From IMG/VR virus record IMGVR_UViG_3300026549_000043, positions 64,001-128,000 of that record: 64,000 bases of DNA. One strand, given 5' to 3'. The stretch is from a virus (lineage: Duplodnaviria > Caudoviricetes). This document shows positions 1 to 64,000 of this stretch, piece by piece. The translations under genes and the position numbers were made by a program. The notes beneath the pieces were generated by a model. The model was not told the origin of the DNA and did no database searches. It was given only the letters and a program-made list of their open reading frames with translations. How positions within the stretch are numbered: position 1 is the stretch's first letter; the number at the start of each line of letters is the position of its first letter.

Positions 1-50
1 ACTGTTATTTATAGATTATAATAATAATGTAAATAAAGAGGTAAGAGAAA

Positions 51-200
51 ATGAAAAATAGACAGTGGGATGAATTAGATACAATAGAGACTATTTGTGA
101 TGATGTGTATAATGCTTCTTTTATAAAGAAAATTGAAGAAGTGAGTAAGTGGTGTATAATTATTGGTTTAATTTTACTCTTCATATATTTGTATTTATAA
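51..200 (+). CDS. small membrane protein (49 aa)
   Basis: GAGG RBS, ATG at 51, hydrophobic C-terminus WCIIIGLILLFIYLYL, TAA stop. Confidence 0.55.
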   Translation: MKNRQWDELDTIETICDDVYNASFIKKIEEVSKWCIIIGLILLFIYLYL

Positions 201-224
201 GGTTTGGTTATTAGGAGAAAGAAA

Positions 225-491
225 ATGAGTAAATCTGTAATGATAATTGATACACCTAGAGATTGTTGTGATTGTCCTTTTGGTACTATGGCTTTTGGTA
301 AAAGTGTTTGTTTACTAGATGAAGGTAATGGAATTGAATGTCCATTGAAACCATACAAAGATTTCGTTCCTATTGAGTGGATTAAATCAAAGATAGATGT
401 AATACTTGGTAGCTACCCAGATGGAAATGAAGAAACTGAAATTCTTTGCAAACTGTTATATGACTGGGAGAAAGAAAATGAGGCTAATTGA
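225..491 (+). CDS. hypothetical early protein, WEKENE family
   Basis: GGAG RBS before ATG 225; Cys-rich N-terminus; VPIEW and WEKENE motifs; ends at 500 if TGA=Trp. Confidence 0.7.
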   Translation: MSKSVMIIDTPRDCCDCPFGTMAFGKSVCLLDEGNGIECPLKPYKDFVPIEWIKSKIDVILGSYPDGNEETEILCKLLYDWEKENEAN

Positions 492-726
492 CGCAGATAG
501 ATTACTAAAACCAAGCTTTACAGATATGTTTGATAAGCCAGTGAAAATGGATATGTTCAGTCGATATGCTATCGAAAGCCAACCAACAGTAAAAGCAATT
601 CCTATTGAGTGGTTAATAAACAAGTGTAATGAAGCAGACAATATGGGAATGGGTATTGATGATTGGTCTGTGAAAGATTGCTATCAATTAGTGTTAGAAG
701 CTTGGGAGGAAGAAAATGAGAAGTAG
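478..726 (+). CDS. MRLIDAD-family phage protein
   Basis: MRLIDAD...QPTVKAIPIEW...WEEENEK. Confidence 0.75.
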   Translation: MRLIDADRLLKPSFTDMFDKPVKMDMFSRYAIESQPTVKAIPIEWLINKCNEADNMGMGIDDWSVKDCYQLVLEAWEEENEK

Positions 727-994
727 ACAGTGGAATAAGTTAACAACTGAAAGATGTAAGCAGTTTTGTAATGAATGGTGTTGCCCTTGTAATGATGGTT
801 CTACTGGTTGCTATGCTAATGACTTCTATGAGATGCTTTGTGATAGCTCTACTACTGCTCATATCTTTAGAGGTGAAGAAGATCTCTTTGATAGATTACA
901 AGAAGAGAGTTATAACCGAATGGTTGAAAGTTATGATGATCCTGAGATCTATGAAAAGTTCTGTGAAAAGTTTGTAAAAGAATTGGGAGAGTAA
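716..994 (+). CDS. hypothetical Cys-rich protein
   Basis: starts within the shared junction motif; TAA stop. Confidence 0.65.
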   Translation: MRSRQWNKLTTERCKQFCNEWCCPCNDGSTGCYANDFYEMLCDSSTTAHIFRGEEDLFDRLQEESYNRMVESYDDPEIYEKFCEKFVKELGE

Positions 995-997
995 TGA

Positions 998-1402
998 ATG
1001 GCTGCAATAGATTATGGAGTCCTAATAATTAAAGATGGCAAGGTAATAAATACTGATCTATTTCCGGTATTTACTATTGATAAATATACAATTGACTTTT
1101 ATAAGCATTCATTAACTATTTATAAAAATAATGAACTTGTAGAAAACTATTTCTTTAGTGATAAATACTCTTATTATTTAAATACAGTAGTGGGTAAAAT
1201 AAAAGTTCGAACTTTATCTCGTAAGAATCTCAGCAGATTTATTACTAGAATAAATGGGTATACTATTATATTCGGATATGGAATTGATCCCAATAAGAAC
1301 AAAGGATATCAAAAGCATATAATGAACGATTATGGGTTTGATAGGAGAGAGAAACGTATTATTTCTAAGTATTTATGGGAGAAAGAAAATGAGACTAATT
1401 GA
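998..1402 (+). CDS. hypothetical protein ending in WEKENE
   Basis: GGAG RBS; ends at 1456 if TGA=Trp. Confidence 0.7.
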   Translation: MAAIDYGVLIIKDGKVINTDLFPVFTIDKYTIDFYKHSLTIYKNNELVENYFFSDKYSYYLNTVVGKIKVRTLSRKNLSRFITRINGYTIIFGYGIDPNKNKGYQKHIMNDYGFDRREKRIISKYLWEKENETN

Positions 1403-1622
1403 TGCTGATGTATTCAAAACAGAGTATGAAAATCTAATAACTTGGGTTTCTCATAGAGCAGAAAAGGCAAGATTAAGAGAATTTATCAAGGATATTCAGA
1501 ACCAACCAACAGTAAAAGCAATTCCAGTTGAATGGCTGAAAAGGTATGAAATTATCAAAGGACAAGAAGTACGTTTACAAGATGCTATAAACGAATGGGA
1601 GAAAGAAAATGAGACTAATTGA
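1389..1622 (+). CDS. MRLIDAD-family phage protein
   Basis: MRLIDAD...QPTVKAIPVEW...WEKENE; ends at 1652 if TGA=Trp. Confidence 0.75.
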   Translation: MRLIDADVFKTEYENLITWVSHRAEKARLREFIKDIQNQPTVKAIPVEWLKRYEIIKGQEVRLQDAINEWEKENETN

Positions 1623-1857
1623 TGCTGATGAATTAAAATATCGAACTGATAAAACTGGGTTTGGGTATATTATGGCATGAGAAGTCCATGGCACTCCCAC
1701 AGTTCCAGCAATCCCTGTTAAGTGGATAGAAAATTATATTAAACGGTATTATGGCACCGGTGACTTAGTATATCCTGAAGGATTTTTAAAAGAATTAGTG
1801 ACATGGTGGAGGTATGATGAAAATGAGTATAAAGAGAATACTTCTCAGACTGATTAA
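1609..1857 (+). CDS. MRLIDAD-family protein with internal TGA (missing from ORF track)
   Basis: MRLIDADELK...IMA[TGA 1678]EVHGTPTVPAIPVKW; both family motifs are in one frame only with TGA read-through. Confidence 0.75.
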
Positions 1858-1978
1858 GAAAATCAAGCACAAAAGATTCTGCAGGTTAAATGGGTATAGA
1901 TGCCCAGATTGTATATATCACGAATGGGTGTGGGAAGGTGCAACATTTAGAGGAAATAAATGTAGATATGGGAGATAA
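1823..1978 (+). CDS. small Cys-containing hypothetical protein
   Basis: 51 aa, CPDC motif, GGAGG upstream. Confidence 0.5.
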   Translation: MSIKRILLRLIKKIKHKRFCRLNGYRCPDCIYHEWVWEGATFRGNKCRYGR

Positions 1979-1984
1979 AGAAAA

Positions 1985-2371
1985 ATGGAAATTAATGAAT
2001 TATTAGAAAAAGGTTATAAAGAGTATTCTGTTGATGCTGAGTTTGATCCCAGTGTACATAGAATGTTCCAGAAGAGATTTGATGATGAATATGGTAAACA
2101 GTACTTTATTACAGTATATACTTTTAAGCCTTGGACACACCCATATACTCATGAAGAATTTATCAGTGAACCTGAGTTTAGAGTACAATTATATTCTTCT
2201 AATGACCATAAACCATTAAACTTAAACTTCTTCTCTGGTTGGTCTATTGATGAAGTAGAAGATTATGTTTGGAAAATCTTTATTATGTGCCAAAGTAACG
2301 GAAAGACATTGAGAATGTTTGACTATTATGAAAGGTGGGAAAAAGAAAATGAGACTAATAGATGCAGATAG
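1985..2371 (+). CDS. hypothetical protein, paralog of 4896..5219
   Basis: shares LLxxGYxE...MFQKRxDDxxGKxYFITV with 4896..5219; ends WEKENE. Confidence 0.7.
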   Translation: MEINELLEKGYKEYSVDAEFDPSVHRMFQKRFDDEYGKQYFITVYTFKPWTHPYTHEEFISEPEFRVQLYSSNDHKPLNLNFFSGWSIDEVEDYVWKIFIMCQSNGKTLRMFDYYERWEKENETNRCR

Positions 2372-2807
2372 AAAGCCTAATAAAATATATAAGGTGTATG
2401 CTGCACCTTATGCCTCTTATTATGAAGGCTATATAGTTAATGAATTTTGTATAAAGGAAGATGCAGAAAAATTAGCATTGGACTTAAATAATAATCTCCT
2501 GAGACAATATAATTATGAGGTTATCGAAGAAGATGAGCCTTATGAAAATTACCCAACAGTCGAAGCCATTCCTGTTTGGTATATAATTAGGTGGTATGAG
2601 AAAAGGTATAAATTGGGTTCAACAGTTGCAGATGATTGGGAGCGTGACTTTCTTAAAGAAAAAATAGTCAAGATGCATGATGACTTCAAGAATGAGAAAT
2701 ATCTTGACAATAAACAAGAATCAGAGAGATTTGCTCAAATGATAAAAGAAGTTATTGAGTTATATAACGATTGGGAGAAAGAAAATGAGACCAATGCTGA
2801 GTGTTAA
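2349..2807 (+). CDS. MRLIDAD-family protein with long variable inserts
   Basis: MRLIDAD...YPTVEAIPVW...WEKENE. Confidence 0.75.
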   Translation: MRLIDADRKPNKIYKVYAAPYASYYEGYIVNEFCIKEDAEKLALDLNNNLLRQYNYEVIEEDEPYENYPTVEAIPVWYIIRWYEKRYKLGSTVADDWERDFLKEKIVKMHDDFKNEKYLDNKQESERFAQMIKEVIELYNDWEKENETNAEC

Positions 2808-2994
2808 AGTAATTGATAGTGATACTGGTATTGAGTTAGATAAAGTATATAAATTGATTGCACCAACAAAATTTGATTATGAGTTTGTCGGTGATGAAAT
2901 AATGTATAGAATATATAGATGGAATTTTGCTTACTCAATAGCAGATGATTATGCTTTAAAATTAGAAGAAAAGATGGAGAAAGAAAATGGATAA
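2785..2994 (+). CDS. hypothetical protein
   Basis: bounded on both sides by the junction motif. Confidence 0.6.
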   Translation: MRPMLSVKVIDSDTGIELDKVYKLIAPTKFDYEFVGDEIMYRIYRWNFAYSIADDYALKLEEKMEKENG

Positions 2995-3268
2995 TGAAAT
3001 GATTACCCACGAGCAGGTAATGGAGTACTGTAAAAACCGTAATTACGCATTGGTTGATAAAGAGTATTTACATATTATTCTTGGTGATAAGCCTATGAAA
3101 TTATTTGGGTTACCGATAGAAGATGTAATGAGAATTGTAGAGATATATAAGTATAAGGGAGTTGTACCAACCACTGACTATACAGAAGGCTTTGAAGATG
3201 GGATGAATTATATGAAAACCTATTATGAAAAGGTTATGGACGAATTAATAAAAAATGTTATGAGGTAA
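2987..3268 (+). CDS. hypothetical protein
   Basis: ORF with GGAG RBS, TAA stop. Confidence 0.65.
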   Translation: MDNEMITHEQVMEYCKNRNYALVDKEYLHIILGDKPMKLFGLPIEDVMRIVEIYKYKGVVPTTDYTEGFEDGMNYMKTYYEKVMDELIKNVMR

Positions 3269-3275
3269 TTAGATA

Positions 3276-3521
3276 ATGAGACTGATCGATGCAGATGAAC
3301 TTGTAAAAATCTGTAGAAAAGGTTGGAGATTATTTGGCTTCAGTGATGAGAAAATATGCCATTGGGTTGATGAATATGACATAAATGCACAACCGACTAT
3401 CAAGGCGATTCCTATTGAATGGATTCTTAATCACCCTAAGTTTCCGCATAAAAATGAAGATAGAAAAAAGTGCATTTTAGATATGATAGAAGACTGGGAG
3501 AAAGAAAATGAAACTGATTAA
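3276..3521 (+). CDS. MRLIDAD-family phage protein
   Basis: MRLIDAD...QPTIKAIPIEW...WEKENE. Confidence 0.75.
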   Translation: MRLIDADELVKICRKGWRLFGFSDEKICHWVDEYDINAQPTIKAIPIEWILNHPKFPHKNEDRKKCILDMIEDWEKENETD

Positions 3522-3786
3522 CTCCAATAAGTTTAAAGAAAAATTAAATTATCTTAACTATGAGTTATATAATTCTCACCCAATAGGTGAATTATCTAAA
3601 GAAGAAAAAGATACAGTTAGTTGGTATATTTATCACATCAATAAAATGGTTGATAATATGTCTATGGAAAGTGCTGTTCCTGTTGAGTGGATAAAGAAGT
3701 ATATAGATAATAGACTTATTAAATATGGTGATACTTGGACTTTTATAAACTGTATGATAAATGAATGGGAGAAAAAGAATGGATAA
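3508..3786 (+). CDS. divergent MRLIDAD-family protein
   Basis: MKLINS...AVPVEW...WEKKNG. Confidence 0.7.
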   Translation: MKLINSNKFKEKLNYLNYELYNSHPIGELSKEEKDTVSWYIYHINKMVDNMSMESAVPVEWIKKYIDNRLIKYGDTWTFINCMINEWEKKNG

Positions 3787-4000
3787 ATTAGATGAACTAT
3801 TTGATGTATTACAGAAGATAAAAGATAAGTGTAACTTACACGGCAAGGCAACAAATTGGAAATGTGATACTTGTCCCTTTGGCCTTAATGACCATTTGTT
3901 CTATTGTCAATTCATTCAAATCGCTGATTTATTCTATAGAGAACCAGCATTATGGGACTTAAAGAAGTTAAGAGAGATATTAAATGAAGGTCATTTTTAG
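3779..4000 (+). CDS. hypothetical protein with CxxCPF motif
   Basis: starts in junction motif. Confidence 0.6.
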   Translation: MDKLDELFDVLQKIKDKCNLHGKATNWKCDTCPFGLNDHLFYCQFIQIADLFYREPALWDLKKLREILNEGHF

Positions 4001-4262
4001 AATAAATGCTGACAATTTTAGAGATTATCTAGAAAGGGCTACTAGGTTAAAAGCAGCTTGGGAAGATTCTCAAGATCTTGATTGTATCATTGTCTCAAAA
4101 GATGTAGACGTATTTTTAGTTGACCCTGATAGTGAAATTGAAATTATGCCACAGCTTCCAGACTACATTTCTGAAGAAGAGCGCATTAAGGGTAATATAC
4201 CTATTGAATATTGTTTTGGTTGGAAAGATTGTTTAGATACAATAAAGGGGAATAAAGAATGA
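3984..4262 (+). CDS. hypothetical protein
   Basis: GWKDCL motif; TGA followed two codons later by TAG. Confidence 0.6.
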   Translation: MKVIFRINADNFRDYLERATRLKAAWEDSQDLDCIIVSKDVDVFLVDPDSEIEIMPQLPDYISEEERIKGNIPIEYCFGWKDCLDTIKGNKE

Positions 4263-4507
4263 AAGTAGTAAATGCAGATAAGTTAAAGAGTTATGCCTTG
4301 AAATCAATTCATGATGAAAAGATTACGGATTCATTTAGAACTGGTGTCGAGTTTACCCTAGGTTTATTAGATGCCTTTGAAATTGATGATGCTATTCCTG
4401 TTTCTTGGCTTATAGATAAGGCTCAGGAAAAATTGATTGATAGAGAAATCACCGGTGCTGAAATGACTTTTATTAAGAGTCTAATTGAAGAATGGAGAAA
4501 TGAATAG
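4259..4507 (+). CDS. divergent MRLIDAD-family protein
   Basis: MKVVNAD...AIPVSW...EEWRNE. Confidence 0.65.
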   Translation: MKVVNADKLKSYALKSIHDEKITDSFRTGVEFTLGLLDAFEIDDAIPVSWLIDKAQEKLIDREITGAEMTFIKSLIEEWRNE

Positions 4508-4537
4508 TTTATAAACCTATATAAAGAATTATATAAT
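4505..4537 (+). promoter_or_regulatory. SigA-type early promoter (TAGTTTA..-35 / TATAAT -10)
   Basis: TTTATA-N18-TATAAT; same architecture at 6760, 9197, 11972, 20517, 25424, 37918. Confidence 0.65.
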
Positions 4538-4564
4538 ATAAATATAATAAAAGAGGTAATAATT

Positions 4565-4903
4565 ATGAACAGTATGTACTTTGGTAAAAAAGAATTAGAA
4601 GCTATGTATGAATTGATTCGTTTCTTAAATGAACAGTCATATAAGTCTGAGTATTATAATGATGTTCATATTTTCCCAGCTGATTTAGGAGCTTTTGTTG
4701 TAGAATGGGCTCAAGTACCCTGGGATCATACTTATGGTGGCAGCTTTAGGTATGTAGATGAGAATCAAACTGTATGTACTGAATTGAAATATCCAGATGA
4801 TACCTTCGGTTATGTCGAAGATCCTGGAGAAGCCTTAAATGAGTGGCTAGAAGAGAATCCGGGCTGGACCAAAGATGAATGGGGATATTGGCATCATGAA
4901 TAG
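4565..4903 (+). CDS. hypothetical protein
   Basis: GAGG RBS, ORF. Confidence 0.7.
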   Translation: MNSMYFGKKELEAMYELIRFLNEQSYKSEYYNDVHIFPADLGAFVVEWAQVPWDHTYGGSFRYVDENQTVCTELKYPDDTFGYVEDPGEALNEWLEENPGWTKDEWGYWHHE

Positions 4904-5219
4904 AGAAGAACTCTTAAAAAGAGGCTATACTGAATTTGGTGGTAAAGATACAGGTAATGTACGTACTAGTATGTTCCAGAAGCGTATTGATGATCAAAAA
5001 GGTAAGAAGTATTTTATTACCGTAACGTATAGTATCTTTAACATTAATGGAAAATCATTTGAAAGCTTTGAATGTGAAACTCAATTCAATAATAGGGTCG
5101 GCACGAAGAATATTGTTTGGTTGTCTGTTGAAGATATAGATAAAGTAGAAGAAGAAGCCGAGCTACTCTGGAATGTTCTAAAAGGAGAATATTATGAAGA
5201 ATATTATGAAGATTTTTAA
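4896..5219 (+). CDS. hypothetical protein, paralog of 1985..2371
   Basis: MFQKRIDDQKGKKYFITV. Confidence 0.7.
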   Translation: MNREELLKRGYTEFGGKDTGNVRTSMFQKRIDDQKGKKYFITVTYSIFNINGKSFESFECETQFNNRVGTKNIVWLSVEDIDKVEEEAELLWNVLKGEYYEEYYEDF

Positions 5220-5508
5220 TTCTAAAGACTATAGCTTAGAAATGTCGCCTTTAAAAGAAGGTATTGACTTTTACTACACTTTCCATTATGTCTTTAATGG
5301 AAATAAGTTATGTTTCGTATTAGCCGATACTTATGAAAAGGATTATACTAATAACCCTTGTAAGTCAAAGAAGTGGAATAGATATAATCGTTTAAGAAAG
5401 TCCCTAAGACCATTCTGGGACACTAATAAGCCGGAATCATTAGAAGAAAGAGTTGAAGAACTGATTAAAGACAAAGAAGAAATAGAAAAAGAGCTTAAGG
5501 AGGATTAA
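5206..5508 (+). CDS. hypothetical protein
   Basis: ORF overlapping the upstream stop; start uncertain. Confidence 0.6.
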   Translation: MKIFNSKDYSLEMSPLKEGIDFYYTFHYVFNGNKLCFVLADTYEKDYTNNPCKSKKWNRYNRLRKSLRPFWDTNKPESLEERVEELIKDKEEIEKELKED

Positions 5509-5509
5509 T

Positions 5510-6022
5510 ATGGGATTAGACTTTACAATTTATAAGAAGAAAGTAAATGAAACTTGTGAACAGGCTTGGAATGCTATAGTTAGTGAATGGCGTGAATCAG
5601 GTTATACTACTACCTCTGAAAGAGAGTTAGCCTATGGTCGTAAAAGCTGGGAATTAGTCTATGAATTAGTACCAGATTATGGAGACTATTTTGATTCTGA
5701 TGACCCAATCATTTCTAAAGAAAGATGGGATTCTTTAATGAATAAAATCTCGGAAATTGGCCCTAAGCTTGATAAGATCTGGGATGCTTTTAATAAAGAA
5801 GAAAAGGCCCCGGATGATTATCCTGAATTTATCTTTGGTGACGAAGAAAAGAAGCTTATTGCTGAGTATGAATACTGGTATGATAAGACTTTCGATGTAG
5901 CCCCAACTTTAGGATATTTCTTCTCTGTGGGTTATATTATGGATTTCTGGAATGCCAATGACCGTGTTCAGAAAGTTTTTGAAGACCCAGAGTGGGAAGT
6001 TAGAGCGAGCGTGAGCTATTAG
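5510..6022 (+). CDS. hypothetical phage protein (MGLD...YxRK family)
   Basis: AGGAGG RBS; MGLD N-terminus. Confidence 0.7.
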   Translation: MGLDFTIYKKKVNETCEQAWNAIVSEWRESGYTTTSERELAYGRKSWELVYELVPDYGDYFDSDDPIISKERWDSLMNKISEIGPKLDKIWDAFNKEEKAPDDYPEFIFGDEEKKLIAEYEYWYDKTFDVAPTLGYFFSVGYIMDFWNANDRVQKVFEDPEWEVRASVSY

Positions 6023-6762
6023 TGAAGTATTTTATTGTAGCTGATGTTCATGGTTTCTATAATGAAATGATTGAAGCCCTTGAAAAAGAGGGCTTTGATA
6101 AGACTAACCCTAATCATACTTTTGTCTCCTTAGGTGACTTATTAGATAGAGGTGAACAACCCAAGGAATGCTTAAAGTTTGTTAACAGTCTTGAAAGAAA
6201 GATCTTAATCGTAGGGAATCATGAACTCTTAATGGATGAAATGGCCGAAAGAGGTTACCCCAGAGATTATGATTTTAAAAATGGTACTCTCAATACGGCC
6301 AGGATCCTAACCAATACTAAGCCAGATGAGATCTGCTCAAATATGAAAGATAATGAACTTTATCAGACATACCGTAAAGAATGCAAGTTTTATCATGAGG
6401 TTGGAGACCATATCTTTGTTCATGGTTGAATTCCTTGCATCTATGCTGGAAAGTACAGTATTACTCCTGTAGCTTATAAGAAAGATTGGAGAGATGCTCC
6501 TTTAGTAGAATGGATTGACTCAACCTGGATCAATGGTATGTTAGCCTGGGCTGCAAAAATAAGAGAACCTGGAAAGACAATCTGGTGTGGACATTGGCAT
6601 ACTTCTTATGGCCATGCTAATTTACATAACTATGGAGTTGAGTTTCCGCACGAAAAAGGTGAAGAGGCACATTTCTCCCCTTTCATAGATGAAGGGATTG
6701 TAGCTATGGATGCTTGTACTGCCTATTCAAAAAAAGTTAATTGTAAGGTCATAGAAATTTAG
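6022..6762 (+). CDS. calcineurin-like metallophosphoesterase
   Basis: DVHG, GDLLDRG, GNHE, HG[TGA=W]IP, GHWH; track ORFs 6022 and 6538 are in frame and join through TGA 6427. Confidence 0.9.
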
Positions 6763-7069
6763 TTTATAAATGGTATAGATCTATTTATAATTAAATTATA
6801 AAATAAAAGGTTAATAAAATATGTTGTGGGAAATATTTAAAATAATTATCAGTTTAATTTTTCTAATTATATTAATCAGTTTTTTATTAGCTATGATTCT
6901 TAGTATTTTCTGGGTAGATCTATTCCATGAATTACTCAGGGAAATATTTGATAAGGAGGAATAAGATGACCTTTCGTGATTTTTTAATTTATTTTGGAAT
7001 ATTTTTTGCTGGATGTTGCACTGGGATTATGTTATTAGCTATTTTATCAGTAAATAGAATTGATGATTA

Positions 7070-7630
7070 ATGGATTATAAAGAACGTATACTTAAACAGG
7101 TAATAGACTGGGAAAAGATTGATAAACCTAATATACCAGATGTTATTGAAGTATTTGATGTTAATGAAACTGATTTTATTAATTATAAAGAATCTACCTT
7201 TATGATTTATTCAGGAATATCTTGTACTTTTAAATGTGATAAAGAAAATGGGACTCAGATCTGTCAGAACTGGGGTATAAGAAATAATAAAAGAATAAAA
7301 ACTTCAATTGAAGGGTTGATTAATAAATATCTTAATCAAAATATTTCTAAATCAATTTCTTTTCAAGGCCTAGAACCTTTAGATAACTTATTTCAGCTTT
7401 TATGTTTTATTTATCGTTTCAGAGTTAAATGTGATGACCCAATTATAATTTGGACTGGATATACTGAAGAAGAATGTGATAGCTTAATACAATTAATAAA
7501 ATCAATGAATTTAAAAAATATTATCATAAAGTTTGGTAGGTATATTCCAGGACAGAAAAGTCATTATGATGAAATTTTAGGTATAGACCTAGCATCGGAT
7601 AATCAATATTCAAAAATGATTAATGAATAA
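7070..7630 (+). CDS. nrdG: anaerobic ribonucleotide reductase activating protein-like (radical SAM)
   Basis: GISCTFKC...C, GLEP, WTGY, IKFGRY, LASDNQ. Confidence 0.7.
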   Translation: MDYKERILKQVIDWEKIDKPNIPDVIEVFDVNETDFINYKESTFMIYSGISCTFKCDKENGTQICQNWGIRNNKRIKTSIEGLINKYLNQNISKSISFQGLEPLDNLFQLLCFIYRFRVKCDDPIIIWTGYTEEECDSLIQLIKSMNLKNIIIKFGRYIPGQKSHYDEILGIDLASDNQYSKMINE

Positions 7631-7649
7631 TTATTTTGGAGGTTACTTA

Positions 7650-7919
7650 ATGTTAACTAGAGAAGAATTTAAGAGAAGTGTAGAGGCATATGAAGATTTT
7701 GAGAATTATTTGGATAAACTGGCCGAGCTTCAAATAAATATATGGGAGAATGATTCGGTTGGTTGGTTTAGAGATCAGTATATGACTTTATTATGTAAAG
7801 CTATGGAACAGGAGTTAGATAATATATATTTAAATGATCTAGAAGAATTCGTATACAATAATTTTTCTTCAGAAAATATTGATACAGTATATGATAAATT
7901 GGTAGGAGAAAACAAATAA
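7650..7919 (+). CDS. hypothetical protein
   Basis: GGAGG RBS before ATG 7650. Confidence 0.65.
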   Translation: MLTREEFKRSVEAYEDFENYLDKLAELQINIWENDSVGWFRDQYMTLLCKAMEQELDNIYLNDLEEFVYNNFSSENIDTVYDKLVGENK

Positions 7920-8578
7920 TGGCGGGATTATTTATTGTTTTGGAAGGTGGAGAGGGCTGTGGTAAATCAACCATAGCTGATTATCTCTTTAAAAGATTAT
8001 CTTCTAATGGTTATAGAGTATTATTAACTAGAGAACCAGGTGGAGTAAAAATTTCAGAACAAATTCGTAATATTATTTTAGATAATAATAACAAAGAAAT
8101 GGATCCAATGACTGAGGCTTTATTATATGCTGCTTCAAGGAGGCAACATTTAATTGAAAAGGTTATTCCAGAATTAGAATCTAATGGCATTGTCATTTGT
8201 GACCGTTTCATTGACTCTTCATTAGCCTATCAAGGTTATGCTCGTGGCTTAGGTATTAATAATATTATGAAACTAAATTCTTTTGCTATACAGGACCCAA
8301 AATCATCAAATAAATATTTCCCTGATTTAAGTATATTTTTAGATATAGACCCAATAAAAGGACTAGATCGAGTTAAATCTCGTGGAGAAAAATTAAACCG
8401 CTTAGATAAAGAAAAATTAGGTTTTCATTATTTAGTTAGAGAAGGTTATAATAAAATTATTCAGACTAATAACTATATAATAAAAATAGATGCATCAGAA
8501 GAATTATCTGTTGTAGAAGAAAAGGTTTATAATAAAGTTTTAGAATTAATTACTAGTAAAGGATTACAAATAAATTAA
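7919..8578 (+). CDS. tmk: thymidylate kinase
   Basis: EGGEGCGKST P-loop, TREPGG, CDRFIDSSLAYQG. Confidence 0.95.
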   Translation: MAGLFIVLEGGEGCGKSTIADYLFKRLSSNGYRVLLTREPGGVKISEQIRNIILDNNNKEMDPMTEALLYAASRRQHLIEKVIPELESNGIVICDRFIDSSLAYQGYARGLGINNIMKLNSFAIQDPKSSNKYFPDLSIFLDIDPIKGLDRVKSRGEKLNRLDKEKLGFHYLVREGYNKIIQTNNYIIKIDASEELSVVEEKVYNKVLELITSKGLQIN

Positions 8579-8593
8579 AGGAGGATTATATAA

Positions 8594-8884
8594 ATGTTAG
8601 AAGTTAATTACTTAGGAAAAGACTTATATGACAAGGTTAATCAATTAGTGGAAAAGTCTTTCTACAAGATCTATCGAAGAGACCCTGAAAATAGTTATGA
8701 GATTAATAATATTTCATTAGACTTTACGACCTGTGAGGATGAGACTGACAAGCCTCTTATCACCGTAAGTATAACTTGTTTCACTAAAGCTGAAGGAGTT
8801 TTCTCAGTAGAACTTGATTATTTCTTAGATGAGTCAGATGATTTCAATGTTGGATCATTCTATACGAGTATTACAAACGCATAA
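8594..8884 (+). CDS. hypothetical protein
   Basis: GGAGG RBS, ORF. Confidence 0.65.
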   Translation: MLEVNYLGKDLYDKVNQLVEKSFYKIYRRDPENSYEINNISLDFTTCEDETDKPLITVSITCFTKAEGVFSVELDYFLDESDDFNVGSFYTSITNA

Positions 8885-8887
8885 GCT

Positions 8888-8989
8888 ATGAAGCATACAT
8901 CAACATTCTTATTATGACTCTTATTAGGTTTAATCATAGGACCATTAGGAGTAGCATACTTATTAGTTAAAACATTAGATGAGGGTTAA
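8888..8989 (+). CDS. small membrane peptide with internal TGA
   Basis: MKHTSTFLL[W]LLLGLIIGPLGVAYLLVKTLDEG; hydrophobic helix continues through TGA 8915. Confidence 0.45.
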
Positions 8990-9167
8990 TTATGAAGAAG
9001 ATTACAGAAGATGAAGCCTATGGAATGTATTTAAGTTGGGGATACGATGAAGTTCTCCCATTTAAAGATGAATTTACTGGTATAGATTTTATTAATTATT
9101 TAATATTTTTAGGTTATAGTATTGAATAAAATAAATGGATCTTAAGTCCATATTAGGTATATATCTT

Positions 9168-9196
9168 AAAAAATAGGAATACTCCTATTTTTTATT
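9168..9196 (+). terminator. intrinsic terminator
   Basis: AAAATAGGA/TCCTATTTT stem with T-run. Confidence 0.6.
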
Positions 9197-9250
9197 TAGT
9201 TTAATTTATAGCGAAATTATTATACAATATATATGTCTCAGGAGGTATGT

Positions 9251-11143
9251 ATGGCAAAAAAGGATAAAACTTTATATACTGAAAATTCTATTAAAACTCT
9301 TAAGCCACGAGAACATGTAAGACTTAGGGCAGGTTTATATCTTGGTTCTAATGAATATTCTACTCAATTGGTCAAAGAAATCTTTTATAATTCATTGGAT
9401 GAGCATTTAATTAATCACGGGAATTTAATTACTGTTATTATTAATACAGCAACCAACGAATATAGAGTTGATGATAATGGCCAGGGATTTCCAATTAATG
9501 TATTTAAAGAAAATAAAACTATTTTACAACGAGCTTTTGATACTATTAATACCTCGGGAAAATATGACGATGATGGAGTTTATTCTGGTACCTCCTTGGG
9601 GTTAAACGGAATCGGTTCAAAATTAACTAATTTCTTATCTAATTATTTAGAAGTAGTTTCCTGGAATAATGGTGAATTTGAACATATTAGGTTTGAAGAT
9701 GGAATATTCAAGTGGAGGCAACAAGGTAAATCAAGCCACCCAAATGGCACTACCGTATGTTGGCAACCTGACCCACAATTCTTCCAAGACCCTAAATCTA
9801 ATATTAACGAGTTGAAAAAGTTATTTGAAGATATAGCTGGTCTTTGTCCATCTTTAACTATTAAATTAATTATAGATGGACAAATAGAACAATTCCATTA
9901 CTCAAATGGCTTAGATGATTTGTTGACTTCTAAGGTCAAGAATAAAGAAATAACTCAAAATAGGTTTAGACTACATAAAGAAGATAAAAATAAATTATTT
10001 GATATGGTTTTAACTTATACTTCAGACTATTCTGAAAATATTACTGCCTATGTTAATTATGGCCTGACTGAATCAGGAGTTCATATTAGTAGTTTAAAAT
10101 CAGCCTTAACTAAAATGATTAATAAATATGCTACTGATATTGGAATTATTAAAAAAGAAACAGATGAATTTTCTTCATCAGAATTATCTGAAGGCTTAAA
10201 TATTATATTCAATGTAAAATGTACTGGAGTAAGTTATGATAGCCAAACTAAATCTAGAGTAGTAGACTTGGATAAATCACTAATGATTTCATCCATTAAA
10301 AAAGAATTTCCAGCCTGGTTATTAAACAATGAAAGAGATGCAAAGTTAATTATTGATAGAGCCTCAAAGGCTAGAAAAGCAAAAGAAGCTGCTCAGAATG
10401 CTAAAGAAAGAATTAGAAATGCTACAAATAAAGGGAAGAAGTTTATTTCACTTCCTACTAAATTAGTAGATGCTTATTCTAAAGATAGAACTGAATGTGA
10501 ACTATTTATCACTGAGGGAGATAGTGCGGCTAATGGGTTAATAGCTAAACGTAGCGGTAAAACACAGGCTATTTTCCCTATTAGAGGTAAAATTCTTTCT
10601 TGCAGAAAAGCTTCAATGGATAAGATTTATGCTAATCAAGAGATTTCAAATATTGTAAAGGCGTTAGGCCTAGATATTGAAAAAGAGACTGGTAAGTTAG
10701 TTTATAATGTCAAGAAACTTAGGTATGGAAAAATAATCTTAGCAGCAGATGGTGATGAAGATGGTGCTAATATTAAATCGTTATTAATTAATGCCTTGTG
10801 GTGGTTATGCCCTGAATTAATTGAGAATGGCCATGTGTGGGTTGCTGTTCCCCCACTTTATAGAATAACTTTAAAAGATAATAGTTATATATTTATAAGG
10901 GACCAAAGTTCTTTAGATGACTATAAAAAGAAACATAAGGGAAATTATAAAATAAACAGGAATAAAGGTTTAGGTGAACAATCTCCAGATGAATTGGCCT
11001 CATGCATATTATCACCTAATTCAAGAAATATATTACAACTTACTTCACCTGGGTATAAACCAGTAGATGATTTCCTTGAATGTTTATTTGGAAATGAAGT
11101 AAAACCTAGAAGAGAATATTTATTAGAGCATTATAATGATTAA
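9251..11143 (+). CDS. gyrB: type IIA DNA topoisomerase subunit B (GyrB/ParE-like)
   Basis: GHKL motifs (NSLDE, DNGQG, GLNGIG), TEGDSA, PIRGK, DGDEDG, NKGLGE. Confidence 0.92.
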   Translation: MAKKDKTLYTENSIKTLKPREHVRLRAGLYLGSNEYSTQLVKEIFYNSLDEHLINHGNLITVIINTATNEYRVDDNGQGFPINVFKENKTILQRAFDTINTSGKYDDDGVYSGTSLGLNGIGSKLTNFLSNYLEVVSWNNGEFEHIRFEDGIFKWRQQGKSSHPNGTTVCWQPDPQFFQDPKSNINELKKLFEDIAGLCPSLTIKLIIDGQIEQFHYSNGLDDLLTSKVKNKEITQNRFRLHKEDKNKLFDMVLTYTSDYSENITAYVNYGLTESGVHISSLKSALTKMINKYATDIGIIKKETDEFSSSELSEGLNIIFNVKCTGVSYDSQTKSRVVDLDKSLMISSIKKEFPAWLLNNERDAKLIIDRASKARKAKEAAQNAKERIRNATNKGKKFISLPTKLVDAYSKDRTECELFITEGDSAANGLIAKRSGKTQAIFPIRGKILSCRKASMDKIYANQEISNIVKALGLDIEKETGKLVYNVKKLRYGKIILAADGDEDGANIKSLLINALWWLCPELIENGHVWVAVPPLYRITLKDNSYIFIRDQSSLDDYKKKHKGNYKINRNKGLGEQSPDELASCILSPNSRNILQLTSPGYKPVDDFLECLFGNEVKPRREYLLEHYND

Positions 11144-11148
11144 CTATT

Positions 11149-11163
11149 GCTAAATTAAATATA
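11149..11163 (+). promoter_or_regulatory. phage-specific (putative late) promoter motif GCTAAATTWAW
   Basis: ten copies upstream of genes: 11149, 14028, 15769, 19999, 27178, 34879, 38180, 50789, 60289, 62471. Confidence 0.7.
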
Positions 11164-11180
11164 ATAGTGTATATTATATT

Positions 11181-11261
11181 AAGCGTCTTCTAGTTGACTT
11201 TATTGGCACTGACAGGCCTGTCAATTTAGTTGGTGCTGACAAGGTTTACTAGGAGATGTTT
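11181..11261 (+). promoter_or_regulatory. long RNA hairpin sequestering the RBS of the HNH gene
   Basis: GCGTCTTCTAGT pairs with ACTAGGAGATGT; nested GACTTT/AAGGTT and TTGGCACTGA/TTGGTGCTGA stems. Confidence 0.65.
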
Positions 11262-11266
11262 TATTT

Positions 11267-11962
11267 ATGACCAAAAATGAATTATTAAAACTTGATTGTT
11301 TTTATGACAACGAATATTTACAACAATATGTAGATTTAGTTAATTCTAATATCAACACTGAGTATCAAAGTGGAATTACTGAATGCCATCATATTATCCC
11401 TAAGGTTTATTTTAAATATAAAAAGTTAGAAGTTGATAATAGTAATAGTAATTTAGTTAATCTAATTTATTGTGACCATGTATTAGCTCATTGTTTGTTA
11501 GCCTTGTCCTATAAAGATAAATATCTAATTTCAGCTAGTATAGATGGAGTATATGGAGTTTTAAATAGTTTTAATATTTATAAAACTTTAGAAGAATTCG
11601 TGAAAGATTTTCCTGAAGTTAAAGATATTTTAAAATGTAATCATTTTGTATCAGACGAGCAAAAGAAAAAATTATCTAAAATAAGCTCTAATTCAAATTG
11701 ATATAATAATGGGATAAAAGAAACTTTTACTATATATAAACCTATTGGTGACGAATGAATACCTGGTCGATTACCCTTTTCTGAGAAACAAAAAGAAAAA
11801 TTCAGAAATAACAGTTTAAAATGTCATTGGTATAATGATGGTAATAAAAGTGTTTTCGCTAAAGAATGCCCACCTGGTTTTATTCCTGGAAGAATAGTTA
11901 CTGATAAATTATTGGCTTCTAATAAAAGAAATGCTCAAAAAAGAAGAAAAAAGATAAAATAA
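11267..11962 (+). mobile_element. free-standing HNH homing endonuclease (231 aa, two TGA=Trp)
   Basis: ECHHIIPK...NLVNL...HVLAH; two C-terminal repeats [W]YNNG...[W]IPGR and WYNDG...FIPGR; lies between the topoisomerase subunit genes. Confidence 0.85.
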
Positions 11963-11984
11963 ACTACTGAGTAGTTTATTTTTT
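11957..11984 (+). terminator. intrinsic terminator overlapping the -35 of the gyrA promoter
   Basis: AAATAAACTAC-TGA-GTAGTTTATTTTTT. Confidence 0.6.
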
Positions 11985-12024
11985 GTAAGTTTAATTATAT
12001 AATATAAGTAGGAGATAATCTTAT

Positions 12025-14037
12025 ATGGTTGACATTTTAAAAGAATTACACGAAGATTTTATAACCTATGCTAAAGAAGTAAATGAAAACAGGGCTTTCC
12101 CTGATGCTAGAGATGGACTGAAGCCATCAGCTAGAGCTTGTTTATGGGAAATGTTTATTCGTGGCTATACCTCAAATAAACCACACGTTAAATCAGCTAA
12201 AGTAGATGGTGGTGTTATAGCTAATTGGCATCCACACGGAAGCGAATATTCTACTTTTGTAAGGATGTCTCAGCCTTGGATAAATAATATTCCAGAAGTA
12301 GACTGGCACGGAGCAAATGGGTCTCAACTGGGTGGCCCAGAGCCAGCAGCAGCAAGATACACAGAATGTAGATTATCTACGGCGAGTGAGGATGGGTTCT
12401 TTACTAATATTAAGAAAAATACTATTGACATGATACCTAACTTTTCAGAGGATGATGAGTGGCCAATAGTATTCCCAGCCATTTTTCCAAGATTATTCGT
12501 AAACGGTTCACAAGGAATTGGCTATACAATTGCTCAGGAGTGGGAACTTGGAAATTTAAAAGAATTCACTGAAAAAGTTAAACAGTATTTAAAGAAAAAG
12601 AAAATAACTTGTGATGACATCTATCCAGATTACCCTACTGCTGGAATCATTATAAATAAGAAAGACATCCATACAATTTATGAGACTGGTAAAGGTTCTG
12701 TCGTTCTACGAGGTAAATCTGAAATAGATGGAAATCTTATTAAGATTACTTCATTACCTTATCAAGTATATGTAGAACCTTTCATAGCGAGTATTAAGGA
12801 CTTAGTTAATGAAGGCAAGCTTACAGGCATTGAAGACATCTATAATAAGTCTGACGACAATGGAATGTTAATTGAAATTGAATGTAGTGAAGATCCTAAC
12901 TTAGTTCTTAATTCACTGTTTAAGTTAACCGATTTACAATATACGTTTAGTGCTAACCAGATGGCATTAGTTAATGGGAAACCAGAACTTCTCACTTTGG
13001 AAGATTACATTAGAATCTATATAGAACATAATATAGAATGTATTAAAAGAGAGTATCAATTTGATTTAGATAAAGCCAACAGTAGAAAAGAAATAGTTGA
13101 TGGTCTGGTTAAAGCTTTAGGAATGATTGACTCAATTATTAGTACTATAAAGAAGTCTAAGAGTTCTGAAGAGGCTAAGAAATCATTAGTCTCTCAAGGT
13201 TTTACTTCTAATCAAGCCCAGGCAATTGTTGATATGCGGCTTGGAAAGTTAGCTAACTTAGAACAGGACGAACTTAATAAAGAACAAAAAGAACTTATTA
13301 AGAAAGTATCCGATCTTACAAAGGTCATCAATTCAAGTAAAACCCAGGAAAAAGAATTCTTAAAACGATTAGAAGACTTTACTTCTAGGTATGGCTGGGA
13401 AAGAAGAACAGAAGTTACTGATATTGATTTTAAGACTGAAACCAAGAAGGTAAAAACTACCATTAAAAACACTGAACAAGTAATGGTTTTATTGAACAGC
13501 GATTCTGAATTAAAGAAAGTTTCTTTAACTGATTATCGAGAATTAAAAAATTCTAATATTGTAAAATCTATAAAGGTTGGCCTCAAAGATAAAATTATTT
13601 TAATTTCTAATCTAGGGAAGATGTATAAAATAGAAGTTAATAAAATTCCAAAAGGTAGCATGAAATCTTCAGGAAAATTAGTTAGTGAATTAATTACGTT
13701 AGAGCCAAATGAATTCATTATTGATATCTTTTCTGGGAAAGAAGAAGACCCATATTTATTCTTTATAACAGATAAGGCTAATGTAAAGAAAGTTAATTCA
13801 GAAGAGATTTTTGGTATTAGTAAAAAATCTGGTACTCCAGTTTTCAAATTAAAGGAAGAATCATTATTAGAAGTATTCTTAGTTAACGATAATTCAGTTA
13901 TTAATTTAATAACTTCAAAGCCAAAAGAGTATCAAATTAAAGTTAGTGATTTTAATACTAAATCTAGAAAGGCTTCAGGAGTTAGAAGTATAAAATTAAA
14001 ATCCTATACTCTCATGGAAACTTCTTTGCTAAATTAA
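12025..14037 (+). CDS. gyrA: type IIA DNA topoisomerase subunit A (GyrA/ParC-like)
   Basis: PDARDGLKP, HPHG, AAARYTE catalytic Tyr, QAQAIVDMRL; short C-terminal domain without a canonical GyrA box. Confidence 0.92.
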   Translation: MVDILKELHEDFITYAKEVNENRAFPDARDGLKPSARACLWEMFIRGYTSNKPHVKSAKVDGGVIANWHPHGSEYSTFVRMSQPWINNIPEVDWHGANGSQLGGPEPAAARYTECRLSTASEDGFFTNIKKNTIDMIPNFSEDDEWPIVFPAIFPRLFVNGSQGIGYTIAQEWELGNLKEFTEKVKQYLKKKKITCDDIYPDYPTAGIIINKKDIHTIYETGKGSVVLRGKSEIDGNLIKITSLPYQVYVEPFIASIKDLVNEGKLTGIEDIYNKSDDNGMLIEIECSEDPNLVLNSLFKLTDLQYTFSANQMALVNGKPELLTLEDYIRIYIEHNIECIKREYQFDLDKANSRKEIVDGLVKALGMIDSIISTIKKSKSSEEAKKSLVSQGFTSNQAQAIVDMRLGKLANLEQDELNKEQKELIKKVSDLTKVINSSKTQEKEFLKRLEDFTSRYGWERRTEVTDIDFKTETKKVKTTIKNTEQVMVLLNSDSELKKVSLTDYRELKNSNIVKSIKVGLKDKIILISNLGKMYKIEVNKIPKGSMKSSGKLVSELITLEPNEFIIDIFSGKEEDPYLFFITDKANVKKVNSEEIFGISKKSGTPVFKLKEESLLEVFLVNDNSVINLITSKPKEYQIKVSDFNTKSRKASGVRSIKLKSYTLMETSLLN

Positions 14038-14062
14038 ATATAGAGAAAGGTTAGAAGAAAAA

Positions 14063-15163
14063 ATGAATAATTATTATAAAGTTTATTCTGAATTAAAGAA
14101 GTTGTCTTTATTAGAAGACCTTAAAAATAAGCTAACTGAGGAAATTATTTTACCTAATGTTATTAGTTCACCTTATGAAAAAAGAGCTAGAGTCCTTTCA
14201 AATGGGCATAAATATACTTTAGGTCCTTTAAATTCTGGTGATATTAATAAACTAGTAACTAGATTTAAAAATAAAATTAGAGAGTTTTCCAGAGACCCAG
14301 AAAAAACAACTGAAGAAAAGATTGCTGAATTTCGTAGAATAATTAATTCTCCATTAGATTCTAATTCTCCAGGTAGTACTCCAGCAGGGAAATTCTACCA
14401 TAATGCATTAAATAGTTTTGGTGGATATCCTGGAGGAGTAAATAGTCATTTATTCATCTCACCTGGAGATTATCCTGAATTTGATAAGTATTTTTTAAGT
14501 TTAATTAGAGACGCTATTGAAAAATTAGAAAATAATCAAATTAATCCAGCTACTGCTAAATTTACATTAACTCCAGAAGAAGAAGCTACTTCAAACAGAC
14601 TTATTTCCTATTTTGATAATAATGGATTTACTAATGTTTTAGGACCTATTAAATCAAAAAAGCATCCTGGTTTCTATATTTATACGGCCAGGAAAGATAT
14701 TGATAAAGATATCTTAGACTATGGAAATGAAGATTATTTTGAAATTGGTGATAATTTTGAAAGAATTAGTTCAGGTGATAAACTAAATTATAGGAGTTTA
14801 GTTTACATAAAAGAAATAGCTGATATTTTAGGGGTTAAGCCATTTGCTATGACTGATGACTGGCAACCATTAATTTCAACTGATGCTGACTCATTGGACA
14901 TTGATAAACCTGATAGAAGTTATTTTACCATTAGAGTTGAAGCTCCTTTAACAGCTGAGGGTGTTTCAAAAATTACCAAATCTTTAAAGAAAAATATTGA
15001 AGATTACGAAGAACCATTAGGTGATTTTAAAATTAAAAAGACAGACTATTATGATTACCTAAAGTATAAGGATAATCTTGGTAAAGAAAATAATGGCCAG
15101 TACATTTCTTCTTCAGATTTTACTCCAATGGAATATATGAGAGAAAAAGAAAACAATAAATAA
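14063..15163 (+). CDS. hypothetical late protein
   Basis: follows the GCTAAATT motif; N-terminal LLE/LTE motifs. Confidence 0.7.
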   Translation: MNNYYKVYSELKKLSLLEDLKNKLTEEIILPNVISSPYEKRARVLSNGHKYTLGPLNSGDINKLVTRFKNKIREFSRDPEKTTEEKIAEFRRIINSPLDSNSPGSTPAGKFYHNALNSFGGYPGGVNSHLFISPGDYPEFDKYFLSLIRDAIEKLENNQINPATAKFTLTPEEEATSNRLISYFDNNGFTNVLGPIKSKKHPGFYIYTARKDIDKDILDYGNEDYFEIGDNFERISSGDKLNYRSLVYIKEIADILGVKPFAMTDDWQPLISTDADSLDIDKPDRSYFTIRVEAPLTAEGVSKITKSLKKNIEDYEEPLGDFKIKKTDYYDYLKYKDNLGKENNGQYISSSDFTPMEYMREKENNK

Positions 15164-15287
15164 TAGAATAAAGGATATAGGTGATATAAATGAAAACAAC
15201 TAGAGAAGAATACAATAAGGCTCTAGCTGAATTTAATGCCAAGTATGTTAATACTGACAAAGATTTATTAGAGGATTAATTAGAATT

Positions 15288-15758
15288 ATGCCATTTATTA
15301 AAAGATTAAACAAACACCAACTACATTTTGAAGACCTAGTTCTATTAGGGCCAGAAGGGTTAGAAGAATTAAATGATAAAATAGAGGGTACTATCGAAAC
15401 TTTAGAAAATAATTCAGAAAGGATTAATCTTACTACTAAGATTGATGGTTGTTTAGCTCCTGAAACACTAGTAGCTACAACAGAGGGTGATACTGCTTTT
15501 AGTAAGATAATATCTGACTATAATAAAGGTAAGGTATATTATGGTTATGGAGTTAATGATTCAACTGGAGAAATTATACCAGTTGAACTTAAAATGCCAA
15601 GAGTTAAAAACGGTAATAAAAATTGGTGCACAATAGAATTTAATAATGGTGGTTATTTAACTGCTACAGTAGACCACCCAATAAAAGTTGATGATGATTA
15701 TGTTGAAGCCGGTAAGCTGGAAGTGACTACAAAAATAGAGGGTATCGATCATTTTTAG
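15288..15758 (+). CDS. N-extein (KxDG-motif protein) fused to split intein N-half
   Basis: HFEDL...TTKIDG|CLAPET (intein block A) ... LTATVDHPI (block B TxxH); TAG stop. Confidence 0.85.
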   Translation: MPFIKRLNKHQLHFEDLVLLGPEGLEELNDKIEGTIETLENNSERINLTTKIDGCLAPETLVATTEGDTAFSKIISDYNKGKVYYGYGVNDSTGEIIPVELKMPRVKNGNKNWCTIEFNNGGYLTATVDHPIKVDDDYVEAGKLEVTTKIEGIDHF

Positions 15759-15800
15759 TTTTATTGTTGCTAAATTAATTATAAAATTAAGGAGGCAAAT

Positions 15801-16661
15801 ATGGCTAATAATAATAAATCTTTAACCACCCGTAAATTAGAATATGATAAAATTGTTGAATTTAGAAAATTACATAGTATCGACTATCTAAATAATATAG
15901 CTAAGTTAATGGGTTATACAACAATATCAGAGGTATTTGATGATGGTTGGCCTATAACAGAACTAAAAAAATATAGTGATGAAGCCAGTAAATTAACTTG
16001 AGGGGCTGATATTCCAAATAGATATTGAAAATTTATGTGTAGAGAAGTTTGTAATGAATATTTAACTGAAAAATATGGGTCACCTAAAGATTACTTCAAT
16101 ACAGAAGTTTTTATTAAACGGAGAGTAACAAATATAGGTAACACTATGGAAACTAGGTATGGGTATAGAAATCCTGGCCAATCACCTGAACACCGTGAAC
16201 TTATGAAAAAGGGAAGTAATTGTAAAAATCCCTTTTCATCTGACTCTTTTAAATATAATTCATATATTCGTGGTAAAACGGTATTGCCAGAAGATAAAAT
16301 AGCATATGATGAATATAGAAAAAAGGTTGATAAGCTCACAGATATAAATAAACAAAATTTACCTTTTACAGGTATATGCTATTATACAGAATTACCTATT
16401 TTTAAATATGATGGTAATAAAACAATTAATAGAAATGATTGGAATATGGCTACAATAGATCATAAAATTTCTGTTATAGCTGGTTTTTTAAGAGGTATTT
16501 CTCCTGAAATTATTTCTAGTGTAGATAATTTATGTTGATGCTCAAAGTATTTTAATAGTTTCAAGGGTTCCAAATGTGAAGATGAAATTAGGCTGTCAGG
16601 TCTGATCGAACGATTTAAGGAGGTTATTAAAAAATACTATGCAAGTAGTGAAGGTGACTAA
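15801..16661 (+). mobile_element. free-standing HNH-type endonuclease between split-intein halves (286 aa, three TGA=Trp)
   Basis: track ORFs 15801 and 16035 join in frame; RYGYRNP helix motif; IDHKISV...NLC[W]CSKYFNSFK HNH-like core. Confidence 0.8.
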
Positions 16662-19600
16662 ATTAAAGACAAAATTTCCCCAGTGTGATCTCACAACTGA
16701 TACAGAAAACTTTTATGTAAAAGTTGGTGACAAATACATTTTAGTACATAATTCCCCAGCTTTAATAGTATGGCATGAATATCCAGGCTACCCAAATGAT
16801 TCAGTAGCTCTAAAGGGTTTTCTTTCTGGACCACAAAATGCTATTTCTACTCCAGAACAAGTAGATGCTAAGTATGGTGATAGACCAGGAATGTCTCAGA
16901 TGTTGAAGTATGGATTACAAATAGCCAAAGAGATTCCTTCTGGTGAAGCTTGGCAGGGTGATTGCTTGTTTGTAAAAGATACCAAGAGGGAAGAAGAAAT
17001 TAATGGTAAAGATTACATTACATTCCAGCCTAATAAGATTATCTATGCTTTTTCTGAAGATAATCCTGGGTATGAAAAAGTAAAGAATGCAGATTTTGGA
17101 ATTGCTTTCCATACTATTTATACAGGTGAAGATAAGCATCAATCTTTTAAAGTAGATCCTTCAAAATTAAATGTTCCAGATAATATTTATATTATGTCTC
17201 CAACCTTAAATAGACCAAAAGATGTAAAGGTATTTAATTTGGATGGGGTTAAATCTCAATTTGATAAACTTCAGAATTTAGAACAAAAATTATTATCCAG
17301 TTTTGAATACGAAGATTTAGTTAATAATCAGGTATTCATGAAATACTGGAATACTTTTGAAAATGCTAATTTAGCTGATAAAAAATCTGTTACTATTAAT
17401 GAAAATACTTTTATTAATGATTTAAAAGAATACATCAAAGATAAGAGAACAAAAGAATTTGAAACCCAGGTTGGTAAATTAAAGACTGATGCTGGGAAAG
17501 AAAAAGCTAAAACTAAGTATGAACAAGATTTAGAAGACTTACGAGAATTAATTGATCACAATAAAGATTTACTTACTACACTAGTACAGACTCTTAATTG
17601 TGCTGCTACAATTAAAATGTTATTATGGCAAGGATTTAAACAAACACAATTTGACTATAATACTTTCTATCGTTCTAGAACTAAAGGTTATATTCCAGGT
17701 GAAATGGAAGGTGTAGCCATGAGTGACCAAGACGGTAATATTGTTAAGATCGTAGACCGTAGTACTTTTAGTTCTTATAATCGTGATCCCGATATCCTAG
17801 CGGGGTTCGATCACCCTGAAAATCTTACCGAAGAACAATCTTGTTTTATTGAAAAATATAATAAAGAATTAAGTGAATGTGAGACTAAACAACTTTGGGA
17901 AAGATTTGGTAGATTATTAGAAGATGACCAAAGAACTGTTGTATTAGCTTTCGGGAGACTTAATCCCCCTACCTGGGGTCATCGTAAATTAGTAGATAAG
18001 ATGGCATCACTAGCTCAGAGTGAAAAGGCAAAGTTATTCTTAAGTCATACACAGGATAAGAAAAAGAACCCTTTAAGCTATGAAGATAAAATTCATTTTG
18101 CCAAAGAAGCTTTTGAACCTCAGATAGATGTCGTTAAGTCAGATGCAAGGACAATCATTGAAGTCTTAACCGATCTTTATAAAGAAGGGGTAAAGAACAT
18201 CATCTATGTTGGTGGAGAAGATCGTATTGGTGGAAAAGAAGATGTCTCTGACTTGATCCTAAGATATAATGGCCAACCAGATAAGCAAGGTAACATTCTA
18301 TACGATTTTGATTCAATTCAATTTAAGAACGCTGGATCTAGATCAGATGACTCAGATGACTTTGTAGAAAGAGCTTCAGCAAGCTTAGCAAGAAAGTATG
18401 CCCAGGAGGGTGACTTTAAACACTTTAGTGAAATAGTCCCATTCAGTGATGCTGATGCCAAAGAACTTTATAAAAAGGTTAGATCTGGATTGGGTCTTAG
18501 TGATGAAATATTAACCGAAGCCAATTTTAGTTACCCAGATATCCTTAAAACAAACCATAGCTATTATCTTGATGTAGTCGATGATTTTTTAAGTGATGGT
18601 GTTGTTGGTGCTGATAATAATATATATAAGATAAAACCTACTCAAGATGCAGAAGAAGTTAAAAACGAATTAATTTCTATTAAAGAATTAGTTGGTAAAA
18701 ATAACCAAGAATTTAATAAAAAGTTTAAGGATATAACTGGTGTTGAATGGACTAAAATTTATAAGGGTAAATATTCTGGTCATACAAATGGACAATCATC
18801 AGGTGAAGCAGCCGAGGCAGTAGTATCTTATTTATATAATAATCCGGGAAAGGATCTCCCAGATGGAGTAGAGATCTCTGATAAATGGATTACCTCTTCT
18901 AAAAATATTGCTAATTTTTTAGAAAATATTTGGCCACATGAAAATTATTTTGCTATCCATGTTAATGGTAATGATTTAGAACCTATTGGAGAATATAAGA
19001 ATATTGGTAAATTATTTAAATCTAAAAAAGAAGCTGCCTCTGTTTTAGGATTAAAAAATGAACTAGATGATTTATATGTAGGTGGAAAAGATACCTGGAA
19101 TAAAGCTGATATTTTATTAGTTAAAAAAGGTGCTCCTATATTAAAGTACTTTGAAAATATTAAAAATAGCTCTGATTATAATGAAAGGATAAATCAACTA
19201 GCTTCAGGGGATTCACCTTTATTAATCCCAGTGTCATTAAAGGGTGTTTCAAATAGAACAAACTTAACTGTTGTCCCAGAAGGATTTGATGCTGGTGAAG
19301 TCTTACATGCTAAAGATATAAAAGTAGTATTCCCAATAAAACCATTAGAGCCTGAAACTAATAATTGTAGTTGTTGGTTAATAGATAATCTGGGTAGAAG
19401 AATACAATTTAGAAGACAAACAGATACTGAAGATAATCTTAGTGTTGAAGTGTCATTGAATAAAGATTCTCGTGGAGGTAAGGGTATTACCAGATTGAAG
19501 AAAGAACTAGGATTGTCTAATAATGAATGGTATAAAACTCCTATAACTTCTGAGAATGAATTATATAGCAAACTTAGAAACCTAGGTGAATTATCAAAAC

Positions 19601-19788
19601 CTAGTGATAATTTTATAAACGGTAATACTTCAGGTGAATACGCTTGGTATAATAGAACTTGTTTTAGAGGAATTACTTCTTTATTTGAAGAATATCAAAA
19701 TAAATTTGGTGGCAGTAATTTAGAATTTTTTGATTGGATATATGAAAATAGTACCATTGGTACCAGTGGATTTTATTTAGTTTATTAA
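16639..19788 (+). CDS. split intein C-half + C-extein: KxDG-family domain, cytidyltransferase-like domain, putative nuclease-like domain
   Basis: DLTTDTENFYV...ILVHN|S intein end; EGVAM; FGRLNPPTWGH HxGH-type motif; DTWNKADI...VSLK. Confidence 0.85.
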   Translation: MQVVKVTKLKTKFPQCDLTTDTENFYVKVGDKYILVHNSPALIVWHEYPGYPNDSVALKGFLSGPQNAISTPEQVDAKYGDRPGMSQMLKYGLQIAKEIPSGEAWQGDCLFVKDTKREEEINGKDYITFQPNKIIYAFSEDNPGYEKVKNADFGIAFHTIYTGEDKHQSFKVDPSKLNVPDNIYIMSPTLNRPKDVKVFNLDGVKSQFDKLQNLEQKLLSSFEYEDLVNNQVFMKYWNTFENANLADKKSVTINENTFINDLKEYIKDKRTKEFETQVGKLKTDAGKEKAKTKYEQDLEDLRELIDHNKDLLTTLVQTLNCAATIKMLLWQGFKQTQFDYNTFYRSRTKGYIPGEMEGVAMSDQDGNIVKIVDRSTFSSYNRDPDILAGFDHPENLTEEQSCFIEKYNKELSECETKQLWERFGRLLEDDQRTVVLAFGRLNPPTWGHRKLVDKMASLAQSEKAKLFLSHTQDKKKNPLSYEDKIHFAKEAFEPQIDVVKSDARTIIEVLTDLYKEGVKNIIYVGGEDRIGGKEDVSDLILRYNGQPDKQGNILYDFDSIQFKNAGSRSDDSDDFVERASASLARKYAQEGDFKHFSEIVPFSDADAKELYKKVRSGLGLSDEILTEANFSYPDILKTNHSYYLDVVDDFLSDGVVGADNNIYKIKPTQDAEEVKNELISIKELVGKNNQEFNKKFKDITGVEWTKIYKGKYSGHTNGQSSGEAAEAVVSYLYNNPGKDLPDGVEISDKWITSSKNIANFLENIWPHENYFAIHVNGNDLEPIGEYKNIGKLFKSKKEAASVLGLKNELDDLYVGGKDTWNKADILLVKKGAPILKYFENIKNSSDYNERINQLASGDSPLLIPVSLKGVSNRTNLTVVPEGFDAGEVLHAKDIKVVFPIKPLEPETNNCSCWLIDNLGRRIQFRRQTDTEDNLSVEVSLNKDSRGGKGITRLKKELGLSNNEWYKTPITSENELYSKLRNLGELSKPSDNFINGNTSGEYAWYNRTCFRGITSLFEEYQNKFGGSNLEFFDWIYENSTIGTSGFYLVY

Positions 19789-19991
19789 TGAAAAAAGATT
19801 ATTATATTATTCATAGGATTTTATCTAATAATTGGGGATCCAATACTTTAAAAATCATAGGTTATTTTTATTCTACTGAAGATTTAATTAAAAAGAAGGT
19901 TTCTCAATTAAATCAAAAAATTCCAAAAAGACAATCAAATTATTATAAATATGGTTATATAAAAATTTCTGAAATAGCTGAAGAATTATAA
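19788..19991 (+). CDS. hypothetical protein
   Basis: start overlaps upstream stop. Confidence 0.5.
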   Translation: MKKDYYIIHRILSNNWGSNTLKIIGYFYSTEDLIKKKVSQLNQKIPKRQSNYYKYGYIKISEIAEEL

Positions 19992-20089
19992 GCTTTTTGC
20001 TAAATTAATTGTATATTATATTACAGGTATATAAATATAGAGTTAGAGAGGACTAACTAAAAATTTAAATCATTAGGAGGGTTTAAAAA

Positions 20090-20368
20090 ATGAAGAAATT
20101 ATTTTATAGTGAAATTTTAAAGAAGTATTATAATACCGAAGAAGAATGTCTTGAAGCTGAAAAGGAATATAACGAAAAGCATAAGGCTGAGTTATTGGCT
20201 AAAGAAGAAAAGACTGCTGCAGCAAAGGAAATTGAAGAAGCCTATAAAAAGTATATCAATTTAAGGTCTGACTTCATTAAGCGGTATGGGAGCTATCACC
20301 TGACCTTAACTGACAAGGATCTTCCAACTAGTTCACTATTTGATCTTTTTGATAGATTCTGGTTCTAA
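20090..20368 (+). CDS. conserved-type phage hypothetical protein
   Basis: AGGAGG RBS; YSExLxKxY..EEEC..AE and FIKRYGSYH motifs. Confidence 0.75.
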   Translation: MKKLFYSEILKKYYNTEEECLEAEKEYNEKHKAELLAKEEKTAAAKEIEEAYKKYINLRSDFIKRYGSYHLTLTDKDLPTSSLFDLFDRFWF

Positions 20369-20488
20369 AAAAAAAATACCTGTAACTTTAATTAGAAGTT
20401 TATTTCTGTATATATTAAATCACACAGTATTTACTAATAACTTCTAAGTAAACAAGTTCTCCTCATTTCTATATGTTTACTTGTTAAT

Positions 20489-20517
20489 GAGCTACTGCTA
20501 GGTAGCTCTTTTTTTTT
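20489..20517 (+). terminator. intrinsic terminator
   Basis: GAGCTAC/GTAGCTC stem followed by 9 T. Confidence 0.75.
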
Positions 20518-20701
20518 AGTTTATTATTATTCTATCTAGTAATATAATAATAATGTAAATAAAAAGGTGATACTATGAAAAAGAAAAAATCTTCTGTTAG
20601 AGATATTTGGATACCAGAAACTTGGAGATATAATGGTTCTGGTTACCAGAAGAATAAAAAGAAAGTCATAGATCGTAAAAAGAAATATAGAGGAGGAAAT
20701 T

Positions 20702-21175
20702 ATGAATAAAACCCATGCTCAGATCAGAGAAGAATCAAGAAAGATAGAAGATAAATGGTTTGATGAATGGAATGCATTAGGTGGGCCAGAAAGTGGTAAA
20801 AGACCTGACTGGTATTATGAGGATAAAATCCATGACCTTTATACTGAATGGCGTCAGTCATTAGAAGTAGGTGACAGAGTTCACATCTGTTGTTACTCTG
20901 ATATTGAACCAGCTACTGTCATTAAGAGAACGAAGTCTTCTGTTACTGTTAGATATGATGATGCCGACTTAGATCCTAATTGGAAGCCTGAATTTATTCC
21001 TGGTGGATTTAGTGCAATCTGTACAAATGACTCTGACCAGAAGTGGATTATTAAAGAAGATTTAAATGGTAGAACTGAAACCTTTAGATGGTCTAAGAGA
21101 TATGGCCGTTTTAAGAATACTTCAAATGAATTCTGTGAACCAGAATGGTATAAATATTATGACTATAATTTCTAA
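20702..21175 (+). CDS. hypothetical protein
   Basis: GGAGG RBS; FIPGGFSA and YYDYNF motifs. Confidence 0.75.
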   Translation: MNKTHAQIREESRKIEDKWFDEWNALGGPESGKRPDWYYEDKIHDLYTEWRQSLEVGDRVHICCYSDIEPATVIKRTKSSVTVRYDDADLDPNWKPEFIPGGFSAICTNDSDQKWIIKEDLNGRTETFRWSKRYGRFKNTSNEFCEPEWYKYYDYNF

Positions 21176-21185
21176 GGAGTAAAAC

Positions 21186-21368
21186 ATGGAAAAAGTTAAA
21201 AGAATATGTCCTAGATGTGAAGAAGAATATGATGATTTTCCATCAATTTCTAGAAGAGATAATAAAACAAAAATATGTCCTATGTGTGGTATGGTTGAAG
21301 CCTTTGAAGATTATTTTAAAGTAAGATATATTGATAAAATTTATTGGGAGGAAAATAATGAAAGCTAA
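21186..21368 (+). CDS. small zinc-finger protein
   Basis: CPRC...SRRDNKTKICPMC. Confidence 0.7.
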   Translation: MEKVKRICPRCEEEYDDFPSISRRDNKTKICPMCGMVEAFEDYFKVRYIDKIYWEENNES

Positions 21369-21600
21369 CCTTGAAAACTATACTGGAAAAATTATAGAAA
21401 AGCCATTAGAAGCCATAAAAGAAAAATGTTTAGATTGTTCAGTATATGATGAAGTTGAAGTTAAGTTATGTTCATGTACTGGATGTTCTTTGTGGCCTTT
21501 TAGATTTGGTACTAACCCATATCATAAGAAAAGAAATTTAACCGATGATCAAAGAAAAGCTGCTGCGGAAAGGATAAATAATGTCAGGAAAAAGAGATAA
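21358..21600 (+). CDS. Cys-rich hypothetical phage protein
   Basis: KCLDCS...C..CSLWPFRFG. Confidence 0.7.
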   Translation: MKANLENYTGKIIEKPLEAIKEKCLDCSVYDEVEVKLCSCTGCSLWPFRFGTNPYHKKRNLTDDQRKAAAERINNVRKKR

Positions 21601-21940
21601 GGTAAAAGATTCTGAAAGAGAGTCTATTATTGTACCTAATTTAAATAGATGCTTCGTGTGTGGAACTGATAAGGATATACATCTACATGAGGTATTTTTT
21701 GGCAGTTCGAACCGTAAAAAATCCAAGGAAGATAAAATGCTAATTCCATTATGTGGAATTCATCATAACCTATCTTCACAAGGAATTCATTATAATAAAG
21801 TTTTAGATAATAAGGTAAAGAAGCAGGCTGAAAAAATTTGGATAAAAACTTATTGTGATGAAAATCTTTCTAAAGATGAAAAGATTGGTTTATTTATTAG
21901 CCGTTATGGAGTGAATTATCTGGATGAGGATGAAATATGA
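21581..21940 (+). CDS. HNH-like/Zn-binding phage protein
   Basis: CFVCG...HEVFFG...PLCGIHH; ends TGA TAA. Confidence 0.65.
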   Translation: MSGKRDKVKDSERESIIVPNLNRCFVCGTDKDIHLHEVFFGSSNRKKSKEDKMLIPLCGIHHNLSSQGIHYNKVLDNKVKKQAEKIWIKTYCDENLSKDEKIGLFISRYGVNYLDEDEI

Positions 21941-22182
21941 TAAAAAGCAAAGAAAAAATAAAGGCTAAGAAAAAAGAACAAGCTAGGCGAAGAAGGAAAA
22001 ATTATAAATCTTCTCTTTATATAGGAGAATCTGTTGAATTAATTACTGGAGATCTAACTAGATATCCAGCCTGTTATTGTTCTCACTATAAAGGATTTTT
22101 AACTTTTAATATGATGAAATTACATCGATGTGAAGCTAGAAATTGTAGCCACATCCATAAGAATATTGAAGACTATTTATAA
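21937..22182 (+). CDS. basic Cys/His hypothetical protein
   Basis: YCSHYKG...HRCEARNC. Confidence 0.55.
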   Translation: MIKSKEKIKAKKKEQARRRRKNYKSSLYIGESVELITGDLTRYPACYCSHYKGFLTFNMMKLHRCEARNCSHIHKNIEDYL

Positions 22183-22217
22183 TTTGTATATTATTTACAA
22201 AGAAAGGAAAAGATTAA

Positions 22218-22856
22218 ATGAAGGTTTATTTAGCTGGGTCTATTTTTTATTTTGGAGATGAACTTCGTAATAAAGAATGGGCTAAAAGAATTAGAGACCA
22301 ATTTCCTGGGATTGATCTTTATTCACCAATAGAAAATACTGATATTAATGGAGTCGAGGGTAAACTTAAATTCGCTGGATCTAGATTAATCGCTGATGGT
22401 GATAATCAAAGATTAGACCATACTGATGTATTAGTAGCATGTATTGATGGAGATGTTATTCCAGCAGGTACTAGTGCTGAAATTGGGGTTATGAGAGAAA
22501 AGATTAGACGTGGAGACCATAAGTATATTATTGGTATTTGTACGGATAATAGGGAATGTTCTAGAACTCATAGCTTAGAAAAAGATAATGGTGCGGCGTC
22601 AGAAATTTGTGAACAGCAATACTCATATCAAAATTTATATGTAGTTGGTTTAATTAAAGAAAGTGGAATCTTAGTAAATAATATTGAAGATGCCATTAAA
22701 TTTATGAAAAAAATAGCCCCAGAATATTCTCAGGAATTTGTTGATGATGTCTGGAATAATAAGGAAATCTTAAGATACTTGAGCGAGGATTCTTCTTTCT
22801 GGGAAGAAGATGAATTGGTTAAAGAATACTCAAACAGTCATAAAGGAGAGATCTAA
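22218..22856 (+). CDS. nucleoside 2-deoxyribosyltransferase family protein
   Basis: VYLAG, YSP, DVLVACIDG, GTSAEIG catalytic Glu motif. Confidence 0.85.
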   Translation: MKVYLAGSIFYFGDELRNKEWAKRIRDQFPGIDLYSPIENTDINGVEGKLKFAGSRLIADGDNQRLDHTDVLVACIDGDVIPAGTSAEIGVMREKIRRGDHKYIIGICTDNRECSRTHSLEKDNGAASEICEQQYSYQNLYVVGLIKESGILVNNIEDAIKFMKKIAPEYSQEFVDDVWNNKEILRYLSEDSSFWEEDELVKEYSNSHKGEI

Positions 22857-22859
22857 TTT

Positions 22860-24107
22860 ATGGATAAATTAATATATAGAATTGAGGACTCACCAAAAAG
22901 TATTAAAGAATATTTATTATATGGTGCTCAGCAATGTTTATCAATTCTTACTGCTACAATTTTAATTTCTACTATTTGTGGCACTAATGTTTCAGCTGGT
23001 TTTGTTGGTGCCGGCGTAGCTACTATTACTTTCTTAATTCTAACGGGATTCAAAGCCCCGTTATTCTTTAGTAATAGTGGATCTACTTGTGCAGCCGTTA
23101 TTACTGCCTTGGCAATTGGACATGACTATACAGGGGTTATTCTAGGCGGTATTACAGTATGTTTAATGAATACTGTAGCTGCTTTAATTACTAAAAGAGT
23201 CGGGTCTGATTGGGTAAATAAATTATTACCTCCTGTAGTATCGGGAAATATTGTAACCATTATTGGTTTAAATCTAGCTGGATTTTGTGCTACTTATGTT
23301 GGGATGGGTAATGAAGGAGAATTAATCAGAGTCTTTATTGCCTTCTGTACTATGTTAATTACTGTTTTAACTATGCATTATTCCAAGGGTATGCTAAAAA
23401 CTCTACCATTTTTAATTGGAGCTCTAGGCGGTTATTTGTTATCATTAATTTTTGGGTTAGTAGATTTTTCAGTCTTTAATAATTTAAAATTAATTACCTT
23501 GCCTGATTTTGCTTTTCTGCATGTAGATTTTAAGGAGTTTGACTGGTTAACTTTACCTACTATTATAATAACCTTTGGAGCAGTTAACCTAGCTAACCTA
23601 GGTGAACATATTTCTGATATATTAGCCGTTAGTAGTATTGTAGATGAAGATTTAACTAAATCCGTAGGGTTACATAAAACTTTCTTCGGTGATGGTGTGG
23701 CTGATTTAGTCGGTACCCTTATTGGTGGTCAGCCGACTACTACATATTCAGAATCTTTATCTACTATTGCTGTATCTAAAGTAGCATCCACTAAAGTTAT
23801 TTTAGTAGCAGCTTTAATGACTATCTTATTAGGATTCTTTGGTCCATTACAGGTATTTATTTTAAGTATTCCTAATTGTGTATTCGGTGGGATAGCTTTA
23901 GTAGCTTATGGAATGATTGCTGCTAGCGGAATTAAAATCTTAAATACAGTTAATTATAATCACCAAAAGAATGTCATAATTACAGCTGCTATGCTTACCA
24001 TTGGTGTTTCAGGTGTAGCGTTTAATATAGGACAATTTACTCTAGGTACTATTGCTTTATCAATGATATCTGGGTTAATTATAAATTTATTACTTAAAGA
24101 TGTATAG
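22860..24107 (+). CDS. NCS2 (uracil/xanthine) permease
   Basis: many TM helices; PPVVSG, EHISD, GDGVA, PTTTYSES, VFGG. Confidence 0.9.
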   Translation: MDKLIYRIEDSPKSIKEYLLYGAQQCLSILTATILISTICGTNVSAGFVGAGVATITFLILTGFKAPLFFSNSGSTCAAVITALAIGHDYTGVILGGITVCLMNTVAALITKRVGSDWVNKLLPPVVSGNIVTIIGLNLAGFCATYVGMGNEGELIRVFIAFCTMLITVLTMHYSKGMLKTLPFLIGALGGYLLSLIFGLVDFSVFNNLKLITLPDFAFLHVDFKEFDWLTLPTIIITFGAVNLANLGEHISDILAVSSIVDEDLTKSVGLHKTFFGDGVADLVGTLIGGQPTTTYSESLSTIAVSKVASTKVILVAALMTILLGFFGPLQVFILSIPNCVFGGIALVAYGMIAASGIKILNTVNYNHQKNVIITAAMLTIGVSGVAFNIGQFTLGTIALSMISGLIINLLLKDV

Positions 24108-24130
24108 TATTTTTAAGAAAAGAGGTAAAC

Positions 24131-25360
24131 ATGAAGAAAATTATTTCTAAACTTTTGGTAGCCCTTTTATTGGTTACCTCATTTACTGGATGTAGTGGAG
24201 AAAAAACTCCTGAACCTGAGAACCAGCCTAAGAAGATTGGTATTATTTTAGTTGGTGATGAAAATGAGGGTTACACATATGCCCATATGGTTGGAATTAA
24301 GGAAGCCATGAAGGCTGCAAGTTTAGAAGATAGCCAGGTAATTTGGAAATATTCAGTTGGTGAAACTCAGGACTGTTACGACCAGGCAGTAGACCTTGTT
24401 GAACAGGGTTGTACAGCCGTATTCTCTAACTCTTACGGCCATCAGCAGTTCATGCAGCAGGCTGCTTCAGAGTATCCAGATGTACAGTTCGTAGCCGCAA
24501 CTGGTGATACAGCTGCTCTCAGCGGACTGAGCAATTTCTCAAACGCATTCACAAAAGTTTATGAATCACGTTACGTATCAGGCATCGTTGCCGGTATGAA
24601 GCTGGCTGAACTTGAAGCTGCCGGACAGATTCCTGCAGAAAGCTACAAGGATGGCAAGGTTCTTATTGGTTATATTGGTGCCTATCCTTATGCAGAAGTT
24701 GTTTCAGGCTTCACAGCATTCTTCTTAGGCGTTAAGTCAGTATTCGAAAACGTTACAATGGAAGTCATCTACACCAACTCATGGTTTGATATCGTAGCCG
24801 AGGGTGAAACAGCTAATACCATGATGGCTGACCACTGTGTTATCATTGGCCAGCACGCTGACTCAACAGGTGCTCCAGCTGCAATCGAAGTAGCACAGAA
24901 GAATGGAACAGTTGCTTATTCAGTTGGTTATAATGTTGATATGTTAGAAGTAGCACCAAACGCTGCCTTAACTTCAGCTACAAATAACTGGGGTGTTTAC
25001 TACACATATGCATTCAAGCAGGTTGTAGAAGGCAAGAAGATCGATACAAACTGGGCTCAGGGTTATGAATCTGACGCAGTTGCCATCACAAAGTTAGGTC
25101 CTAACTGTGCTCCTGGCACACAGGAAGCTGTTGACAAGGCAATCGCTGAAATCAAGGCTGGCACATTACATGTATTCGATACAAGCACATGGACAGTAAA
25201 CGGCGAACACTTATCAGAATTAAAGATCGACTTAACAGGCGACTTTGATACAGATGATGCAGAAGACAAGAACGCTATCTACAATGGCTACTTCCATGAA
25301 TCAGAATTCAGAAGCGCTCCATCATTCAGCGTAATCATCGACGGAATATTCGAAAAGTAA
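24131..25360 (+). CDS. BMP-family (PnrA/TmpC-like) nucleoside-binding lipoprotein
   Basis: lipobox FTGC; GYTYAH, SYGH, YVSGIVAG, SWFD..E, QHADS, WGVYY. Confidence 0.88.
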   Translation: MKKIISKLLVALLLVTSFTGCSGEKTPEPENQPKKIGIILVGDENEGYTYAHMVGIKEAMKAASLEDSQVIWKYSVGETQDCYDQAVDLVEQGCTAVFSNSYGHQQFMQQAASEYPDVQFVAATGDTAALSGLSNFSNAFTKVYESRYVSGIVAGMKLAELEAAGQIPAESYKDGKVLIGYIGAYPYAEVVSGFTAFFLGVKSVFENVTMEVIYTNSWFDIVAEGETANTMMADHCVIIGQHADSTGAPAAIEVAQKNGTVAYSVGYNVDMLEVAPNAALTSATNNWGVYYTYAFKQVVEGKKIDTNWAQGYESDAVAITKLGPNCAPGTQEAVDKAIAEIKAGTLHVFDTSTWTVNGEHLSELKIDLTGDFDTDDAEDKNAIYNGYFHESEFRSAPSFSVIIDGIFEK

Positions 25361-25386
25361 TCAGTAATAAATTTTTATTTAATAAT

Positions 25387-25413
25387 AAAAGAAAGCTTAG
25401 GCTTTCTTTTTTT
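25387..25413 (+). terminator. intrinsic terminator
   Basis: AAAAGAAAGC-TTAG-GCTTTCTTTT with T-run. Confidence 0.75.
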
Positions 25414-25480
25414 GAATTTAAGTTAGTTTACTATATAATATTTTTTGTATATAATAATTGTATATAAATAGGAGGAAACT

Positions 25481-25678
25481 ATGAATAAGGACACATTATT
25501 AGACTTTGGGATAGCCCTGCTTATGACAGTTATTCATATTGGATTAGTAGTATTTACCTTATGGTTAATAGCTAGACTTTTACATGAAGATTTTCCGCAT
25601 TATTTAGAAATAGCCGGTTTAGGAATGTGGGGATATTCAGTATTTAAGTCATATATGAGGAAGGATAATAGAATTTAA
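25481..25678 (+). CDS. small two-TM membrane protein
   Basis: GGAGG RBS; two hydrophobic segments. Confidence 0.6.
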   Translation: MNKDTLLDFGIALLMTVIHIGLVVFTLWLIARLLHEDFPHYLEIAGLGMWGYSVFKSYMRKDNRI

Positions 25679-26700
25679 TGAGTAATTTAGAAAAGGCCTT
25701 AGCTGAAATAAATAAGAAGTTTGGGAAGAATTCAGTAATGGTATTAGGAGATAAGGATCCTAATAAAGTTAATTGTATTTCTACTGGCTCTTTACAGTTA
25801 GATAAAATCTTAGGTGGAGGCATTGCTATAGGAAGAGTAGCTGAAATCTATGGAGTAGAAGGTGCCGGTAAAACTTCATTATGTTTACAGTTAGTAGCTC
25901 AGTGCCAGGCTCGTGGAGATTCTGTCGCCTACGTAGATGTTGAAAACGCTGTGGATTTAAATTATGCTAAAACTTTAGGAGTTGATGTTTCTCATTTAAT
26001 TTTTTCTCAGCCATCATCTGCTGAACAGGCTTTAGATATTGTTGAAGCCTTAGTAAAATCTAATGAAGTAAAATTAGTAATTATTGATTCAGTTGCTGCT
26101 CTAGCCCCGCAGGCAGAATTAGATGGTGAAATGGGTGATGCAACAATAGGGCTCACGGCCAGACTCATGGGAAAAGCACTCAGAAAAATCACTGCTGCAG
26201 TTAATCAGGCTAACTGTGCTGTAGTATTTATTAACCAGTTAAGATCTAATATTGGTGGATATGGTAACCCTGATACTACTACTGGTGGCAGAGCTCTTAA
26301 ATATGCTGCTTCACAAAGAATTGAAATGCGTAAGACAACTGCTATTAAAGAGGGTGCTAATGTAGTTGGTAATATGGTAAAAATTAAAATTGTTAAAAAT
26401 AAAATTTGTCCTCCAATGCAGGTTGTAGAATTACCTTTAATTTTTGGTAAAGGTTTTAGCCCTGAAGATGAAGTTATTGATTTAGCCATTGAATTCGAAT
26501 TTATTCAGAGGTCGGGTGCTTGGTTTACTACCCATGATGGTGAACGATTACAAGGTAAATCCAATGTTAAGAGTTATTATGAACAGCATCCTGAATTAAC
26601 TGAAGAATTGACTAAGATGGTTAAAGATAAGCTAGCTGGAGTTGAAATAGAGCCTGAATATCAAATAGACCCAGATACTGGTGAAGTATTAGAATTCTAA
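25678..26700 (+). CDS. recA: recombinase RecA
   Basis: GVEGAGKT, IIDSVAAL, FINQLR, TTTGGRALKY, KNKICPP. Confidence 0.95.
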   Translation: MSNLEKALAEINKKFGKNSVMVLGDKDPNKVNCISTGSLQLDKILGGGIAIGRVAEIYGVEGAGKTSLCLQLVAQCQARGDSVAYVDVENAVDLNYAKTLGVDVSHLIFSQPSSAEQALDIVEALVKSNEVKLVIIDSVAALAPQAELDGEMGDATIGLTARLMGKALRKITAAVNQANCAVVFINQLRSNIGGYGNPDTTTGGRALKYAASQRIEMRKTTAIKEGANVVGNMVKIKIVKNKICPPMQVVELPLIFGKGFSPEDEVIDLAIEFEFIQRSGAWFTTHDGERLQGKSNVKSYYEQHPELTEELTKMVKDKLAGVEIEPEYQIDPDTGEVLEF

Positions 26701-26809
26701 TTAAATTAATTAAAAATAATTAATAAAAATTTTACCTGATTAACACATCAAGTAAATAAAAAACTATACAAAATATTGATAAAATTAACAGAAATAATGA
26801 GGTAAAAAC

Positions 26810-27031
26810 ATGAATTTAACAGAAGTTAACAGTAGTAATATTAACAAGGTTGGATATGACGATAATAACTTATTAGTTGAATATAAATCCGGAGTACTAT
26901 ATAAATATTTAAATGTACCAAAAAAGTTATATGAAGAACTTTTAAATTCAGAATCCAAGGGCAGATTTATGAATTCTAATATTAAGGGGAACTTCGAATA
27001 TTCAAAAATTGAAAGGATCCCTAAAATCTAG
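26810..27031 (+). CDS. KTSC-domain protein
   Basis: SSNINKVGYD...YKYLNVP...SKGRFMN. Confidence 0.85.
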   Translation: MNLTEVNSSNINKVGYDDNNLLVEYKSGVLYKYLNVPKKLYEELLNSESKGRFMNSNIKGNFEYSKIERIPKI

Positions 27032-27140
27032 GGATCCTGGATTTTGCACGATCCCCTCCTGGATTTTGCACGAGGGGGTCATGGATTTTGCACGACAATA
27101 ATATAGATATAATATAGATATATTAAAGATAGATATAGGG
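27015..27140. repeat. iteron-like direct repeats with hairpin and AT-rich tract (candidate origin)
   Basis: TGGATTTTGCACGA at 27038, 27060, 27082; inverted repeat GGATCCCTA/TAGGGATCC; ATATAGAT repeats. Confidence 0.7.
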
Positions 27141-27209
27141 AAATTAAAAAATAGATCTTAACCCTTTTTAGATATCTGCTAAATTAAATATATTGTAGGA
27201 GACTTTTAA

Positions 27210-30200
27210 ATGAATAATATTTTAACTGAGGCCATCGGCGAAGATGGTTTAAACTTCAGAGATATTTATAATAATTTAATGGAATCAACACATAATTTTA
27301 CTGAAGAATCTGGTGATTTTAAATTTGATTCTAGTTTCGAAGCTAGCTTAGCTGAGAATATTTTAAAGGATAAATATTCAGAAGTTGAAATTAAACCATT
27401 AGACATGGATGACGAAAATGAATTATTTTATACAGTACTTTATAAAGATCCTATTATTAAAGAGGATTATAAAGATTTAGATTTTCAAGATAATAAAAAT
27501 CCTGAGGGTACTCCATTAGGTAGTTTTGGTGAATCATTACTTTCTGAAGGACAGAAACCAGCCCATTGGGCAGTTATTAAATCTTCAGGTGGTAGAGGTA
27601 AAAATGGTTGGATAACTAATATCTCTGTTGAGGCTATTCCAAGTGAAATTAAAGACATGAATAGCCTTAAAGGATTTAGTACTTGGGGACCTAATAATCA
27701 ACATGTATCAAATAGATATAAGGCTGATTCTCTAGGTATATTTTCAACCAAAAAAGAGGCTCTAGAAAAAGTAAAAGAATTATTACGTAAAGAGCCTAAC
27801 TATAGAGCCTTTGGAACCAACGCTGAAGAAGTAGAATTACTCGAAAAAATTATTAAGTTTGGCTCTAAATGGCAGGTGCAATCTGAGAAAGGTAAAAATA
27901 TGGGAACTTATAATACTAAAAAAGAAGCCGAAGACAGATTAAAACAGGTAGAATATTTTAAACATATAAATGAAGGTATTTTTAGTAATATTGGTAAAAC
28001 CGCAAAAATAGCTATGTTAGCTAAATGGGTTTCTAATCATGCTGATAAGGTTCAATATTGCTCTAAAAGGGATCAAGATCGCATATTAGAATTATTTAAT
28101 GATATTAAACAGTATTCTAAGAATATTGACATTTTTGATAATACTGAATTTGAAGATGGCGCTGTTGAAGATATTTTAGGCAAAATTGAAGACTGCTATG
28201 AAGATATAAAGGATATTATTAAAAATTCACAAATACATGAAAGTTTTGATTCTGATACTGTAGAAATTTCTTCAAAAATAAAAAATATTAATAATAAGAT
28301 TATTTCACTTTTAAATGGAAGTGATTTAATAAATGAAGACCGTAAGTCAGATATTGAATCTACCCTTTTAGATGGTGAACCTACTTTCGCTGAATATATG
28401 GAAGATAATTATGGCATTGATATCTATGATGATGAAATTGCCGAGAACCCTGATGTAGAAGATCATTACTTAAATGAGTATGAAAGCTATTTAGATCATT
28501 TATATGATTTAGATGATGAAAGTAATTATGATGCAGCCCACGCTGCTGAGTGGATGGAAAGATATCCTCATGGTTACTATAATAATGAGAATGACTATTG
28601 CGTTGATGATGAAGATGGTAGCCCAGATATTGATTTTGAAGAAGACGATGTTGACCCAGATCAATTCTTACAGGCTTACGAGTTAACTAAAGACATGGAC
28701 GAAGATGAAGCTTGGGAATCTATTTCTCAAAGATTCGATAAGGAAAAAGATCTTGGATTCTGGGGACCAGATGAAGCTGAAAGAGGTAAACATGAGGTAT
28801 TTGATTACTGGAAAGAAATTTCTTTAAAGGAAGACTTTGATCCAGAAGATCTTGTTATTGAATGTCCTCAATGTTTAAATGATTTAACTTTTGTTGGCTA
28901 TCAGGGTGATTTAATTGAATTTAAATGTGATAGCTGTGAAAATTATTTCTATATGGATCCTAATACTAAAGAATTACTTTCACCTACTGAACTAGATAAA
29001 AGATATTTAACCGAATCTACCAATGATCTTTATTATTTTAAGATTACAGGCCCAGTAAGAAAGCAGCGTGGGTGGTCTCCTGATGATGAACCTACAGTCT
29101 TTGTAACTGGAATCTGTGATGAATTAAAGGGTAGCAGAGGTTTTAGAGATGGTACTCACGAATTCCGTGAAAGTGATTTAGAACGTGTTGGAGCTAAGGT
29201 CGGTGATACCGTAGCCTGTCATGTTGATTGGGAAACAGATTATGATGGTCATCTAGAGTTAGAAGTAGACGTAGTCAAAAAAGTAGATGAAGTTTTAAAA
29301 GAAGCTAAGAATAAGAATTATAGAGTAGAGCTTTATTATTATGACAATAATAAACCTGACGATGTAATTTATTTCGAAAATACAAAAGCAGCTTATAATT
29401 TCTGTAATAATAAAATTTCAGATAATGCAGATTATGATGATGGCCTTACTGGTATTTTAGTATTTAATGAGGCTAAAGATAAATTATTAAATACCTGGCA
29501 AAATGGTAGCCGAGGATGGGAAAATAAATCTAAGGCATTAACTGAAGAAGTAAACTTACAGCCTGGAGACGTTAAGTGGTCTTGGTGGCTTCATAGATAT
29601 TTAATTTATAAGGGGTTTGATAAATTTTCAAATAAATATGAGTTTGAGGACTTTGGAGATGATTTATTTGACCTTACGGCAGAAGAAGTTTCAAAATTAA
29701 AGGATAAATATGTTAGTAAAAATGAATCTTTAGATGAAGCAAAGACTCAAGAGTATGAGTATACACTTTATAACACGTTTTCAAAGAATTCGTTCCATAA
29801 GAAAGTAAAGTGCTCTTCTAAAGAAGAAGCAAAGAAGATCGCTGATGATGAGTTAAAGAAACTCCAAAAGAATGGACACTTTAAAGACTTTGTTGTTAAA
29901 GGTGTAAAAGAGCTACAAGAGTCTTTAGATGAAGCCAAAAACGATACACTTAATGCTGACATCTGAGATGAAAATAATGAATTAAGACCTGAAGTTAGAG
30001 AAAAATTAAATTTAATTGTAGAAAAATTTAAAGATAATTTATCTGAAGATGGCGTAGATCTAGATATATCAGATATTATTATAGTAGGATCTAACGCTAA
30101 TTATAATTATACTGACAAATCAGATATTGATTTACATATTATAGCTAACTTAGATATTTATAAAGATAAAGAAGATTTAGCAAAAATTGTGTATAATGCT

Positions 30201-30329
30201 TATAGGCGTTTGTTTAATGATAAATTCGACCCTACCATAAGAGGGCATGAGGTTGAGTTGTTTGTAGAGTCGAATGAGGATGATAATGATAATAATATTC
30301 CTGATGAGGTAGAAAATAACGAAGAATAG
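27210..30329 (+). CDS. large acidic mosaic late protein with C-terminal pol-beta-type nucleotidyltransferase N-half (1039 aa)
   Basis: reads through TGA 29964 into GSNANYNYTDKSDIDLH; many (L/I)xE motifs; CPQC..CDSC Zn ribbon. Confidence 0.75.
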
Positions 30330-30345
30330 CAATAAGGAGAAGGAT

Positions 30346-31098
30346 ATGAAGGTTAATAAAATTACCAAAAATATTTCTGAATCAACATCTAATTCAAACG
30401 GAATTTATTCTTTAAATACTGGGTGGGTAAAGAAACCAGTAAAGGATGATATTCCAGAAGTAGATTTAGAACCTGATTTAACTGAGTGAAGAGACAGGGC
30501 CAAGAGCTGTAATTCTTTAGAAGATATAAATAGTTTTATAGATGATATTTATATCTTAAGACAGAATTCCATTATGAATGATGGAGAATATGGAAAAGGG
30601 AACTTGATTTTTAAAGAAATTAGAAATGAAGGCATATTACAAGAATTGAAAGATAAAAAGGTTAATTTAGAAAATAACGAAATGAGTATAAAAGAAGGAT
30701 TAAAAGATTTTTCTAATGATGTAATTGAAAAACTACTTACTAAATATTCAGATTGTTCAAAGGATGAATTAGATGATGTCTGGGATGAGATCGTAAGAGA
30801 TTATAACGATACTGATTTAGCTGATGAAGTATGTGAATTATTAGATATTAGACTTGATGATTTATATAGTGAATCATTAAAACCTATAAAAGAAGAACCA
30901 TTAGATTATAATGAAAGTGATATTTTTAAACAAAAAAATGAAGCCTGTATCAAAGAATATAGGCAGTGAGCTGGATTATCTGATGATGAATTAATCACTG
31001 AGGATAAAATAAATGAATGAGCTTTAAACCGTGTAAGCTGTAATAATAATTATGATTATAATGATTTAAAAGAAGTATTATGCGGTAATAATAAATAA
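30346..31098 (+). CDS. putative C-half of phage nucleotidyltransferase (three TGA=Trp)
   Basis: AGGAG RBS; SNGIYSL..GWVKKP and GEYGKGNLIFKEIRN. Confidence 0.65.
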
Positions 31099-31123
31099 GG
31101 AAAGATTGGGGAAATAGAATATT

Positions 31124-32200
31124 ATGAAATTAAAGGTTAAGAGACCAAAGAAATTGGTAGAATCAACTATTAATGAAGCTACCCTAGAAGATACTATTAA
31201 CGCTGCTGAAAAACAAATTGAAAACCCAGAAGTAGCTAGTTATAATTCTACTGGCCAGATTGAACAGGCTTTAGATAGAGCCCTCAAGGTTGCTGAGAGA
31301 ATGAAAAGAACTGGTGGTAATAACTATACTAATGTTTTACTTATTGGTGGTGCTGGTACTGGTAAAACTTCAGCAGTAAGAGACTGAGCTGCAGCTCATA
31401 ATATCAACTTAGTTATGCAAAACACTTCAACAATGGATGAAACAGACCTTACAGGTGTAGTAGCTAGAAGTGCTGAAGGAAACTCAACGGTTAAATTAAG
31501 ATCCGACGTTTTAAGAGGATTGAATGAACCTAGATCAGTATTATTTTTAGATGAATATAATAGAGGTAGAAGCTCAGTTAGAGGAACATTATTAACTTTA
31601 ATTAATGACCATTTAATTGATACTGGTACAGACCAGGAATCAAATATTAAGGGATTATCTGGTAAATTAGAATTAAAGAATATGTTATTTACCATTGCTG
31701 CTATTAACCCGGCTTCAGGTGAATATACTACAGATGAATTAGACCCTGCCGAAATTTCTCGTTTTAGAAGAATTGAAGTTAAGGCTGATAAAAAACATCT
31801 ATTAAATAATGTTTTAATTCCAAAGCTTACAAAACAGGCAGAAAATGGTACTGAAGAAGACCAGGAAATTATTGCCGGACAGATTAACCTAGCAACTAAG
31901 CTTTTATCTGATAAATCATTCCAGTTTGATAATGAAGAAGAAGAAAGACTTGGTTATCAGAAATTCGGAAGAGATTATACTCCATTAAGTCCAAGATCAT
32001 TTACTAACTTATTACAGGCTACAGATGGTACTAAGGAAGATTTCTTGTATTTATATAATGATTATTGTAACCCAATGAAAAAGATGACAATGGAAACAAT
32101 CTTATCTGATTATGAAGATATAGATGATAAAGCTAATTCTGTATTTAAAAAGAGAGAGAAATCAGCCGAAGAAAAATTAGACGATTTTCTAAATATGTAG
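31124..32200 (+). CDS. MoxR-like AAA+ ATPase
   Basis: GGAGTGKT Walker A, VRD[W]AA read-through at 31385, LFLDEYNR Walker B, AAIN, LDPAEISRF, SPRS. Confidence 0.88.
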
Positions 32201-32218
32201 TAAGGTAGGTGTTAACTT

Positions 32219-32815
32219 ATGGCAATGACCGAACGTGAGCGCCTAGGTAGAGATGTACTTATAAGATCATTAAGTAAACATGGATATGTAACTTATGGTA
32301 AATTATTAAGTAATTTCCATTTAAATTTTACTCATGACCCATCAGTTTTAGGTTATATGGAACCAAAGGCTGGAAGGATAGTTGTTAACTCAAGCCTTGA
32401 TATGGATCAAGTAGAAGTAATCATTAGACATGAAATTTTACACTTTTATTTAAACCATGCAGATAGAAGTTTGAAGAAGTTGGCATCATTAAAAGGAATT
32501 GATCCAAATAATATTGATGATATGACAGTCAAAGAATTAGAAAAAGAAATCTATGGTGATGCCGAGCAAACAGCTAACTGGGCAGCAGATTTTGATATTT
32601 CTAATCAAGGGTATACTGATAAAGATAAACAAATTATTAGAACCTTACATGGTTTAGTTACTGAAGACCACCATTCAGATTGGGTTGATTTGTCTATGGA
32701 AGAGATGTATGAAAAACTATTAAACGAAAGAAAAAATAAACAAAAGATAGTTTATGGTGCTTTCTTTAATCCAACTACATTTATAAGTCAGGATGGTAAA
32801 ATATATGGCAAATAG
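32219..32815 (+). CDS. putative metallopeptidase (DUF2201 N-terminal-like)
   Basis: HEILH, ANWAADFDI, LSMEEMYE. Confidence 0.75.
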   Translation: MAMTERERLGRDVLIRSLSKHGYVTYGKLLSNFHLNFTHDPSVLGYMEPKAGRIVVNSSLDMDQVEVIIRHEILHFYLNHADRSLKKLASLKGIDPNNIDDMTVKELEKEIYGDAEQTANWAADFDISNQGYTDKDKQIIRTLHGLVTEDHHSDWVDLSMEEMYEKLLNERKNKQKIVYGAFFNPTTFISQDGKIYGK

Positions 32816-33461
32816 ATTAGTAGAAAAAAGAGTTCATGGAAGATTTGTAAATGGAGTATTTGTTGATCATGACGGAAATCCAATTCCATTAGAACTTTCA
32901 AATATTGGATCTCAAGGGGGTAGTAATTCTCCAAGCAATAATAATCCTGATAATAATATCCCAGTTGATTCTGACGAAAATACTTTAGGTAATTCTAATT
33001 ACCAGTCTTCTGAGGGTGAGTCTAATGATGGAGATGAATCATCTCAAGATTCAAATAATAATCCTAGTAATGGTTCTAATTCTCAAAAACCAGGCCAGTC
33101 CTCTACAAATGGTAGTCAGCCATCTGAAGAAGAATCTGATTCTAATGATTCGAATTCTTCAAGCAGTAATTCATCTTCAGATGATTCAAGTGAGGATGAA
33201 GGTGATTCAAGTAGTAGTCAATCTGATAATAGTAAATCAGGTGATGATTCAACCAATGATTCAAGTGGATCTAGTTCTAGTCAAGAAAATTCTTCTAGCG
33301 ACCAATCTGATGATGACGATGACCAATCAGATGATGGATCTAACATGATGCCAAACATGAGTGAAAAAGAATCACCTGATCCAAATGCCATTTATGTAGA
33401 TCTTAATACTAATTTCCGTTATAAATGGAATGGAGAGGAGTTTGAGAAACTTGAAGACTAA
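32805..33461 (+). CDS. Ser/Asp/Asn-rich linker protein with short structured ends
   Basis: low-complexity centre flanked by two short aromatic motifs. Confidence 0.7.
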   Translation: MANRLVEKRVHGRFVNGVFVDHDGNPIPLELSNIGSQGGSNSPSNNNPDNNIPVDSDENTLGNSNYQSSEGESNDGDESSQDSNNNPSNGSNSQKPGQSSTNGSQPSEEESDSNDSNSSSSNSSSDDSSEDEGDSSSSQSDNSKSGDDSTNDSSGSSSSQENSSSDQSDDDDDQSDDGSNMMPNMSEKESPDPNAIYVDLNTNFRYKWNGEEFEKLED

Positions 33462-34344
33462 TTTGTTAGAAGAATTAAACGTATACATCGATGATGATAC
33501 AGGCGATGAATACGTCTATGATGGTAATAGGTTAATAAAAATAAAAGTTGGTTCACCTAAGGGTATTGGTGACAAAGGTGATGAAGATATCCAAGCTCAG
33601 GAAGAAATAGAAAGAGCTAAGGAAGCAGCTGAAGGCGGAGTACTAGAAACTAAGGATGAATTAGAAGCTAGAGTTAAAAAATTAGAAGACGCTTTAAATG
33701 ATGAAGAAGTTGCTAAAGAAATTACCAATGAGACAAATGAACATGTTGCTAGAGAAAAGATCAAAAAAGAACTAGACCGTTCAGAAAGAGAATTAAAACA
33801 ATTTAGAAATGATCCAATTGTTCAATTTGAAGGATCATTAAATCATTTTATTAGGAAACAAATAAAATTAGCTTCTGAACAAACCTACTCTAGATTAAAT
33901 AAAAGATATGAAGGAACTGGGTTAATCAGGAAGGGCGTAAAGAAATTTGAAAGCCCTGAAATACCTTTAGTAAATGTTTATTTTGATAGATCTGGTTCTT
34001 GGGATGAAGATAAAACTAAAGTAGGTAGACAGGCTTTAGCTACTTTAGAAAAATATATCAGAACTGGAAAATTAAAGGTAGCCATAAAATATTTTAATGA
34101 TAAGGTATTTGATACTTATATCCCAAACGGAATGGGAGGTACTTATGGCTCACCAATTCTGGCTGACATTTTAGCTACTAAACCAGATAACGTTATTGTT
34201 ATGACTGACTCAGACATCAGTGATTGTCAGGAATTTGTTCAAGTACCAGGTGTTGTTTGGTATTTATTTAAAGGTGGAGTTTCTGAAAATTTAAGAAGCC
34301 ATTTAACTGGTAAAGTAGCAACAGAATCTTATAATTTAGATTAA
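33451..34344 (+). CDS. vWA-domain protein (DUF2201 C-terminal-like)
   Basis: TYSRLNKR, YFDRSGS MIDAS, GGT, VIVMTD; probable TTG start after GGAG. Confidence 0.8.
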   Translation: MKTNLLEELNVYIDDDTGDEYVYDGNRLIKIKVGSPKGIGDKGDEDIQAQEEIERAKEAAEGGVLETKDELEARVKKLEDALNDEEVAKEITNETNEHVAREKIKKELDRSERELKQFRNDPIVQFEGSLNHFIRKQIKLASEQTYSRLNKRYEGTGLIRKGVKKFESPEIPLVNVYFDRSGSWDEDKTKVGRQALATLEKYIRTGKLKVAIKYFNDKVFDTYIPNGMGGTYGSPILADILATKPDNVIVMTDSDISDCQEFVQVPGVVWYLFKGGVSENLRSHLTGKVATESYNLD

Positions 34345-34355
34345 GAGGTAATTAG

Positions 34356-34883
34356 ATGGAATTAGATAAAAATTATGTAAAAACTGAAATACTAACAATT
34401 CCAGGTTTAAGAGAAAAAATTAGAGAAAATAAATATGACGAAGTATTTGATCTATGTAAAAGTACAGCTAAAAAAAGACAGCTAGCTGCCTCATTATACT
34501 TCGCCAAGGTTGATTTTCTAAAGTATATGACTAGAATACCAGATAGTTTGTTTAGAGAAATGGAAAATATGACTAGTATCACTATTCCAGGTAATATAAA
34601 AGAGATCGGTGATTTAGCCTTTTTTGGAACAGGACTTGAAGAAGTTAAATTTGAAGAAGGTCTCGAAAAAATTGGTAAGGGAGCCTTTTCTCAGACAAAA
34701 ATTAAAGAGGTACATTTACCAAAATCTGTTAAAGAACTAGGCCAAAGTGCTCTAGGTAAGGCTGTAGTATATTGTTTTTTAACTTCAGATAAAGTTATGG
34801 GACCTGAATTTAATTTTGGCCAGTTTACAGCAAATGATGTAATAAACCAGGAAACTGGGGAATTAGTTAAGGAACGTCGCTAA
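34356..34883 (+). CDS. BspA-type leucine-rich repeat protein
   Basis: ITIPGNIKEIGDLAF, IGKGAF, LPKSVKELG. Confidence 0.75.
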   Translation: MELDKNYVKTEILTIPGLREKIRENKYDEVFDLCKSTAKKRQLAASLYFAKVDFLKYMTRIPDSLFREMENMTSITIPGNIKEIGDLAFFGTGLEEVKFEEGLEKIGKGAFSQTKIKEVHLPKSVKELGQSALGKAVVYCFLTSDKVMGPEFNFGQFTANDVINQETGELVKERR

Positions 34884-34911
34884 ATTTATATATAATATAA
34901 AGAGGTAAAAC

Positions 34912-36828
34912 ATGAATAAAGAAGTTTTAAAAATGTTTTTAAACGAGGATTTAAATACTGAGGAATTAAACGAAGCTTTACCTAAGGCATTGGCCAACGC
35001 TTATAAGAATTCAGGTTTAGATCTCAAACAGAGAAAGAATATGAATCCTTATAATATAGTTGACAAGATAGATTTTCAGAATGCTCAGTATGATGAAATA
35101 TCCCCTGATGAAGGAAAAGAAGTTTGGAAGGATGACCCTCAATCATTGATTCTAGTAATTACTGGAGCTGATGGTAATGATCATGCCGTAAAATTCAGAA
35201 AAGATGGCAAGGTAGATATTGACCCAAATTATGGTAACTATAGATTTGATTTACCAAGAGATAAGGCCTATGTTAAGAGAGATGGTACTAGAGTAGTAGA
35301 TGTATTTAAGGCAAAGATCAATCATCTTTTGAGTATAGCTAAAAAGATCTATAAATCAAATGAACATTTGGTTAAAAAAGATCAAGACTTACTTGATACT
35401 AGAAAACAAAATCCAGAATCTCCTAGAAATACTGATTTAGATAAACGTAATATTATTTCTGATGCACAAGATGCAGGAAGAAAATCTCTAGTTTTATTAA
35501 ATAAATTAAAGGATCCATATGGTGTTTTTGGAAGAAATAGAGCTCTTAAATTAATCCCAGATGAAATTAAATATGACGAGGATACTGGAAAATCAACTTG
35601 GGTATCAAGCTATGGTGGAACTCATTCTGCTGATGAGTGGAAGTCTATGTTTATAGACTATTTCAACAGATGGGGATCAGCAGATTACGATACTTTTAAT
35701 ACATGGTTGGCTTATTTATTAGCTGTCCAAAAAGGTGATAGAACCTATCGTAACCCTACCGAAAAAGAAATCAAAGACTGGTATAATCTTAGTGATAACT
35801 GGAGAAAAGATGCTAAAGCTAAAATTAGATATCTAGATGCAGAACGTGCTCTAAGAGAACCTAAGGATAGAGTAACTAAGGCTATCCACGATGCTAAACA
35901 GCTAGAATATCAATTAAAGAATTCTCAAAGTAATAAAGATTCATTTATTTCTCCAGAAAGAAGAGCTAGCAGAGAAGCTGATATTACTTGGTATATTAAT
36001 AGATATAAATCACGTTTAATGGATATCCTAAAAGAATTAGAAGAATATGAAATGAGACTTGATGATTTAGATGCTGAAGATGCTAAGAAGGTTAAAGAGT
36101 TTGATGATGAAATAGCTGATTTAACTAAAAAGATCGCTGATGCAAAACAGGAGTATACAAACACTATGAATAATGGGGCTTATACAAATTCTGCTTTCGG
36201 TAGAAAGGTACCAGAAAGTTTACAGGAAGAAAAATCATTAGATGAATTGGTTGATATCCTTGCTAACAGACGTAGCCAGAATGAAGATCTAACTGAAGAT
36301 TTCACTGATGATGAAAGAAAGTTAGCTTTAGCTGAATATTTAAATATTGATCCAGAAGAAGTAGATGAATTAGATAGATTTGATTTTGATACACCAGAAG
36401 GTGAATATTTAGTTCTCACCGAAGAGGAAGGCTATGACAGGGCTATGGATGAGGTAAAGATGACCTTAGATGATTTAGGTTTAGAGGCCTTTACTCCTAA
36501 TTTCCAGAAAGAAATTTTAGATAATTATATTAAGGATGATGTCATTGATTCTTTCATCGATGATGAAATTGAATATTTCGAAACACAAGAAAATGATCCA
36601 GAACAGTTAGAATATCTTAGAAGCTTAGATACAAAGGAATCTAAATTAGATTATATTAGAGATATCTTTGGAGACTTATCCGATTTTATCGATAGTAGAG
36701 AAGCCTTAGATGAAGATGAAGTAGCAAGAGCTGCCGTTGATACTGATGGAGTTGCTCATTTCATCGCTTATTACGATGGTGAGGAAAATGAATTAGGTAA
36801 TGGCTATTTTGCTTACCGTATAAATTAA
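34912..36828 (+). CDS. acidic/coiled-coil late protein, possible internal head protein
   Basis: follows the GCTAAATT motif; FLNE, LNEA, ESLQEE, LTED. Confidence 0.65.
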   Translation: MNKEVLKMFLNEDLNTEELNEALPKALANAYKNSGLDLKQRKNMNPYNIVDKIDFQNAQYDEISPDEGKEVWKDDPQSLILVITGADGNDHAVKFRKDGKVDIDPNYGNYRFDLPRDKAYVKRDGTRVVDVFKAKINHLLSIAKKIYKSNEHLVKKDQDLLDTRKQNPESPRNTDLDKRNIISDAQDAGRKSLVLLNKLKDPYGVFGRNRALKLIPDEIKYDEDTGKSTWVSSYGGTHSADEWKSMFIDYFNRWGSADYDTFNTWLAYLLAVQKGDRTYRNPTEKEIKDWYNLSDNWRKDAKAKIRYLDAERALREPKDRVTKAIHDAKQLEYQLKNSQSNKDSFISPERRASREADITWYINRYKSRLMDILKELEEYEMRLDDLDAEDAKKVKEFDDEIADLTKKIADAKQEYTNTMNNGAYTNSAFGRKVPESLQEEKSLDELVDILANRRSQNEDLTEDFTDDERKLALAEYLNIDPEEVDELDRFDFDTPEGEYLVLTEEEGYDRAMDEVKMTLDDLGLEAFTPNFQKEILDNYIKDDVIDSFIDDEIEYFETQENDPEQLEYLRSLDTKESKLDYIRDIFGDLSDFIDSREALDEDEVARAAVDTDGVAHFIAYYDGEENELGNGYFAYRIN

Positions 36829-36843
36829 GGAGAATTAAATATT

Positions 36844-37179
36844 ATGATTATTAATGGAATTGATGTTACCCCAATTATTACAGCTATCATCGAAGTATTA
36901 GCCGGAGTAGTAATTACTTTAATTTCTACTAAAGTTATCCCTTATATCCATTCAAAGGTAGATCAGGAACAGCTTGAGTTTATTAAATCAGTAGTTAAAA
37001 TTGCAGTTAAGGCTGCTGAGCAATTATTTGAAAAGGCTCAGGGTGCTGAAAAACTTGAATATGCCATGAATATGGTTTTATCTGCTTTAAAAGAAAAGGG
37101 TATTGAAATTAATAAGGATTTATTAAGAAGTTATATCGAGGCTGCAGTTTTAGAATTACATAGAGCTTTGGAGGATTAA
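36844..37179 (+). CDS. phage holin (LL-H-like)
   Basis: N-terminal TM; AVKAAEQ..GAEK..IEAAV. Confidence 0.75.
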   Translation: MIINGIDVTPIITAIIEVLAGVVITLISTKVIPYIHSKVDQEQLEFIKSVVKIAVKAAEQLFEKAQGAEKLEYAMNMVLSALKEKGIEINKDLLRSYIEAAVLELHRALED

Positions 37180-37181
37180 TA

Positions 37182-37901
37182 ATGGACATTGATATTATTA
37201 ATCAAGCCTGGCCTTATGTAAAAAATTACATGGACTGATATTTAAATCCTGAACTAAATACACCTGTTTCAGAACAGGCTGAAGAAGAAGGAAAATCATT
37301 CAATGAAGTAGTAAGATATAATTTATTTGAGGATCCAGATACCTGGACAGATCCTGAAGTGGGAATAATTTATACTGGATGGTATGAAGACCCAGATTTA
37401 TATGAATACCTATCTTATTATGATGAAGATGATCCTGGTTATAGTGAATTAATTGATAGCTTAGTATCTAGGGCTAAAGACTATGTTTCTAATATTCTAG
37501 ATGGTAAAGATACGAATGAAGAAATTATAACAGAAGCTAAATCAAAAAACCCAGAAGAATTAGAAATAGAGACCGAAACAATTAAATCAGATCTTGAAGA
37601 CTTTGGCCCTGAAGGATTTTATGCTGTATCATTTGATAGATTCTCAAGAGAATTCCCAGAATTTACAAATACAGTAGTAAAAACTTTCTTATTAGATATG
37701 GGCATCTTAAATGAAGATGAATTAAATAACATTGATAATTTAGGTGATGAAGATGGTAATTATTGGAGTACTGGCCGATTGATTTTCCCTTCAGACTGAG
37801 AAGCTTTAATCGATGGAGCTGAAAGATTATATACTTTTAGGAAAGATAAAGGAATTCAGTGGGAAAAAATTTATAAATCTCATTATAAACCACAAAATTA
37901 A
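37182..37901 (+). CDS. acidic hypothetical protein (two TGA=Trp)
   Basis: GGAGG RBS and ATG 37182 in frame with track ORF 37359 through TGA 37236; second TGA at 37797. Confidence 0.7.
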
Positions 37902-37907
37902 TAAATT

Positions 37908-37940
37908 TAAAGAACTGTAGTTTACAGTTCTTTTATTTTT
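37908..37940 (+). terminator. intrinsic terminator overlapping a SigA-type promoter
   Basis: AAAGAACTGTA/TACAGTTCTTT stem. Confidence 0.6.
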
Positions 37941-38222
37941 AGTATATAATAATAATGTAAATAAAAGAGGTAGAACTTATGATAAAAGAAATTAAAAATA
38001 AAATTATGGCTTGTATTATATTATCTTTTACTGATTTATTATTACTAGTTTATTTATATATTTATATTACAACACGAGTATTAAACCATTAATAGGGTTT
38101 AAACATAAAAATTTCCTCTCTTTTTAAAAATAGTAAACATAAGTTTACTATTTTTATTGCTTTTGTATAATATCTTGTAGCTAAATTAATATATAATCAA
38201 TAGGAATATAAGGAGGCTTAAT

Positions 38223-39041
38223 ATGGCTAATAATATATCAGAGGAAATGGTATTACCTCTAGAAGATGGTGAAGATCTTTTACCTGACGCAACAAAAATA
38301 GCTGATGATTCTAAGAAAGAAGATAATAAAATTCTTAAAAAAGCAGAAGACGCTGTTGAAGAAATCAATGAACCAAAGGGAGTAGATACTCCAGAAGAAG
38401 TTGAATTAAAAGTTATTCAGGAAAGCTTAATCCTTAGAGAAGATTTAGATGACGGCGAATATTTTGATTTAGTCCATGATTTATATCATGCTATGTTACC
38501 AGTCTGCAAAAAATATGCTAGATATACTGATGCTAACTATGAAGATTTTGAAAGAGCTATCTCTGAAGCATCTGAAAGATTAATCGAAGATGAATCTGAT
38601 CTATGGGAATCTTTAGATGAAGACGTAAATAATCATAACTTAAAAAATGATGTTTATAATTCTCTGTCAGATGTAGCTTATAATTATGAAGTTGAGAAAG
38701 AAGTCCCAGTAACTAAAAATGATTTTAAGGAAGCTACTGATTATTTTATTGATAAGTTTTTTGAATCAGTAGATGAATCAGCAGATACTAATGACGTTTT
38801 GGAAGAAGATTTTAAATTAATTAAACCTTTATCTGATTATCAACCTTGGTCAGGTGCTATTCAGACATGGTCATTAATTAAAGATGCAAATAAGTTAGAT
38901 GAACTTGATTCATTATTAGAAGAAGTTTACCCTGAGGGTTTAGATGAAACTGAACTTAATGATTTATTATGGTTTGAACCTGAGTGGATTCTTGAATCAC
39001 TTGGGATAAGTGATGAGGATATGTATAGTAATGAAGACTAA
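38223..39041 (+). CDS. acidic late protein with LxE motifs
   Basis: ISEE, IQES, LRED, ESLDE, VLEE. Confidence 0.7.
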   Translation: MANNISEEMVLPLEDGEDLLPDATKIADDSKKEDNKILKKAEDAVEEINEPKGVDTPEEVELKVIQESLILREDLDDGEYFDLVHDLYHAMLPVCKKYARYTDANYEDFERAISEASERLIEDESDLWESLDEDVNNHNLKNDVYNSLSDVAYNYEVEKEVPVTKNDFKEATDYFIDKFFESVDESADTNDVLEEDFKLIKPLSDYQPWSGAIQTWSLIKDANKLDELDSLLEEVYPEGLDETELNDLLWFEPEWILESLGISDEDMYSNED

Positions 39042-39330
39042 ACTTATATTAAAAGAAGATGACAATCAGGTTGAAGAAATCCCTGAAGAGAAGTTAGTAG
39101 AATTAAATATTACATCATTTGTTACTGATTTAATTAAAAATAAATGGGAACAGGTAGATAATATAAATGGTATTTTAGTAACTACTCCTAAGGATAATTT
39201 CGAATTAATTGATACCTTAAAAAGTATCATTGATGATGAATACGTTCACATTGGTCAATTGGAAAAGATCATCCAAGGCATCAACCCAGAGGCTGTGGCT
39301 CTGGATTCAGAGGATGTAGAAATCAAATAA
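39031..39330 (+). CDS. ferritin-like-fold candidate
   Basis: SIIDDEYVHIGQL (ExxH); MKTKLILKE leader. Confidence 0.5.
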   Translation: MKTKLILKEDDNQVEEIPEEKLVELNITSFVTDLIKNKWEQVDNINGILVTTPKDNFELIDTLKSIIDDEYVHIGQLEKIIQGINPEAVALDSEDVEIK

Positions 39331-39365
39331 TAAAAATCCTACATCCATAAAGAGAGGTATTAATT

Positions 39366-39848
39366 ATGGATTTTAAACAGATAACAATAGGAGATATTTT
39401 AATCTTTTTAGGGGTAATTGCTGCTTTCTATTCATTTTATAAAATGATAAAAGAACTAAGGAAGCCTAGAGAAGAAAAAGAAAAAAAGATCGGAAATGAT
39501 CTCAAGGAGCACAAAGAAATATTAACCAAGCATGAGGTTGTGTTAGAGGAACATACTGTAAAACTAAATAAGATAGATGACTCATTAAATACTATATCTG
39601 AAGATATTAAAGAATCATCTGAATATACTAAAGAAAGCGATGACCTAATTAAAACGGCATTGTGCGCAATGCAAAGACAATCATTATTAAATGCATGTGA
39701 AAAGTACATTAAAAATGGCTTTGCTACTTTAGAACAGAAGGAAACGGTATCTTCTCAATATGAATCATATCACAATCTAGGCGGTAATAGCTTTATGACA
39801 AAATTATATGAACAGGTAATGGAATTACCTATTAGTAAGGGTGAATAA
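39366..39848 (+). CDS. membrane-anchored coiled-coil phage protein
   Basis: N-terminal TM; YHNLGGN motif typical of proteins encoded near lysis genes. Confidence 0.65.
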   Translation: MDFKQITIGDILIFLGVIAAFYSFYKMIKELRKPREEKEKKIGNDLKEHKEILTKHEVVLEEHTVKLNKIDDSLNTISEDIKESSEYTKESDDLIKTALCAMQRQSLLNACEKYIKNGFATLEQKETVSSQYESYHNLGGNSFMTKLYEQVMELPISKGE

Positions 39849-40220
39849 ATGGCTAACTATATTGTTTGAAAAAATAATGTAATTTCAATGGTTAGGGGAG
39901 ATAACTTTTCTAATACTTTTGATTTGAATAAATATTTAGATAGTCATATCTTAGAACAATTGAGTTTAAATGGAGGAACTCTATATTTTGGATTAATGTA
40001 TCCAAATTCTCATTTTGAAGATTCTATTATTATTAAAGAGTATGTCCTAGAAGAATCTAGCGAAGATTATGAAGTAACCATCTTATTATCTCCAGATGAT
40101 ACTGAATTATTAATTCCAGGTACTTATTATTATACTCTTAAATTAGAAATTCAAGGTGGTTCAGAACCTAGTCAGGTTTATACATTAATACCTAAAACTA
40201 AATTTTTAATTATCGATTAA
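39849..40220 (+). CDS. BppU-like baseplate/fibre adaptor
   Basis: MANYIV[W]KNNVISMVRGD parallels the N-terminus of the next gene; DT..L.PGTYYY. Confidence 0.6.
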
Positions 40221-40235
40221 TTAAAGGAGGGTACA

Positions 40236-40724
40236 ATGGTAACTGTAAAAAATAATAACATAGTTATGACCAGAGGAGACTCTTTAAATTTAAAGGTTGC
40301 TATTATAAAAAGAAAGTCTGTATCAGGTGCAGGGCCATCTGATAGGCCTACTCCAATTCCTAGCGGAAAAGAAATAATAGAGCCAGGTTCTACTGATTTA
40401 GAAAATTGTGAAGTTAAATTTGCTATGAGTAGATTTTTTCCTGGCCAGGTAAAATATAAACTTTTATTAACAAAGGATATTCCAACTTCTACTTTAGGTT
40501 TAATTTTAGACCCAAAGGATACTAAGGATATTCCTCTAGGAATATATAATTATGATGTAAAGTTAAAAACTCCTAAGCCAATTTCTGAACAGGAAGACTC
40601 AGAAGATTTATGGTATATTGACACCTTTATTTCTGGCACAATCCAATTAATAGGTGAGTGCGAAGGAGAAGAAGGTGTAGTTAACGACTATATTCATGAG
40701 GATGGCGTAAATGGCAATATCTAA
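40236..40724 (+). CDS. BppU-like baseplate/fibre adaptor
   Basis: IVMTRGDS, PKDTKDIPLGIYNYDV. Confidence 0.6.
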   Translation: MVTVKNNNIVMTRGDSLNLKVAIIKRKSVSGAGPSDRPTPIPSGKEIIEPGSTDLENCEVKFAMSRFFPGQVKYKLLLTKDIPTSTLGLILDPKDTKDIPLGIYNYDVKLKTPKPISEQEDSEDLWYIDTFISGTIQLIGECEGEEGVVNDYIHEDGVNGNI

Positions 40725-43020
40725 TAGAATAAATAAATCAGAATTATCTGGATTTTTAATAAGGGATGAATTAATAACCACGGGTGACTTAGTTAGTGAT
40801 AACTTAGGTACCGGTGGGCTTTTGACTGTTGGAGATCGTGGAATTGATGGATTTTCTCCCATTATAAAAGTTACCCAGATAGAATCTAGTGAAGGTAAAC
40901 TTGGTTATATTTTAAATATTACTGACATTAATAATCCTTATGAAGGTAATAATTACGAAATTTGAAATGGTACCGGGATATCTGATGTATCATTAGATGA
41001 CGAATATCATTTAGTTATTAATTTTGATGATGGTACTCAATGGATTTCTCCTTTAAGTATTAGAGGCCCACAAGGCGAGCAGGGAATTCAAGGTGAACAA
41101 GGTATTCAAGGTGAAAAGGGTGACAAAGGAGATCCATTCACCTATGAGGATTTTACTCCTGAACAACTAGAAGGTCTAAGAGGACCGCAGGGTATCCAAG
41201 GTGAAACTGGACCTGTAGGCCCGCAAGGACCTCAGGGTATCCAAGGAGAAACTGGTCCAGTAGGACCTCAGGGCCCTAAGGGAGATACTGGTGATACAGG
41301 CCCTAAGGGAGATACTGGTGAAACTGGTCCACAAGGTCCTAAGGGAGACAAAGGTGATCCGTTCACTTATTCAGATTTTACACCTGAGCAATTAGAAGGC
41401 TTGAGAGGACCACAAGGTCCTAAGGGAGATAAAGGCGATACCGGAGAAACAGGACCGCAAGGACCGCAAGGTGAACCTTTTACTTATGATGATTTTACAC
41501 CTGAGCAATTAGAATCTCTTAGAGGTCCTCAAGGTATACAAGGTGAAAAAGGTGACCCATTTACTTATTCAGACTTTACACCAGAACAGTTAGAATCACT
41601 TAGAGGTCCTCAAGGTCCACAAGGTATACAAGGTCCACAAGGTATACAGGGTATTCAAGGTGAAACTGGCCCTACAGGTAATGGAATTCAAGATATAAAT
41701 TATTATTATGCAGTATCTGAAACTCAGGTAGCTCCACCAGCAGCTGAGATTACCAGTACAACAATACCAACTCTAAGTAATACTGATAAATATCTTTGGG
41801 CTAAGGAAGTTATTTCTTATACTAATTCAACAACTAAAACTTTAGTTCTGTTATTAGCTATTTACGGAGACCAAGGTATTCAGGGTATTCAAGGACCACA
41901 GGGCATTCAAGGTATTCAGGGCGAAACCGGTCCACAAGGACCTAAGGGCGACCCATTTACTTATGAAGATTTTACTCCACAGCAGTTAGAAGATTTAACT
42001 GGTCCTCAAGGGCCTAAGGGCGAAACCGGTCCACAGGGACCTAAAGGTGATGCCTTTACTTACGAAGACTTTACTCCACAGCAACTTGAAGATTTAACTG
42101 GTCCGCAAGGCCCAGAAGGACCACAAGGACCTGAAGGCCCACAGGGTCCTCAAGGCGAAAAGGGTGAAAGAGGCGAACCTGGAAGGTCTGGAAGCTATGA
42201 AGCTGGTAATTATATTGATATTACTGGAGAAGTTATTTCAGCTATTCCAATGTATGAAGCTGGAGATAATATTACTATTACTGCTGACTCAACTTCATCT
42301 GAAATCCCTAATATTTATAGAGAAATATCTTATATCCAAGGTGATGGCACTCAATATATAATTACAGGGGTACAATATGATCCTAATAGTAATTATGAAT
42401 TATCAACTACAATTAGAACCTCAGCTTCTCAGACAACTGCTACATCTTCTGGATGAAGTAATGGTGGAGCAGTCTGCTTTGATTTAAAAAATGGTAATTT
42501 ATTTTATTCTAATGGAGACGGCAGTACTACTAATATTGCTGCTGCTACAAAAACAAAGGTTACCATTTCAATAGATAACACAAATAATACTTCTGATTAT
42601 AACTATATACCTGAAGGGGTTAGTGTTTATTCTGATTCTAGAAGTAATTCAGGATTATTACCTACTACTAACTATCCATTATTAGCTTACACCGATTCCA
42701 ATGGAATAGCTGGTCAAATGAGTGGTTCAATTTATAGATTCACAGCTAAAAAGGACGGAGTATTAATTGGAGACTATGTACCAGTACAAAGGATCTCTGA
42801 TAATGAAGTAGGTTTATACGATATAATAAATAATGTATTTTATATTAATTCAGGTACCGGAAAGTTTACTGCCAGAGAGTTAGTAGCTCCAACATATACT
42901 ATTTCTTCAACAGATACAACTTATTCAGCTGGAAATGGTATTACTATTTCAAATCAGAATGTCATATCTATTAAAGAAGTATTATTATTAGATTGCGGTA
43001 CAAGTGTTATAAATATGTAA
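40711..43020 (+). CDS. collagen-like tail fibre (769 aa, two TGA=Trp)
   Basis: track ORFs 40711, 41401 and 42718 are one frame; Gly-X-Y runs; six FTYxDFTPxQL interruptions; C-terminal GLYD domain. Confidence 0.85.
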
Positions 43021-43033
43021 GGAGAGTGAATAA

Positions 43034-43342
43034 GTGGACACCGTAAATGTTAGAATAAAACAAAAACATGATACTAAAGCTAACTGGGCTTTGGTTGAGG
43101 GTACCTTTATTCCGATGAAAGGTGAAATCATCGTCTATGATGATTATGCAGTGGCTACTTATGAAGAAGCTGGCCAAACAAAAACAATAGACGTTCCAGG
43201 TATAAAGGTTGGAACAGGAAATGCTTATTTAGGTGATTTAGAGTTTATTACTATAACACCACAAGAAAGAGCATTTTGGAATAATAAATTAAATTTAATC
43301 GACACTATAGTTGATGAAAAATTAGTTTTTACAAGGAATTAA
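43034..43342 (+). CDS. tail-fibre N-terminal-type module
   Basis: HDTKANW...KGEII...KVGTG...DL. Confidence 0.6.
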   Translation: MDTVNVRIKQKHDTKANWALVEGTFIPMKGEIIVYDDYAVATYEEAGQTKTIDVPGIKVGTGNAYLGDLEFITITPQERAFWNNKLNLIDTIVDEKLVFTRN

Positions 43343-43357
43343 GGAAGGGATTAAGTT

Positions 43358-44290
43358 ATGCCTGATATTAGTAAAGTTCAATTACCGTCCGGTGGTATAT
43401 ATAACATAAAAGACTCAACTGCCAGAGAAATGATTTCTGCTGGTGTAAAATTTGTAGTTGCTTGGGATGGAACCGGTACTCCAGATGTAACCAAAATCCC
43501 AGCAGGTGTAGTAGTACATTATTCTGGTGGAACTGCTACAGGTTCTATGGCTGCCAACAATGCTGAACCTGGTGCTTTCTACCTAGTTAAATCGTCAACT
43601 TCTACTTCTGAAGGTCCACTGGACGTATACGATGAATACGTCCCAGTAGGAGAAGTTGGAAGTAAGACTTGGGAAAAAATTGGTGATACTCAGGTAGATT
43701 TATCCAACGTTGTTACTAACGTAGTAATGAATAAGCAAACCGATATGGTATTGGGTGAATCTACTACATTTGCTTTATCCAGTGGAAGTGTTACTTTTGG
43801 AACTCCTTCTACCGATACATTTGTTAAATCTGTAAGTGCTGAAACAAATAAAAATTTAGTGACTACAACTGTCCCAAACGTTACTGGAAATACTTCAGTA
43901 ACTATCCCAAACGTAACAAGTGCTGGCTCAGCCTCAACTTGGACATTTACTATGGGTAGTGGAGATGATTCTGAGACATTAATTATTAGTGGAGCAAATA
44001 GTGTTGCTCCTACTTTAGGTAACTCATTAACAGCTACTAATACTACTTTAGGAACAGCCATAACTGTAGCAACAGGAGCTACTTCAACAACAGGTACAGG
44101 TGATGCTGTTGTAACGGGAGTTACAATTGGTTCTAGTGCTAGTGCTGTAACGGCTTTACCAACTGCTTCAGTAGGAACTGGAATTACGGTTGGTACAAAT
44201 GATAAGGTCAATGTCCTTAAGAATAACACAGCCTTAGATGTTACTTGGGGTGGTGGGGCTGCAGTTAATGCCGGAAGTAATGAATTCTAA
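43358..44290 (+). CDS. Thr/Ser-rich fibre protein
   Basis: YDEY..WEKIGDT motif; T/S/G-rich. Confidence 0.65.
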   Translation: MPDISKVQLPSGGIYNIKDSTAREMISAGVKFVVAWDGTGTPDVTKIPAGVVVHYSGGTATGSMAANNAEPGAFYLVKSSTSTSEGPLDVYDEYVPVGEVGSKTWEKIGDTQVDLSNVVTNVVMNKQTDMVLGESTTFALSSGSVTFGTPSTDTFVKSVSAETNKNLVTTTVPNVTGNTSVTIPNVTSAGSASTWTFTMGSGDDSETLIISGANSVAPTLGNSLTATNTTLGTAITVATGATSTTGTGDAVVTGVTIGSSASAVTALPTASVGTGITVGTNDKVNVLKNNTALDVTWGGGAAVNAGSNEF

Positions 44291-44314
44291 AGATAAATTG
44301 GAGATAGTAGAAAG

Positions 44315-44806
44315 ATGCCAGAAGATACAAAATATATAGTAAACCAAAGTCAACTTACTGCTATTGGTACAGCTATTAGAGAGAAATTAAATGAGCAAAC
44401 TACTTATACTGTAGATGAAATGCCTGGGAAGATTGAAGATATTTCAGGTGGCGGAGGTGTAAGTATACCTTTTGATATCTGCAATATCACCATAGTTAAT
44501 AACACGTCATCACCAATTATGTTTATGGTTGTCCCTCAACTAAGAAATAGTGCCCTAATCGTAAAGGATACAACAATTGAACCTATTATCGTTGAAGCTA
44601 ATTCAGAATATCAAATGGTGCTTCCGTTTGTATGGGTTAGTGACCCTGACACGCCAGAAATAATGATATTTTTCCAAAACCGGATGAATTTCTCTAACGC
44701 TGTCAACTGTTCATATGTGGCGGGTGAATCTGATCAACCTGGTGCTATTACCCGAACAACAAACGGAAATGCAAGCATAACACTGAGTGTTCCAACGGAG
44801 GTATAA
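44315..44806 (+). CDS. fibre-associated protein
   Basis: LTAIGTAIREK N-terminal motif. Confidence 0.6.
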   Translation: MPEDTKYIVNQSQLTAIGTAIREKLNEQTTYTVDEMPGKIEDISGGGGVSIPFDICNITIVNNTSSPIMFMVVPQLRNSALIVKDTTIEPIIVEANSEYQMVLPFVWVSDPDTPEIMIFFQNRMNFSNAVNCSYVAGESDQPGAITRTTNGNASITLSVPTEV

Positions 44807-44869
44807 ACATGCCTTTAGAACAATTCTTACCTAAAGAGGTGAAATATACAAAGAAATGGAGGTAAATTT

Positions 44870-45256
44870 ATGCCAGATGTATCAAAAGTAAAATTGCCAA
44901 ATGGTAATACATATAATATAAAAGATACCATCAGTGGTTATACTACCAATGAAGGTACGATAACTAGTGTATCAGCAGATGGTACACTAGTATCAAATGC
45001 CGGGGCTGCAAACATTCCTGCTGCAACTACAAGTGCCCCTGGCGTGATGACTGCAGCAGACAAAACTAAATTAACTAATATTGAAGCTGGAGCCCAAAAG
45101 AATGTTCAATCAGATTGGGCTCAAACAGACAATACACAAGATGATTATATTAAGAATAAACCTACAATTGCTAATACTTTAGTTACAGCCAATGCAACTA
45201 ATAGAACCTTGTTTATTACAACAGAAATTGTAGATGGAGATGTGGTGAGTTACTAA
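44870..45256 (+). CDS. fibre module protein
   Basis: GVMTAADKTKL, NVQSDW..YIKNKP. Confidence 0.65.
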   Translation: MPDVSKVKLPNGNTYNIKDTISGYTTNEGTITSVSADGTLVSNAGAANIPAATTSAPGVMTAADKTKLTNIEAGAQKNVQSDWAQTDNTQDDYIKNKPTIANTLVTANATNRTLFITTEIVDGDVVSY

Positions 45257-47247
45257 TGCCAGATATTTTAGATGAACATATTGTTATAACAGATCCAATT
45301 AATTATTCTAATATTGCTGCGTCTATAAGAAGGAAAAATGGTGAATCAACTTTATATAAACCATCCGAGATGTCTGCAGCAATTGATGCTTTAAATGTTT
45401 CAGGAGTAATTAATTTACAAAATAAGACTGTAAATCCAACTACATCTTCTCAGCAGGTATCAGCAGATAGTGGGTATGATGGCTTAGATACTGTAACAGT
45501 TACTGCAATTCAAACAGAAGAAAAAACAACAAGCAGTAATGGTGAAGTAACTCCTACTTCAGGTAAATACTTAACCAAGGTTACAGTTAATGTACCATCT
45601 TCTGTAAATAATCAAAATAAAACAGTAACTCCTACAGAATCTAGACAAAATATAGTTGCCGATTCTGGGTATACAGGTTTAGGGTTGGTTACAGTAAATG
45701 CAATACCAGCTCAATATATAATTCCTACTGGCACATTAGAAGTAACTGAAAATGGTACTTATGATGTTACTGAATATGCAGATGTTGATGTAGATGTTTC
45801 TTCAGGTTCTACTATAAATAACCAAAATAAAACAGTTAGTCCAACGGAGTCTCAACAACAAGTTACTTATGATTCTGGCTATACCGGATTAGGCACTGTA
45901 ACAGTTAATGCAATTTCAAGTACTTATGTAGGTTCTGGTATTGATAGAAGAGATGACACTGATTTAACAGTCAGTGGTGATACTATAACTGTACCCTCTG
46001 GTTACTATGAAAATCAGGCCAGTAAATCGATAAGTTCAGGTGGTGTGTCTCCTGTAGCAAGGAAAGGTGATGTAACCAATAATAGCATCACTGTTAGTTC
46101 TTATGCAGATACCACATCAGGTTTTATTGGTACTGGTAGATATCCTGGTACTTCAGTTACAGTTAGTGCTAGCGAGTTGGTTAGTGGAACCTTATCTATA
46201 ACTAGTAATGGTACACAAAATGTTACAAACTATGCATCTGTAAATGTTCAAGTACCAACTGGCTCAACAATAAATAATCAGGATAAATCAGTTAGTCCGA
46301 CTGAAAGTGAACAAGAAGTAACCTATGATTCGGGTTATACAGGATTGGGTACTGTAACAGTAGGAGCAATTAGTTCTACATATGTTGGTAGTGGAATTAC
46401 CAGAAGAGATGATACAGATCTTACTGCTTCAGGTGCAACAGTAACTGTACCTTCAGGTTATTATGAAAGTCAAGAAACTAAATCAATTTCTTCTGGCTCA
46501 GCTACAGCTCCATCATCAATAAGTGGGACAACTGCTTCTGTATCAACAGGTACAAATACATTAACTTTAACAAAATCTGTTTCTGTAACGCCTGTAGTTT
46601 CTGCTGGTTATATAAGTTCAGGTACAGCAACAAACTCAAATGTTTCATTAACAGCTTCCATTCCAATAAATCCAACAACTACAGTTAATGGTGCGACAGT
46701 TACAATCCCTACAGGTTATTATACGAAACAAACTACCAAAAGTGTTTCTTCTGGTAGTGCAACTGGTCCAACTAGTATATCAAGTTCTAGTGCAACGGTT
46801 ACAACAGGAACTAATACTTTAACTTTAACTAAAACAGGAGTTTCTACAACTCCAACTGTTAGTGCTGGCTATATATCTAGTGCAACATCAAGTACAGCAA
46901 CCGTTGCGTTAACAGCAAATGTTACAACAAAGTCTGCACAAACTTATACTCCAGGGACAACAAATCAAACAATTGCTTCAGGAACATATTTAACTGGAAC
47001 ACAAACTATAGCAGGTGATGCTGATTTGGTAGCCAGTAATATTAAAGCTGGGGTTAGTATTTTTAATGTAACAGGTACATTTACAAGTGATGCTACAGCT
47101 ACTGCTGCAGATATTCTTAACGGTGAAACAGCTTATGTAAATGGTAGAGAAGTTGAAGGAACTTTGATTGTAAATAAGTATTATACTGGTTCAAGTACAC
47201 CATCAAGCTCTTTGGGTAATGATGGAGATATATATTTACAAAGCTAG
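45256..47247 (+). CDS. repeat-rich tail fibre/adhesin
   Basis: four NQNKTV.PT...DSGY.GL..VTV repeats; TVPSGYY; NIKAGVSIFNV. Confidence 0.75.
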   Translation: MPDILDEHIVITDPINYSNIAASIRRKNGESTLYKPSEMSAAIDALNVSGVINLQNKTVNPTTSSQQVSADSGYDGLDTVTVTAIQTEEKTTSSNGEVTPTSGKYLTKVTVNVPSSVNNQNKTVTPTESRQNIVADSGYTGLGLVTVNAIPAQYIIPTGTLEVTENGTYDVTEYADVDVDVSSGSTINNQNKTVSPTESQQQVTYDSGYTGLGTVTVNAISSTYVGSGIDRRDDTDLTVSGDTITVPSGYYENQASKSISSGGVSPVARKGDVTNNSITVSSYADTTSGFIGTGRYPGTSVTVSASELVSGTLSITSNGTQNVTNYASVNVQVPTGSTINNQDKSVSPTESEQEVTYDSGYTGLGTVTVGAISSTYVGSGITRRDDTDLTASGATVTVPSGYYESQETKSISSGSATAPSSISGTTASVSTGTNTLTLTKSVSVTPVVSAGYISSGTATNSNVSLTASIPINPTTTVNGATVTIPTGYYTKQTTKSVSSGSATGPTSISSSSATVTTGTNTLTLTKTGVSTTPTVSAGYISSATSSTATVALTANVTTKSAQTYTPGTTNQTIASGTYLTGTQTIAGDADLVASNIKAGVSIFNVTGTFTSDATATAADILNGETAYVNGREVEGTLIVNKYYTGSSTPSSSLGNDGDIYLQS

Positions 47248-47259
47248 AGGTAATAAATA

Positions 47260-49605
47260 ATGCCAACAATAAGATTAACTCCTAGTACATATTATTCTAC
47301 AAGTACAACTTACTTACAAGTAACAAATGCAAGTAATATGTATGATGATACTGATAGTACTAATTATGCTCAAATTTATAACTCTAGAACTTCAACAACT
47401 TCTTATTATATTTATTTAAGAGGATTTAACTTTAGTGATGTTCCTGCTAATGCTAATGTAAGTTCCTTTACTATTAAATTAAAAGGTAACTACAGTGGTG
47501 GTTACTCTCAAAATATGTACCTATATAATGGTACATCTACTTCTGTAGGTAGTGCTGATTCTTTAAGTACTACGGTTACTACTTATACCTTTACTTGTAG
47601 CGCCTCTTGGGAAGACTTAGTAAGTTATGGTTCTAACTTTGGTATTAGAATTAACTGTAGAAGAGGTTCAAGAAATACTGCAGCATATTACTATATTTAT
47701 GGTGCAGAGATTGAAGTAAACTATACTATGCCAGATCCAAGAACTGTTACATCAGTATTGGTTTCTGGTGATGGTACAATTTCTCCTTCAGGAACAACAA
47801 ATACTTATAAAGATGAAGAGTTTACTTTAACCATTACTCCAACAAATAAAAGTGATGAAGTTTTAGTTACTCAAGATGGAGTAGATGTTTCTGGTGACTT
47901 GGTTGCTCATGGTACAAGAAATACTGTAACTTTAACAGCAAATAATGTTACAACCAGCGGTATACAGAGTGGTAGTAGCTATGCTCAATATGCAGTTGGT
48001 CATACAGCAGAGGACCCATACTCTAGTTCAAATAATATGTATGCATCACAAAGTTCAACTGGTTATGCTGCATATTCATTTGATTTTAGTGATATTCCTA
48101 GTAATGCCACCATAGAAAATGTTGAAGTTAGGGCATATGGTCATAGAGAAAGTAGTACTATAAGTTCTACTTATGTTTCACAATGTGTTCTTTATCAAGG
48201 AAGTACAGCTATAAGTGAAGAAGTAGATTTTCCATCAACAAGTAATAGTATGATTACTCTTACTCCAACTAATATGCCAACAAGAAGTGATTTAAGTAAT
48301 ATTACTTTAAGGCATTATGTTGGATATTATGGTGGCTTGGTATTAGGTATTTCTTTTGAAGTAACTTACTCAACAGGTACAGGTGTAGATCATTATACAT
48401 ATACCTTTACTGTTGTAAATAATACAGTTTTAGAAGTTACCATTGGGGCCGAAACTCCATATATCCCACCAGAGGAAGATCCAACTAAAACTTATTACTC
48501 TTTGACTATTTCTAGTATTAATGCTTCTACTTCTCCTGCTAATGGAACTGAAAGAATTGAAGCAGGAACAACTCAAACAATAACCATTTCACCTACAGAA
48601 CCAAAGTTAACTTTGGCATTGGATAATGGGGTAGATATATCAAGCCAATTAGGCGGTGGACCGGGTGCAAGTTATACTGTTACTGAAAAGGTATCAGGAG
48701 CTGCTTATGGTTTTGAATTAAATGAATCAACCGGTTATTATGTATCTACAAATACAGGTGTTAATAAGTCGGCTTCTGTAGCAAGATTAAATCTAACTGT
48801 TACTACAGAATGTTTAGTAACCATTGAATATATAAATTATGCAGAAGCTAATTATGACTATGGTTTGTTTGGCAAGTTAGATACGACTGTGGCAACAGAT
48901 GGACTCACTGCAAGCAGTAGTAGTAGTTCACCTAGTGACAGTACAAGTAATTATCAATTAGCTATGTGTTCTAACAGTGCATCTCCACAAACCATCACTT
49001 ATACTGTACCAGCAGGTAATCATTATATTGATATTAAATATGGTAAAGATGATAGTGGTGCTAGTGGAAATGATAATTTACAATGGAAAGTTTTAAGTAT
49101 TGAACCTACTTCAGGTAGTAGTGATTATACTTATACTTTAACTAATATTGGTCAAAAACACAGTTTAATATTTGTTTTTGGTGATGTACAATATTATTTC
49201 ATTACTTCTTCAGGATCTGGGTGTAGATTATTCCCAGATGGTCAACAGGTATTTTTACCTGGAGATAATTATAAATTAAATATTGTTCCAAATGATATTT
49301 CTTCTGTTGTAACTGCAACAGATAATGGTACTAGTGTTACTAGTAGCTTAGAAAAATTAGAGGGTGAAGATAAACAAGGTAATCCTGTAGTAAGTTATAC
49401 TTACAGATTATCTAATATTAGTGCAGCACATACTATTGTAATTCAAGCTGGCACAAGTTCTATTAATATTTATATAAAAACTAATGGTTCTTGGGTGGCT
49501 TATTCAAAAGTATATAAAAAAATTAGTGGTCAATGGGTGGAACAACCATCTACTGATTGGGACACAGTATTTAGTACAACTGCTAATTATGTGAAAGAAA
49601 ATTAA
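47260..49605 (+). CDS. large beta-rich virion/adhesin protein
   Basis: repeated F.FSD.P.NA modules; S/T/Y-rich. Confidence 0.7.
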   Translation: MPTIRLTPSTYYSTSTTYLQVTNASNMYDDTDSTNYAQIYNSRTSTTSYYIYLRGFNFSDVPANANVSSFTIKLKGNYSGGYSQNMYLYNGTSTSVGSADSLSTTVTTYTFTCSASWEDLVSYGSNFGIRINCRRGSRNTAAYYYIYGAEIEVNYTMPDPRTVTSVLVSGDGTISPSGTTNTYKDEEFTLTITPTNKSDEVLVTQDGVDVSGDLVAHGTRNTVTLTANNVTTSGIQSGSSYAQYAVGHTAEDPYSSSNNMYASQSSTGYAAYSFDFSDIPSNATIENVEVRAYGHRESSTISSTYVSQCVLYQGSTAISEEVDFPSTSNSMITLTPTNMPTRSDLSNITLRHYVGYYGGLVLGISFEVTYSTGTGVDHYTYTFTVVNNTVLEVTIGAETPYIPPEEDPTKTYYSLTISSINASTSPANGTERIEAGTTQTITISPTEPKLTLALDNGVDISSQLGGGPGASYTVTEKVSGAAYGFELNESTGYYVSTNTGVNKSASVARLNLTVTTECLVTIEYINYAEANYDYGLFGKLDTTVATDGLTASSSSSSPSDSTSNYQLAMCSNSASPQTITYTVPAGNHYIDIKYGKDDSGASGNDNLQWKVLSIEPTSGSSDYTYTLTNIGQKHSLIFVFGDVQYYFITSSGSGCRLFPDGQQVFLPGDNYKLNIVPNDISSVVTATDNGTSVTSSLEKLEGEDKQGNPVVSYTYRLSNISAAHTIVIQAGTSSINIYIKTNGSWVAYSKVYKKISGQWVEQPSTDWDTVFSTTANYVKEN

Positions 49606-49619
49606 TAAAGGAGAATACA

Positions 49620-50762
49620 ATGTTTTATGGAAAGAACATTGGAGTTATACCTCTGACTGATGCTGCAGGTATAACTAAAGTATTCACTTGGCCTACTCAT
49701 AAAGGACTTGACATTGGTTGGAGTGAGCGGAAGTGGATTAACTGTCCCGTTTTACGGTGGCAGGATGGTGTAGTTGTTCAAAGAGGATATGGTTCTGAAG
49801 TTGGTAACTATATTGTTGTTGAACATTACTATGATGATACTAATACAAAAAGGTGGACAGGTTATATTCATCTTGATGCCTTTCCAACAGTAAAAGTTGG
49901 AGATAAAGTTACTCTTGGGAAACAAATGGGTAATGCAACTCGTGGAAATACAGGAAATAGCCATGGGGCACATTTACATATCTATCTTACTAAAGAAGTT
50001 TCTCAAAAAACTCCATATACTTGGGACACTATGTTAGCCAACAGTATTGATCCAAAACCTTATTTATATTGGAGTAAAGAGTTTAATTATAATTTTATTT
50101 CTACTGCATGGACAAAGGAGTTAAAGATGATAACATTTCCAACACCTGTTGAACGTAATGAAAAAGTTAATCAGGTTAATATTAAATCAGATACAAGAAA
50201 TTTAAGAACAAAACCATCACTAAATTCAGAAACTTACTCTGAATATTGTAAAAAAGGTATTTACAATGTCTATGATATTAAAGTTGCAGACAATTATACT
50301 TGGGGGTTAATTGGTACAATAGAAGGTAATAATTTTTGGGTTGCTATGATGGATGGTGAATATCTTCCTAAAAAGGAAATTAAATATCCTGAACCAATAA
50401 AAAGAGATACAACAGTACATCAAGTTGAAATCAAATCAGATACTCGTAGACTTAGAAGACAACCTTCTTTACAAGGAGAAGAATATGATGAACTTTGTAA
50501 AAAAGGTATCTATAATGTTCTCAAATCTCAAACAGCAGACAACTATAACTGGGCATTAATTGCTGTTATTGATGAAAATGAATTTTGGGTAGCAGTAATG
50601 GCAGGGGAAGATTTATCTGTAACTGATTATAAAAAATTATATGAAGAAGAACTTGAAAAGAATAAAGTATTAAATTCTAAATTAAATAATATCATTACTG
50701 AATTTAAAAATTTAAAGAGTAGTGTTAGTAAATTAGAAACAATATTAGAGAAAAATCAATAG
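49620..50762 (+). CDS. M23 peptidase with two SH3-like repeats
   Basis: HKGLD, YIHL, GNTGNSHGAHLH; duplicated IKSDTR.LR..PSL...NFWVA. Confidence 0.85.
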   Translation: MFYGKNIGVIPLTDAAGITKVFTWPTHKGLDIGWSERKWINCPVLRWQDGVVVQRGYGSEVGNYIVVEHYYDDTNTKRWTGYIHLDAFPTVKVGDKVTLGKQMGNATRGNTGNSHGAHLHIYLTKEVSQKTPYTWDTMLANSIDPKPYLYWSKEFNYNFISTAWTKELKMITFPTPVERNEKVNQVNIKSDTRNLRTKPSLNSETYSEYCKKGIYNVYDIKVADNYTWGLIGTIEGNNFWVAMMDGEYLPKKEIKYPEPIKRDTTVHQVEIKSDTRRLRRQPSLQGEEYDELCKKGIYNVLKSQTADNYNWALIAVIDENEFWVAVMAGEDLSVTDYKKLYEEELEKNKVLNSKLNNIITEFKNLKSSVSKLETILEKNQ

Positions 50763-50827
50763 AAATAGATTGATTTGTATGATTATAGGCTAAATTTATA
50801 TATAGATATTAAGAAAGGAAGTTAGAA

Positions 50828-51808
50828 ATGCCAGATACTAATATTATTGAAAAAATAGATCTTAATGGTGTAGAATATCAAATTAAAGATAACATTAGTG
50901 GATATACTACAAACACTGGTACTGTAACTTCTGTTAGTGCAGGCACTGGTTTAACTGGTGGTCCTGTTACTACTTCAGGTTCATTATCATTAGACACAAC
51001 AAGGGCTTTAACAGCTGCAGATATTATTACAGGAACTAACACAGACAATAAATTAGTTTCTGCAAAAACTTTATCTGATGTCTTGAGTGGTCTTGGTGGT
51101 GGAACTGTTACAAGTGTAGACATTACAGATGGTGGTGGTTTAACTGTTTCTGGCGGTCCAATTACTTCTGCTGGTTCTATTACAGTTGGACACACTAATG
51201 AAGTAACCCCACAGACTACTCAGGCTGTCTACCCAATTAAAATAGATGCCCAGGGACACATTTCAGAATATGGCAGTGCTGTAACTATTCCAACGGTCCC
51301 TTCTGCTGGTACTACTGCAACTGCAGTTGGCACAACTTCATCAGGTGGTAGTGCAACAACTTGGTCAAGGTCAGACCATGTTCATAATATTACGGGGACT
51401 ACTATTACTTCTGCTTTGGGGTATACCCCTTATGATAGTAATAATCCTGATGGGTATATAACCGGTGGGGTTAACTCATCATCAACAGTTACAATCGTTC
51501 CTACTACTAATACAACTTATAGAGTTACTTCTAGGGGAAGTGTAACAAGCGGAAGTGCTGCAAGATTCACTCAGGGTAGTGATAGTTTTACCGCACCATC
51601 TTTAACTTTTACAGCAGATGATGCAAACAGTAATTTAAACATTGGTTGGTCTGCTGGTAGTTTTACTCAAGGCAGTGATAGTTTCACTGCTAATACACCT
51701 ACTTCGGTTACATTACCGGGTACATCATCAACTACGATTACAGTATTAACAGGAATCACTAGTGCAACAGCTGCTGCACAGACCTTTACCGGTAGCACTG
51801 GGTCATAA
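50828..51808 (+). CDS. Thr/Gly-rich tail fibre
   Basis: GTVTSV repeats, SRSDHVH, ALGYTP. Confidence 0.7.
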   Translation: MPDTNIIEKIDLNGVEYQIKDNISGYTTNTGTVTSVSAGTGLTGGPVTTSGSLSLDTTRALTAADIITGTNTDNKLVSAKTLSDVLSGLGGGTVTSVDITDGGGLTVSGGPITSAGSITVGHTNEVTPQTTQAVYPIKIDAQGHISEYGSAVTIPTVPSAGTTATAVGTTSSGGSATTWSRSDHVHNITGTTITSALGYTPYDSNNPDGYITGGVNSSSTVTIVPTTNTTYRVTSRGSVTSGSAARFTQGSDSFTAPSLTFTADDANSNLNIGWSAGSFTQGSDSFTANTPTSVTLPGTSSTTITVLTGITSATAAAQTFTGSTGS

Positions 51809-51837
51809 AGGTAAGGAGCTATATAGAGGTGATATAG

Positions 51838-52878
51838 ATGGCAACACATAATATAAATAAAATAACAGTACCAAATGGTGATGTATATAATTTATTAGAT
51901 AGCGGTAGAAGTGATTTTGTAACTAAGTCTGGATTATTAACTTCTACTGGTACTTCTACTAATAATACAATGACTCAGGCTGCAATTACTAATGCAGTTA
52001 CAAGTGCAACTCCTTATATAATCACCTGGAATTATAATGATGAGGATGGACCAACAGTAAATATATCAGAAGTTACTGAGGCCATAACTAATAATAGGCC
52101 AATTTTTCTTGTACTTTTAGATTCTGAAGATTGGAATAATGCAGTTTATAGATTAGTAGATTATGGCTCTGAATCTTATGGATTACATTCTTTAGCCTTT
52201 ACTCGAAGTGTGGCCTTAGATGGCTATTATTCTGTTGAGGGAAGACATTGGACAAGAACAAGTTCCAGCTCAACAGGTGAATGGACTTACTATGGGACTG
52301 ACCTTAAATACCTGGGGCATTCTCCAATTACCGTTACTGATAATTATATTTATCATGATGATTCAGGAGTAACTGCTCAAACAACACAAGCTCTTTACCC
52401 ATTTACAGTAAATGCAACAGGACATATTACAGGAGTAGGTAGTGCAATAACAAGTATGACTCCTACAAGTCATACCCATGGTAATATTACTAATGCTGGT
52501 GATATTACTACTAATGCTGCTATTGCTAGTGGAGATAGATTAGTTATTAATGATGAAAGTGCAAGTAAATTAACTAATTCTTCTATTACCTTTGGTACAA
52601 GTACAACACAATTCTTAGCCAATAATGGTACTTGGCAAACACCAGTAGGTGGAGTTACAGATGTTCAGGTAAATGGTACATCTGTATTAAGTAGTGGTGT
52701 CGCTAATCTAGTAACAAATACTGCTTATAATGCATCAACAAATAAAATAGCAACAATGGCAGATGTTGATGTAATGACAATAACATATAGTTTAATTTCA
52801 GGAACAGATTATGAAATGAATATTTCTACTGTTTTAGCACCTAATTATGCAAATACAATTTTAGGAGAGGAGTACTAA
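51838..52878 (+). CDS. tail fibre protein
   Basis: MTQAAIT, SHTHGNIT, FLANNGTW, VTDVQVNG. Confidence 0.7.
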   Translation: MATHNINKITVPNGDVYNLLDSGRSDFVTKSGLLTSTGTSTNNTMTQAAITNAVTSATPYIITWNYNDEDGPTVNISEVTEAITNNRPIFLVLLDSEDWNNAVYRLVDYGSESYGLHSLAFTRSVALDGYYSVEGRHWTRTSSSSTGEWTYYGTDLKYLGHSPITVTDNYIYHDDSGVTAQTTQALYPFTVNATGHITGVGSAITSMTPTSHTHGNITNAGDITTNAAIASGDRLVINDESASKLTNSSITFGTSTTQFLANNGTWQTPVGGVTDVQVNGTSVLSSGVANLVTNTAYNASTNKIATMADVDVMTITYSLISGTDYEMNISTVLAPNYANTILGEEY

Positions 52879-52881
52879 AAT

Positions 52882-53728
52882 ATGGCATTATCACATAGTA
52901 CAGTAACAGATCTTTTTACTGATATTGCGTCAACCATAAGAAGTAAAACTGGAAGTAATTCACCTATAGTTGCAGATGCTTTTCCTACTGCTATTAATGC
53001 TATAGATGTTATGACTGATATTGATAGAGCAAATTTAGGCATTTTTAAAGGACAATATGATTGTATAAATTTATCTAATACTATGTCTGTTCCATCTACT
53101 GGATGGACTTGTTCAGTAACACAGGAGTGGTGTGATTCATTCTCTACTATTGCATCAGCTACATTCTTAAATCGTCAGTTTAAAAATGGCTCTTGGACAT
53201 TTACAAATGTTTCTGAAATTAATACTTTAGGCTTTCGTAATATTGGTTATAATGTGGGCGGCTATGGAGTAGTTGATTTTAATTTTCCTTCTTGTATAAC
53301 TATTGGAGTTGATGCCTTTTCAAGTAGTAGTATATTTACAATTAAGTCTTCCTAATTGTCAAACTATTAGTAATTATGCATTTGCAAGTTGTACTGCATT
53401 AACTACAGTAAGTTTTCCAGTCTGTACTGGCATTGGTAGTTCTGCCTTTCAATATTGTTCTAAATTAACTTCAGCCAATTTTCCGGTTTGTACATATATT
53501 GGTAGTTTTGCATTTAGAAATTGTTACAACCTACTTTCTTTATATTTAATGGGAAGTAGTCTATGTTCATTAGCTGGAACAAATGCATTTAACTCAACCC
53601 CAATAAGCAACTACACTACTTCAACTGGGGGAGTATATGGAAGTATTTATGTACCTGCTTCTCTTTATTCTTCTTATATAACTTCAACAAATTGGGTAGC
53701 TTATTCATCCAGGTTTGTAGGAGTATAA
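52882..53728 (+). pseudogene. BspA-type LRR protein interrupted by a 1-nt frameshift near 53344
   Basis: removing one A from ATTAAGTCTTCCT restores I-S-L-P-N-C in the LRR register; C-terminus matches the paralogs. Confidence 0.6.
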
Positions 53729-53765
53729 AATATTGTATAGTATATTTTAAGAGGAGAACACAAGA

Positions 53766-54749
53766 ATGAAATTACAAATTTTAATTCCACAATACAAAGA
53801 AACAGATGAAGTAGTAAAACCATTATTAGACAGTATTATGATTCAACAAAGTGTAGATTTAAAAGATGTTGGGGTAATCATTGTTAATGATGGTAGTGAT
53901 GTTTATTTATCTAATGAATTTTTAAATTCCTATCCTTATAAGATAGATTATTACTTAGCAGAACATCAGGGTGTATCAGCAACAAGAAATGCTTGTTTAG
54001 ATTATGCAACAGCAGATTATGTAATGTTTTGTGATGCAGATGATATGTTCTATCATGCCTGTGGTTTATATGTTATTTTTAGGGAAATGAATATGCCTGG
54101 TGGATTTGATGCTTTGGTATCAGCATTTTTAGAGGAAACAAGAAACCCAGAAAACAAGGAAGAAGTTGTATACATTACTAGAGAGATGGACAGTACATTT
54201 GTTCATGGTAAAGTATATAGAAGAAAATACTTATTAGATAATAAAATCAGATTTAATCCTAAGTTAACTATTCATGAAGATAGCTATTTCAATTGTCTTG
54301 CACAAAAGATGACAACTAATGCTAAATATTCTCCATTACCTTTCTATTTATGGAAATGGAGAGATGACAGTGTTTGTAGACATGATCCAAAATATATTTT
54401 AAAAACATATAATAATATGCTTGATTCAAATACTGCATTAGTACAAGAATTTATTAAGAGAGGAAGAATTTCTGATGCTCAATTCTATGTAACATTTATG
54501 ATTTATGATGCTTACTTCACTATGAATAAAGATGAGTGGATTAATCAGGAAAATTTAGGATATAGAAAAGCAACAGAAAGAAGATTCAAAGAATATTATG
54601 TGACTTTTAAAGAATATTTTGAAACAATAGATAAACAAGTAAAAGCCCAGATTGTTATGAGTGTAAAGAATAGAATGTTCCAAGAAGGTTTACTTATGGA
54701 AACAATTACTTTTGATAACTGGATTGAACATGTAGTGAAGGAGTATTAA
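53766..54749 (+). CDS. glycosyltransferase family 2
   Basis: LIPQY, IIVNDGS, GVSATRN, FCDADD, HED. Confidence 0.88.
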   Translation: MKLQILIPQYKETDEVVKPLLDSIMIQQSVDLKDVGVIIVNDGSDVYLSNEFLNSYPYKIDYYLAEHQGVSATRNACLDYATADYVMFCDADDMFYHACGLYVIFREMNMPGGFDALVSAFLEETRNPENKEEVVYITREMDSTFVHGKVYRRKYLLDNKIRFNPKLTIHEDSYFNCLAQKMTTNAKYSPLPFYLWKWRDDSVCRHDPKYILKTYNNMLDSNTALVQEFIKRGRISDAQFYVTFMIYDAYFTMNKDEWINQENLGYRKATERRFKEYYVTFKEYFETIDKQVKAQIVMSVKNRMFQEGLLMETITFDNWIEHVVKEY

Positions 54750-54753
54750 AAAT

Positions 54754-54990
54754 ATGCCAATTGTAGTAGAATATGAAAGAGATTTAGTACATCATTATTC
54801 AGATGCTGGATATATGATTAGAAACACAACAACTGGTGGTGTCTACCCAGATGCTTGGGACTTAGCTGAATTCAATTATGAATATGTTGAAACTGACGAA
54901 AAGATTCCTACTGAAGAAGACGGTGAATCTGAAAGCCCAGAAGAAAGAGAATACGCTGAGGCCGGCAGAATAATGTTAGGAGATGAATAA
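54754..54990 (+). CDS. small fibre-associated protein
   Basis: YSDAGYMI...YVETDE; ends AGRIMLGDE. Confidence 0.65.
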   Translation: MPIVVEYERDLVHHYSDAGYMIRNTTTGGVYPDAWDLAEFNYEYVETDEKIPTEEDGESESPEEREYAEAGRIMLGDE

Positions 54991-54992
54991 AG

Positions 54993-55436
54993 ATGGCAAT
55001 CGAAATTAAAAATTTTAAATCTAACGTTGGAGTAGTAATCCCAAGAGCTTATTTAAGATTAACAACCATTGAATATCAACCAGTAATTAGATCATTATTC
55101 TTTAAAGCTTCTGTTTTTCCTTCTCCTGATGAAAACGTTAAGCCAATTGAAGAAGATGTACAATTAGTTAGTTTCGTTGAATTTGATTATGACGGTTCTG
55201 ATCTTGTAGACCACATTGAAAATTTATTACAAGAAAAAATGGATACTGTTGCAGATAAGACTCTTGAAGAATGTCAGAAGCATAATAGTTTATTAGATTT
55301 TACTATCCCTAGTACAGAAGAAGACTGGTTATCAGTCTGGGATTATGATTTTAAGAGATTTATTTCAACTGAAGATGAACCATCTTTAGATGATGAATAT
55401 ATCCAGGCTGCAAAGATATTTTTAGGAGAGGAATAA
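54993..55436 (+). CDS. hypothetical protein
   Basis: ends AAKIFLGEE. Confidence 0.65.
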   Translation: MAIEIKNFKSNVGVVIPRAYLRLTTIEYQPVIRSLFFKASVFPSPDENVKPIEEDVQLVSFVEFDYDGSDLVDHIENLLQEKMDTVADKTLEECQKHNSLLDFTIPSTEEDWLSVWDYDFKRFISTEDEPSLDDEYIQAAKIFLGEE

Positions 55437-55437
55437 T

Positions 55438-55836
55438 ATGAGTACAATTATTGAAAAAGCTAGATATTTAAGAACAAAAATAGAACAGTTAGCAGAAACA
55501 TTACCTGATGCGGAAGCTTTAGATTATACTGCGTTATTTAAAAATTGGGTAGCAGGTACAGATTATGCTGTGGGAGATAGGGTTAAATATGAAGACTTAT
55601 TATATAAGTGTGTTCAGGCTCATACCTCACAAAGTGACTGGATGCCTGATGTAACTCCAGCTTTATGGGCAAGAGTTAGTATTGATGAGTGGCCTGAGTG
55701 GATCCAACCGACTGGAGCACAGGATGCTTATATGTCTGGGGACAAAGTTTCTCATAATGAAAAGCATTGGGTTTCAACTGCAGATAATAACGTTTGAGAG
55801 CCCGGTGTCTATGGCTGAAATGAGGTAACCGAATAA
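55438..55836 (+). CDS. carbohydrate-binding (CBM5/12-like) virion protein, two TGA=Trp
   Basis: YAVGDRV.Y..LYKCVQAHTSQ; NNV[W]EPGVYG[W]. Confidence 0.8.
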
Positions 55837-55838
55837 AG

Positions 55839-55985
55839 ATGGATAAATATAATTTAACAGAGGAACAAATTTTAAATTATATTTTAATTAATAGAACAGA
55901 AGATTTTCCAATGGAACAAACATTGGAAGATTTCTATAGGAAAGTGAGAGAGTGGTGGGATAATTATGCCGAATACTATAAGTAA
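55839..55985 (+). CDS. small hypothetical protein
   Basis: 48-aa ORF filling the gap between neighbours. Confidence 0.4.
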   Translation: MDKYNLTEEQILNYILINRTEDFPMEQTLEDFYRKVREWWDNYAEYYK

Positions 55986-56238
55986 AATTAATGGGTACAG
56001 TTTGAAGGATAATGTAAGTGGGTATACTACAAATACTGGTACCGTAACAGGTGTAACTGCAGGTACTGGTTTAAGTGGTGGTACAATTAGTACTTCAGGC
56101 ACCCTTTCATTAGACACTACCAGAGCACTCACACAGGCAGAAATTGAGGCTGGAACAAACACAGAAAATAAATTAGTATCAGCTAAGACTTTGGCTGATA
56201 GTGTTAGTGGGAGCATTACTTTAAGAAAATGGAGTTAA
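55966..56238 (+). CDS. short fibre module, paralog of the 50828 N-terminus
   Basis: KDN.SGYTTNTGTVT...LSLDTTRALT...NKLVSAKTL. Confidence 0.7.
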   Translation: MPNTISKINGYSLKDNVSGYTTNTGTVTGVTAGTGLSGGTISTSGTLSLDTTRALTQAEIEAGTNTENKLVSAKTLADSVSGSITLRKWS

Positions 56239-56242
56239 TCTT

Positions 56243-57226
56243 ATGGGATTAAGATTAGGATCAACAAGAATACCAGGAATAACTTTATATGAAGAAGGGA
56301 AAGCATACCCTAAAGGATTAGTAAATATTGATGCAGATGTATCAAGTACTTTTGATGTAACAAATTATGCATTTGCTAAGGTTACTAATATTCCAAAACC
56401 TGTAGATTATTTTGCTCAATATGCTACTGATACTTTAGTTAGTTATAGCAACAGTAATGTTACTAGTTTACCTGTTTATGCTTTTTATGGTAGAAGTAAT
56501 CTAAAAGAAATTAATTTCCCTAATTGTACAACTATTGGAACCGGTGCATTTACATATTGTACCGGGTTAACCTCAGTAAGTTTCCAAGCTTGTACAACTA
56601 TTGGTACTTCTGCATTTACATATTGTTCTTCCTTAACTACAGCCAATTTCCCAGCTTGTACAACTATTGGTAATTCTGCTTTTGCCACGTGTTCATCCTT
56701 ATCTTCAATTAGCTTTCCTTTGTGTAGTGTAATAGGTAGCTACGGATTTTATGGGTGTATCTCTCTTGCTGAAGCCAATTTTCCTTCTTGTATAAAAATA
56801 TCTGATCTAGCCTTTAATAATGATACATCTTTAATCAGGGTAAGTTTTCCAAATTGTACTACTATTGGTACTTATGTCTTCACCAGTTGTCACTCTCTAT
56901 CTGATGTATATCTACCAGTTTGTACATCTATTGGTCAGTACACTTTTGGTTTTTGTAGTCAACTATCAATGATCAGTTTCCCGAGTTGTACCTATATTGA
57001 TCTTGATGCGTTTGAAGGGTGTTTTAACTTGTTATCGTTATATTTAATGGGTAGTAGTTTATGTTATTTAGCCTCTACAAATGCGTTTATCTCAACTCCA
57101 ATAAGTAACTACACCACATCAACAGGTGGAGTACATGGATCAATCTACGTGCCGGCTAGTTTACTGGCCTCTTATCAATCAGCTACTAACTGGGTTAATT
57201 TCTCATCAAGATTTGTAGGAGTATAA
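56243..57226 (+). CDS. BspA-type LRR protein
   Basis: 22-aa repeats FPxCTTIGxxAFxxCxxL. Confidence 0.85.
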   Translation: MGLRLGSTRIPGITLYEEGKAYPKGLVNIDADVSSTFDVTNYAFAKVTNIPKPVDYFAQYATDTLVSYSNSNVTSLPVYAFYGRSNLKEINFPNCTTIGTGAFTYCTGLTSVSFQACTTIGTSAFTYCSSLTTANFPACTTIGNSAFATCSSLSSISFPLCSVIGSYGFYGCISLAEANFPSCIKISDLAFNNDTSLIRVSFPNCTTIGTYVFTSCHSLSDVYLPVCTSIGQYTFGFCSQLSMISFPSCTYIDLDAFEGCFNLLSLYLMGSSLCYLASTNAFISTPISNYTTSTGGVHGSIYVPASLLASYQSATNWVNFSSRFVGV

Positions 57227-57230
57227 TATT

Positions 57231-58133
57231 ATGGGAATAAATATTAGTTCAAATTATATACCAGCAATTAATATAAATACAGGTATATCTGTTTCAGGAA
57301 CTTTATCTGTAAATAGTAATTCTCTTTATGATGTTACAAATTATCAAACAGTAAATATAACCGGGGCCGAAGATCTTTTAAAAACAAGATTAAATACACC
57401 TTCACAAATTACCAGTTATAGTAATGATAACTTAACCTATCTAGCTCCTGCGACGTTTTATTCAACGGGGATTACAGCGGTAGATCTCACTGCTTGTACA
57501 AGTATTGGTAGTTATACATTTTATCAATGTTCATCATTAACTACAGCTAATTTTCCAAGTTGTACAACCATTGGTAACTACGCATTTTCAGGCTGTTACT
57601 TATTATCTACCGTAAGTTTCCCAGCCTGTACAAGCATGGGTAATTATGCCGTATTTTATAGCTGTCGATCCTTGACCTCAGTTGATTTTCCTGTTTGTAT
57701 AAACGTTGGCGTTTCAGCCTTTCGAGGCTGTTCATCCTTAACTACAGCTAATTTTCCAAGTTGTACAAGGATTGGTAACTACGCATTTTCAGGCTGTTAC
57801 TTATTATCTACCGTAAGTTTCCCAGCCTGTACATACATTACTAACTATGCCTTTGCCTATTGTTACTTATTATCCTCAGTAAGTTTCCCAAGTTGTACAA
57901 GGATTGGTAGTGCTGCATTTAGAAATTGTTACCATCTACTTTCATTATACTTACTAGGCAGCAGTTTGTGCTCATTGGGTAATGCTAATGCTTTTTCTTC
58001 TACACCAATCTCTGGATATACCACATCAACCGGCGGGGTATATGGTTCAATCTATGTACCTGCATCATTATATAATTCCTATATAGTGTCAACAAATTGA
58101 GTAAACTACTCTTCAAGGTTTGTTAGTGTATAA
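57231..58133 (+). CDS. BspA-type LRR protein (TGA=Trp near the C-end)
   Basis: STN[W]VNYSSRFVSV matches paralog STNWVAYSSRFVGV. Confidence 0.85.
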
Positions 58134-58157
58134 TATCATAAAAGGAGGAAATATTTA

Positions 58158-58712
58158 ATGCCAACAACAGATACAAAAATAAAATCTCCTATAGTTAATG
58201 TATTAACTAAGGCACAATATAATTCAATATCTTCTCCAAGTTCAGAAGAATTTTACTTAATAACTGATGATACAAATATTGTTGCAGGAAATGGTATTGA
58301 AGTCACTACTAGTAGTAATGGGGAAACATTAGTTTCTTTAAAGGAATCTACCTTATGGACAGGTATTCTTAAAGGTGGTAATACCCTATCACTTGACGTA
58401 AGTAATTATGACCACTTGAGAGTATATGCCAAGTTATTTGCTGTAATTGCTATATATGAGATAGATTTAACAACGATTAATAATATTGTGCAGATAGACG
58501 GTTATAGATATGGTAATGGAACAGTTGTTTCTGAGTTTACGGCAGATGGTACTTTGGAATACTTAATATCACAGAGCCTTGTATCAACAGATAAGAAAAC
58601 CTTCTATCATTATCATTGTGGTTATTCATCATTAAGCGGATCTTATACTTCAAAAGATAACGATAGTGCTGGTAATTACTATGTTTATAAAATTGATGGT
58701 ATACGAGGATAA
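58158..58712 (+). CDS. fibre-associated protein
   Basis: LTKAQY...EFYLI N-terminal motif; AGGAGG RBS. Confidence 0.6.
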   Translation: MPTTDTKIKSPIVNVLTKAQYNSISSPSSEEFYLITDDTNIVAGNGIEVTTSSNGETLVSLKESTLWTGILKGGNTLSLDVSNYDHLRVYAKLFAVIAIYEIDLTTINNIVQIDGYRYGNGTVVSEFTADGTLEYLISQSLVSTDKKTFYHYHCGYSSLSGSYTSKDNDSAGNYYVYKIDGIRG

Positions 58713-58782
58713 AAATTTAATTTAACTATATGAAATAAATACTATTAATTTTAATTAATATATAAAGAAAGGAACGTGTTAA

Positions 58783-59964
58783 ATGACAGTTCAGATTTAT
58801 GAAAAAGACTTTCCTATTTATTCATTAGATTTTATAAAATCTAATAAACATTGGATTTCAGCCTATGGTGGATTTAATGGATTATCTCCTTATTATGCTG
58901 AAGATTCAAGAACAGGCCTTACTATACCTAACTGTGTACCAATGGTATATGGTTATTGGCATTGTATGGGTGAATGCACAACGCCAAAGGAATTAAAATT
59001 ATCTCCATATAATGCTAATTCTTTCTTTGGTTACCCAGATGGTTATGAAAGAAGCGAGACTGTACCGAAGGTAGGAGCTATCATTTGTTGGAAGGGTGGC
59101 TCTGATGGTTATGGTCATGTAGCAATTGTTACTAAGGTTAGAGAGAATTCAAATGGAACATATACTATTAATACCTTAAATAGTGCTTACAAATCAACTA
59201 TTTATTATGAAAGAGAATTAACGACACCATTTAATTTTAGAAGTTATGTTTGTCAGGGATTTATCTATTGCCCATTTATTATTCCAGATCCGGCTCCACA
59301 GCCAACACCAAGTGATAAGTTCGAAATTGGTGATGATGTAGTTGTTGATGGACCTTTATATAAGAGCTCTAATGCTACAGTAGAAGCTGGATATGCTGAT
59401 GATGTAATTACTAAGGTTACTAGAAAGAATCCTGGATCAGCCCACCCTTATAATACCACAGGTGATTTAGGTTGGTGTGATGAAAGTTCATTAACTAAAT
59501 ATGTAGCTCCTACTCCTACACCAGATCCAGAACCAACTCCTGAGCCAACCCCTGAACCAGAGCCAGCTCCAACTTATAAATATAAAGTTGGGGATAGAGT
59601 TATCATTACAGGAGACTTATATAGAGCTAGTTATAGTGAAGAACCAGCTGGTTATATTAAGGATAAGGTTACTACAATTACTCGTTTGGCTGAAGGTGCT
59701 CCACATCCATATAATACCACAGGTGATTTAGGTTGGATGGATGAAGACTCTATTAAACCATACGAAGAAGATGTATTAAAAGTTGGAGATAAGGTAGAGC
59801 CTATCACAAATAAACAATATAATGGTAGATATGCTGTCCGTTGGGATGAATACTATTATATTACAGAGTTACAGGGTGATAGAGCTGTATTATCTGCTAA
59901 GCGTGGTAATAAAATGGTAGTATGGTGTGCCATGAATGTTAATAATTTAAGGAAGGTTGACTAA
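58783..59964 (+). CDS. CHAP-domain endolysin with SH3-like repeats
   Basis: NCV..YG, PKVGAIICW, GHVAIV; two PYNTTGDLGW repeats; PTPEP linker. Confidence 0.85.
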   Translation: MTVQIYEKDFPIYSLDFIKSNKHWISAYGGFNGLSPYYAEDSRTGLTIPNCVPMVYGYWHCMGECTTPKELKLSPYNANSFFGYPDGYERSETVPKVGAIICWKGGSDGYGHVAIVTKVRENSNGTYTINTLNSAYKSTIYYERELTTPFNFRSYVCQGFIYCPFIIPDPAPQPTPSDKFEIGDDVVVDGPLYKSSNATVEAGYADDVITKVTRKNPGSAHPYNTTGDLGWCDESSLTKYVAPTPTPDPEPTPEPTPEPEPAPTYKYKVGDRVIITGDLYRASYSEEPAGYIKDKVTTITRLAEGAPHPYNTTGDLGWMDEDSIKPYEEDVLKVGDKVEPITNKQYNGRYAVRWDEYYYITELQGDRAVLSAKRGNKMVVWCAMNVNNLRKVD

Positions 59965-59965
59965 A

Positions 59966-60256
59966 ATGAACATGGATGAATTTATTATTTTACCGATAGC
60001 TATTGGTGTAATGATTTGTACTGAAGTTATTAAAAAGATAGCTTTCAAGGATGAAGATTTAAGAGATAGATTCGTACCATTGGTAGCTATTGTTTTAGGT
60101 GTATTATTTAATACTTGGTATAACCAGTGGCAGTTTGATTATACTGTGTTCTTAAATGGCTTAGCTAGTGGCTTTGCTGGAATTGGTACATTCTCAGCAT
60201 TAAATTCTACTTTTAAGGAACCTATAGCTAAATTAAAAGCTAAGAGCTCAATTTAA
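59966..60256 (+). CDS. phage holin
   Basis: TM helices, FVPLVAIVLG, GLASG; directly after the lysin. Confidence 0.75.
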   Translation: MNMDEFIILPIAIGVMICTEVIKKIAFKDEDLRDRFVPLVAIVLGVLFNTWYNQWQFDYTVFLNGLASGFAGIGTFSALNSTFKEPIAKLKAKSSI

Positions 60257-60324
60257 TTTTATAATATTTTCTAAGGTCTTACCCTACTGCTAAATTTATT
60301 ATATAAGGTAAGACCTTATTTTGA

Positions 60325-61140
60325 ATGAGAGGTGTTCTTATGTTAGATCATGGTCTTGGATGTATTTGTAGTCCTACTGATGTTAGAGATTATAAATTAG
60401 CTAGGTCATCAGTTTCTTCAGTAGAGTTGCCTGAATCTTTTGAATGTGAAAAAAGAAGTAGAGTTAAAGATCAGAGGTCAGTTGGATCTTGTGTAGCTCA
60501 TGCTGCTAGCTCAATATTAGAATATCATTATTCTCCTAATAATAGATTATCTACTAATTTTATTTATGGAATACATTATAAATTATTCGGGTCAGAAGGT
60601 CCTGGAGTTAGTCTAAGGGAAGCTTGTAAGATTATTTCTAAATATGGTGACCCTGAATTAAAATATTGTCCAGGTAATACTGAAGTAGAAAAAGTTTATG
60701 ATTTAGCAGAAGAGTGTTTTGATAATCCTGAGGCTATGGAAAACGCCTCTAAATATAAAATAGATAATTATGTAAAATTATTAAGTGATAAAGATATTAA
60801 ATATTCTATTTTTAATTACGGACCGGTATTAGCTGCTATAGAATGATTTGATTATAATGGCTGTGATTTTAAAGGTAAGCTAATAAAAAATGGTATATCT
60901 GAAGGTTACCATGCTATTATTATATATGGGTGAAATAAGGATGGATGGCTATGTCAAAATTCATGGGGTATAACTTGAGGAAAGTCCGGATATTTTATTC
61001 TCCCTTATGATTATAAAATAAGAGAAAGTTATTCATTTGTGCCATCTTCATCTTTTGAAGAATTAGAAGTCCCAAAAAGAAATTCTTTCTTAGATGTATT
61101 TTATAAGATTATTAATTGGATTTTAAATTTTTGGGGGTAA
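60325..61140 (+). CDS. papain-like C1 cysteine peptidase (three TGA=Trp)
   Basis: DQRSVGSCVAHA; HAIIIYG[W]; QNSWGIT[W]GKSGY. Confidence 0.88.
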
Positions 61141-61142
61141 AA

Positions 61143-61787
61143 GTGAAGATTTGTATTGGAATTATTAGTTATTTACCAGATAACCAAGACATCAAATTAA
61201 AACGTTTATCAAAGTTAAATAATTTAATTTCAAGCTGTGATAGGCTTTTTAAATTACCAATAATTATCATTTCTCAAAATTGAAATGAAGTTAAATTAAA
61301 TAAATTAAATGATTCAAAGTTAATTATATATAACTATAAAAACCCATTAGGTATTACTAAGGCTAGAAAAGAATTAAGGAAAAAATTTTTGTCTTCTGAA
61401 TATGACTATCTAATAATGTTAGACGACGATAGTGAATTAACTGGTACCCCTGAAGGTGCTCAGGGATATTTAGATCAAATTTATGAACACCCAGATATGT
61501 ATGGAGTTTTTAAATCAATGTTATTAAAATTATTTGCTATATCAAGGACGGTTTATCAATTAGTTGATTTTCCTGATTTAGAAGCCGGAAAAGGTGAATT
61601 TTTTGAAGATATGTATTTAATAATGTCTCTGAATAAAAAATATCCAGATAAAAAATTTATTTTTAAAAGATATGGAATAAATGAAAGTTCGAATTCTTCA
61701 AGTGACCCATTATCTACTTGGTATCATAAACAATTCATAAAAAGAAATATGGGTGATAGAACTCGTGAACTAGTGAGGAATCTTTAA
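61143..61787 (+). CDS. GT-A fold (GT2-like) glycosyltransferase
   Basis: GTG start, TGA 61281; LGITKARK, YDYLIMLDDD, FED. Confidence 0.7.
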
Positions 61788-61788
61788 G

Positions 61789-62448
61789 ATGTTAAGAAAG
61801 TGTATTGGAATAATAAGTTATTTCCCTGATGATTTAAAAGAGATACGGGAATCAGATTTAAATAATTTATTAAGAGATTGTTCTACTTATTTCCCATGAG
61901 TTGATGTTATTATTGTAGCTCAAAATTATAAAGGGTACATCCCTAAGTCTAATAAAAATAGAATAATTTTATATTCTTATAAAGATAAACTGGGAATCAC
62001 TGGTGCTAGAAAAAAGTTAAGAGAAATATTTATTAATTCTGAGTATGATTATCTAATAATGATGGATGACGACAATCAAATACTTGGAAATACTAATAAT
62101 AATCTATTAGAAGTTTTAGAGAATAACCCAGATAAATTTATTTGTTTCAATTGAGATTTTGGGCAATTATATTTATTTACCATTTCAAAATCACTTTTTA
62201 AAAAAGTTGAATACCCAGAGTTAACTGCAGAGAATGGAGAAATCTTCGAAGACTTGTATTTATCTCAGATATGTAAAGCTTTATGCCCTAATTATATCGA
62301 TTCTAAAGAAATAAATATTACTAGTAAAACTAGTGGTGATAAAAGTACTTGGTGGAATAATTCTTATAACTTAAAAAGAATGGTAGCTAATACTTATAAA
62401 TTAATTGATAGTGATTTAAAAAATAAATATGGAACAATTAAAAAATAG
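61789..62448 (+). CDS. GT-A fold (GT2-like) glycosyltransferase, tandem paralog
   Basis: TGA 61897 and 62152; CIGIISY, LGITGARK, YDYLIMMDDD, FED. Confidence 0.7.
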
Positions 62449-62467
62449 AAGTCAGCTTCTATTTTTA
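62441..62467 (+). terminator. intrinsic terminator
   Basis: AAAATAGAAG-TCAG-CTTCTATTTTT. Confidence 0.6.
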
Positions 62468-62505
62468 TTAGCTAAATTAAATATATATAGGTTAGGAGGA
62501 AAGAT

Positions 62506-63699
62506 ATGGCTGTTGATAAAATAGATACAAAGGGATTAATCCCAACGACTAATTCATCTACTAATCAAGTAAATAGTCAAATATTTACTACTAACCAAAA
62601 TGCTAGTATGAATGTGGCTGAATCTGGAGGAACCTTTTCTTTTCTTTATGATCCAAGTATTTCTGAGCCTATTTTAGATATAAAAAATGATGATGATAAT
62701 CTTTATGTAACTAAAATATCTAACTATAATAATTTTTATTATAAACGTGGTTATCATTATAAAAATAACGCTTTCCCAAGTGGTGGCTATAGTACAGCTA
62801 TGAATATGTATTCTGATAACTGAGATAGAAGTTGGTATTCTAAACAAGGTTATAATAATGCCTCTAAATTTGATAATTATACTGTCTTAGCTAATTGTGT
62901 AGGGTGGGCCAACGCTAGAGTATTAGAAGTTTGAAATAGAGCTTTAAAGAATGGATATATAAAATATGATGCTAGTAAGCAGGGTTATTTTTTAAAGAAT
63001 GGTTCTCCAATTACTGGTAGAGTTTATGATAATGTAACAGGTAATGGCCCTACACCACCAGCTTGTAATGCCGTCAATTTTTATAAATATTGGCCAACGG
63101 CTACTGGATGGTCTAAGGGGTCTGAGCCAAAGGTAGGAGCTTTAATTGTTTGAGGAGCTCATTATAGTACTTCTGGTAACCCTGGACATGTAGCTTTTGT
63201 AGAAAAGGTAGAAGATAATGGCGATATAATTATTTCAGAATCTTCTGCTGCTAATAGTGGTATACATTGGCTGGTTCAGTTATATAAATTGAAAAAAAGT
63301 AATGGCTATACTAGATACTACGATCATGTCTTAGTAGGATTCTGTTATTCACCTGTATGTGAATTAGCTAGTAGTAATGGATATAGAACTGTTACGGAAT
63401 TCGGTGGTATTATCGAACCTACACCTGAACAAATAGAAGCTTACAATAAGGCTGTTGAAAATATTTCAGGATTAACCGTCGAAGTTGAATTTGATCCCAA
63501 CGATAAAGTTGAAATTGTATGGTTAGGTAGTAAAGATCCTAATGGAGATTTTAGTATAAAAAGCAGAGTTAATAATATGGGTGTAATTGGTATAGTCGGT
63601 AACAAAATAAATGGAGCTAAATTCCCATATCCGGTTAGACCAATTAACAGTAATTATATAATAGGCTATTACCGATGAGAAGATTTAAAACGTGTATAA
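62506..63699 (+). CDS. second CHAP-domain peptidoglycan hydrolase (397 aa, four TGA=Trp)
   Basis: NCVGWANAR, PKVGALIV[W], GHVAFVE appear only on read-through; in frame with track ORF 63289. Confidence 0.82.
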
Positions 63700-63716
63700 T
63701 ATAATGAGGTTAATAG

Positions 63717-64000
63717 ATGGCAATTAATAAAGATATAATTTTATTAGATACAGATAAAACCAAGTTATACCCACTGGCACATAAGGATAGCGGCAATAAT
63801 GTTATTGTAGATACTTATGTAAAAAAGGCCGGAGATATTATGACTGGTCCTTTAATTATAGAAGGCACTGCGGCCAGTAATCCACTGATTGTTAGAGGGA
63901 TTAGCGGCTCTGATGGTAATGGAAATCTAGGTGATTTATTTCTTAATCGAAATGGAGGAGTTACTTACTTTGGTACCTCTGGTGGGGGATATATTTCAGA
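63717..64000 (+). CDS. tail fibre-like protein (partial)
   Basis: GAGG RBS; YVKKAGDIMTGPL motif; runs off the window. Confidence 0.6.
   Translation, partial: MAINKDIILLDTDKTKLYPLAHKDSGNNVIVDTYVKKAGDIMTGPLIIEGTAASNPLIVRGISGSDGNGNLGDLFLNRNGGVTYFGTSGGGYIS

Follow-up and report, generated by a model that had tools for sequence, protein, structure and literature searches.

The 64,000-nucleotide stretch of phage DNA analyzed here (the window) contains many long frames interrupted by TGA, which raises the question of how this codon is read, in which genes, and by whose translation machinery. The genome holding the window is that of a 139.9-kb (approximately 140-kb), 31% GC tailed phage, uncultured and from gut or rumen, which encodes a sheath, a portal, a terminase, a T4-like topoisomerase II, and UvsX. 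All genes of the window, including every feature named below, are on one strand (+), and the GC skew is one-signed throughout. For codon alignments, the comparison set consisted of two related phage contigs, G001 and G002, which were assembled independently.

In-Frame TGA Codons in the Window

A previous reading based on the letters alone (the sequence-only reading) had listed 31 positions in its claim of about 30 in-frame TGAs. All 31 were TGA on re-reading of the sequence, and 30 were in frame within long code-4 ORFs; the TGA at 8915 was in frame only in a 33-codon, single-transmembrane mini-ORF (8888..8989), an unverified gene for which neither a Shine-Dalgarno site nor a homolog was found. 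In ORFs of at least 100 amino acids, TGA occurred in frame 80 times and TAA and TAG never, indicating that a single stop codon is affected. Because TAA and TAG together occur off frame at 8–10 per 100 codons, frames that stay open for 50–680 codons beyond a TGA are not due to chance. Pfam or PHROG domains extended across TGAs (Metallophos, AAA_5, Peptidase_C1, CHAP, CBM_5_12, HNH, and phrog_36119), and the base following mid-gene TGA was distributed like that following TGG (p = 0.27). As the sequence-only reading had suggested checking, coding density was compared between codes; in a non-overlapping ORF set it rose from 87.8% under table 11 to 93.3% under table 4, with values of 88.3% when TAG and 89.2% when TAA was made sense. 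At the level of the genome sequence, these observations confirmed TGA as a sense codon in this phage.

Partial and Uneven Recoding

The earlier assignment to code 4 held in that TGA corresponds to tryptophan and did not hold as strict table 4: TGA represented approximately 14% of the mid-gene tryptophan codons (56 of 413, 13.6%, about one in seven), and approximately six genes seemingly end at it. Strict table 4, in which TGA is never a terminator and is a main tryptophan codon genome-wide, thus failed to describe this genome. Mid-gene TGA was present in only 32 of 182 ORFs, and the raw share of genes with an in-frame TGA was 29%. Against the overall 13.6%, the mid-gene TGA/(TGA + TGG) fraction reached 45% in the lysis cassette (p = 0.0004) and 37% in the HNH homing endonuclease genes (p = 0.008), and fell to 3.8% in replication and recombination genes (p = 0.03); virion genes, taken together, showed no enrichment (17%, no difference from the mean). 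A late-only pattern was not clean, since the Metallophos gene, the AAA ATPase gene, and the small gene at 1609 also contain TGA.

Three TGAs that were absent from the sequence-only reading, at window positions 1400, 4260, and 21938, resembled terminators, real or legacy, and further probable TGA terminators were located at genome positions 61759, 63131, and 63304. The gene probably ending at TGA 1400 (998..1402) has a G002 homolog with TAA at exactly that codon, and its read-through tail contains two further TGAs within 10 codons. The probable terminator of the gene at 3984..4262 (TGA 4260) forms an ATGA stop-start overlap with the next start at 4259, which has an upstream Shine-Dalgarno site. 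In the gene probably ending at TGA 21938 (21581..21940), an ATGA overlap (next start, 21937) is followed by TAA, and the homologs in both G001 and G002 have a TAA stop 1–2 codons away.

A Phage-Encoded tRNA(UCA)

The sequence-only reading had reported no suppressor tRNA, which is correct for the window; a search of the rest of the genome found a tRNA(UCA) gene 16.5 kb upstream of it, 4 nt from a normal tRNA-Trp(CCA). The gene was missed by default ARAGORN and was matched by cmscan at genome positions 47366–47459, with a CUUCAAA anticodon loop and 39.3 bits to tRNA-Sec (E = 1.6e-5), which is below the Rfam gathering score of 47. Relaxed ARAGORN gave a 98-nt tRNA(tca) at 47366–47463, in which a 7-bp acceptor stem is followed by G73-CCA, G73 being the discriminator. 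The predicted shape is non-canonical, long-arm, and Sec-like. As previously suggested, TrpRS and RF1 were also looked for; no gene for either of these or for an RF2 inhibitor was found in the record, whose completeness is estimated at only 83%. The tRNA(UCA) is presumably charged with tryptophan by the host TrpRS.

We proposed that a phage-encoded suppressor tRNA(UCA) very probably decodes UGA as tryptophan, with partial and uneven recoding. Infection would switch a standard-code, RF2-bearing host cell, as in a published model (10.1101/2021.08.26.457843), with the suppressor competing with the host RF2. The replication genes would be readable with the host's standard code, and a handful of small genes would end at TGA, several of them in ATGA stop-start overlaps. 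Full-length products of the lysis cassette, the homing endonuclease, and several virion genes would require UGA suppression, and an active suppressor would be needed before the lysis and mobile-element proteins could be made.

The Probable Host and Its Code

A walled host had been proposed from lysins and holins. The lysin part stood, with an M23 peptidase and two CHAP hydrolases; the "holins" consisted of one 99-aa single-transmembrane ORF and the 33-aa mini-ORF. The M23 peptidase, a virion-associated murein hydrolase (49620..50762; Peptidase_M23, 51.6 bits, cut-off 28.7), contains 12 TGG and no TGA codons. The second CHAP lysin (58783..59964; CHAP, 51.4 bits) is TGA-free and carries a C-terminal double repeat of ~65 amino acids that is shared with Bacilli. 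This repeat also occurs on phi29-like contigs that had been binned into Bacilli MAGs, and one small-genome Bacilli MAG encodes it in a chromosomal M23-LysM protein. These MAGs carry mraY and prfB; in the candidate host order, prfB was found in 40 of 41 genomes and mraY in five of five. A Shine-Dalgarno core preceded 66% of starts compared with 11% of random positions. A CRISPR spacer search, which had been proposed for host assignment, gave no match.

The host is probably a walled, standard-code, low-GC Firmicute. The murein hydrolases, the strong use of Shine-Dalgarno sites, the sparse and uneven TGA, the nearly TGA-free replication genes, and the lysin module shared with small-genome Bacilli that carry mraY and prfB together point to such a host. 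The candidate lineage of small-genome Bacilli, to which an RF39 genus (PMC8035907) belongs, is related to Mollicutes. The host was assigned to it on the basis of the one shared ~65-aa lysin module.

A more specific version, which we regard as rather unlikely, is that two UGA meanings are kept apart in time within an RF39-type, small-genome host of the class Bacilli, a walled, RF2-bearing relative of Mollicutes. UGA would then be a terminator in small early genes, including at ATGA translational-coupling junctions, and, after tRNA(UCA) has been made, tryptophan in the genes for lysis and endonucleases and in some virion genes. If true, this phage and its host would be a present-day example of an ambiguous intermediate toward the Mollicute UGA = Trp code, which may have arisen in this way.

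A host that itself uses table 4 (Mycoplasma-like and RF2-less), with the phage merely having the same code, would fit the use of this code by Mycoplasmatales, the AT-rich phage genome (31% GC), and the relation of the candidate lineage to Mollicutes mentioned above. This is very unlikely, since approximately 90% of genes contain an in-frame TGA in phages of recoded hosts (10.1101/2021.08.26.457843), whereas TGA represents ~14% of mid-gene tryptophan codons and is found in only 32 of 182 ORFs. Moreover, the replication genes are nearly without TGA, several genes stop at TGA in ATGA overlaps, and the phage supplies its own tRNA(UCA) and encodes three murein hydrolases, in addition to the prfB (40 of 41 genomes) and mraY (five of five) of the candidate order. 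Suppression by the phage tRNA in a standard-code cell remained the preferred explanation.

Genes Carrying TGA and the Residue Decoded

The decoding of UGA as tryptophan was supported, at the sequence level, by family motifs, by TGG/TGA interchange with relatives, and by the genome-encoded tRNA(UCA). The three internal paralog pairs quoted in the sequence-only reading (STN-TGA-V and STNWV, TGA-YNNG and WYNDG, GALIV-TGA and GAIICW) were all present, as were its family motifs (papain QNSWGxx-TGA-G, HG-TGA-IP, and NNV-TGA-EPGVYG-TGA).

In the lysis cassette, the papain-family (C1) peptidase (60325..61140; Peptidase_C1, residues 36–227) contains TGA at 60844, 60931, and 60976. TGA 60976 occupies the position of the second tryptophan of NSWGxxWG, the other two are opposite tryptophan in PDB homologs, and G001 retains all three. 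The CHAP-domain lysin (62506..63699; CHAP, residues 130–246) contains TGA at 62821, 62932, 63151, and 63676; that at 63151 is TGG in four of five relatives and tryptophan in a window paralog (GAIICW), and in G001 62932 corresponds to TGG and 63676 to CGA. Between these genes, TGA 61281 of a 223-codon ORF (61116..61787) is kept in two G001 paralogs, and TGAs 61897 and 62152 of a 219-codon ORF (61789..62448) have frame continuity only, with a gap, Ser, or Gly in relatives at 37–38% identity. In the double CBM_5_12 carbohydrate-binding protein (55438..55836), TGAs 55795 and 55816 occupy both signature tryptophan positions of repeat 2. Repeat 1 and the PDB homologs have DW.P and LW at these positions, where G001 carries TGA and TGG. 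The BspA-type LRR protein (57231..58133) contains TGA 58098, where the window paralog ending at 53728 reads STNWV and G001 paralogs carry TGG and TGA at the same codon.

Two endonuclease genes also contain TGA. The HNH homing endonuclease (11267..11962; phrog_655, residues 14–193) carries TGA at 11699 and 11756 and has an internal repeat that reads TGA-YNNG in one copy and WYNDG in the other. In the free-standing HNH/endonuclease VII-like gene (15801..16661; TGA 15999, 16026, and 16536), phrog_1035 (residues 177–268) crosses codon 246, and the remaining two TGAs are supported by frame continuity only.

Among the other genes, the NinI-like metallophosphoesterase (6022..6762) carries TGA 6427 (codon 136) in HG-TGA-IP, which both Pfam Metallophos (residues 1–193) and phrog_246 (residues 1–196) cross. 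The AAA_5 domain (residues 70–214) of the MoxR-like ATPase (31124..32200) likewise spans TGA 31385 (codon 88), kept in G001 (77% identity) and G002 (73%), and phrog_36119 (residues 904–1024) spans TGA 29964 (codon 919) of a 1039-codon ORF (27210..30329), where G002 also has TGA. The collagen-repeat tail fibre (40711..43020; Pfam Collagen and tail-fibre PHROGs) has TGA 40963, which is TGA in both relatives, and TGA 42454, by frame continuity only. Tryptophan codons replace TGA in relatives of an 82-codon ORF (1609..1857; TGA 1678, TGG in the G002 homolog at 73% identity), of a 250-codon ORF (30346..31098; TGA 30487, 30967, and 31018, TGG at all three in G002 and at two in G001), and of a 239-codon ORF (37182..37901; TGA 37236 and 37797, both opposite TGG). 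For TGA 39867 (codon 7) of a 123-codon ORF (39849..40220), G001 likewise has TGA, and G002 has AAA (Lys); this site is near the N-terminus, and thus the real start could be further downstream.

In comparisons with relatives at ≥40% identity, a window TGA was opposite tryptophan or TGA in 23 of 29 cases (79%) and opposite Cys or Gly in none; the corresponding fraction for window TGG codons was likewise 79% (216 of 273). Conversely, in-frame TGAs of relatives were opposite tryptophan 19 times, TGA 15 times, and Tyr nine times in the window. Fifteen TGAs were kept at the same codon in the relatives, and 19 were interchanged with TGG. Distant relatives showed other residues at 62152 (Ser/Gly), 62821 (Thr/Asn), 63676 (Arg), and 39867 (Lys).

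The few terminator-like TGAs could suggest that the in-frame TGAs are real stops, reflecting gene breakage, misassembly, or sporadic leaky read-through with the codon not reassigned. We consider this extremely improbable: the frames are interrupted by TGA alone and never by TAA or TAG, the 15 shared TGAs are in independently assembled relatives and 19 others are swapped with TGG, essential genes (terminase, portal, tail fibre, and lysins) would all be broken, and a dedicated tRNA(UCA) is encoded. Selenocysteine (or Cys), which the tRNA-Sec-like shape of the tRNA(UCA) recalls (top Rfam match, tRNA-Sec at 39.3 bits; ARAGORN label, SeC), has practically no probability, with a score under the gathering score of 47, Cys opposite a window TGA in no relative compared with Trp or TGA at 79%, TGA at structural tryptophan positions of papain and CBM_5_12, and dozens of sites in unrelated, non-redox proteins. 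Glycine (table 25, of Absconditabacteria/Gracilibacteria and their phages) is equally negligible even though code-25 phages occur in animal guts (10.1101/2021.08.26.457843), as Gly was found at none of 29 sites at ≥40% identity and at 3 of 63 over all alignments, against 19 Trp and 15 TGA.

Relation to Known Recoded Phages

This kind of system has already been published (2021–22; bioRxiv 10.1101/2021.08.26.457843), and the present phage is an additional example. By published description, it resembles the Agate, Jade, and Sapphire phages of Borges et al. in being a large, low-GC, uncultured animal-gut phage with in-frame TGA opposite tryptophan, a phage tRNA(UCA), and TGA depleted as a stop, with recoding that centers on the lysis cassette and on endonucleases, intron-borne or free-standing, and with standard-code replication genes; its raw 29% of genes with in-frame TGA is inside their range of 26–71% (10.1101/2021.08.26.457843). 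Agate phages are ~127 kb and TGA-recoded and include cattle samples; their lysis genes and intron endonucleases are recoded, and their replication genes follow the standard code (10.1101/2021.08.26.457843). However, two replichores were described for Agate, whereas all window genes here are one-stranded with one-signed GC skew. The RF1 or TrpRS "code-change module" of Jade was not found here, and, unlike in the phages of Borges et al., the suppressor tRNA is long-arm, Sec-like, and missed by a default tRNA finder. A required suppressor tRNA can therefore be non-canonical enough to elude such a finder, and non-canonical tRNAs may partly explain why suppressor tRNAs were detected in only ~35% of TGA-recoded phages.

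As in the table 4 code of Mycoplasmatales and Entomoplasmatales, UGA is tryptophan via a UCA-anticodon tRNA; in contrast, TGA here is a minor tryptophan codon (~14%), is missing from most genes, and apparently still terminates some, and the virus brings the code change to a cell that most likely retains RF2. The TAG-to-Gln crAss-like and Lak phages share a suppressor-tRNA-driven stop change, a late-gene bias, and a standard-code host, but differ in codon and amino acid (TAG = Gln there, TGA = Trp here). Peptide support was reported for TAG = Gln (code 15) in crAss-like phages and none for TGA = Trp (PMC9523058).

The relatives, the tRNA, and the class bias make this phage a well-supported added case in which a private codon would prevent the translation of lysis and selfish-endonuclease proteins until infection is at a late stage. 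For annotation, table 11 fragments the lysins, tail fibre, terminase, portal, homing endonucleases, and others, and blind use of table 4 over-extends or fuses some genes (54855–54992, an over-extension on top of a genuine gene of 78 codons that lies in a different frame, and 998–1456); therefore, mixed-code handling is needed. By large terminase, the best match among GenBank phages and nearest cultured relative was Bacillus phage vB_BceM-HSE3, a very distant relative (35.5% identity over 92% of the length) that is a 124-kb myovirus of similar genome size with T4-like replication genes.

TGA as a Sense Codon

All 31 positions at which the sequence-only reading had placed an in-frame TGA do read TGA, and 30 of them lie within long ORFs under table 4 (TGA as Trp); the exception is 8915, which is in frame only in a hydrophobic mini-ORF of 33 codons without a ribosome site. 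Across the ORFs of at least 100 codons we counted 80 in-frame TGAs and neither a TAA nor a TAG. Because TAA and TAG together occur off-frame 8–10 times per 100 codons, the 50–680 open codons that follow the TGAs are not due to chance. Moreover, recognized domains run across these codons: Metallophos (1–193) spans the TGA at codon 136, AAA_5 (70–214) that at codon 88, Peptidase_C1 (36–227) those at codons 174, 203, and 218, and CHAP (130–246) those at codons 143 and 216, and matches to CBM_5_12, HNH, and phrog_36119 likewise span TGAs. The internal paralogs that had been quoted are present as described, namely STN-TGA-V at 58098 versus STNWV at 53684, TGA-YNNG versus WYNDG inside one HNH gene, and GALIV-TGA versus GAIICW in the two CHAP proteins. 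The proposed comparison of coding density also came out in favor of table 4, with coverage of the genome by a nonoverlapping ORF set rising from 87.8% under table 11 (TGA as stop) to 93.3%, compared with 88.3% when TAG and 89.2% when TAA was treated as sense. However, given how close 87.8% and 93.3% are, and given that table 4 raised the coverage by spurious ORFs on the minus strand from 5% to 18%, coding density alone discriminates weakly here. Thus, the observation of TGA as a sense codon was confirmed, and the earlier reading was essentially right.

Tryptophan as the Inserted Residue

Three independent lines, family motifs, relatives, and codon context, indicate at the sequence level that TGA stands for tryptophan. 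In the papain-like peptidase (60325–61140), the TGA at 60976 falls on the second Trp of the NSWGxxWG motif, as had been claimed, and the TGAs at 60844 and 60931 face Trp in solved homologs. In the CBM_5_12 protein, two TGAs of repeat 2 occupy two signature Trp positions, which are also present in repeat 1 and in the chitin-binding domains of solved structures. Searches of the PDB were less informative for two other proteins, as the AAA ATPase had no match and the Metallophos alignments ended short of codon 136.

The codon-level comparison used two IMG/VR contigs, G001 (74.5 kb) and G002 (64 kb), which are syntenic with the window at 35–77% protein identity. Over all alignments, the window TGAs were opposite TGG in 19 cases, TGA in 15, Gly in 3, and Cys in none, and the in-frame TGAs of the relatives were opposite window Trp in 19, TGA in 15, and Tyr in 9; G001 and G002 are thus also recoded. 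At an identity of at least 40%, window TGAs had Trp or TGA opposite them in 23 of 29 cases (79%), as did window TGGs in 216 of 273 (79%); therefore, TGA is used interchangeably with TGG. Homolog alignments, which had been named as able to refute the Trp assignment, thus bear it out. Non-Trp residues were found opposite 62152, 62821, 63676, and 39867 in alignments below 40% identity, as would be expected of variable positions. The base following mid-gene TGAs was distributed like that following TGG and unlike that following real stops, and it revealed no special read-through context.

Partial Recoding and Probable Residual Terminators

The recoding is partial. Leaving out ORF ends and two artefactual table-4 regions (the tRNA region and 54855–54992, which lies over a real 78-codon gene in a different frame), mid-gene Trp codons comprised 56 TGA and 357 TGG (13.6% TGA), and mid-gene TGA was present in 32 of 182 ORFs. 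Its share was highest in the lysis cassette at 60325–63699 (9 TGA and 11 TGG, 45%, P = 0.0004) and in three HNH endonucleases (7 and 12, 37%, P = 0.008), did not deviate significantly in the virion genes (9 and 45, 17%), and was lowest in the replication, recombination, and nucleotide genes (2 and 51, 3.8%, P = 0.03).

Several TGAs appear to have kept their function as stops. TGA occurred within 10 codons of a table-4 stop 12 times, compared with 3.9 expected. Some of these near-end codons are true sense codons: G001 has TGG at 55816 and 58098, and at 55795 and 63676 the alignment runs on beyond the TGA. For the gene ending at 1400, the G002 homolog carries TAA at exactly the same codon. ATGA or GTGA stop-start overlaps were found at window positions 4260 and 21938 and at genome positions (those of the whole record) 61759, 63131, and 63304, in each case with a Shine-Dalgarno site upstream of the next gene, and homologs for genome 63131 and window 21938 end at the TGA or at most two codons away. 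The TGAs at these five positions and at window 1400 therefore look like terminators by sequence. With apparent residual terminators and partial recoding, "table 4" holds only approximately; whether UGA means stop or Trp probably differs between genes and presumably also with the time in infection.

Applying table 4 genome-wide leads to overcalling, as window 54755–54991 illustrates: an acidic ORF of 78 codons is masked there because the neighboring gene is wrongly extended upstream, with nine off-frame TGAs taken as Trp. A 282-codon table-4 ORF at genome 60928–61776 (window −3072 to −2224) contains seven TGAs but lacks TGG; if it is a gene at all, no other in the genome is more heavily recoded. 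Its end overlaps the following gene through an ATGA.

A Suppressor tRNA Outside the Window

No suppressor tRNA lies in the window, as had been stated, and the search suggested for the rest of the genome was successful: cmscan detected a tRNA-like gene at genome 47366–47459 with the anticodon loop CUUCAAA; its top match is tRNA-Sec, whose gathering score of 47 it misses with 39.3 bits. ARAGORN missed this gene at default settings and, at a relaxed threshold, reported a tRNA(tca) of 98 nt in which the acceptor stem has 7 bp, the extra arm is long, and G73 is followed by an encoded CCA. A canonical tRNA-Trp(CCA) begins 4 nt past its end, and the cluster also contains tRNA-Gln(UUG) and tRNA-Thr(UGU). 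The suggested search for RF1 or TrpRS had no match, as family searches across the whole record returned neither a release-factor domain (RF-1 and PCRF) nor a class-Ib synthetase domain (tRNA-synt_1b); because the record is rated only 83% complete, their absence is not proven. The phage tRNA(UCA) would presumably be charged by the TrpRS of the host. An exact 22-nt search of viral contigs for its anticodon arm found nothing, and a topoisomerase query by the peptide-pattern route found no related viral loci.

Comparison with Known Recoded Phages

Borges et al. (bioRxiv 10.1101/2021.08.26.457843) described large low-GC phages of human and animal guts, including cattle, in which TGA encodes Trp and the hosts are standard-code Firmicutes or Bacteroidetes. 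In their data, suppressor tRNAs were detected in only ~35% of TGA-recoded phages, TGA all but disappears as a stop codon before coming back as a sense codon, recoding is centered on the lysis genes together with an intron endonuclease, and replication genes keep the standard code. The present genome fits all of these points, with a putative standard-code host. Peptide-level proof has been obtained for TAG as Gln in crAss-like phages, but the same paper holds no such proof for TGA as Trp (PMC9523058). This kind of system is thus already published, and the present genome adds another case; relative to the earlier reading, the refinements are a suppressor tRNA elsewhere in the genome and a partial reassignment with probable residual UGA terminators.

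Host Clues

The peptidoglycan hydrolases cited as evidence for a walled host are real, with scores of 51.6 bits for Peptidase_M23 and of 38.6 and 51.4 bits for the two CHAP domains, each of which exceeds its Pfam cut-off; the accompanying "holins" were reduced to a 99-codon single-TM ORF (59957–60256) and the 33-codon mini-ORF at 8915. Of the starts, 66% have a Shine-Dalgarno core in front of them, compared with 11% of random positions, which argues for a host that depends on such sites, such as a Firmicute.

We scanned species-representative genomes with the CHAP protein at 58783–59964. Its full-length match (61% identity) was on L030, a phage-like 30-kb contig of an "Alloprevotella sp." MAG, of which a fetched 6.9-kb stretch had 44.6% GC. 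Besides this matching CHAP lysin, L030 carries siphovirus genes of the Prophage_tail and DUF859 families; since this gene set looks Gram-positive, the bin assignment is doubtful, and we took L030 as a phage contig with tail genes of Gram-positive-type siphophages and rejected it as host evidence. The ~65-aa C-terminal double repeat of the same protein matched three contigs of one "Bacilli bacterium" MAG (L031, L032, and L033) and one of a Candidatus Coprovivens MAG (L034), the latter taxon belonging to GTDB order RF39 (PMC8035907). These four contigs (12–15 kb, 28–30% GC) have genes for a family-B DNA polymerase of the protein-primed type and for a Phi29-like capsid protein, and look like complete phi29-like small podovirus genomes binned in small-genome Bacilli MAGs; as whole phage genomes, they are weak stand-alone evidence for the host. 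Each carries a ~110-codon ORF built of the repeat shared with the phage lysin.

The repeat also occurs in a chromosomal M23-repeat-LysM protein of another genome of the candidate host order, whose gene is flanked by spoVS and flavodoxin genes. Genomes of this order measure 0.6–1.6 Mb; mraY was found in five of five tested, and prfB exceeded the curated cut-off in 40 of 41. The single shared lysin module, on which this link rests, together with mraY and prfB in that order makes a walled, RF2-bearing, small-genome Bacillus-class host plausible. The proposed CRISPR-spacer check gave no link: BLAST of window 44001–64000 against 151 candidate-order genomes and of window 1–20000 against 401 yielded no spacer matches. 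Everything that was returned was either an AT-rich match due to chance, gyrase/topoisomerase homology, or the lysin module, and no repeat arrays surrounded the best short matches.

Genome Layout

The single virus record (139,874 bp, 31% GC, rated linear), of which the window comprises bases 64001–128000, is a large tailed phage with nearly all genes on the plus strand. By PHROG and Pfam matches, genome 0–27 kb holds the major head protein, head-tail adaptor, tail sheath, and tail proteins, and 27–37 kb the helicase, DnaB, primase, and DNA polymerase; the tRNA cluster follows at 47–49 kb. The window carries topoisomerase II subunits, a UvsX-like recombinase, homing endonucleases, a collagen-like tail fiber, the M23 peptidase, two CHAP proteins, and the papain-like peptidase, and just past it lie a tail fiber, the large terminase, and the portal. 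Judged by the terminase, Bacillus phage vB_BceM-HSE3 (35.5% identity) is the nearest cultured relative.

Outside the window, an exact 127-bp direct repeat is shared by genome 1–127 and 138727–138853; its second copy sits 1.1 kb before the record end, and the pair does not form a terminal repeat. Within window 27210–31098, phrog_36119 (247 positions) is split over two ORFs, with profile positions 15–135 in the last 120 residues of ORF 27210–30329 (1039 codons) and positions 130–245 at the start of ORF 30346–31098, beyond a TAG and in a different frame. A split gene, a frameshift, or a domain shuffle could account for this arrangement. Pfam DUF6267 is similarly divided between ORF 15288–15758 (profile positions 1–48) and ORF 16639–19788 (positions 79–371), and a TGA-containing HNH gene (15801–16661) stands between the two parts.

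Follow-up and report, generated by a model that had tools for sequence, protein, structure and literature searches.

A phage MoxR module with its cofactor split into three genes and matched terminal motifs that probably act as docking elements

The window, by which we mean the whole 64,000-nt stretch of DNA analysed here, comes from the 140-kb genome of an uncultured T4-like phage in which TGA is read as Trp. Under translation table 4 it holds four plus-strand genes, encoding an ATPase, a peptidase, a middle protein and a von Willebrand factor A (vWA) protein, with the following features.

31124..32200, plus strand: MoxR-class AAA+ ATPase, 358 aa (Pfam AAA_5, phrog_1297)
31124-31162, plus strand: ATPase N-terminal leader ending L-x-E (pattern shared by the ATPase of every related locus)
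31346-31369, plus strand: Walker A of the ATPase (residues 75-82)
31385-31387, plus strand: in-frame TGA of the ATPase (codon 88, read as Trp)
31541-31555, plus strand: Walker B of the ATPase (residues 140-144)
32219..32815, plus strand: stand-alone HExxH metallopeptidase, 198 aa (phrog_1314 positions 29-150, E 1e-6)
32429-32443, plus strand: HExxH motif of the peptidase (HEILH, residues 71-75)
32805..33461, plus strand: middle ("linker"/adaptor) protein, 218 aa, or 222 aa from an ATG at 32793
33430..34344, plus strand: stand-alone vWA protein, 304 aa (phrog_1314 positions 161-377, E 1e-10)
33565-33579, plus strand: conserved IGDxG motif of the vWA protein, start of the part shared with fused forms
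33985-33999, plus strand: MIDAS motif DxSxS of the vWA protein
34201-34215, plus strand: MTDSD motif of the vWA protein

The product of the first gene matched Pfam AAA_5 with 47.5 bits (cut-off 22) and phrog_1297 with E 4e-19. Its predicted dynein-related/MoxR-type AAA+ core, together with the position of its gene beside that of a vWA/MIDAS cofactor, would place it in the MoxR class. An earlier sequence-only reading of this DNA had made the same call, which stands for a single gene if TGA encodes Trp, while under table 11 the region appears as two ORFs; the TGA at codon 88 aligns with a Trp that is invariant in nine standard-code relatives. No DNA match to GenBank phages was found, and tblastn of the vWA protein against 50,697 GenBank phage records returned none. 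The ATPase shared at most 26-34% identity with GenBank phage proteins, these being from Vibrio, Ralstonia and Burkholderia jumbo phages.

A single PHROG profile, phrog_1314 (394 positions), spans both the peptidase and the vWA protein, which are therefore two halves of a usually single protein. Both fell below the curated Pfam cut-offs, the peptidase with 17.8 bits against DUF2201_N (cut-off 23.2) and the vWA protein with 14.9 bits against DUF2201 (cut-off 26.4). Among members of the family, 26 of 67 matched DUF2201_N and 17 of 67 matched DUF2201 at E <=1e-3, with best E-values of 2e-10 and 6e-7, respectively. By these similarities the two window proteins are a divergent branch of DUF2201_N/DUF2201, related yet below threshold, and the domains of this otherwise single-polypeptide cofactor lie here on separate genes. 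The database contained 111 stand-alone homologues of the peptidase (108-347 aa), and phmmer identified 473 relatives of the vWA protein. Residues D186, S188, S190, T238, D260 and D262 were invariant in 35 split vWA proteins. The AlphaFold2 (AF2) model of the window's vWA protein had a pLDDT of 82.5; Foldseek ranked the VWA domain of NorD in complex with NorQ first among its matches, though with a weak E (5e-3). The middle protein matched no family in Pfam or PHROG. Its centre consists of 153 residues that are 65% Ser/Asn/Asp, and alignment with its homologues P0005-P0007 and with the middle proteins of three-gene loci revealed conservation at the two ends only. Its length in relatives ranged from 117 to 306 aa.

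The sequence-only reading had described peptidase, linker and vWA domain as separate overlapping ORFs. This description proved accurate: the three genes lie in three different frames, with an overlap of 11-23 nt between peptidase and middle gene (depending on the start of the latter) and of 32 nt between middle and vWA gene. The locus recurs at 99% identity, with the same three genes, in the independent contig L056, and relatives at 62-84% identity hold these three genes as well. Across the family we counted 15 non-redundant three-gene loci and 42 two-gene loci, next to 69 non-redundant fused homologues. The three-gene split is thus kept by relatives, in at least 15 non-redundant loci of standard-code, TGA-recoded and TAG-recoded phages, and the order ATPase, peptidase, (middle protein), vWA was retained in related loci wherever upstream DNA was present. 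At least 13 well-supported changes of state between fused and split forms have occurred within the family. Frame offsets of 0, 1 and 2 were all found at both junctions, and the spacing between genes ranged from -35 to +23 nt, which excludes sequencing error and programmed frameshifting. Programmed ribosomal frameshifting was rejected because neither junction shows a fixed frame relation, and sequencing error, which could have undone the earlier reading, because many independent assemblies show the split. The three-gene split is genuine and conserved. The module is also conserved alongside an LRR protein and a large neighbouring protein.

The ends that face each other across the two breaks carry short motifs, which we assigned to classes A, A', B' and B.

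32744..32812, plus strand: class A motif, last 23 residues of the peptidase (class A HMM E 4e-15)
32817-32825, plus strand: L-x-E ahead of the class A' motif
32826..32891, plus strand: class A' motif, N-end of the middle protein (class A' HMM E 3e-11)
33375..33458, plus strand: class B' motif, C-end of the middle protein (class B' HMM E 3e-19)
33430-33474, plus strand: disordered leader of the vWA protein ending L-x-E, ahead of the class B motif
33478..33546, plus strand: class B motif, N-end of the vWA protein (three-stranded beta-meander in the AF2 model)

For class A, 39 distinct stand-alone peptidase tails matched the pattern used for selection and could be aligned as a single family; the motif ends one residue past a conserved Tyr-Gly. 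In class B, Y19, D21, T24, G25 and Y28 were at least 90% conserved among 35 split vWA proteins of 28-64% identity, a level equal to that of the MIDAS residues. The AF2 model places this motif in an exposed three-stranded meander preceding the vWA core (strands at residues 18-20, 27-30 and 35-39; pLDDT ~80). A Pfam scan of the four isolated motifs gave no family at E up to 10.

Similarity across each break, as claimed in the sequence-only reading, was evaluated by local alignment with 2000 shuffles. Within the window the C-end of the peptidase resembled the N-end of the middle protein (p=0.0015, z 5.1) and the C-end of the middle protein resembled the N-end of the vWA protein (p=0.0035, z 3.7), while all four cross pairs were non-significant. 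Each of the seven three-gene loci tested showed the second resemblance (p 0.0005-0.055); pairwise significance of the first was confined to the window lineage. At the profile level both were clear, hhalign giving 95% (E 4e-8) for A versus A' and 97.6% (E 4e-12) for B' versus B, with cross-class comparisons at or below 1.3%, so that the further claim that the two pairs differ from each other was borne out too. An HMM of vWA N-ends matched the window's B' motif with E 2e-3 and zero false positives among 971 proteins. B' and B showed no locus-specific similarity (scores averaged 37.1 inside a lineage and 37.0 across lineages), and no consistent pattern of charge complementarity was found for the motif pairs.

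The motifs are strictly associated with breaks in the chain. Hairpin-class motifs were present on both sides of 29 of 72 junctions, on the N-side only of 2, on the C-side only of none and on neither side of 41; where a junction bears motifs at all, it therefore has them on both sides in 29 of 31 cases. As expected from the sequence-only reading, 68 of 69 fused relatives lack them, the sole exception being P0114, which carries motifs in cis. Close sister pairs agree with this, differing only in break and motifs (fused L027 against the split L019 and P0110; fused L016 against the split L017). Split lineages without hairpins have conserved helix-loop-helix ends on both sides that are likewise absent from fused forms, and each split form carries one of at least two types of connector. 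The helical ends of the two sides in the distant two-gene clade had no significant likeness to each other (hhalign 0.9%). Anecdotally, a shorter helix motif is common to both sides in L055, L053 and L017. This restriction of the motifs to chain breaks makes it probable that they hold the separate proteins together, although binding as such is putative. A split intein was considered and rejected, the motifs being 22-30 residues long and devoid of a Cys/Ser/Thr nucleophile or a His-Asn junction; split inteins resemble the present arrangement in having short complementary pieces where two gene products face each other, yet their halves are far longer.

The likeness of facing ends is also what fission by duplication and degeneration would leave behind, and in L007, L008 and L013 some neighbouring genes are in frame with a single stop between them. 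The motif pairs could accordingly be passive relics of fission, such as duplicated boundary segments, or the split could be a frameshift or read-through artefact giving one chain. Both versions are highly improbable in our view. Near-invariant motif residues persist across proteins of ~30% identity, and the copied segment is missing from the fused relatives. B' and B are old, distinct subfamilies without locus-specific similarity, which argues for selection over recent duplication. An artefact also fits poorly with junctions that vary in frame and spacing and with a split found in many independent assemblies.

We favour, with moderate confidence, a MoxR module with a cofactor divided by gene fission, whose terminal modules most likely dock non-covalently to rebuild a peptidase-tether-vWA assembly. 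The cofactor, usually a single chain of HExxH peptidase, disordered low-complexity linker and MIDAS-bearing vWA domain, is here encoded as three proteins. These bear terminal modules of ~22-30 residues, predicted to be beta-meanders, with A and A' on the peptidase C-end and the middle N-end and B' and B on the middle C-end and the vWA N-end. Once docked, the assembly would sit on the ATPase ring, where the vWA domain may engage the ring or a substrate and the tethered peptidase may cut the remodelled substrate. This enzymatic logic is inferred from other MoxR-vWA systems such as NorQ/NorD. As to the partners, the facing ends (A with A', B' with B) may pair, or A-class modules may pair with B-class modules. 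A complex prediction for the full vWA protein and the C-terminal 47 residues of the middle protein, with alignments supplied, gave ipSAE values of 0.00-0.01, below the mark and obtained without controls, and thus weighs neither for nor against binding.

The sequence-only reading had proposed two orthogonal facing pairs that restore the chain in linear order. Two distinct classes at the facing ends, each end sharing the profile class of the end it faces, are what this proposal would predict, and this part of it stood. Its pairing rule fared less well. In seven two-gene loci an A-class C-end faces a B-class N-end, each being the sole module of its protein, and in the cis form P0114 an A' and a B module lie ~15 residues apart. 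Class A' is accordingly found not only at the N-end of middle proteins but also at the C-end of upstream proteins in two-gene loci and internally in P0114. With A next to B in all of these, heterotypic pairing of A with B must be possible, and like pairing with like is not the whole rule.

Each joint may then be a small domain made of one A-class and one B-class half. In the three-gene form this would work in two ways: both modules of the middle protein could be engaged by its neighbours, B' by the A of the peptidase and A' by the B of the vWA protein, or they could close on one another, leaving the peptidase to dock straight onto the vWA protein. The C-ends of the upstream proteins in two-gene loci belong to the A' subtype (18-36 bits), and the N-ends of their vWA proteins score equally as B or B'. 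Middle proteins always carry one module of each class; that of L141 (117 aa) is little more than the two, consisting of A', ~45 residues and B', and could close on itself rather than bridge. The order of the three-gene form nevertheless sets like beside like, which a simple further split of the two-gene form does not predict, and the A subtype of the peptidases differs from A'. For P0114, AF2 modelling gave low confidence over the two motifs (pLDDT 40-68), from an alignment in which the hairpins were misplaced, and showed no packing between them. On balance, docking of A-class with B-class halves is possible, and we put it forward tentatively.

The motifs might instead share a binding partner outside the three proteins, for example the MoxR ring, a substrate or a component of the head core, with each protein recruited independently. 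MoxR cofactors are known to touch the ring through vWA-associated elements, the NorD-NorQ complex being the best Foldseek match here, and the leader pattern is common to the ATPase, middle and vWA proteins. Recruitment of this kind is quite unlikely, however, as it leaves unexplained why the motifs are restricted to chain breaks, where they occur on both sides, and why they are absent from fused proteins that go with the same type of ATPase.

Docking of the separate proteins, our preferred reading, is in its linear like-with-like form coupled to the leaders: the sequence-only reading took the LxE leaders to mean packaging into the capsid and reassembly after injection. The internal proteins of phage T4 bear an N-terminal capsid-targeting sequence, and the T4 protease gp21 cuts behind the Glu of sites like ITE and LTE (PMC5694885, PMC3012670). 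The ATPase, middle and vWA proteins have a candidate leader of this kind, short, N-terminal and ending in (L/I)-x-Glu, and the genome encodes a T4-type prohead protease of the gp21 family (Peptidase_S77, 28.5 bits, cut-off 27; genome positions 134322-134648) as well as a gp23-like capsid protein. Such leaders are conserved at every locus on the ATPase, and also on the vWA and middle proteins of the hairpin type. N-terminal LxE is enriched genome-wide (21% versus 12%, p 4e-4) and occurs in 7 of 14 ORFs of the module's gene block, and a MoxR-like ATPase, as yet unconfirmed, was seen in a virion preparation of a jumbo phage (PMC10638138). The peptidase differs from the other three proteins, and from T4 internal head proteins, in having no leader. 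The tripeptide LxE is common in so AT-rich a proteome (background of 12% for a window of 10 residues), and the topoisomerase and UvsX have it at their N-termini too. In P0114 it also precedes the internal B motif, so that it may belong to the module and not mark a site of cleavage. The case for packaging through the leaders is circumstantial, with cleavage putative, and like-with-like docking combined with packaging, taken as a whole, is unlikely.

A MoxR ATPase with a metallopeptidase-vWA cofactor has been described in group 2.2 (T4-related) jumbo phages by Iyer et al. 2021, who suggested for the fused module a putative function in virion assembly with proteolytic processing (PMC7824862). The window shares with that module the order of ATPase then cofactor, the HExxH, low-complexity linker and MIDAS vWA domains, and its occurrence in a T4-like phage. 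The published cofactor is one chain, whereas that of the window consists of three proteins, has terminal modules in addition and scores below both Pfam gathering cut-offs. The earlier view that the arrangement was undescribed thus has to be narrowed: the fused module is published, and we found no paper describing the split form. Elsewhere, a MoxR gene of phage Bas54 was needed to overcome a defence system (PMC13716836), and in phage 0305phi8-36 the module lies within a deletable island (PMC3357382). NorQ/NorD, CbbQ/CbbO and RavA/ViaA likewise combine an AAA+ ring with an adjacently encoded vWA/MIDAS adaptor; their adaptors differ in being single chains without a peptidase, and their sequence similarity to the window proteins is marginal.

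The closest parallel to the proposed docking comes from outside phages. In polyketide and non-ribosomal peptide synthases, short matched elements at successive C-ends and N-ends bring a chain encoded piecewise back into order, and these docking domains fall into several structural classes, helical and beta-hairpin, that are interchangeable in evolution. They belong to unrelated proteins and organisms and have no sequence similarity to the motifs described here, which lie beside a disordered tether, not beside catalytic modules, and whose binding is putative. Gene fission with purpose-built connectors is well known for such giant synthases but, to our knowledge, not for phage proteins.

In its widest form, which strikes us as a long shot, the A and B motifs would be a new family of tiny (22-30 residue), mutually specific connectors that phages reshuffle to assemble a chaperone-protease out of parts encoded separately, free "extender" proteins included, with capsid-targeting leaders that let the machine travel in T4-like heads and reassemble in the infected cell, for instance against host defence. 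The family itself is a clean natural experiment in which a protein is divided and yet keeps working. Should the tags bind, protein engineering would gain compact connectors that may also be orthogonal, and the finding offers a handle on the widespread MoxR-peptidase-vWA module of phages.

The four genes of the module lie in the window as follows:

31124-32200, plus strand: MoxR-type ATPase (Pfam AAA_5, 47.5 bits) with Walker A and Walker B
32219-32815, plus strand: peptidase with HExxH at residues 71-75
32805-33461, plus strand: middle protein, 65% Ser/Asn/Asp over its central 153 residues
33430-34344, plus strand: vWA protein with a complete MIDAS motif

A single PHROG profile, phrog_1314 (394 positions), covers both the peptidase (positions 29-150) and the vWA protein (161-377), indicating that the two are parts of a protein that is usually a single chain; the middle protein matched no family. 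For the AF2 model of the vWA protein (pLDDT 82.5), the top structural match was the VWA domain of NorD in complex with the MoxR-type NorQ, at a weak E of 5e-3. Against the Pfam models DUF2201_N and DUF2201 the window proteins stay under the gathering cut-offs; of 67 family members, 26 and 17 match these models, respectively. The window proteins belong to a divergent phage branch of this kind.

The virus record (139,874 bp; completeness 83% as estimated by CheckV), of which the window spans bases 64001-128000, encodes a gp23-like capsid protein and a gp21-family prohead protease (Peptidase_S77, 28.5 bits), and the window carries genes for both subunits of topoisomerase II, a UvsX-like recombinase, a tail fibre and an endolysin-like peptidase. 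Judged by its genes, the phage is T4-like. The window is AT-rich (G+C ~31%), with nearly all long ORFs on the plus strand, in which 44 in-frame TGA codons were counted versus 237 TGG. TGA is a Trp codon: table 11 breaks the ATPase gene into two ORFs, table 4 gives a single gene of 358 codons, and its lone in-frame TGA (window 31385-31387) aligns with a Trp that is invariant in nine standard-code relatives. The only tRNAs in the 140-kb record are tRNA-Trp(CCA) and tRNA-Gln(TTG); as no UCA suppressor tRNA was found in the whole record, TGA decoding must be host-supplied, and the host is presumably a code-4 organism. The gp23-like capsid gene appears interrupted (genome 136036-139874 and 1-1256). 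A 74-aa ORF (136036-136260), read by eye as its N-terminal piece, is followed by two ORFs, one resembling a GIY-YIG homing endonuclease (137805-138542), and by a gp23-like ORF that starts at 138805 and runs past the contig end. The start of the latter recurs as a near-copy at 78-1256, reflecting either overlapping contig ends or two paralogues.

Upstream of the module, a second gene is apparently split (window 27210-31098). The profile phrog_36119 (247 positions) spans the C-end of a 1039-aa ORF (positions 15-135) and the beginning of the ORF after it, 30346-31098 (positions 130-245). The tail of the 1039-aa ORF is visible only when TGA is read through, and its residues 938-995 match Pfam NTP_transf_2 weakly. 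Downstream of the vWA gene (window 34356-36828) lie two genes, one for a BspA-type LRR_5 protein of 175 aa (64 bits), the other for a protein of 638 aa for which no family was found. Distant relatives likewise have an LRR_5 gene 3' of the vWA gene, in three tandem copies at locus L141, followed in most (L055, L136-L138, L140, L141) by a 350-560-aa protein. The LRR_5 and large-protein genes may be part of the module; their products could, for instance, bind substrates or targets. A Phage_holin_6_1 holin (window 36844-37179; 65.9 bits) comes directly after the module.

The division of the peptidase-linker-vWA cofactor into three genes, noted in the sequence-only reading together with matched motifs at the breaks, was observed as described and extends well beyond the window. 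Three genes are kept in two IMG/VR relatives of 70% and 62% identity (middle proteins of 283 and ~292 aa; frame relation different in one), in a metagenome contig, L056, that matches the window at 99% identity, and in further metagenome contigs at 84% and 70% identity. We pooled 103 non-redundant loci from IMG/VR, metagenomes, exact protein look-up (two loci) and the window. Of these, 42 were two-gene, 15 three-gene and 11 fused, the remainder being cut by contig ends or unresolved. Three-gene loci occur both in standard-code phages (L007, L012, L013, L019, L137, L138, L141) and in TGA-recoded ones. In the TAG-recoded relative L136, a stand-alone peptidase is followed by a gene ended at 152 codons by its caller. 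This peptidase (L136:3501-4594, on a 113-kb contig) translates only with TAG as Gln, so that the module is present under all three codes. Among the stand-alone homologues of the window peptidase, the 77%-identical P0164 (contig up to 154 kb) is labelled at NCBI as a Methanobrevibacter MAG protein, and its contig is probably a phage contig binned to the wrong organism.

At both junctions, frame offsets of 0, 1 and 2 were all seen, with stop-to-next-start distances from -35 to +23 nt. Since the split is conserved across independent relatives while offsets and spacing vary, sequencing error and programmed frameshift are excluded as its origin; the three-gene split is real. A recoding site was also rejected, as was a split intein, the latter from the motif alignments.

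We refer to the peptidase C-end motif as A, the N- and C-end motifs of the middle protein as A' and B', and the vWA N-end motif as B. In the window both facing pairs exceed shuffles (p 0.0015 for A/A', 0.0035 for B'/B), and none of four cross pairs does. B' and B are alike in each of the seven three-gene loci compared (p 0.0005-0.055); an HMM from 35 vWA N-ends recovers middle-protein C-ends with 0 false positives among 971 proteins, and the reciprocal B' HMM recovers dozens of vWA N-ends. Pairwise A/A' similarity is significant in the window lineage only. Most of the 111 stand-alone peptidases in the database share one C-terminal motif, ending one residue past Tyr-Gly. In hhalign comparisons A matched A' at 95% (E 4e-8) and B' matched B at 97.6% (E 4e-12), with cross-class values of at most 1.3%; the two pairs are thus two distinct motif classes, as had been noted. 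Across 35 split vWA proteins of 28-64% identity, five B-motif residues reach 90% conservation or more, on par with MIDAS, and AF2 renders the motif as a three-stranded meander (pLDDT ~80) behind 14 disordered residues. B'/B similarity is not locus-specific (mean score 37.1 vs 37.0): B' and B are not recent duplicates but old subfamilies, separately maintained.

These hairpin-class motifs follow the breaks in the chain. Among 72 junctions in the pooled loci, the HMMs matched both sides in 29, the N-side only in two, where the peptidase tails look degenerate, the C-side only in none, and neither side in 41. The sequence-only reading had asked whether fused homologues lack them, and nearly all do: no match was found in 68 of 69 non-redundant fused proteins. 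When phmmer aligns the window's vWA protein to fused ones, the alignments begin only past the motif, where a conserved IGDxG segment lies. Closely related pairs are concordant. In fused L027 (648 aa) versus three-gene L019, and in fused L016 versus two-gene L017, added elements flank every break of the split member and the fused member has none. On a vWA-core phylogeny (FastTree, 170 rows) fused forms are interspersed with split ones. The starred branches alone require 13 or more changes, and in several well-supported sister pairs one member is fused and the other split. Cassette exchange by recombination fits this interleaving better than repeated de novo invention.

Other split loci have no hairpins, among them L017, L021, L053 and L055 together with a large, distant clade whose peptidases measure ~385 aa and whose vWA proteins measure ~600 aa. 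In these loci both the C-end of the peptidase and the N-end of the vWA protein bear conserved helix-loop-helix elements. A short helix motif is confined to the last 40 residues of stand-alone peptidases and the first 31 of such vWA proteins, and is absent from all 58 fused representatives. In the distant clade, the two helical ends are not significantly alike.

Which ends would pair is constrained by loci with fewer breaks. In seven two-gene loci (L008, L009, L020, L082, L128, L139, L140) the upstream C-end is A-class of the A' subtype (18-36 bits against the middle-protein N-end HMM) and the vWA N-end is B-class, scoring about equally as B and B' in five of the seven. The sole motif-bearing fused protein, P0114, has A' and B in cis, ~15 residues apart; its cis model is not confident across the motifs. 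As these cases join A' with B, A-class must be capable of pairing with B-class if the modules dock. The docking proposal is partly supported: motifs track breaks, yet like-with-like pairing does not account for every form. For three-gene loci the facing ends could pair, as first proposed; A could pair with B' and A' with B; or the middle protein could close on itself, as might that of L141 (2648-3001), which at just 117 aa barely exceeds its two modules, A' and B', separated by ~45 residues. The long low-complexity tract of L141 is located in the vWA protein instead, so that what is conserved in the middle protein is its role as carrier of two modules rather than as linker.

The sequence-only reading had also taken LxE leaders as a sign of capsid packaging. 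T4 internal proteins enter the head via an N-terminal targeting sequence, and gp21 cuts after Glu, e.g. at ITE-6 and LTE-619 of Alt (PMC5694885, PMC3012670). ATPases of nearly all related loci have a Lys-rich leader, then (L/I)-x-Glu, then usually Ala/Ser. Similar leaders stand just before the motif in hairpin-type vWA proteins and most middle proteins, and one begins the 74-aa putative capsid piece. Genome-wide, (L/I)xE starts at residues 3-12 in 37 of 174 ORFs (background 12% per 10-residue window, p 4e-4), and it is found near the N-terminus in 7 of 14 ORFs in window 27-40 kb. Against packaging, the peptidase is without the leader, topoisomerase and UvsX have it too, and P0114 retains LxE internally, before its B motif. 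A MoxR-like ATPase was found in one jumbo-phage virion preparation, unconfirmed according to its authors (PMC10638138). Packaging of the module proteins seems rather improbable on these data, and this part of the interpretation is speculative.

Phage 0305phi8-36 has a MoxR and a vWA gene within an island that can be deleted (PMC3357382), and a MoxR gene is required by phage Bas54 against a defence system (PMC13716836). In group 2.2 jumbo phages a MoxR ATPase accompanies a fused metallopeptidase-vWA cofactor, and the pair was suggested to act in virion assembly and proteolytic processing (PMC7824862); the window phage, in contrast, has three proteins with terminal modules. Our literature search found no paper on split forms or their terminal modules. 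The explanation we favour, with moderate confidence, is that the terminal modules dock to one another, and the split module would then be functionally comparable to multi-subunit synthases, which have docking domains.
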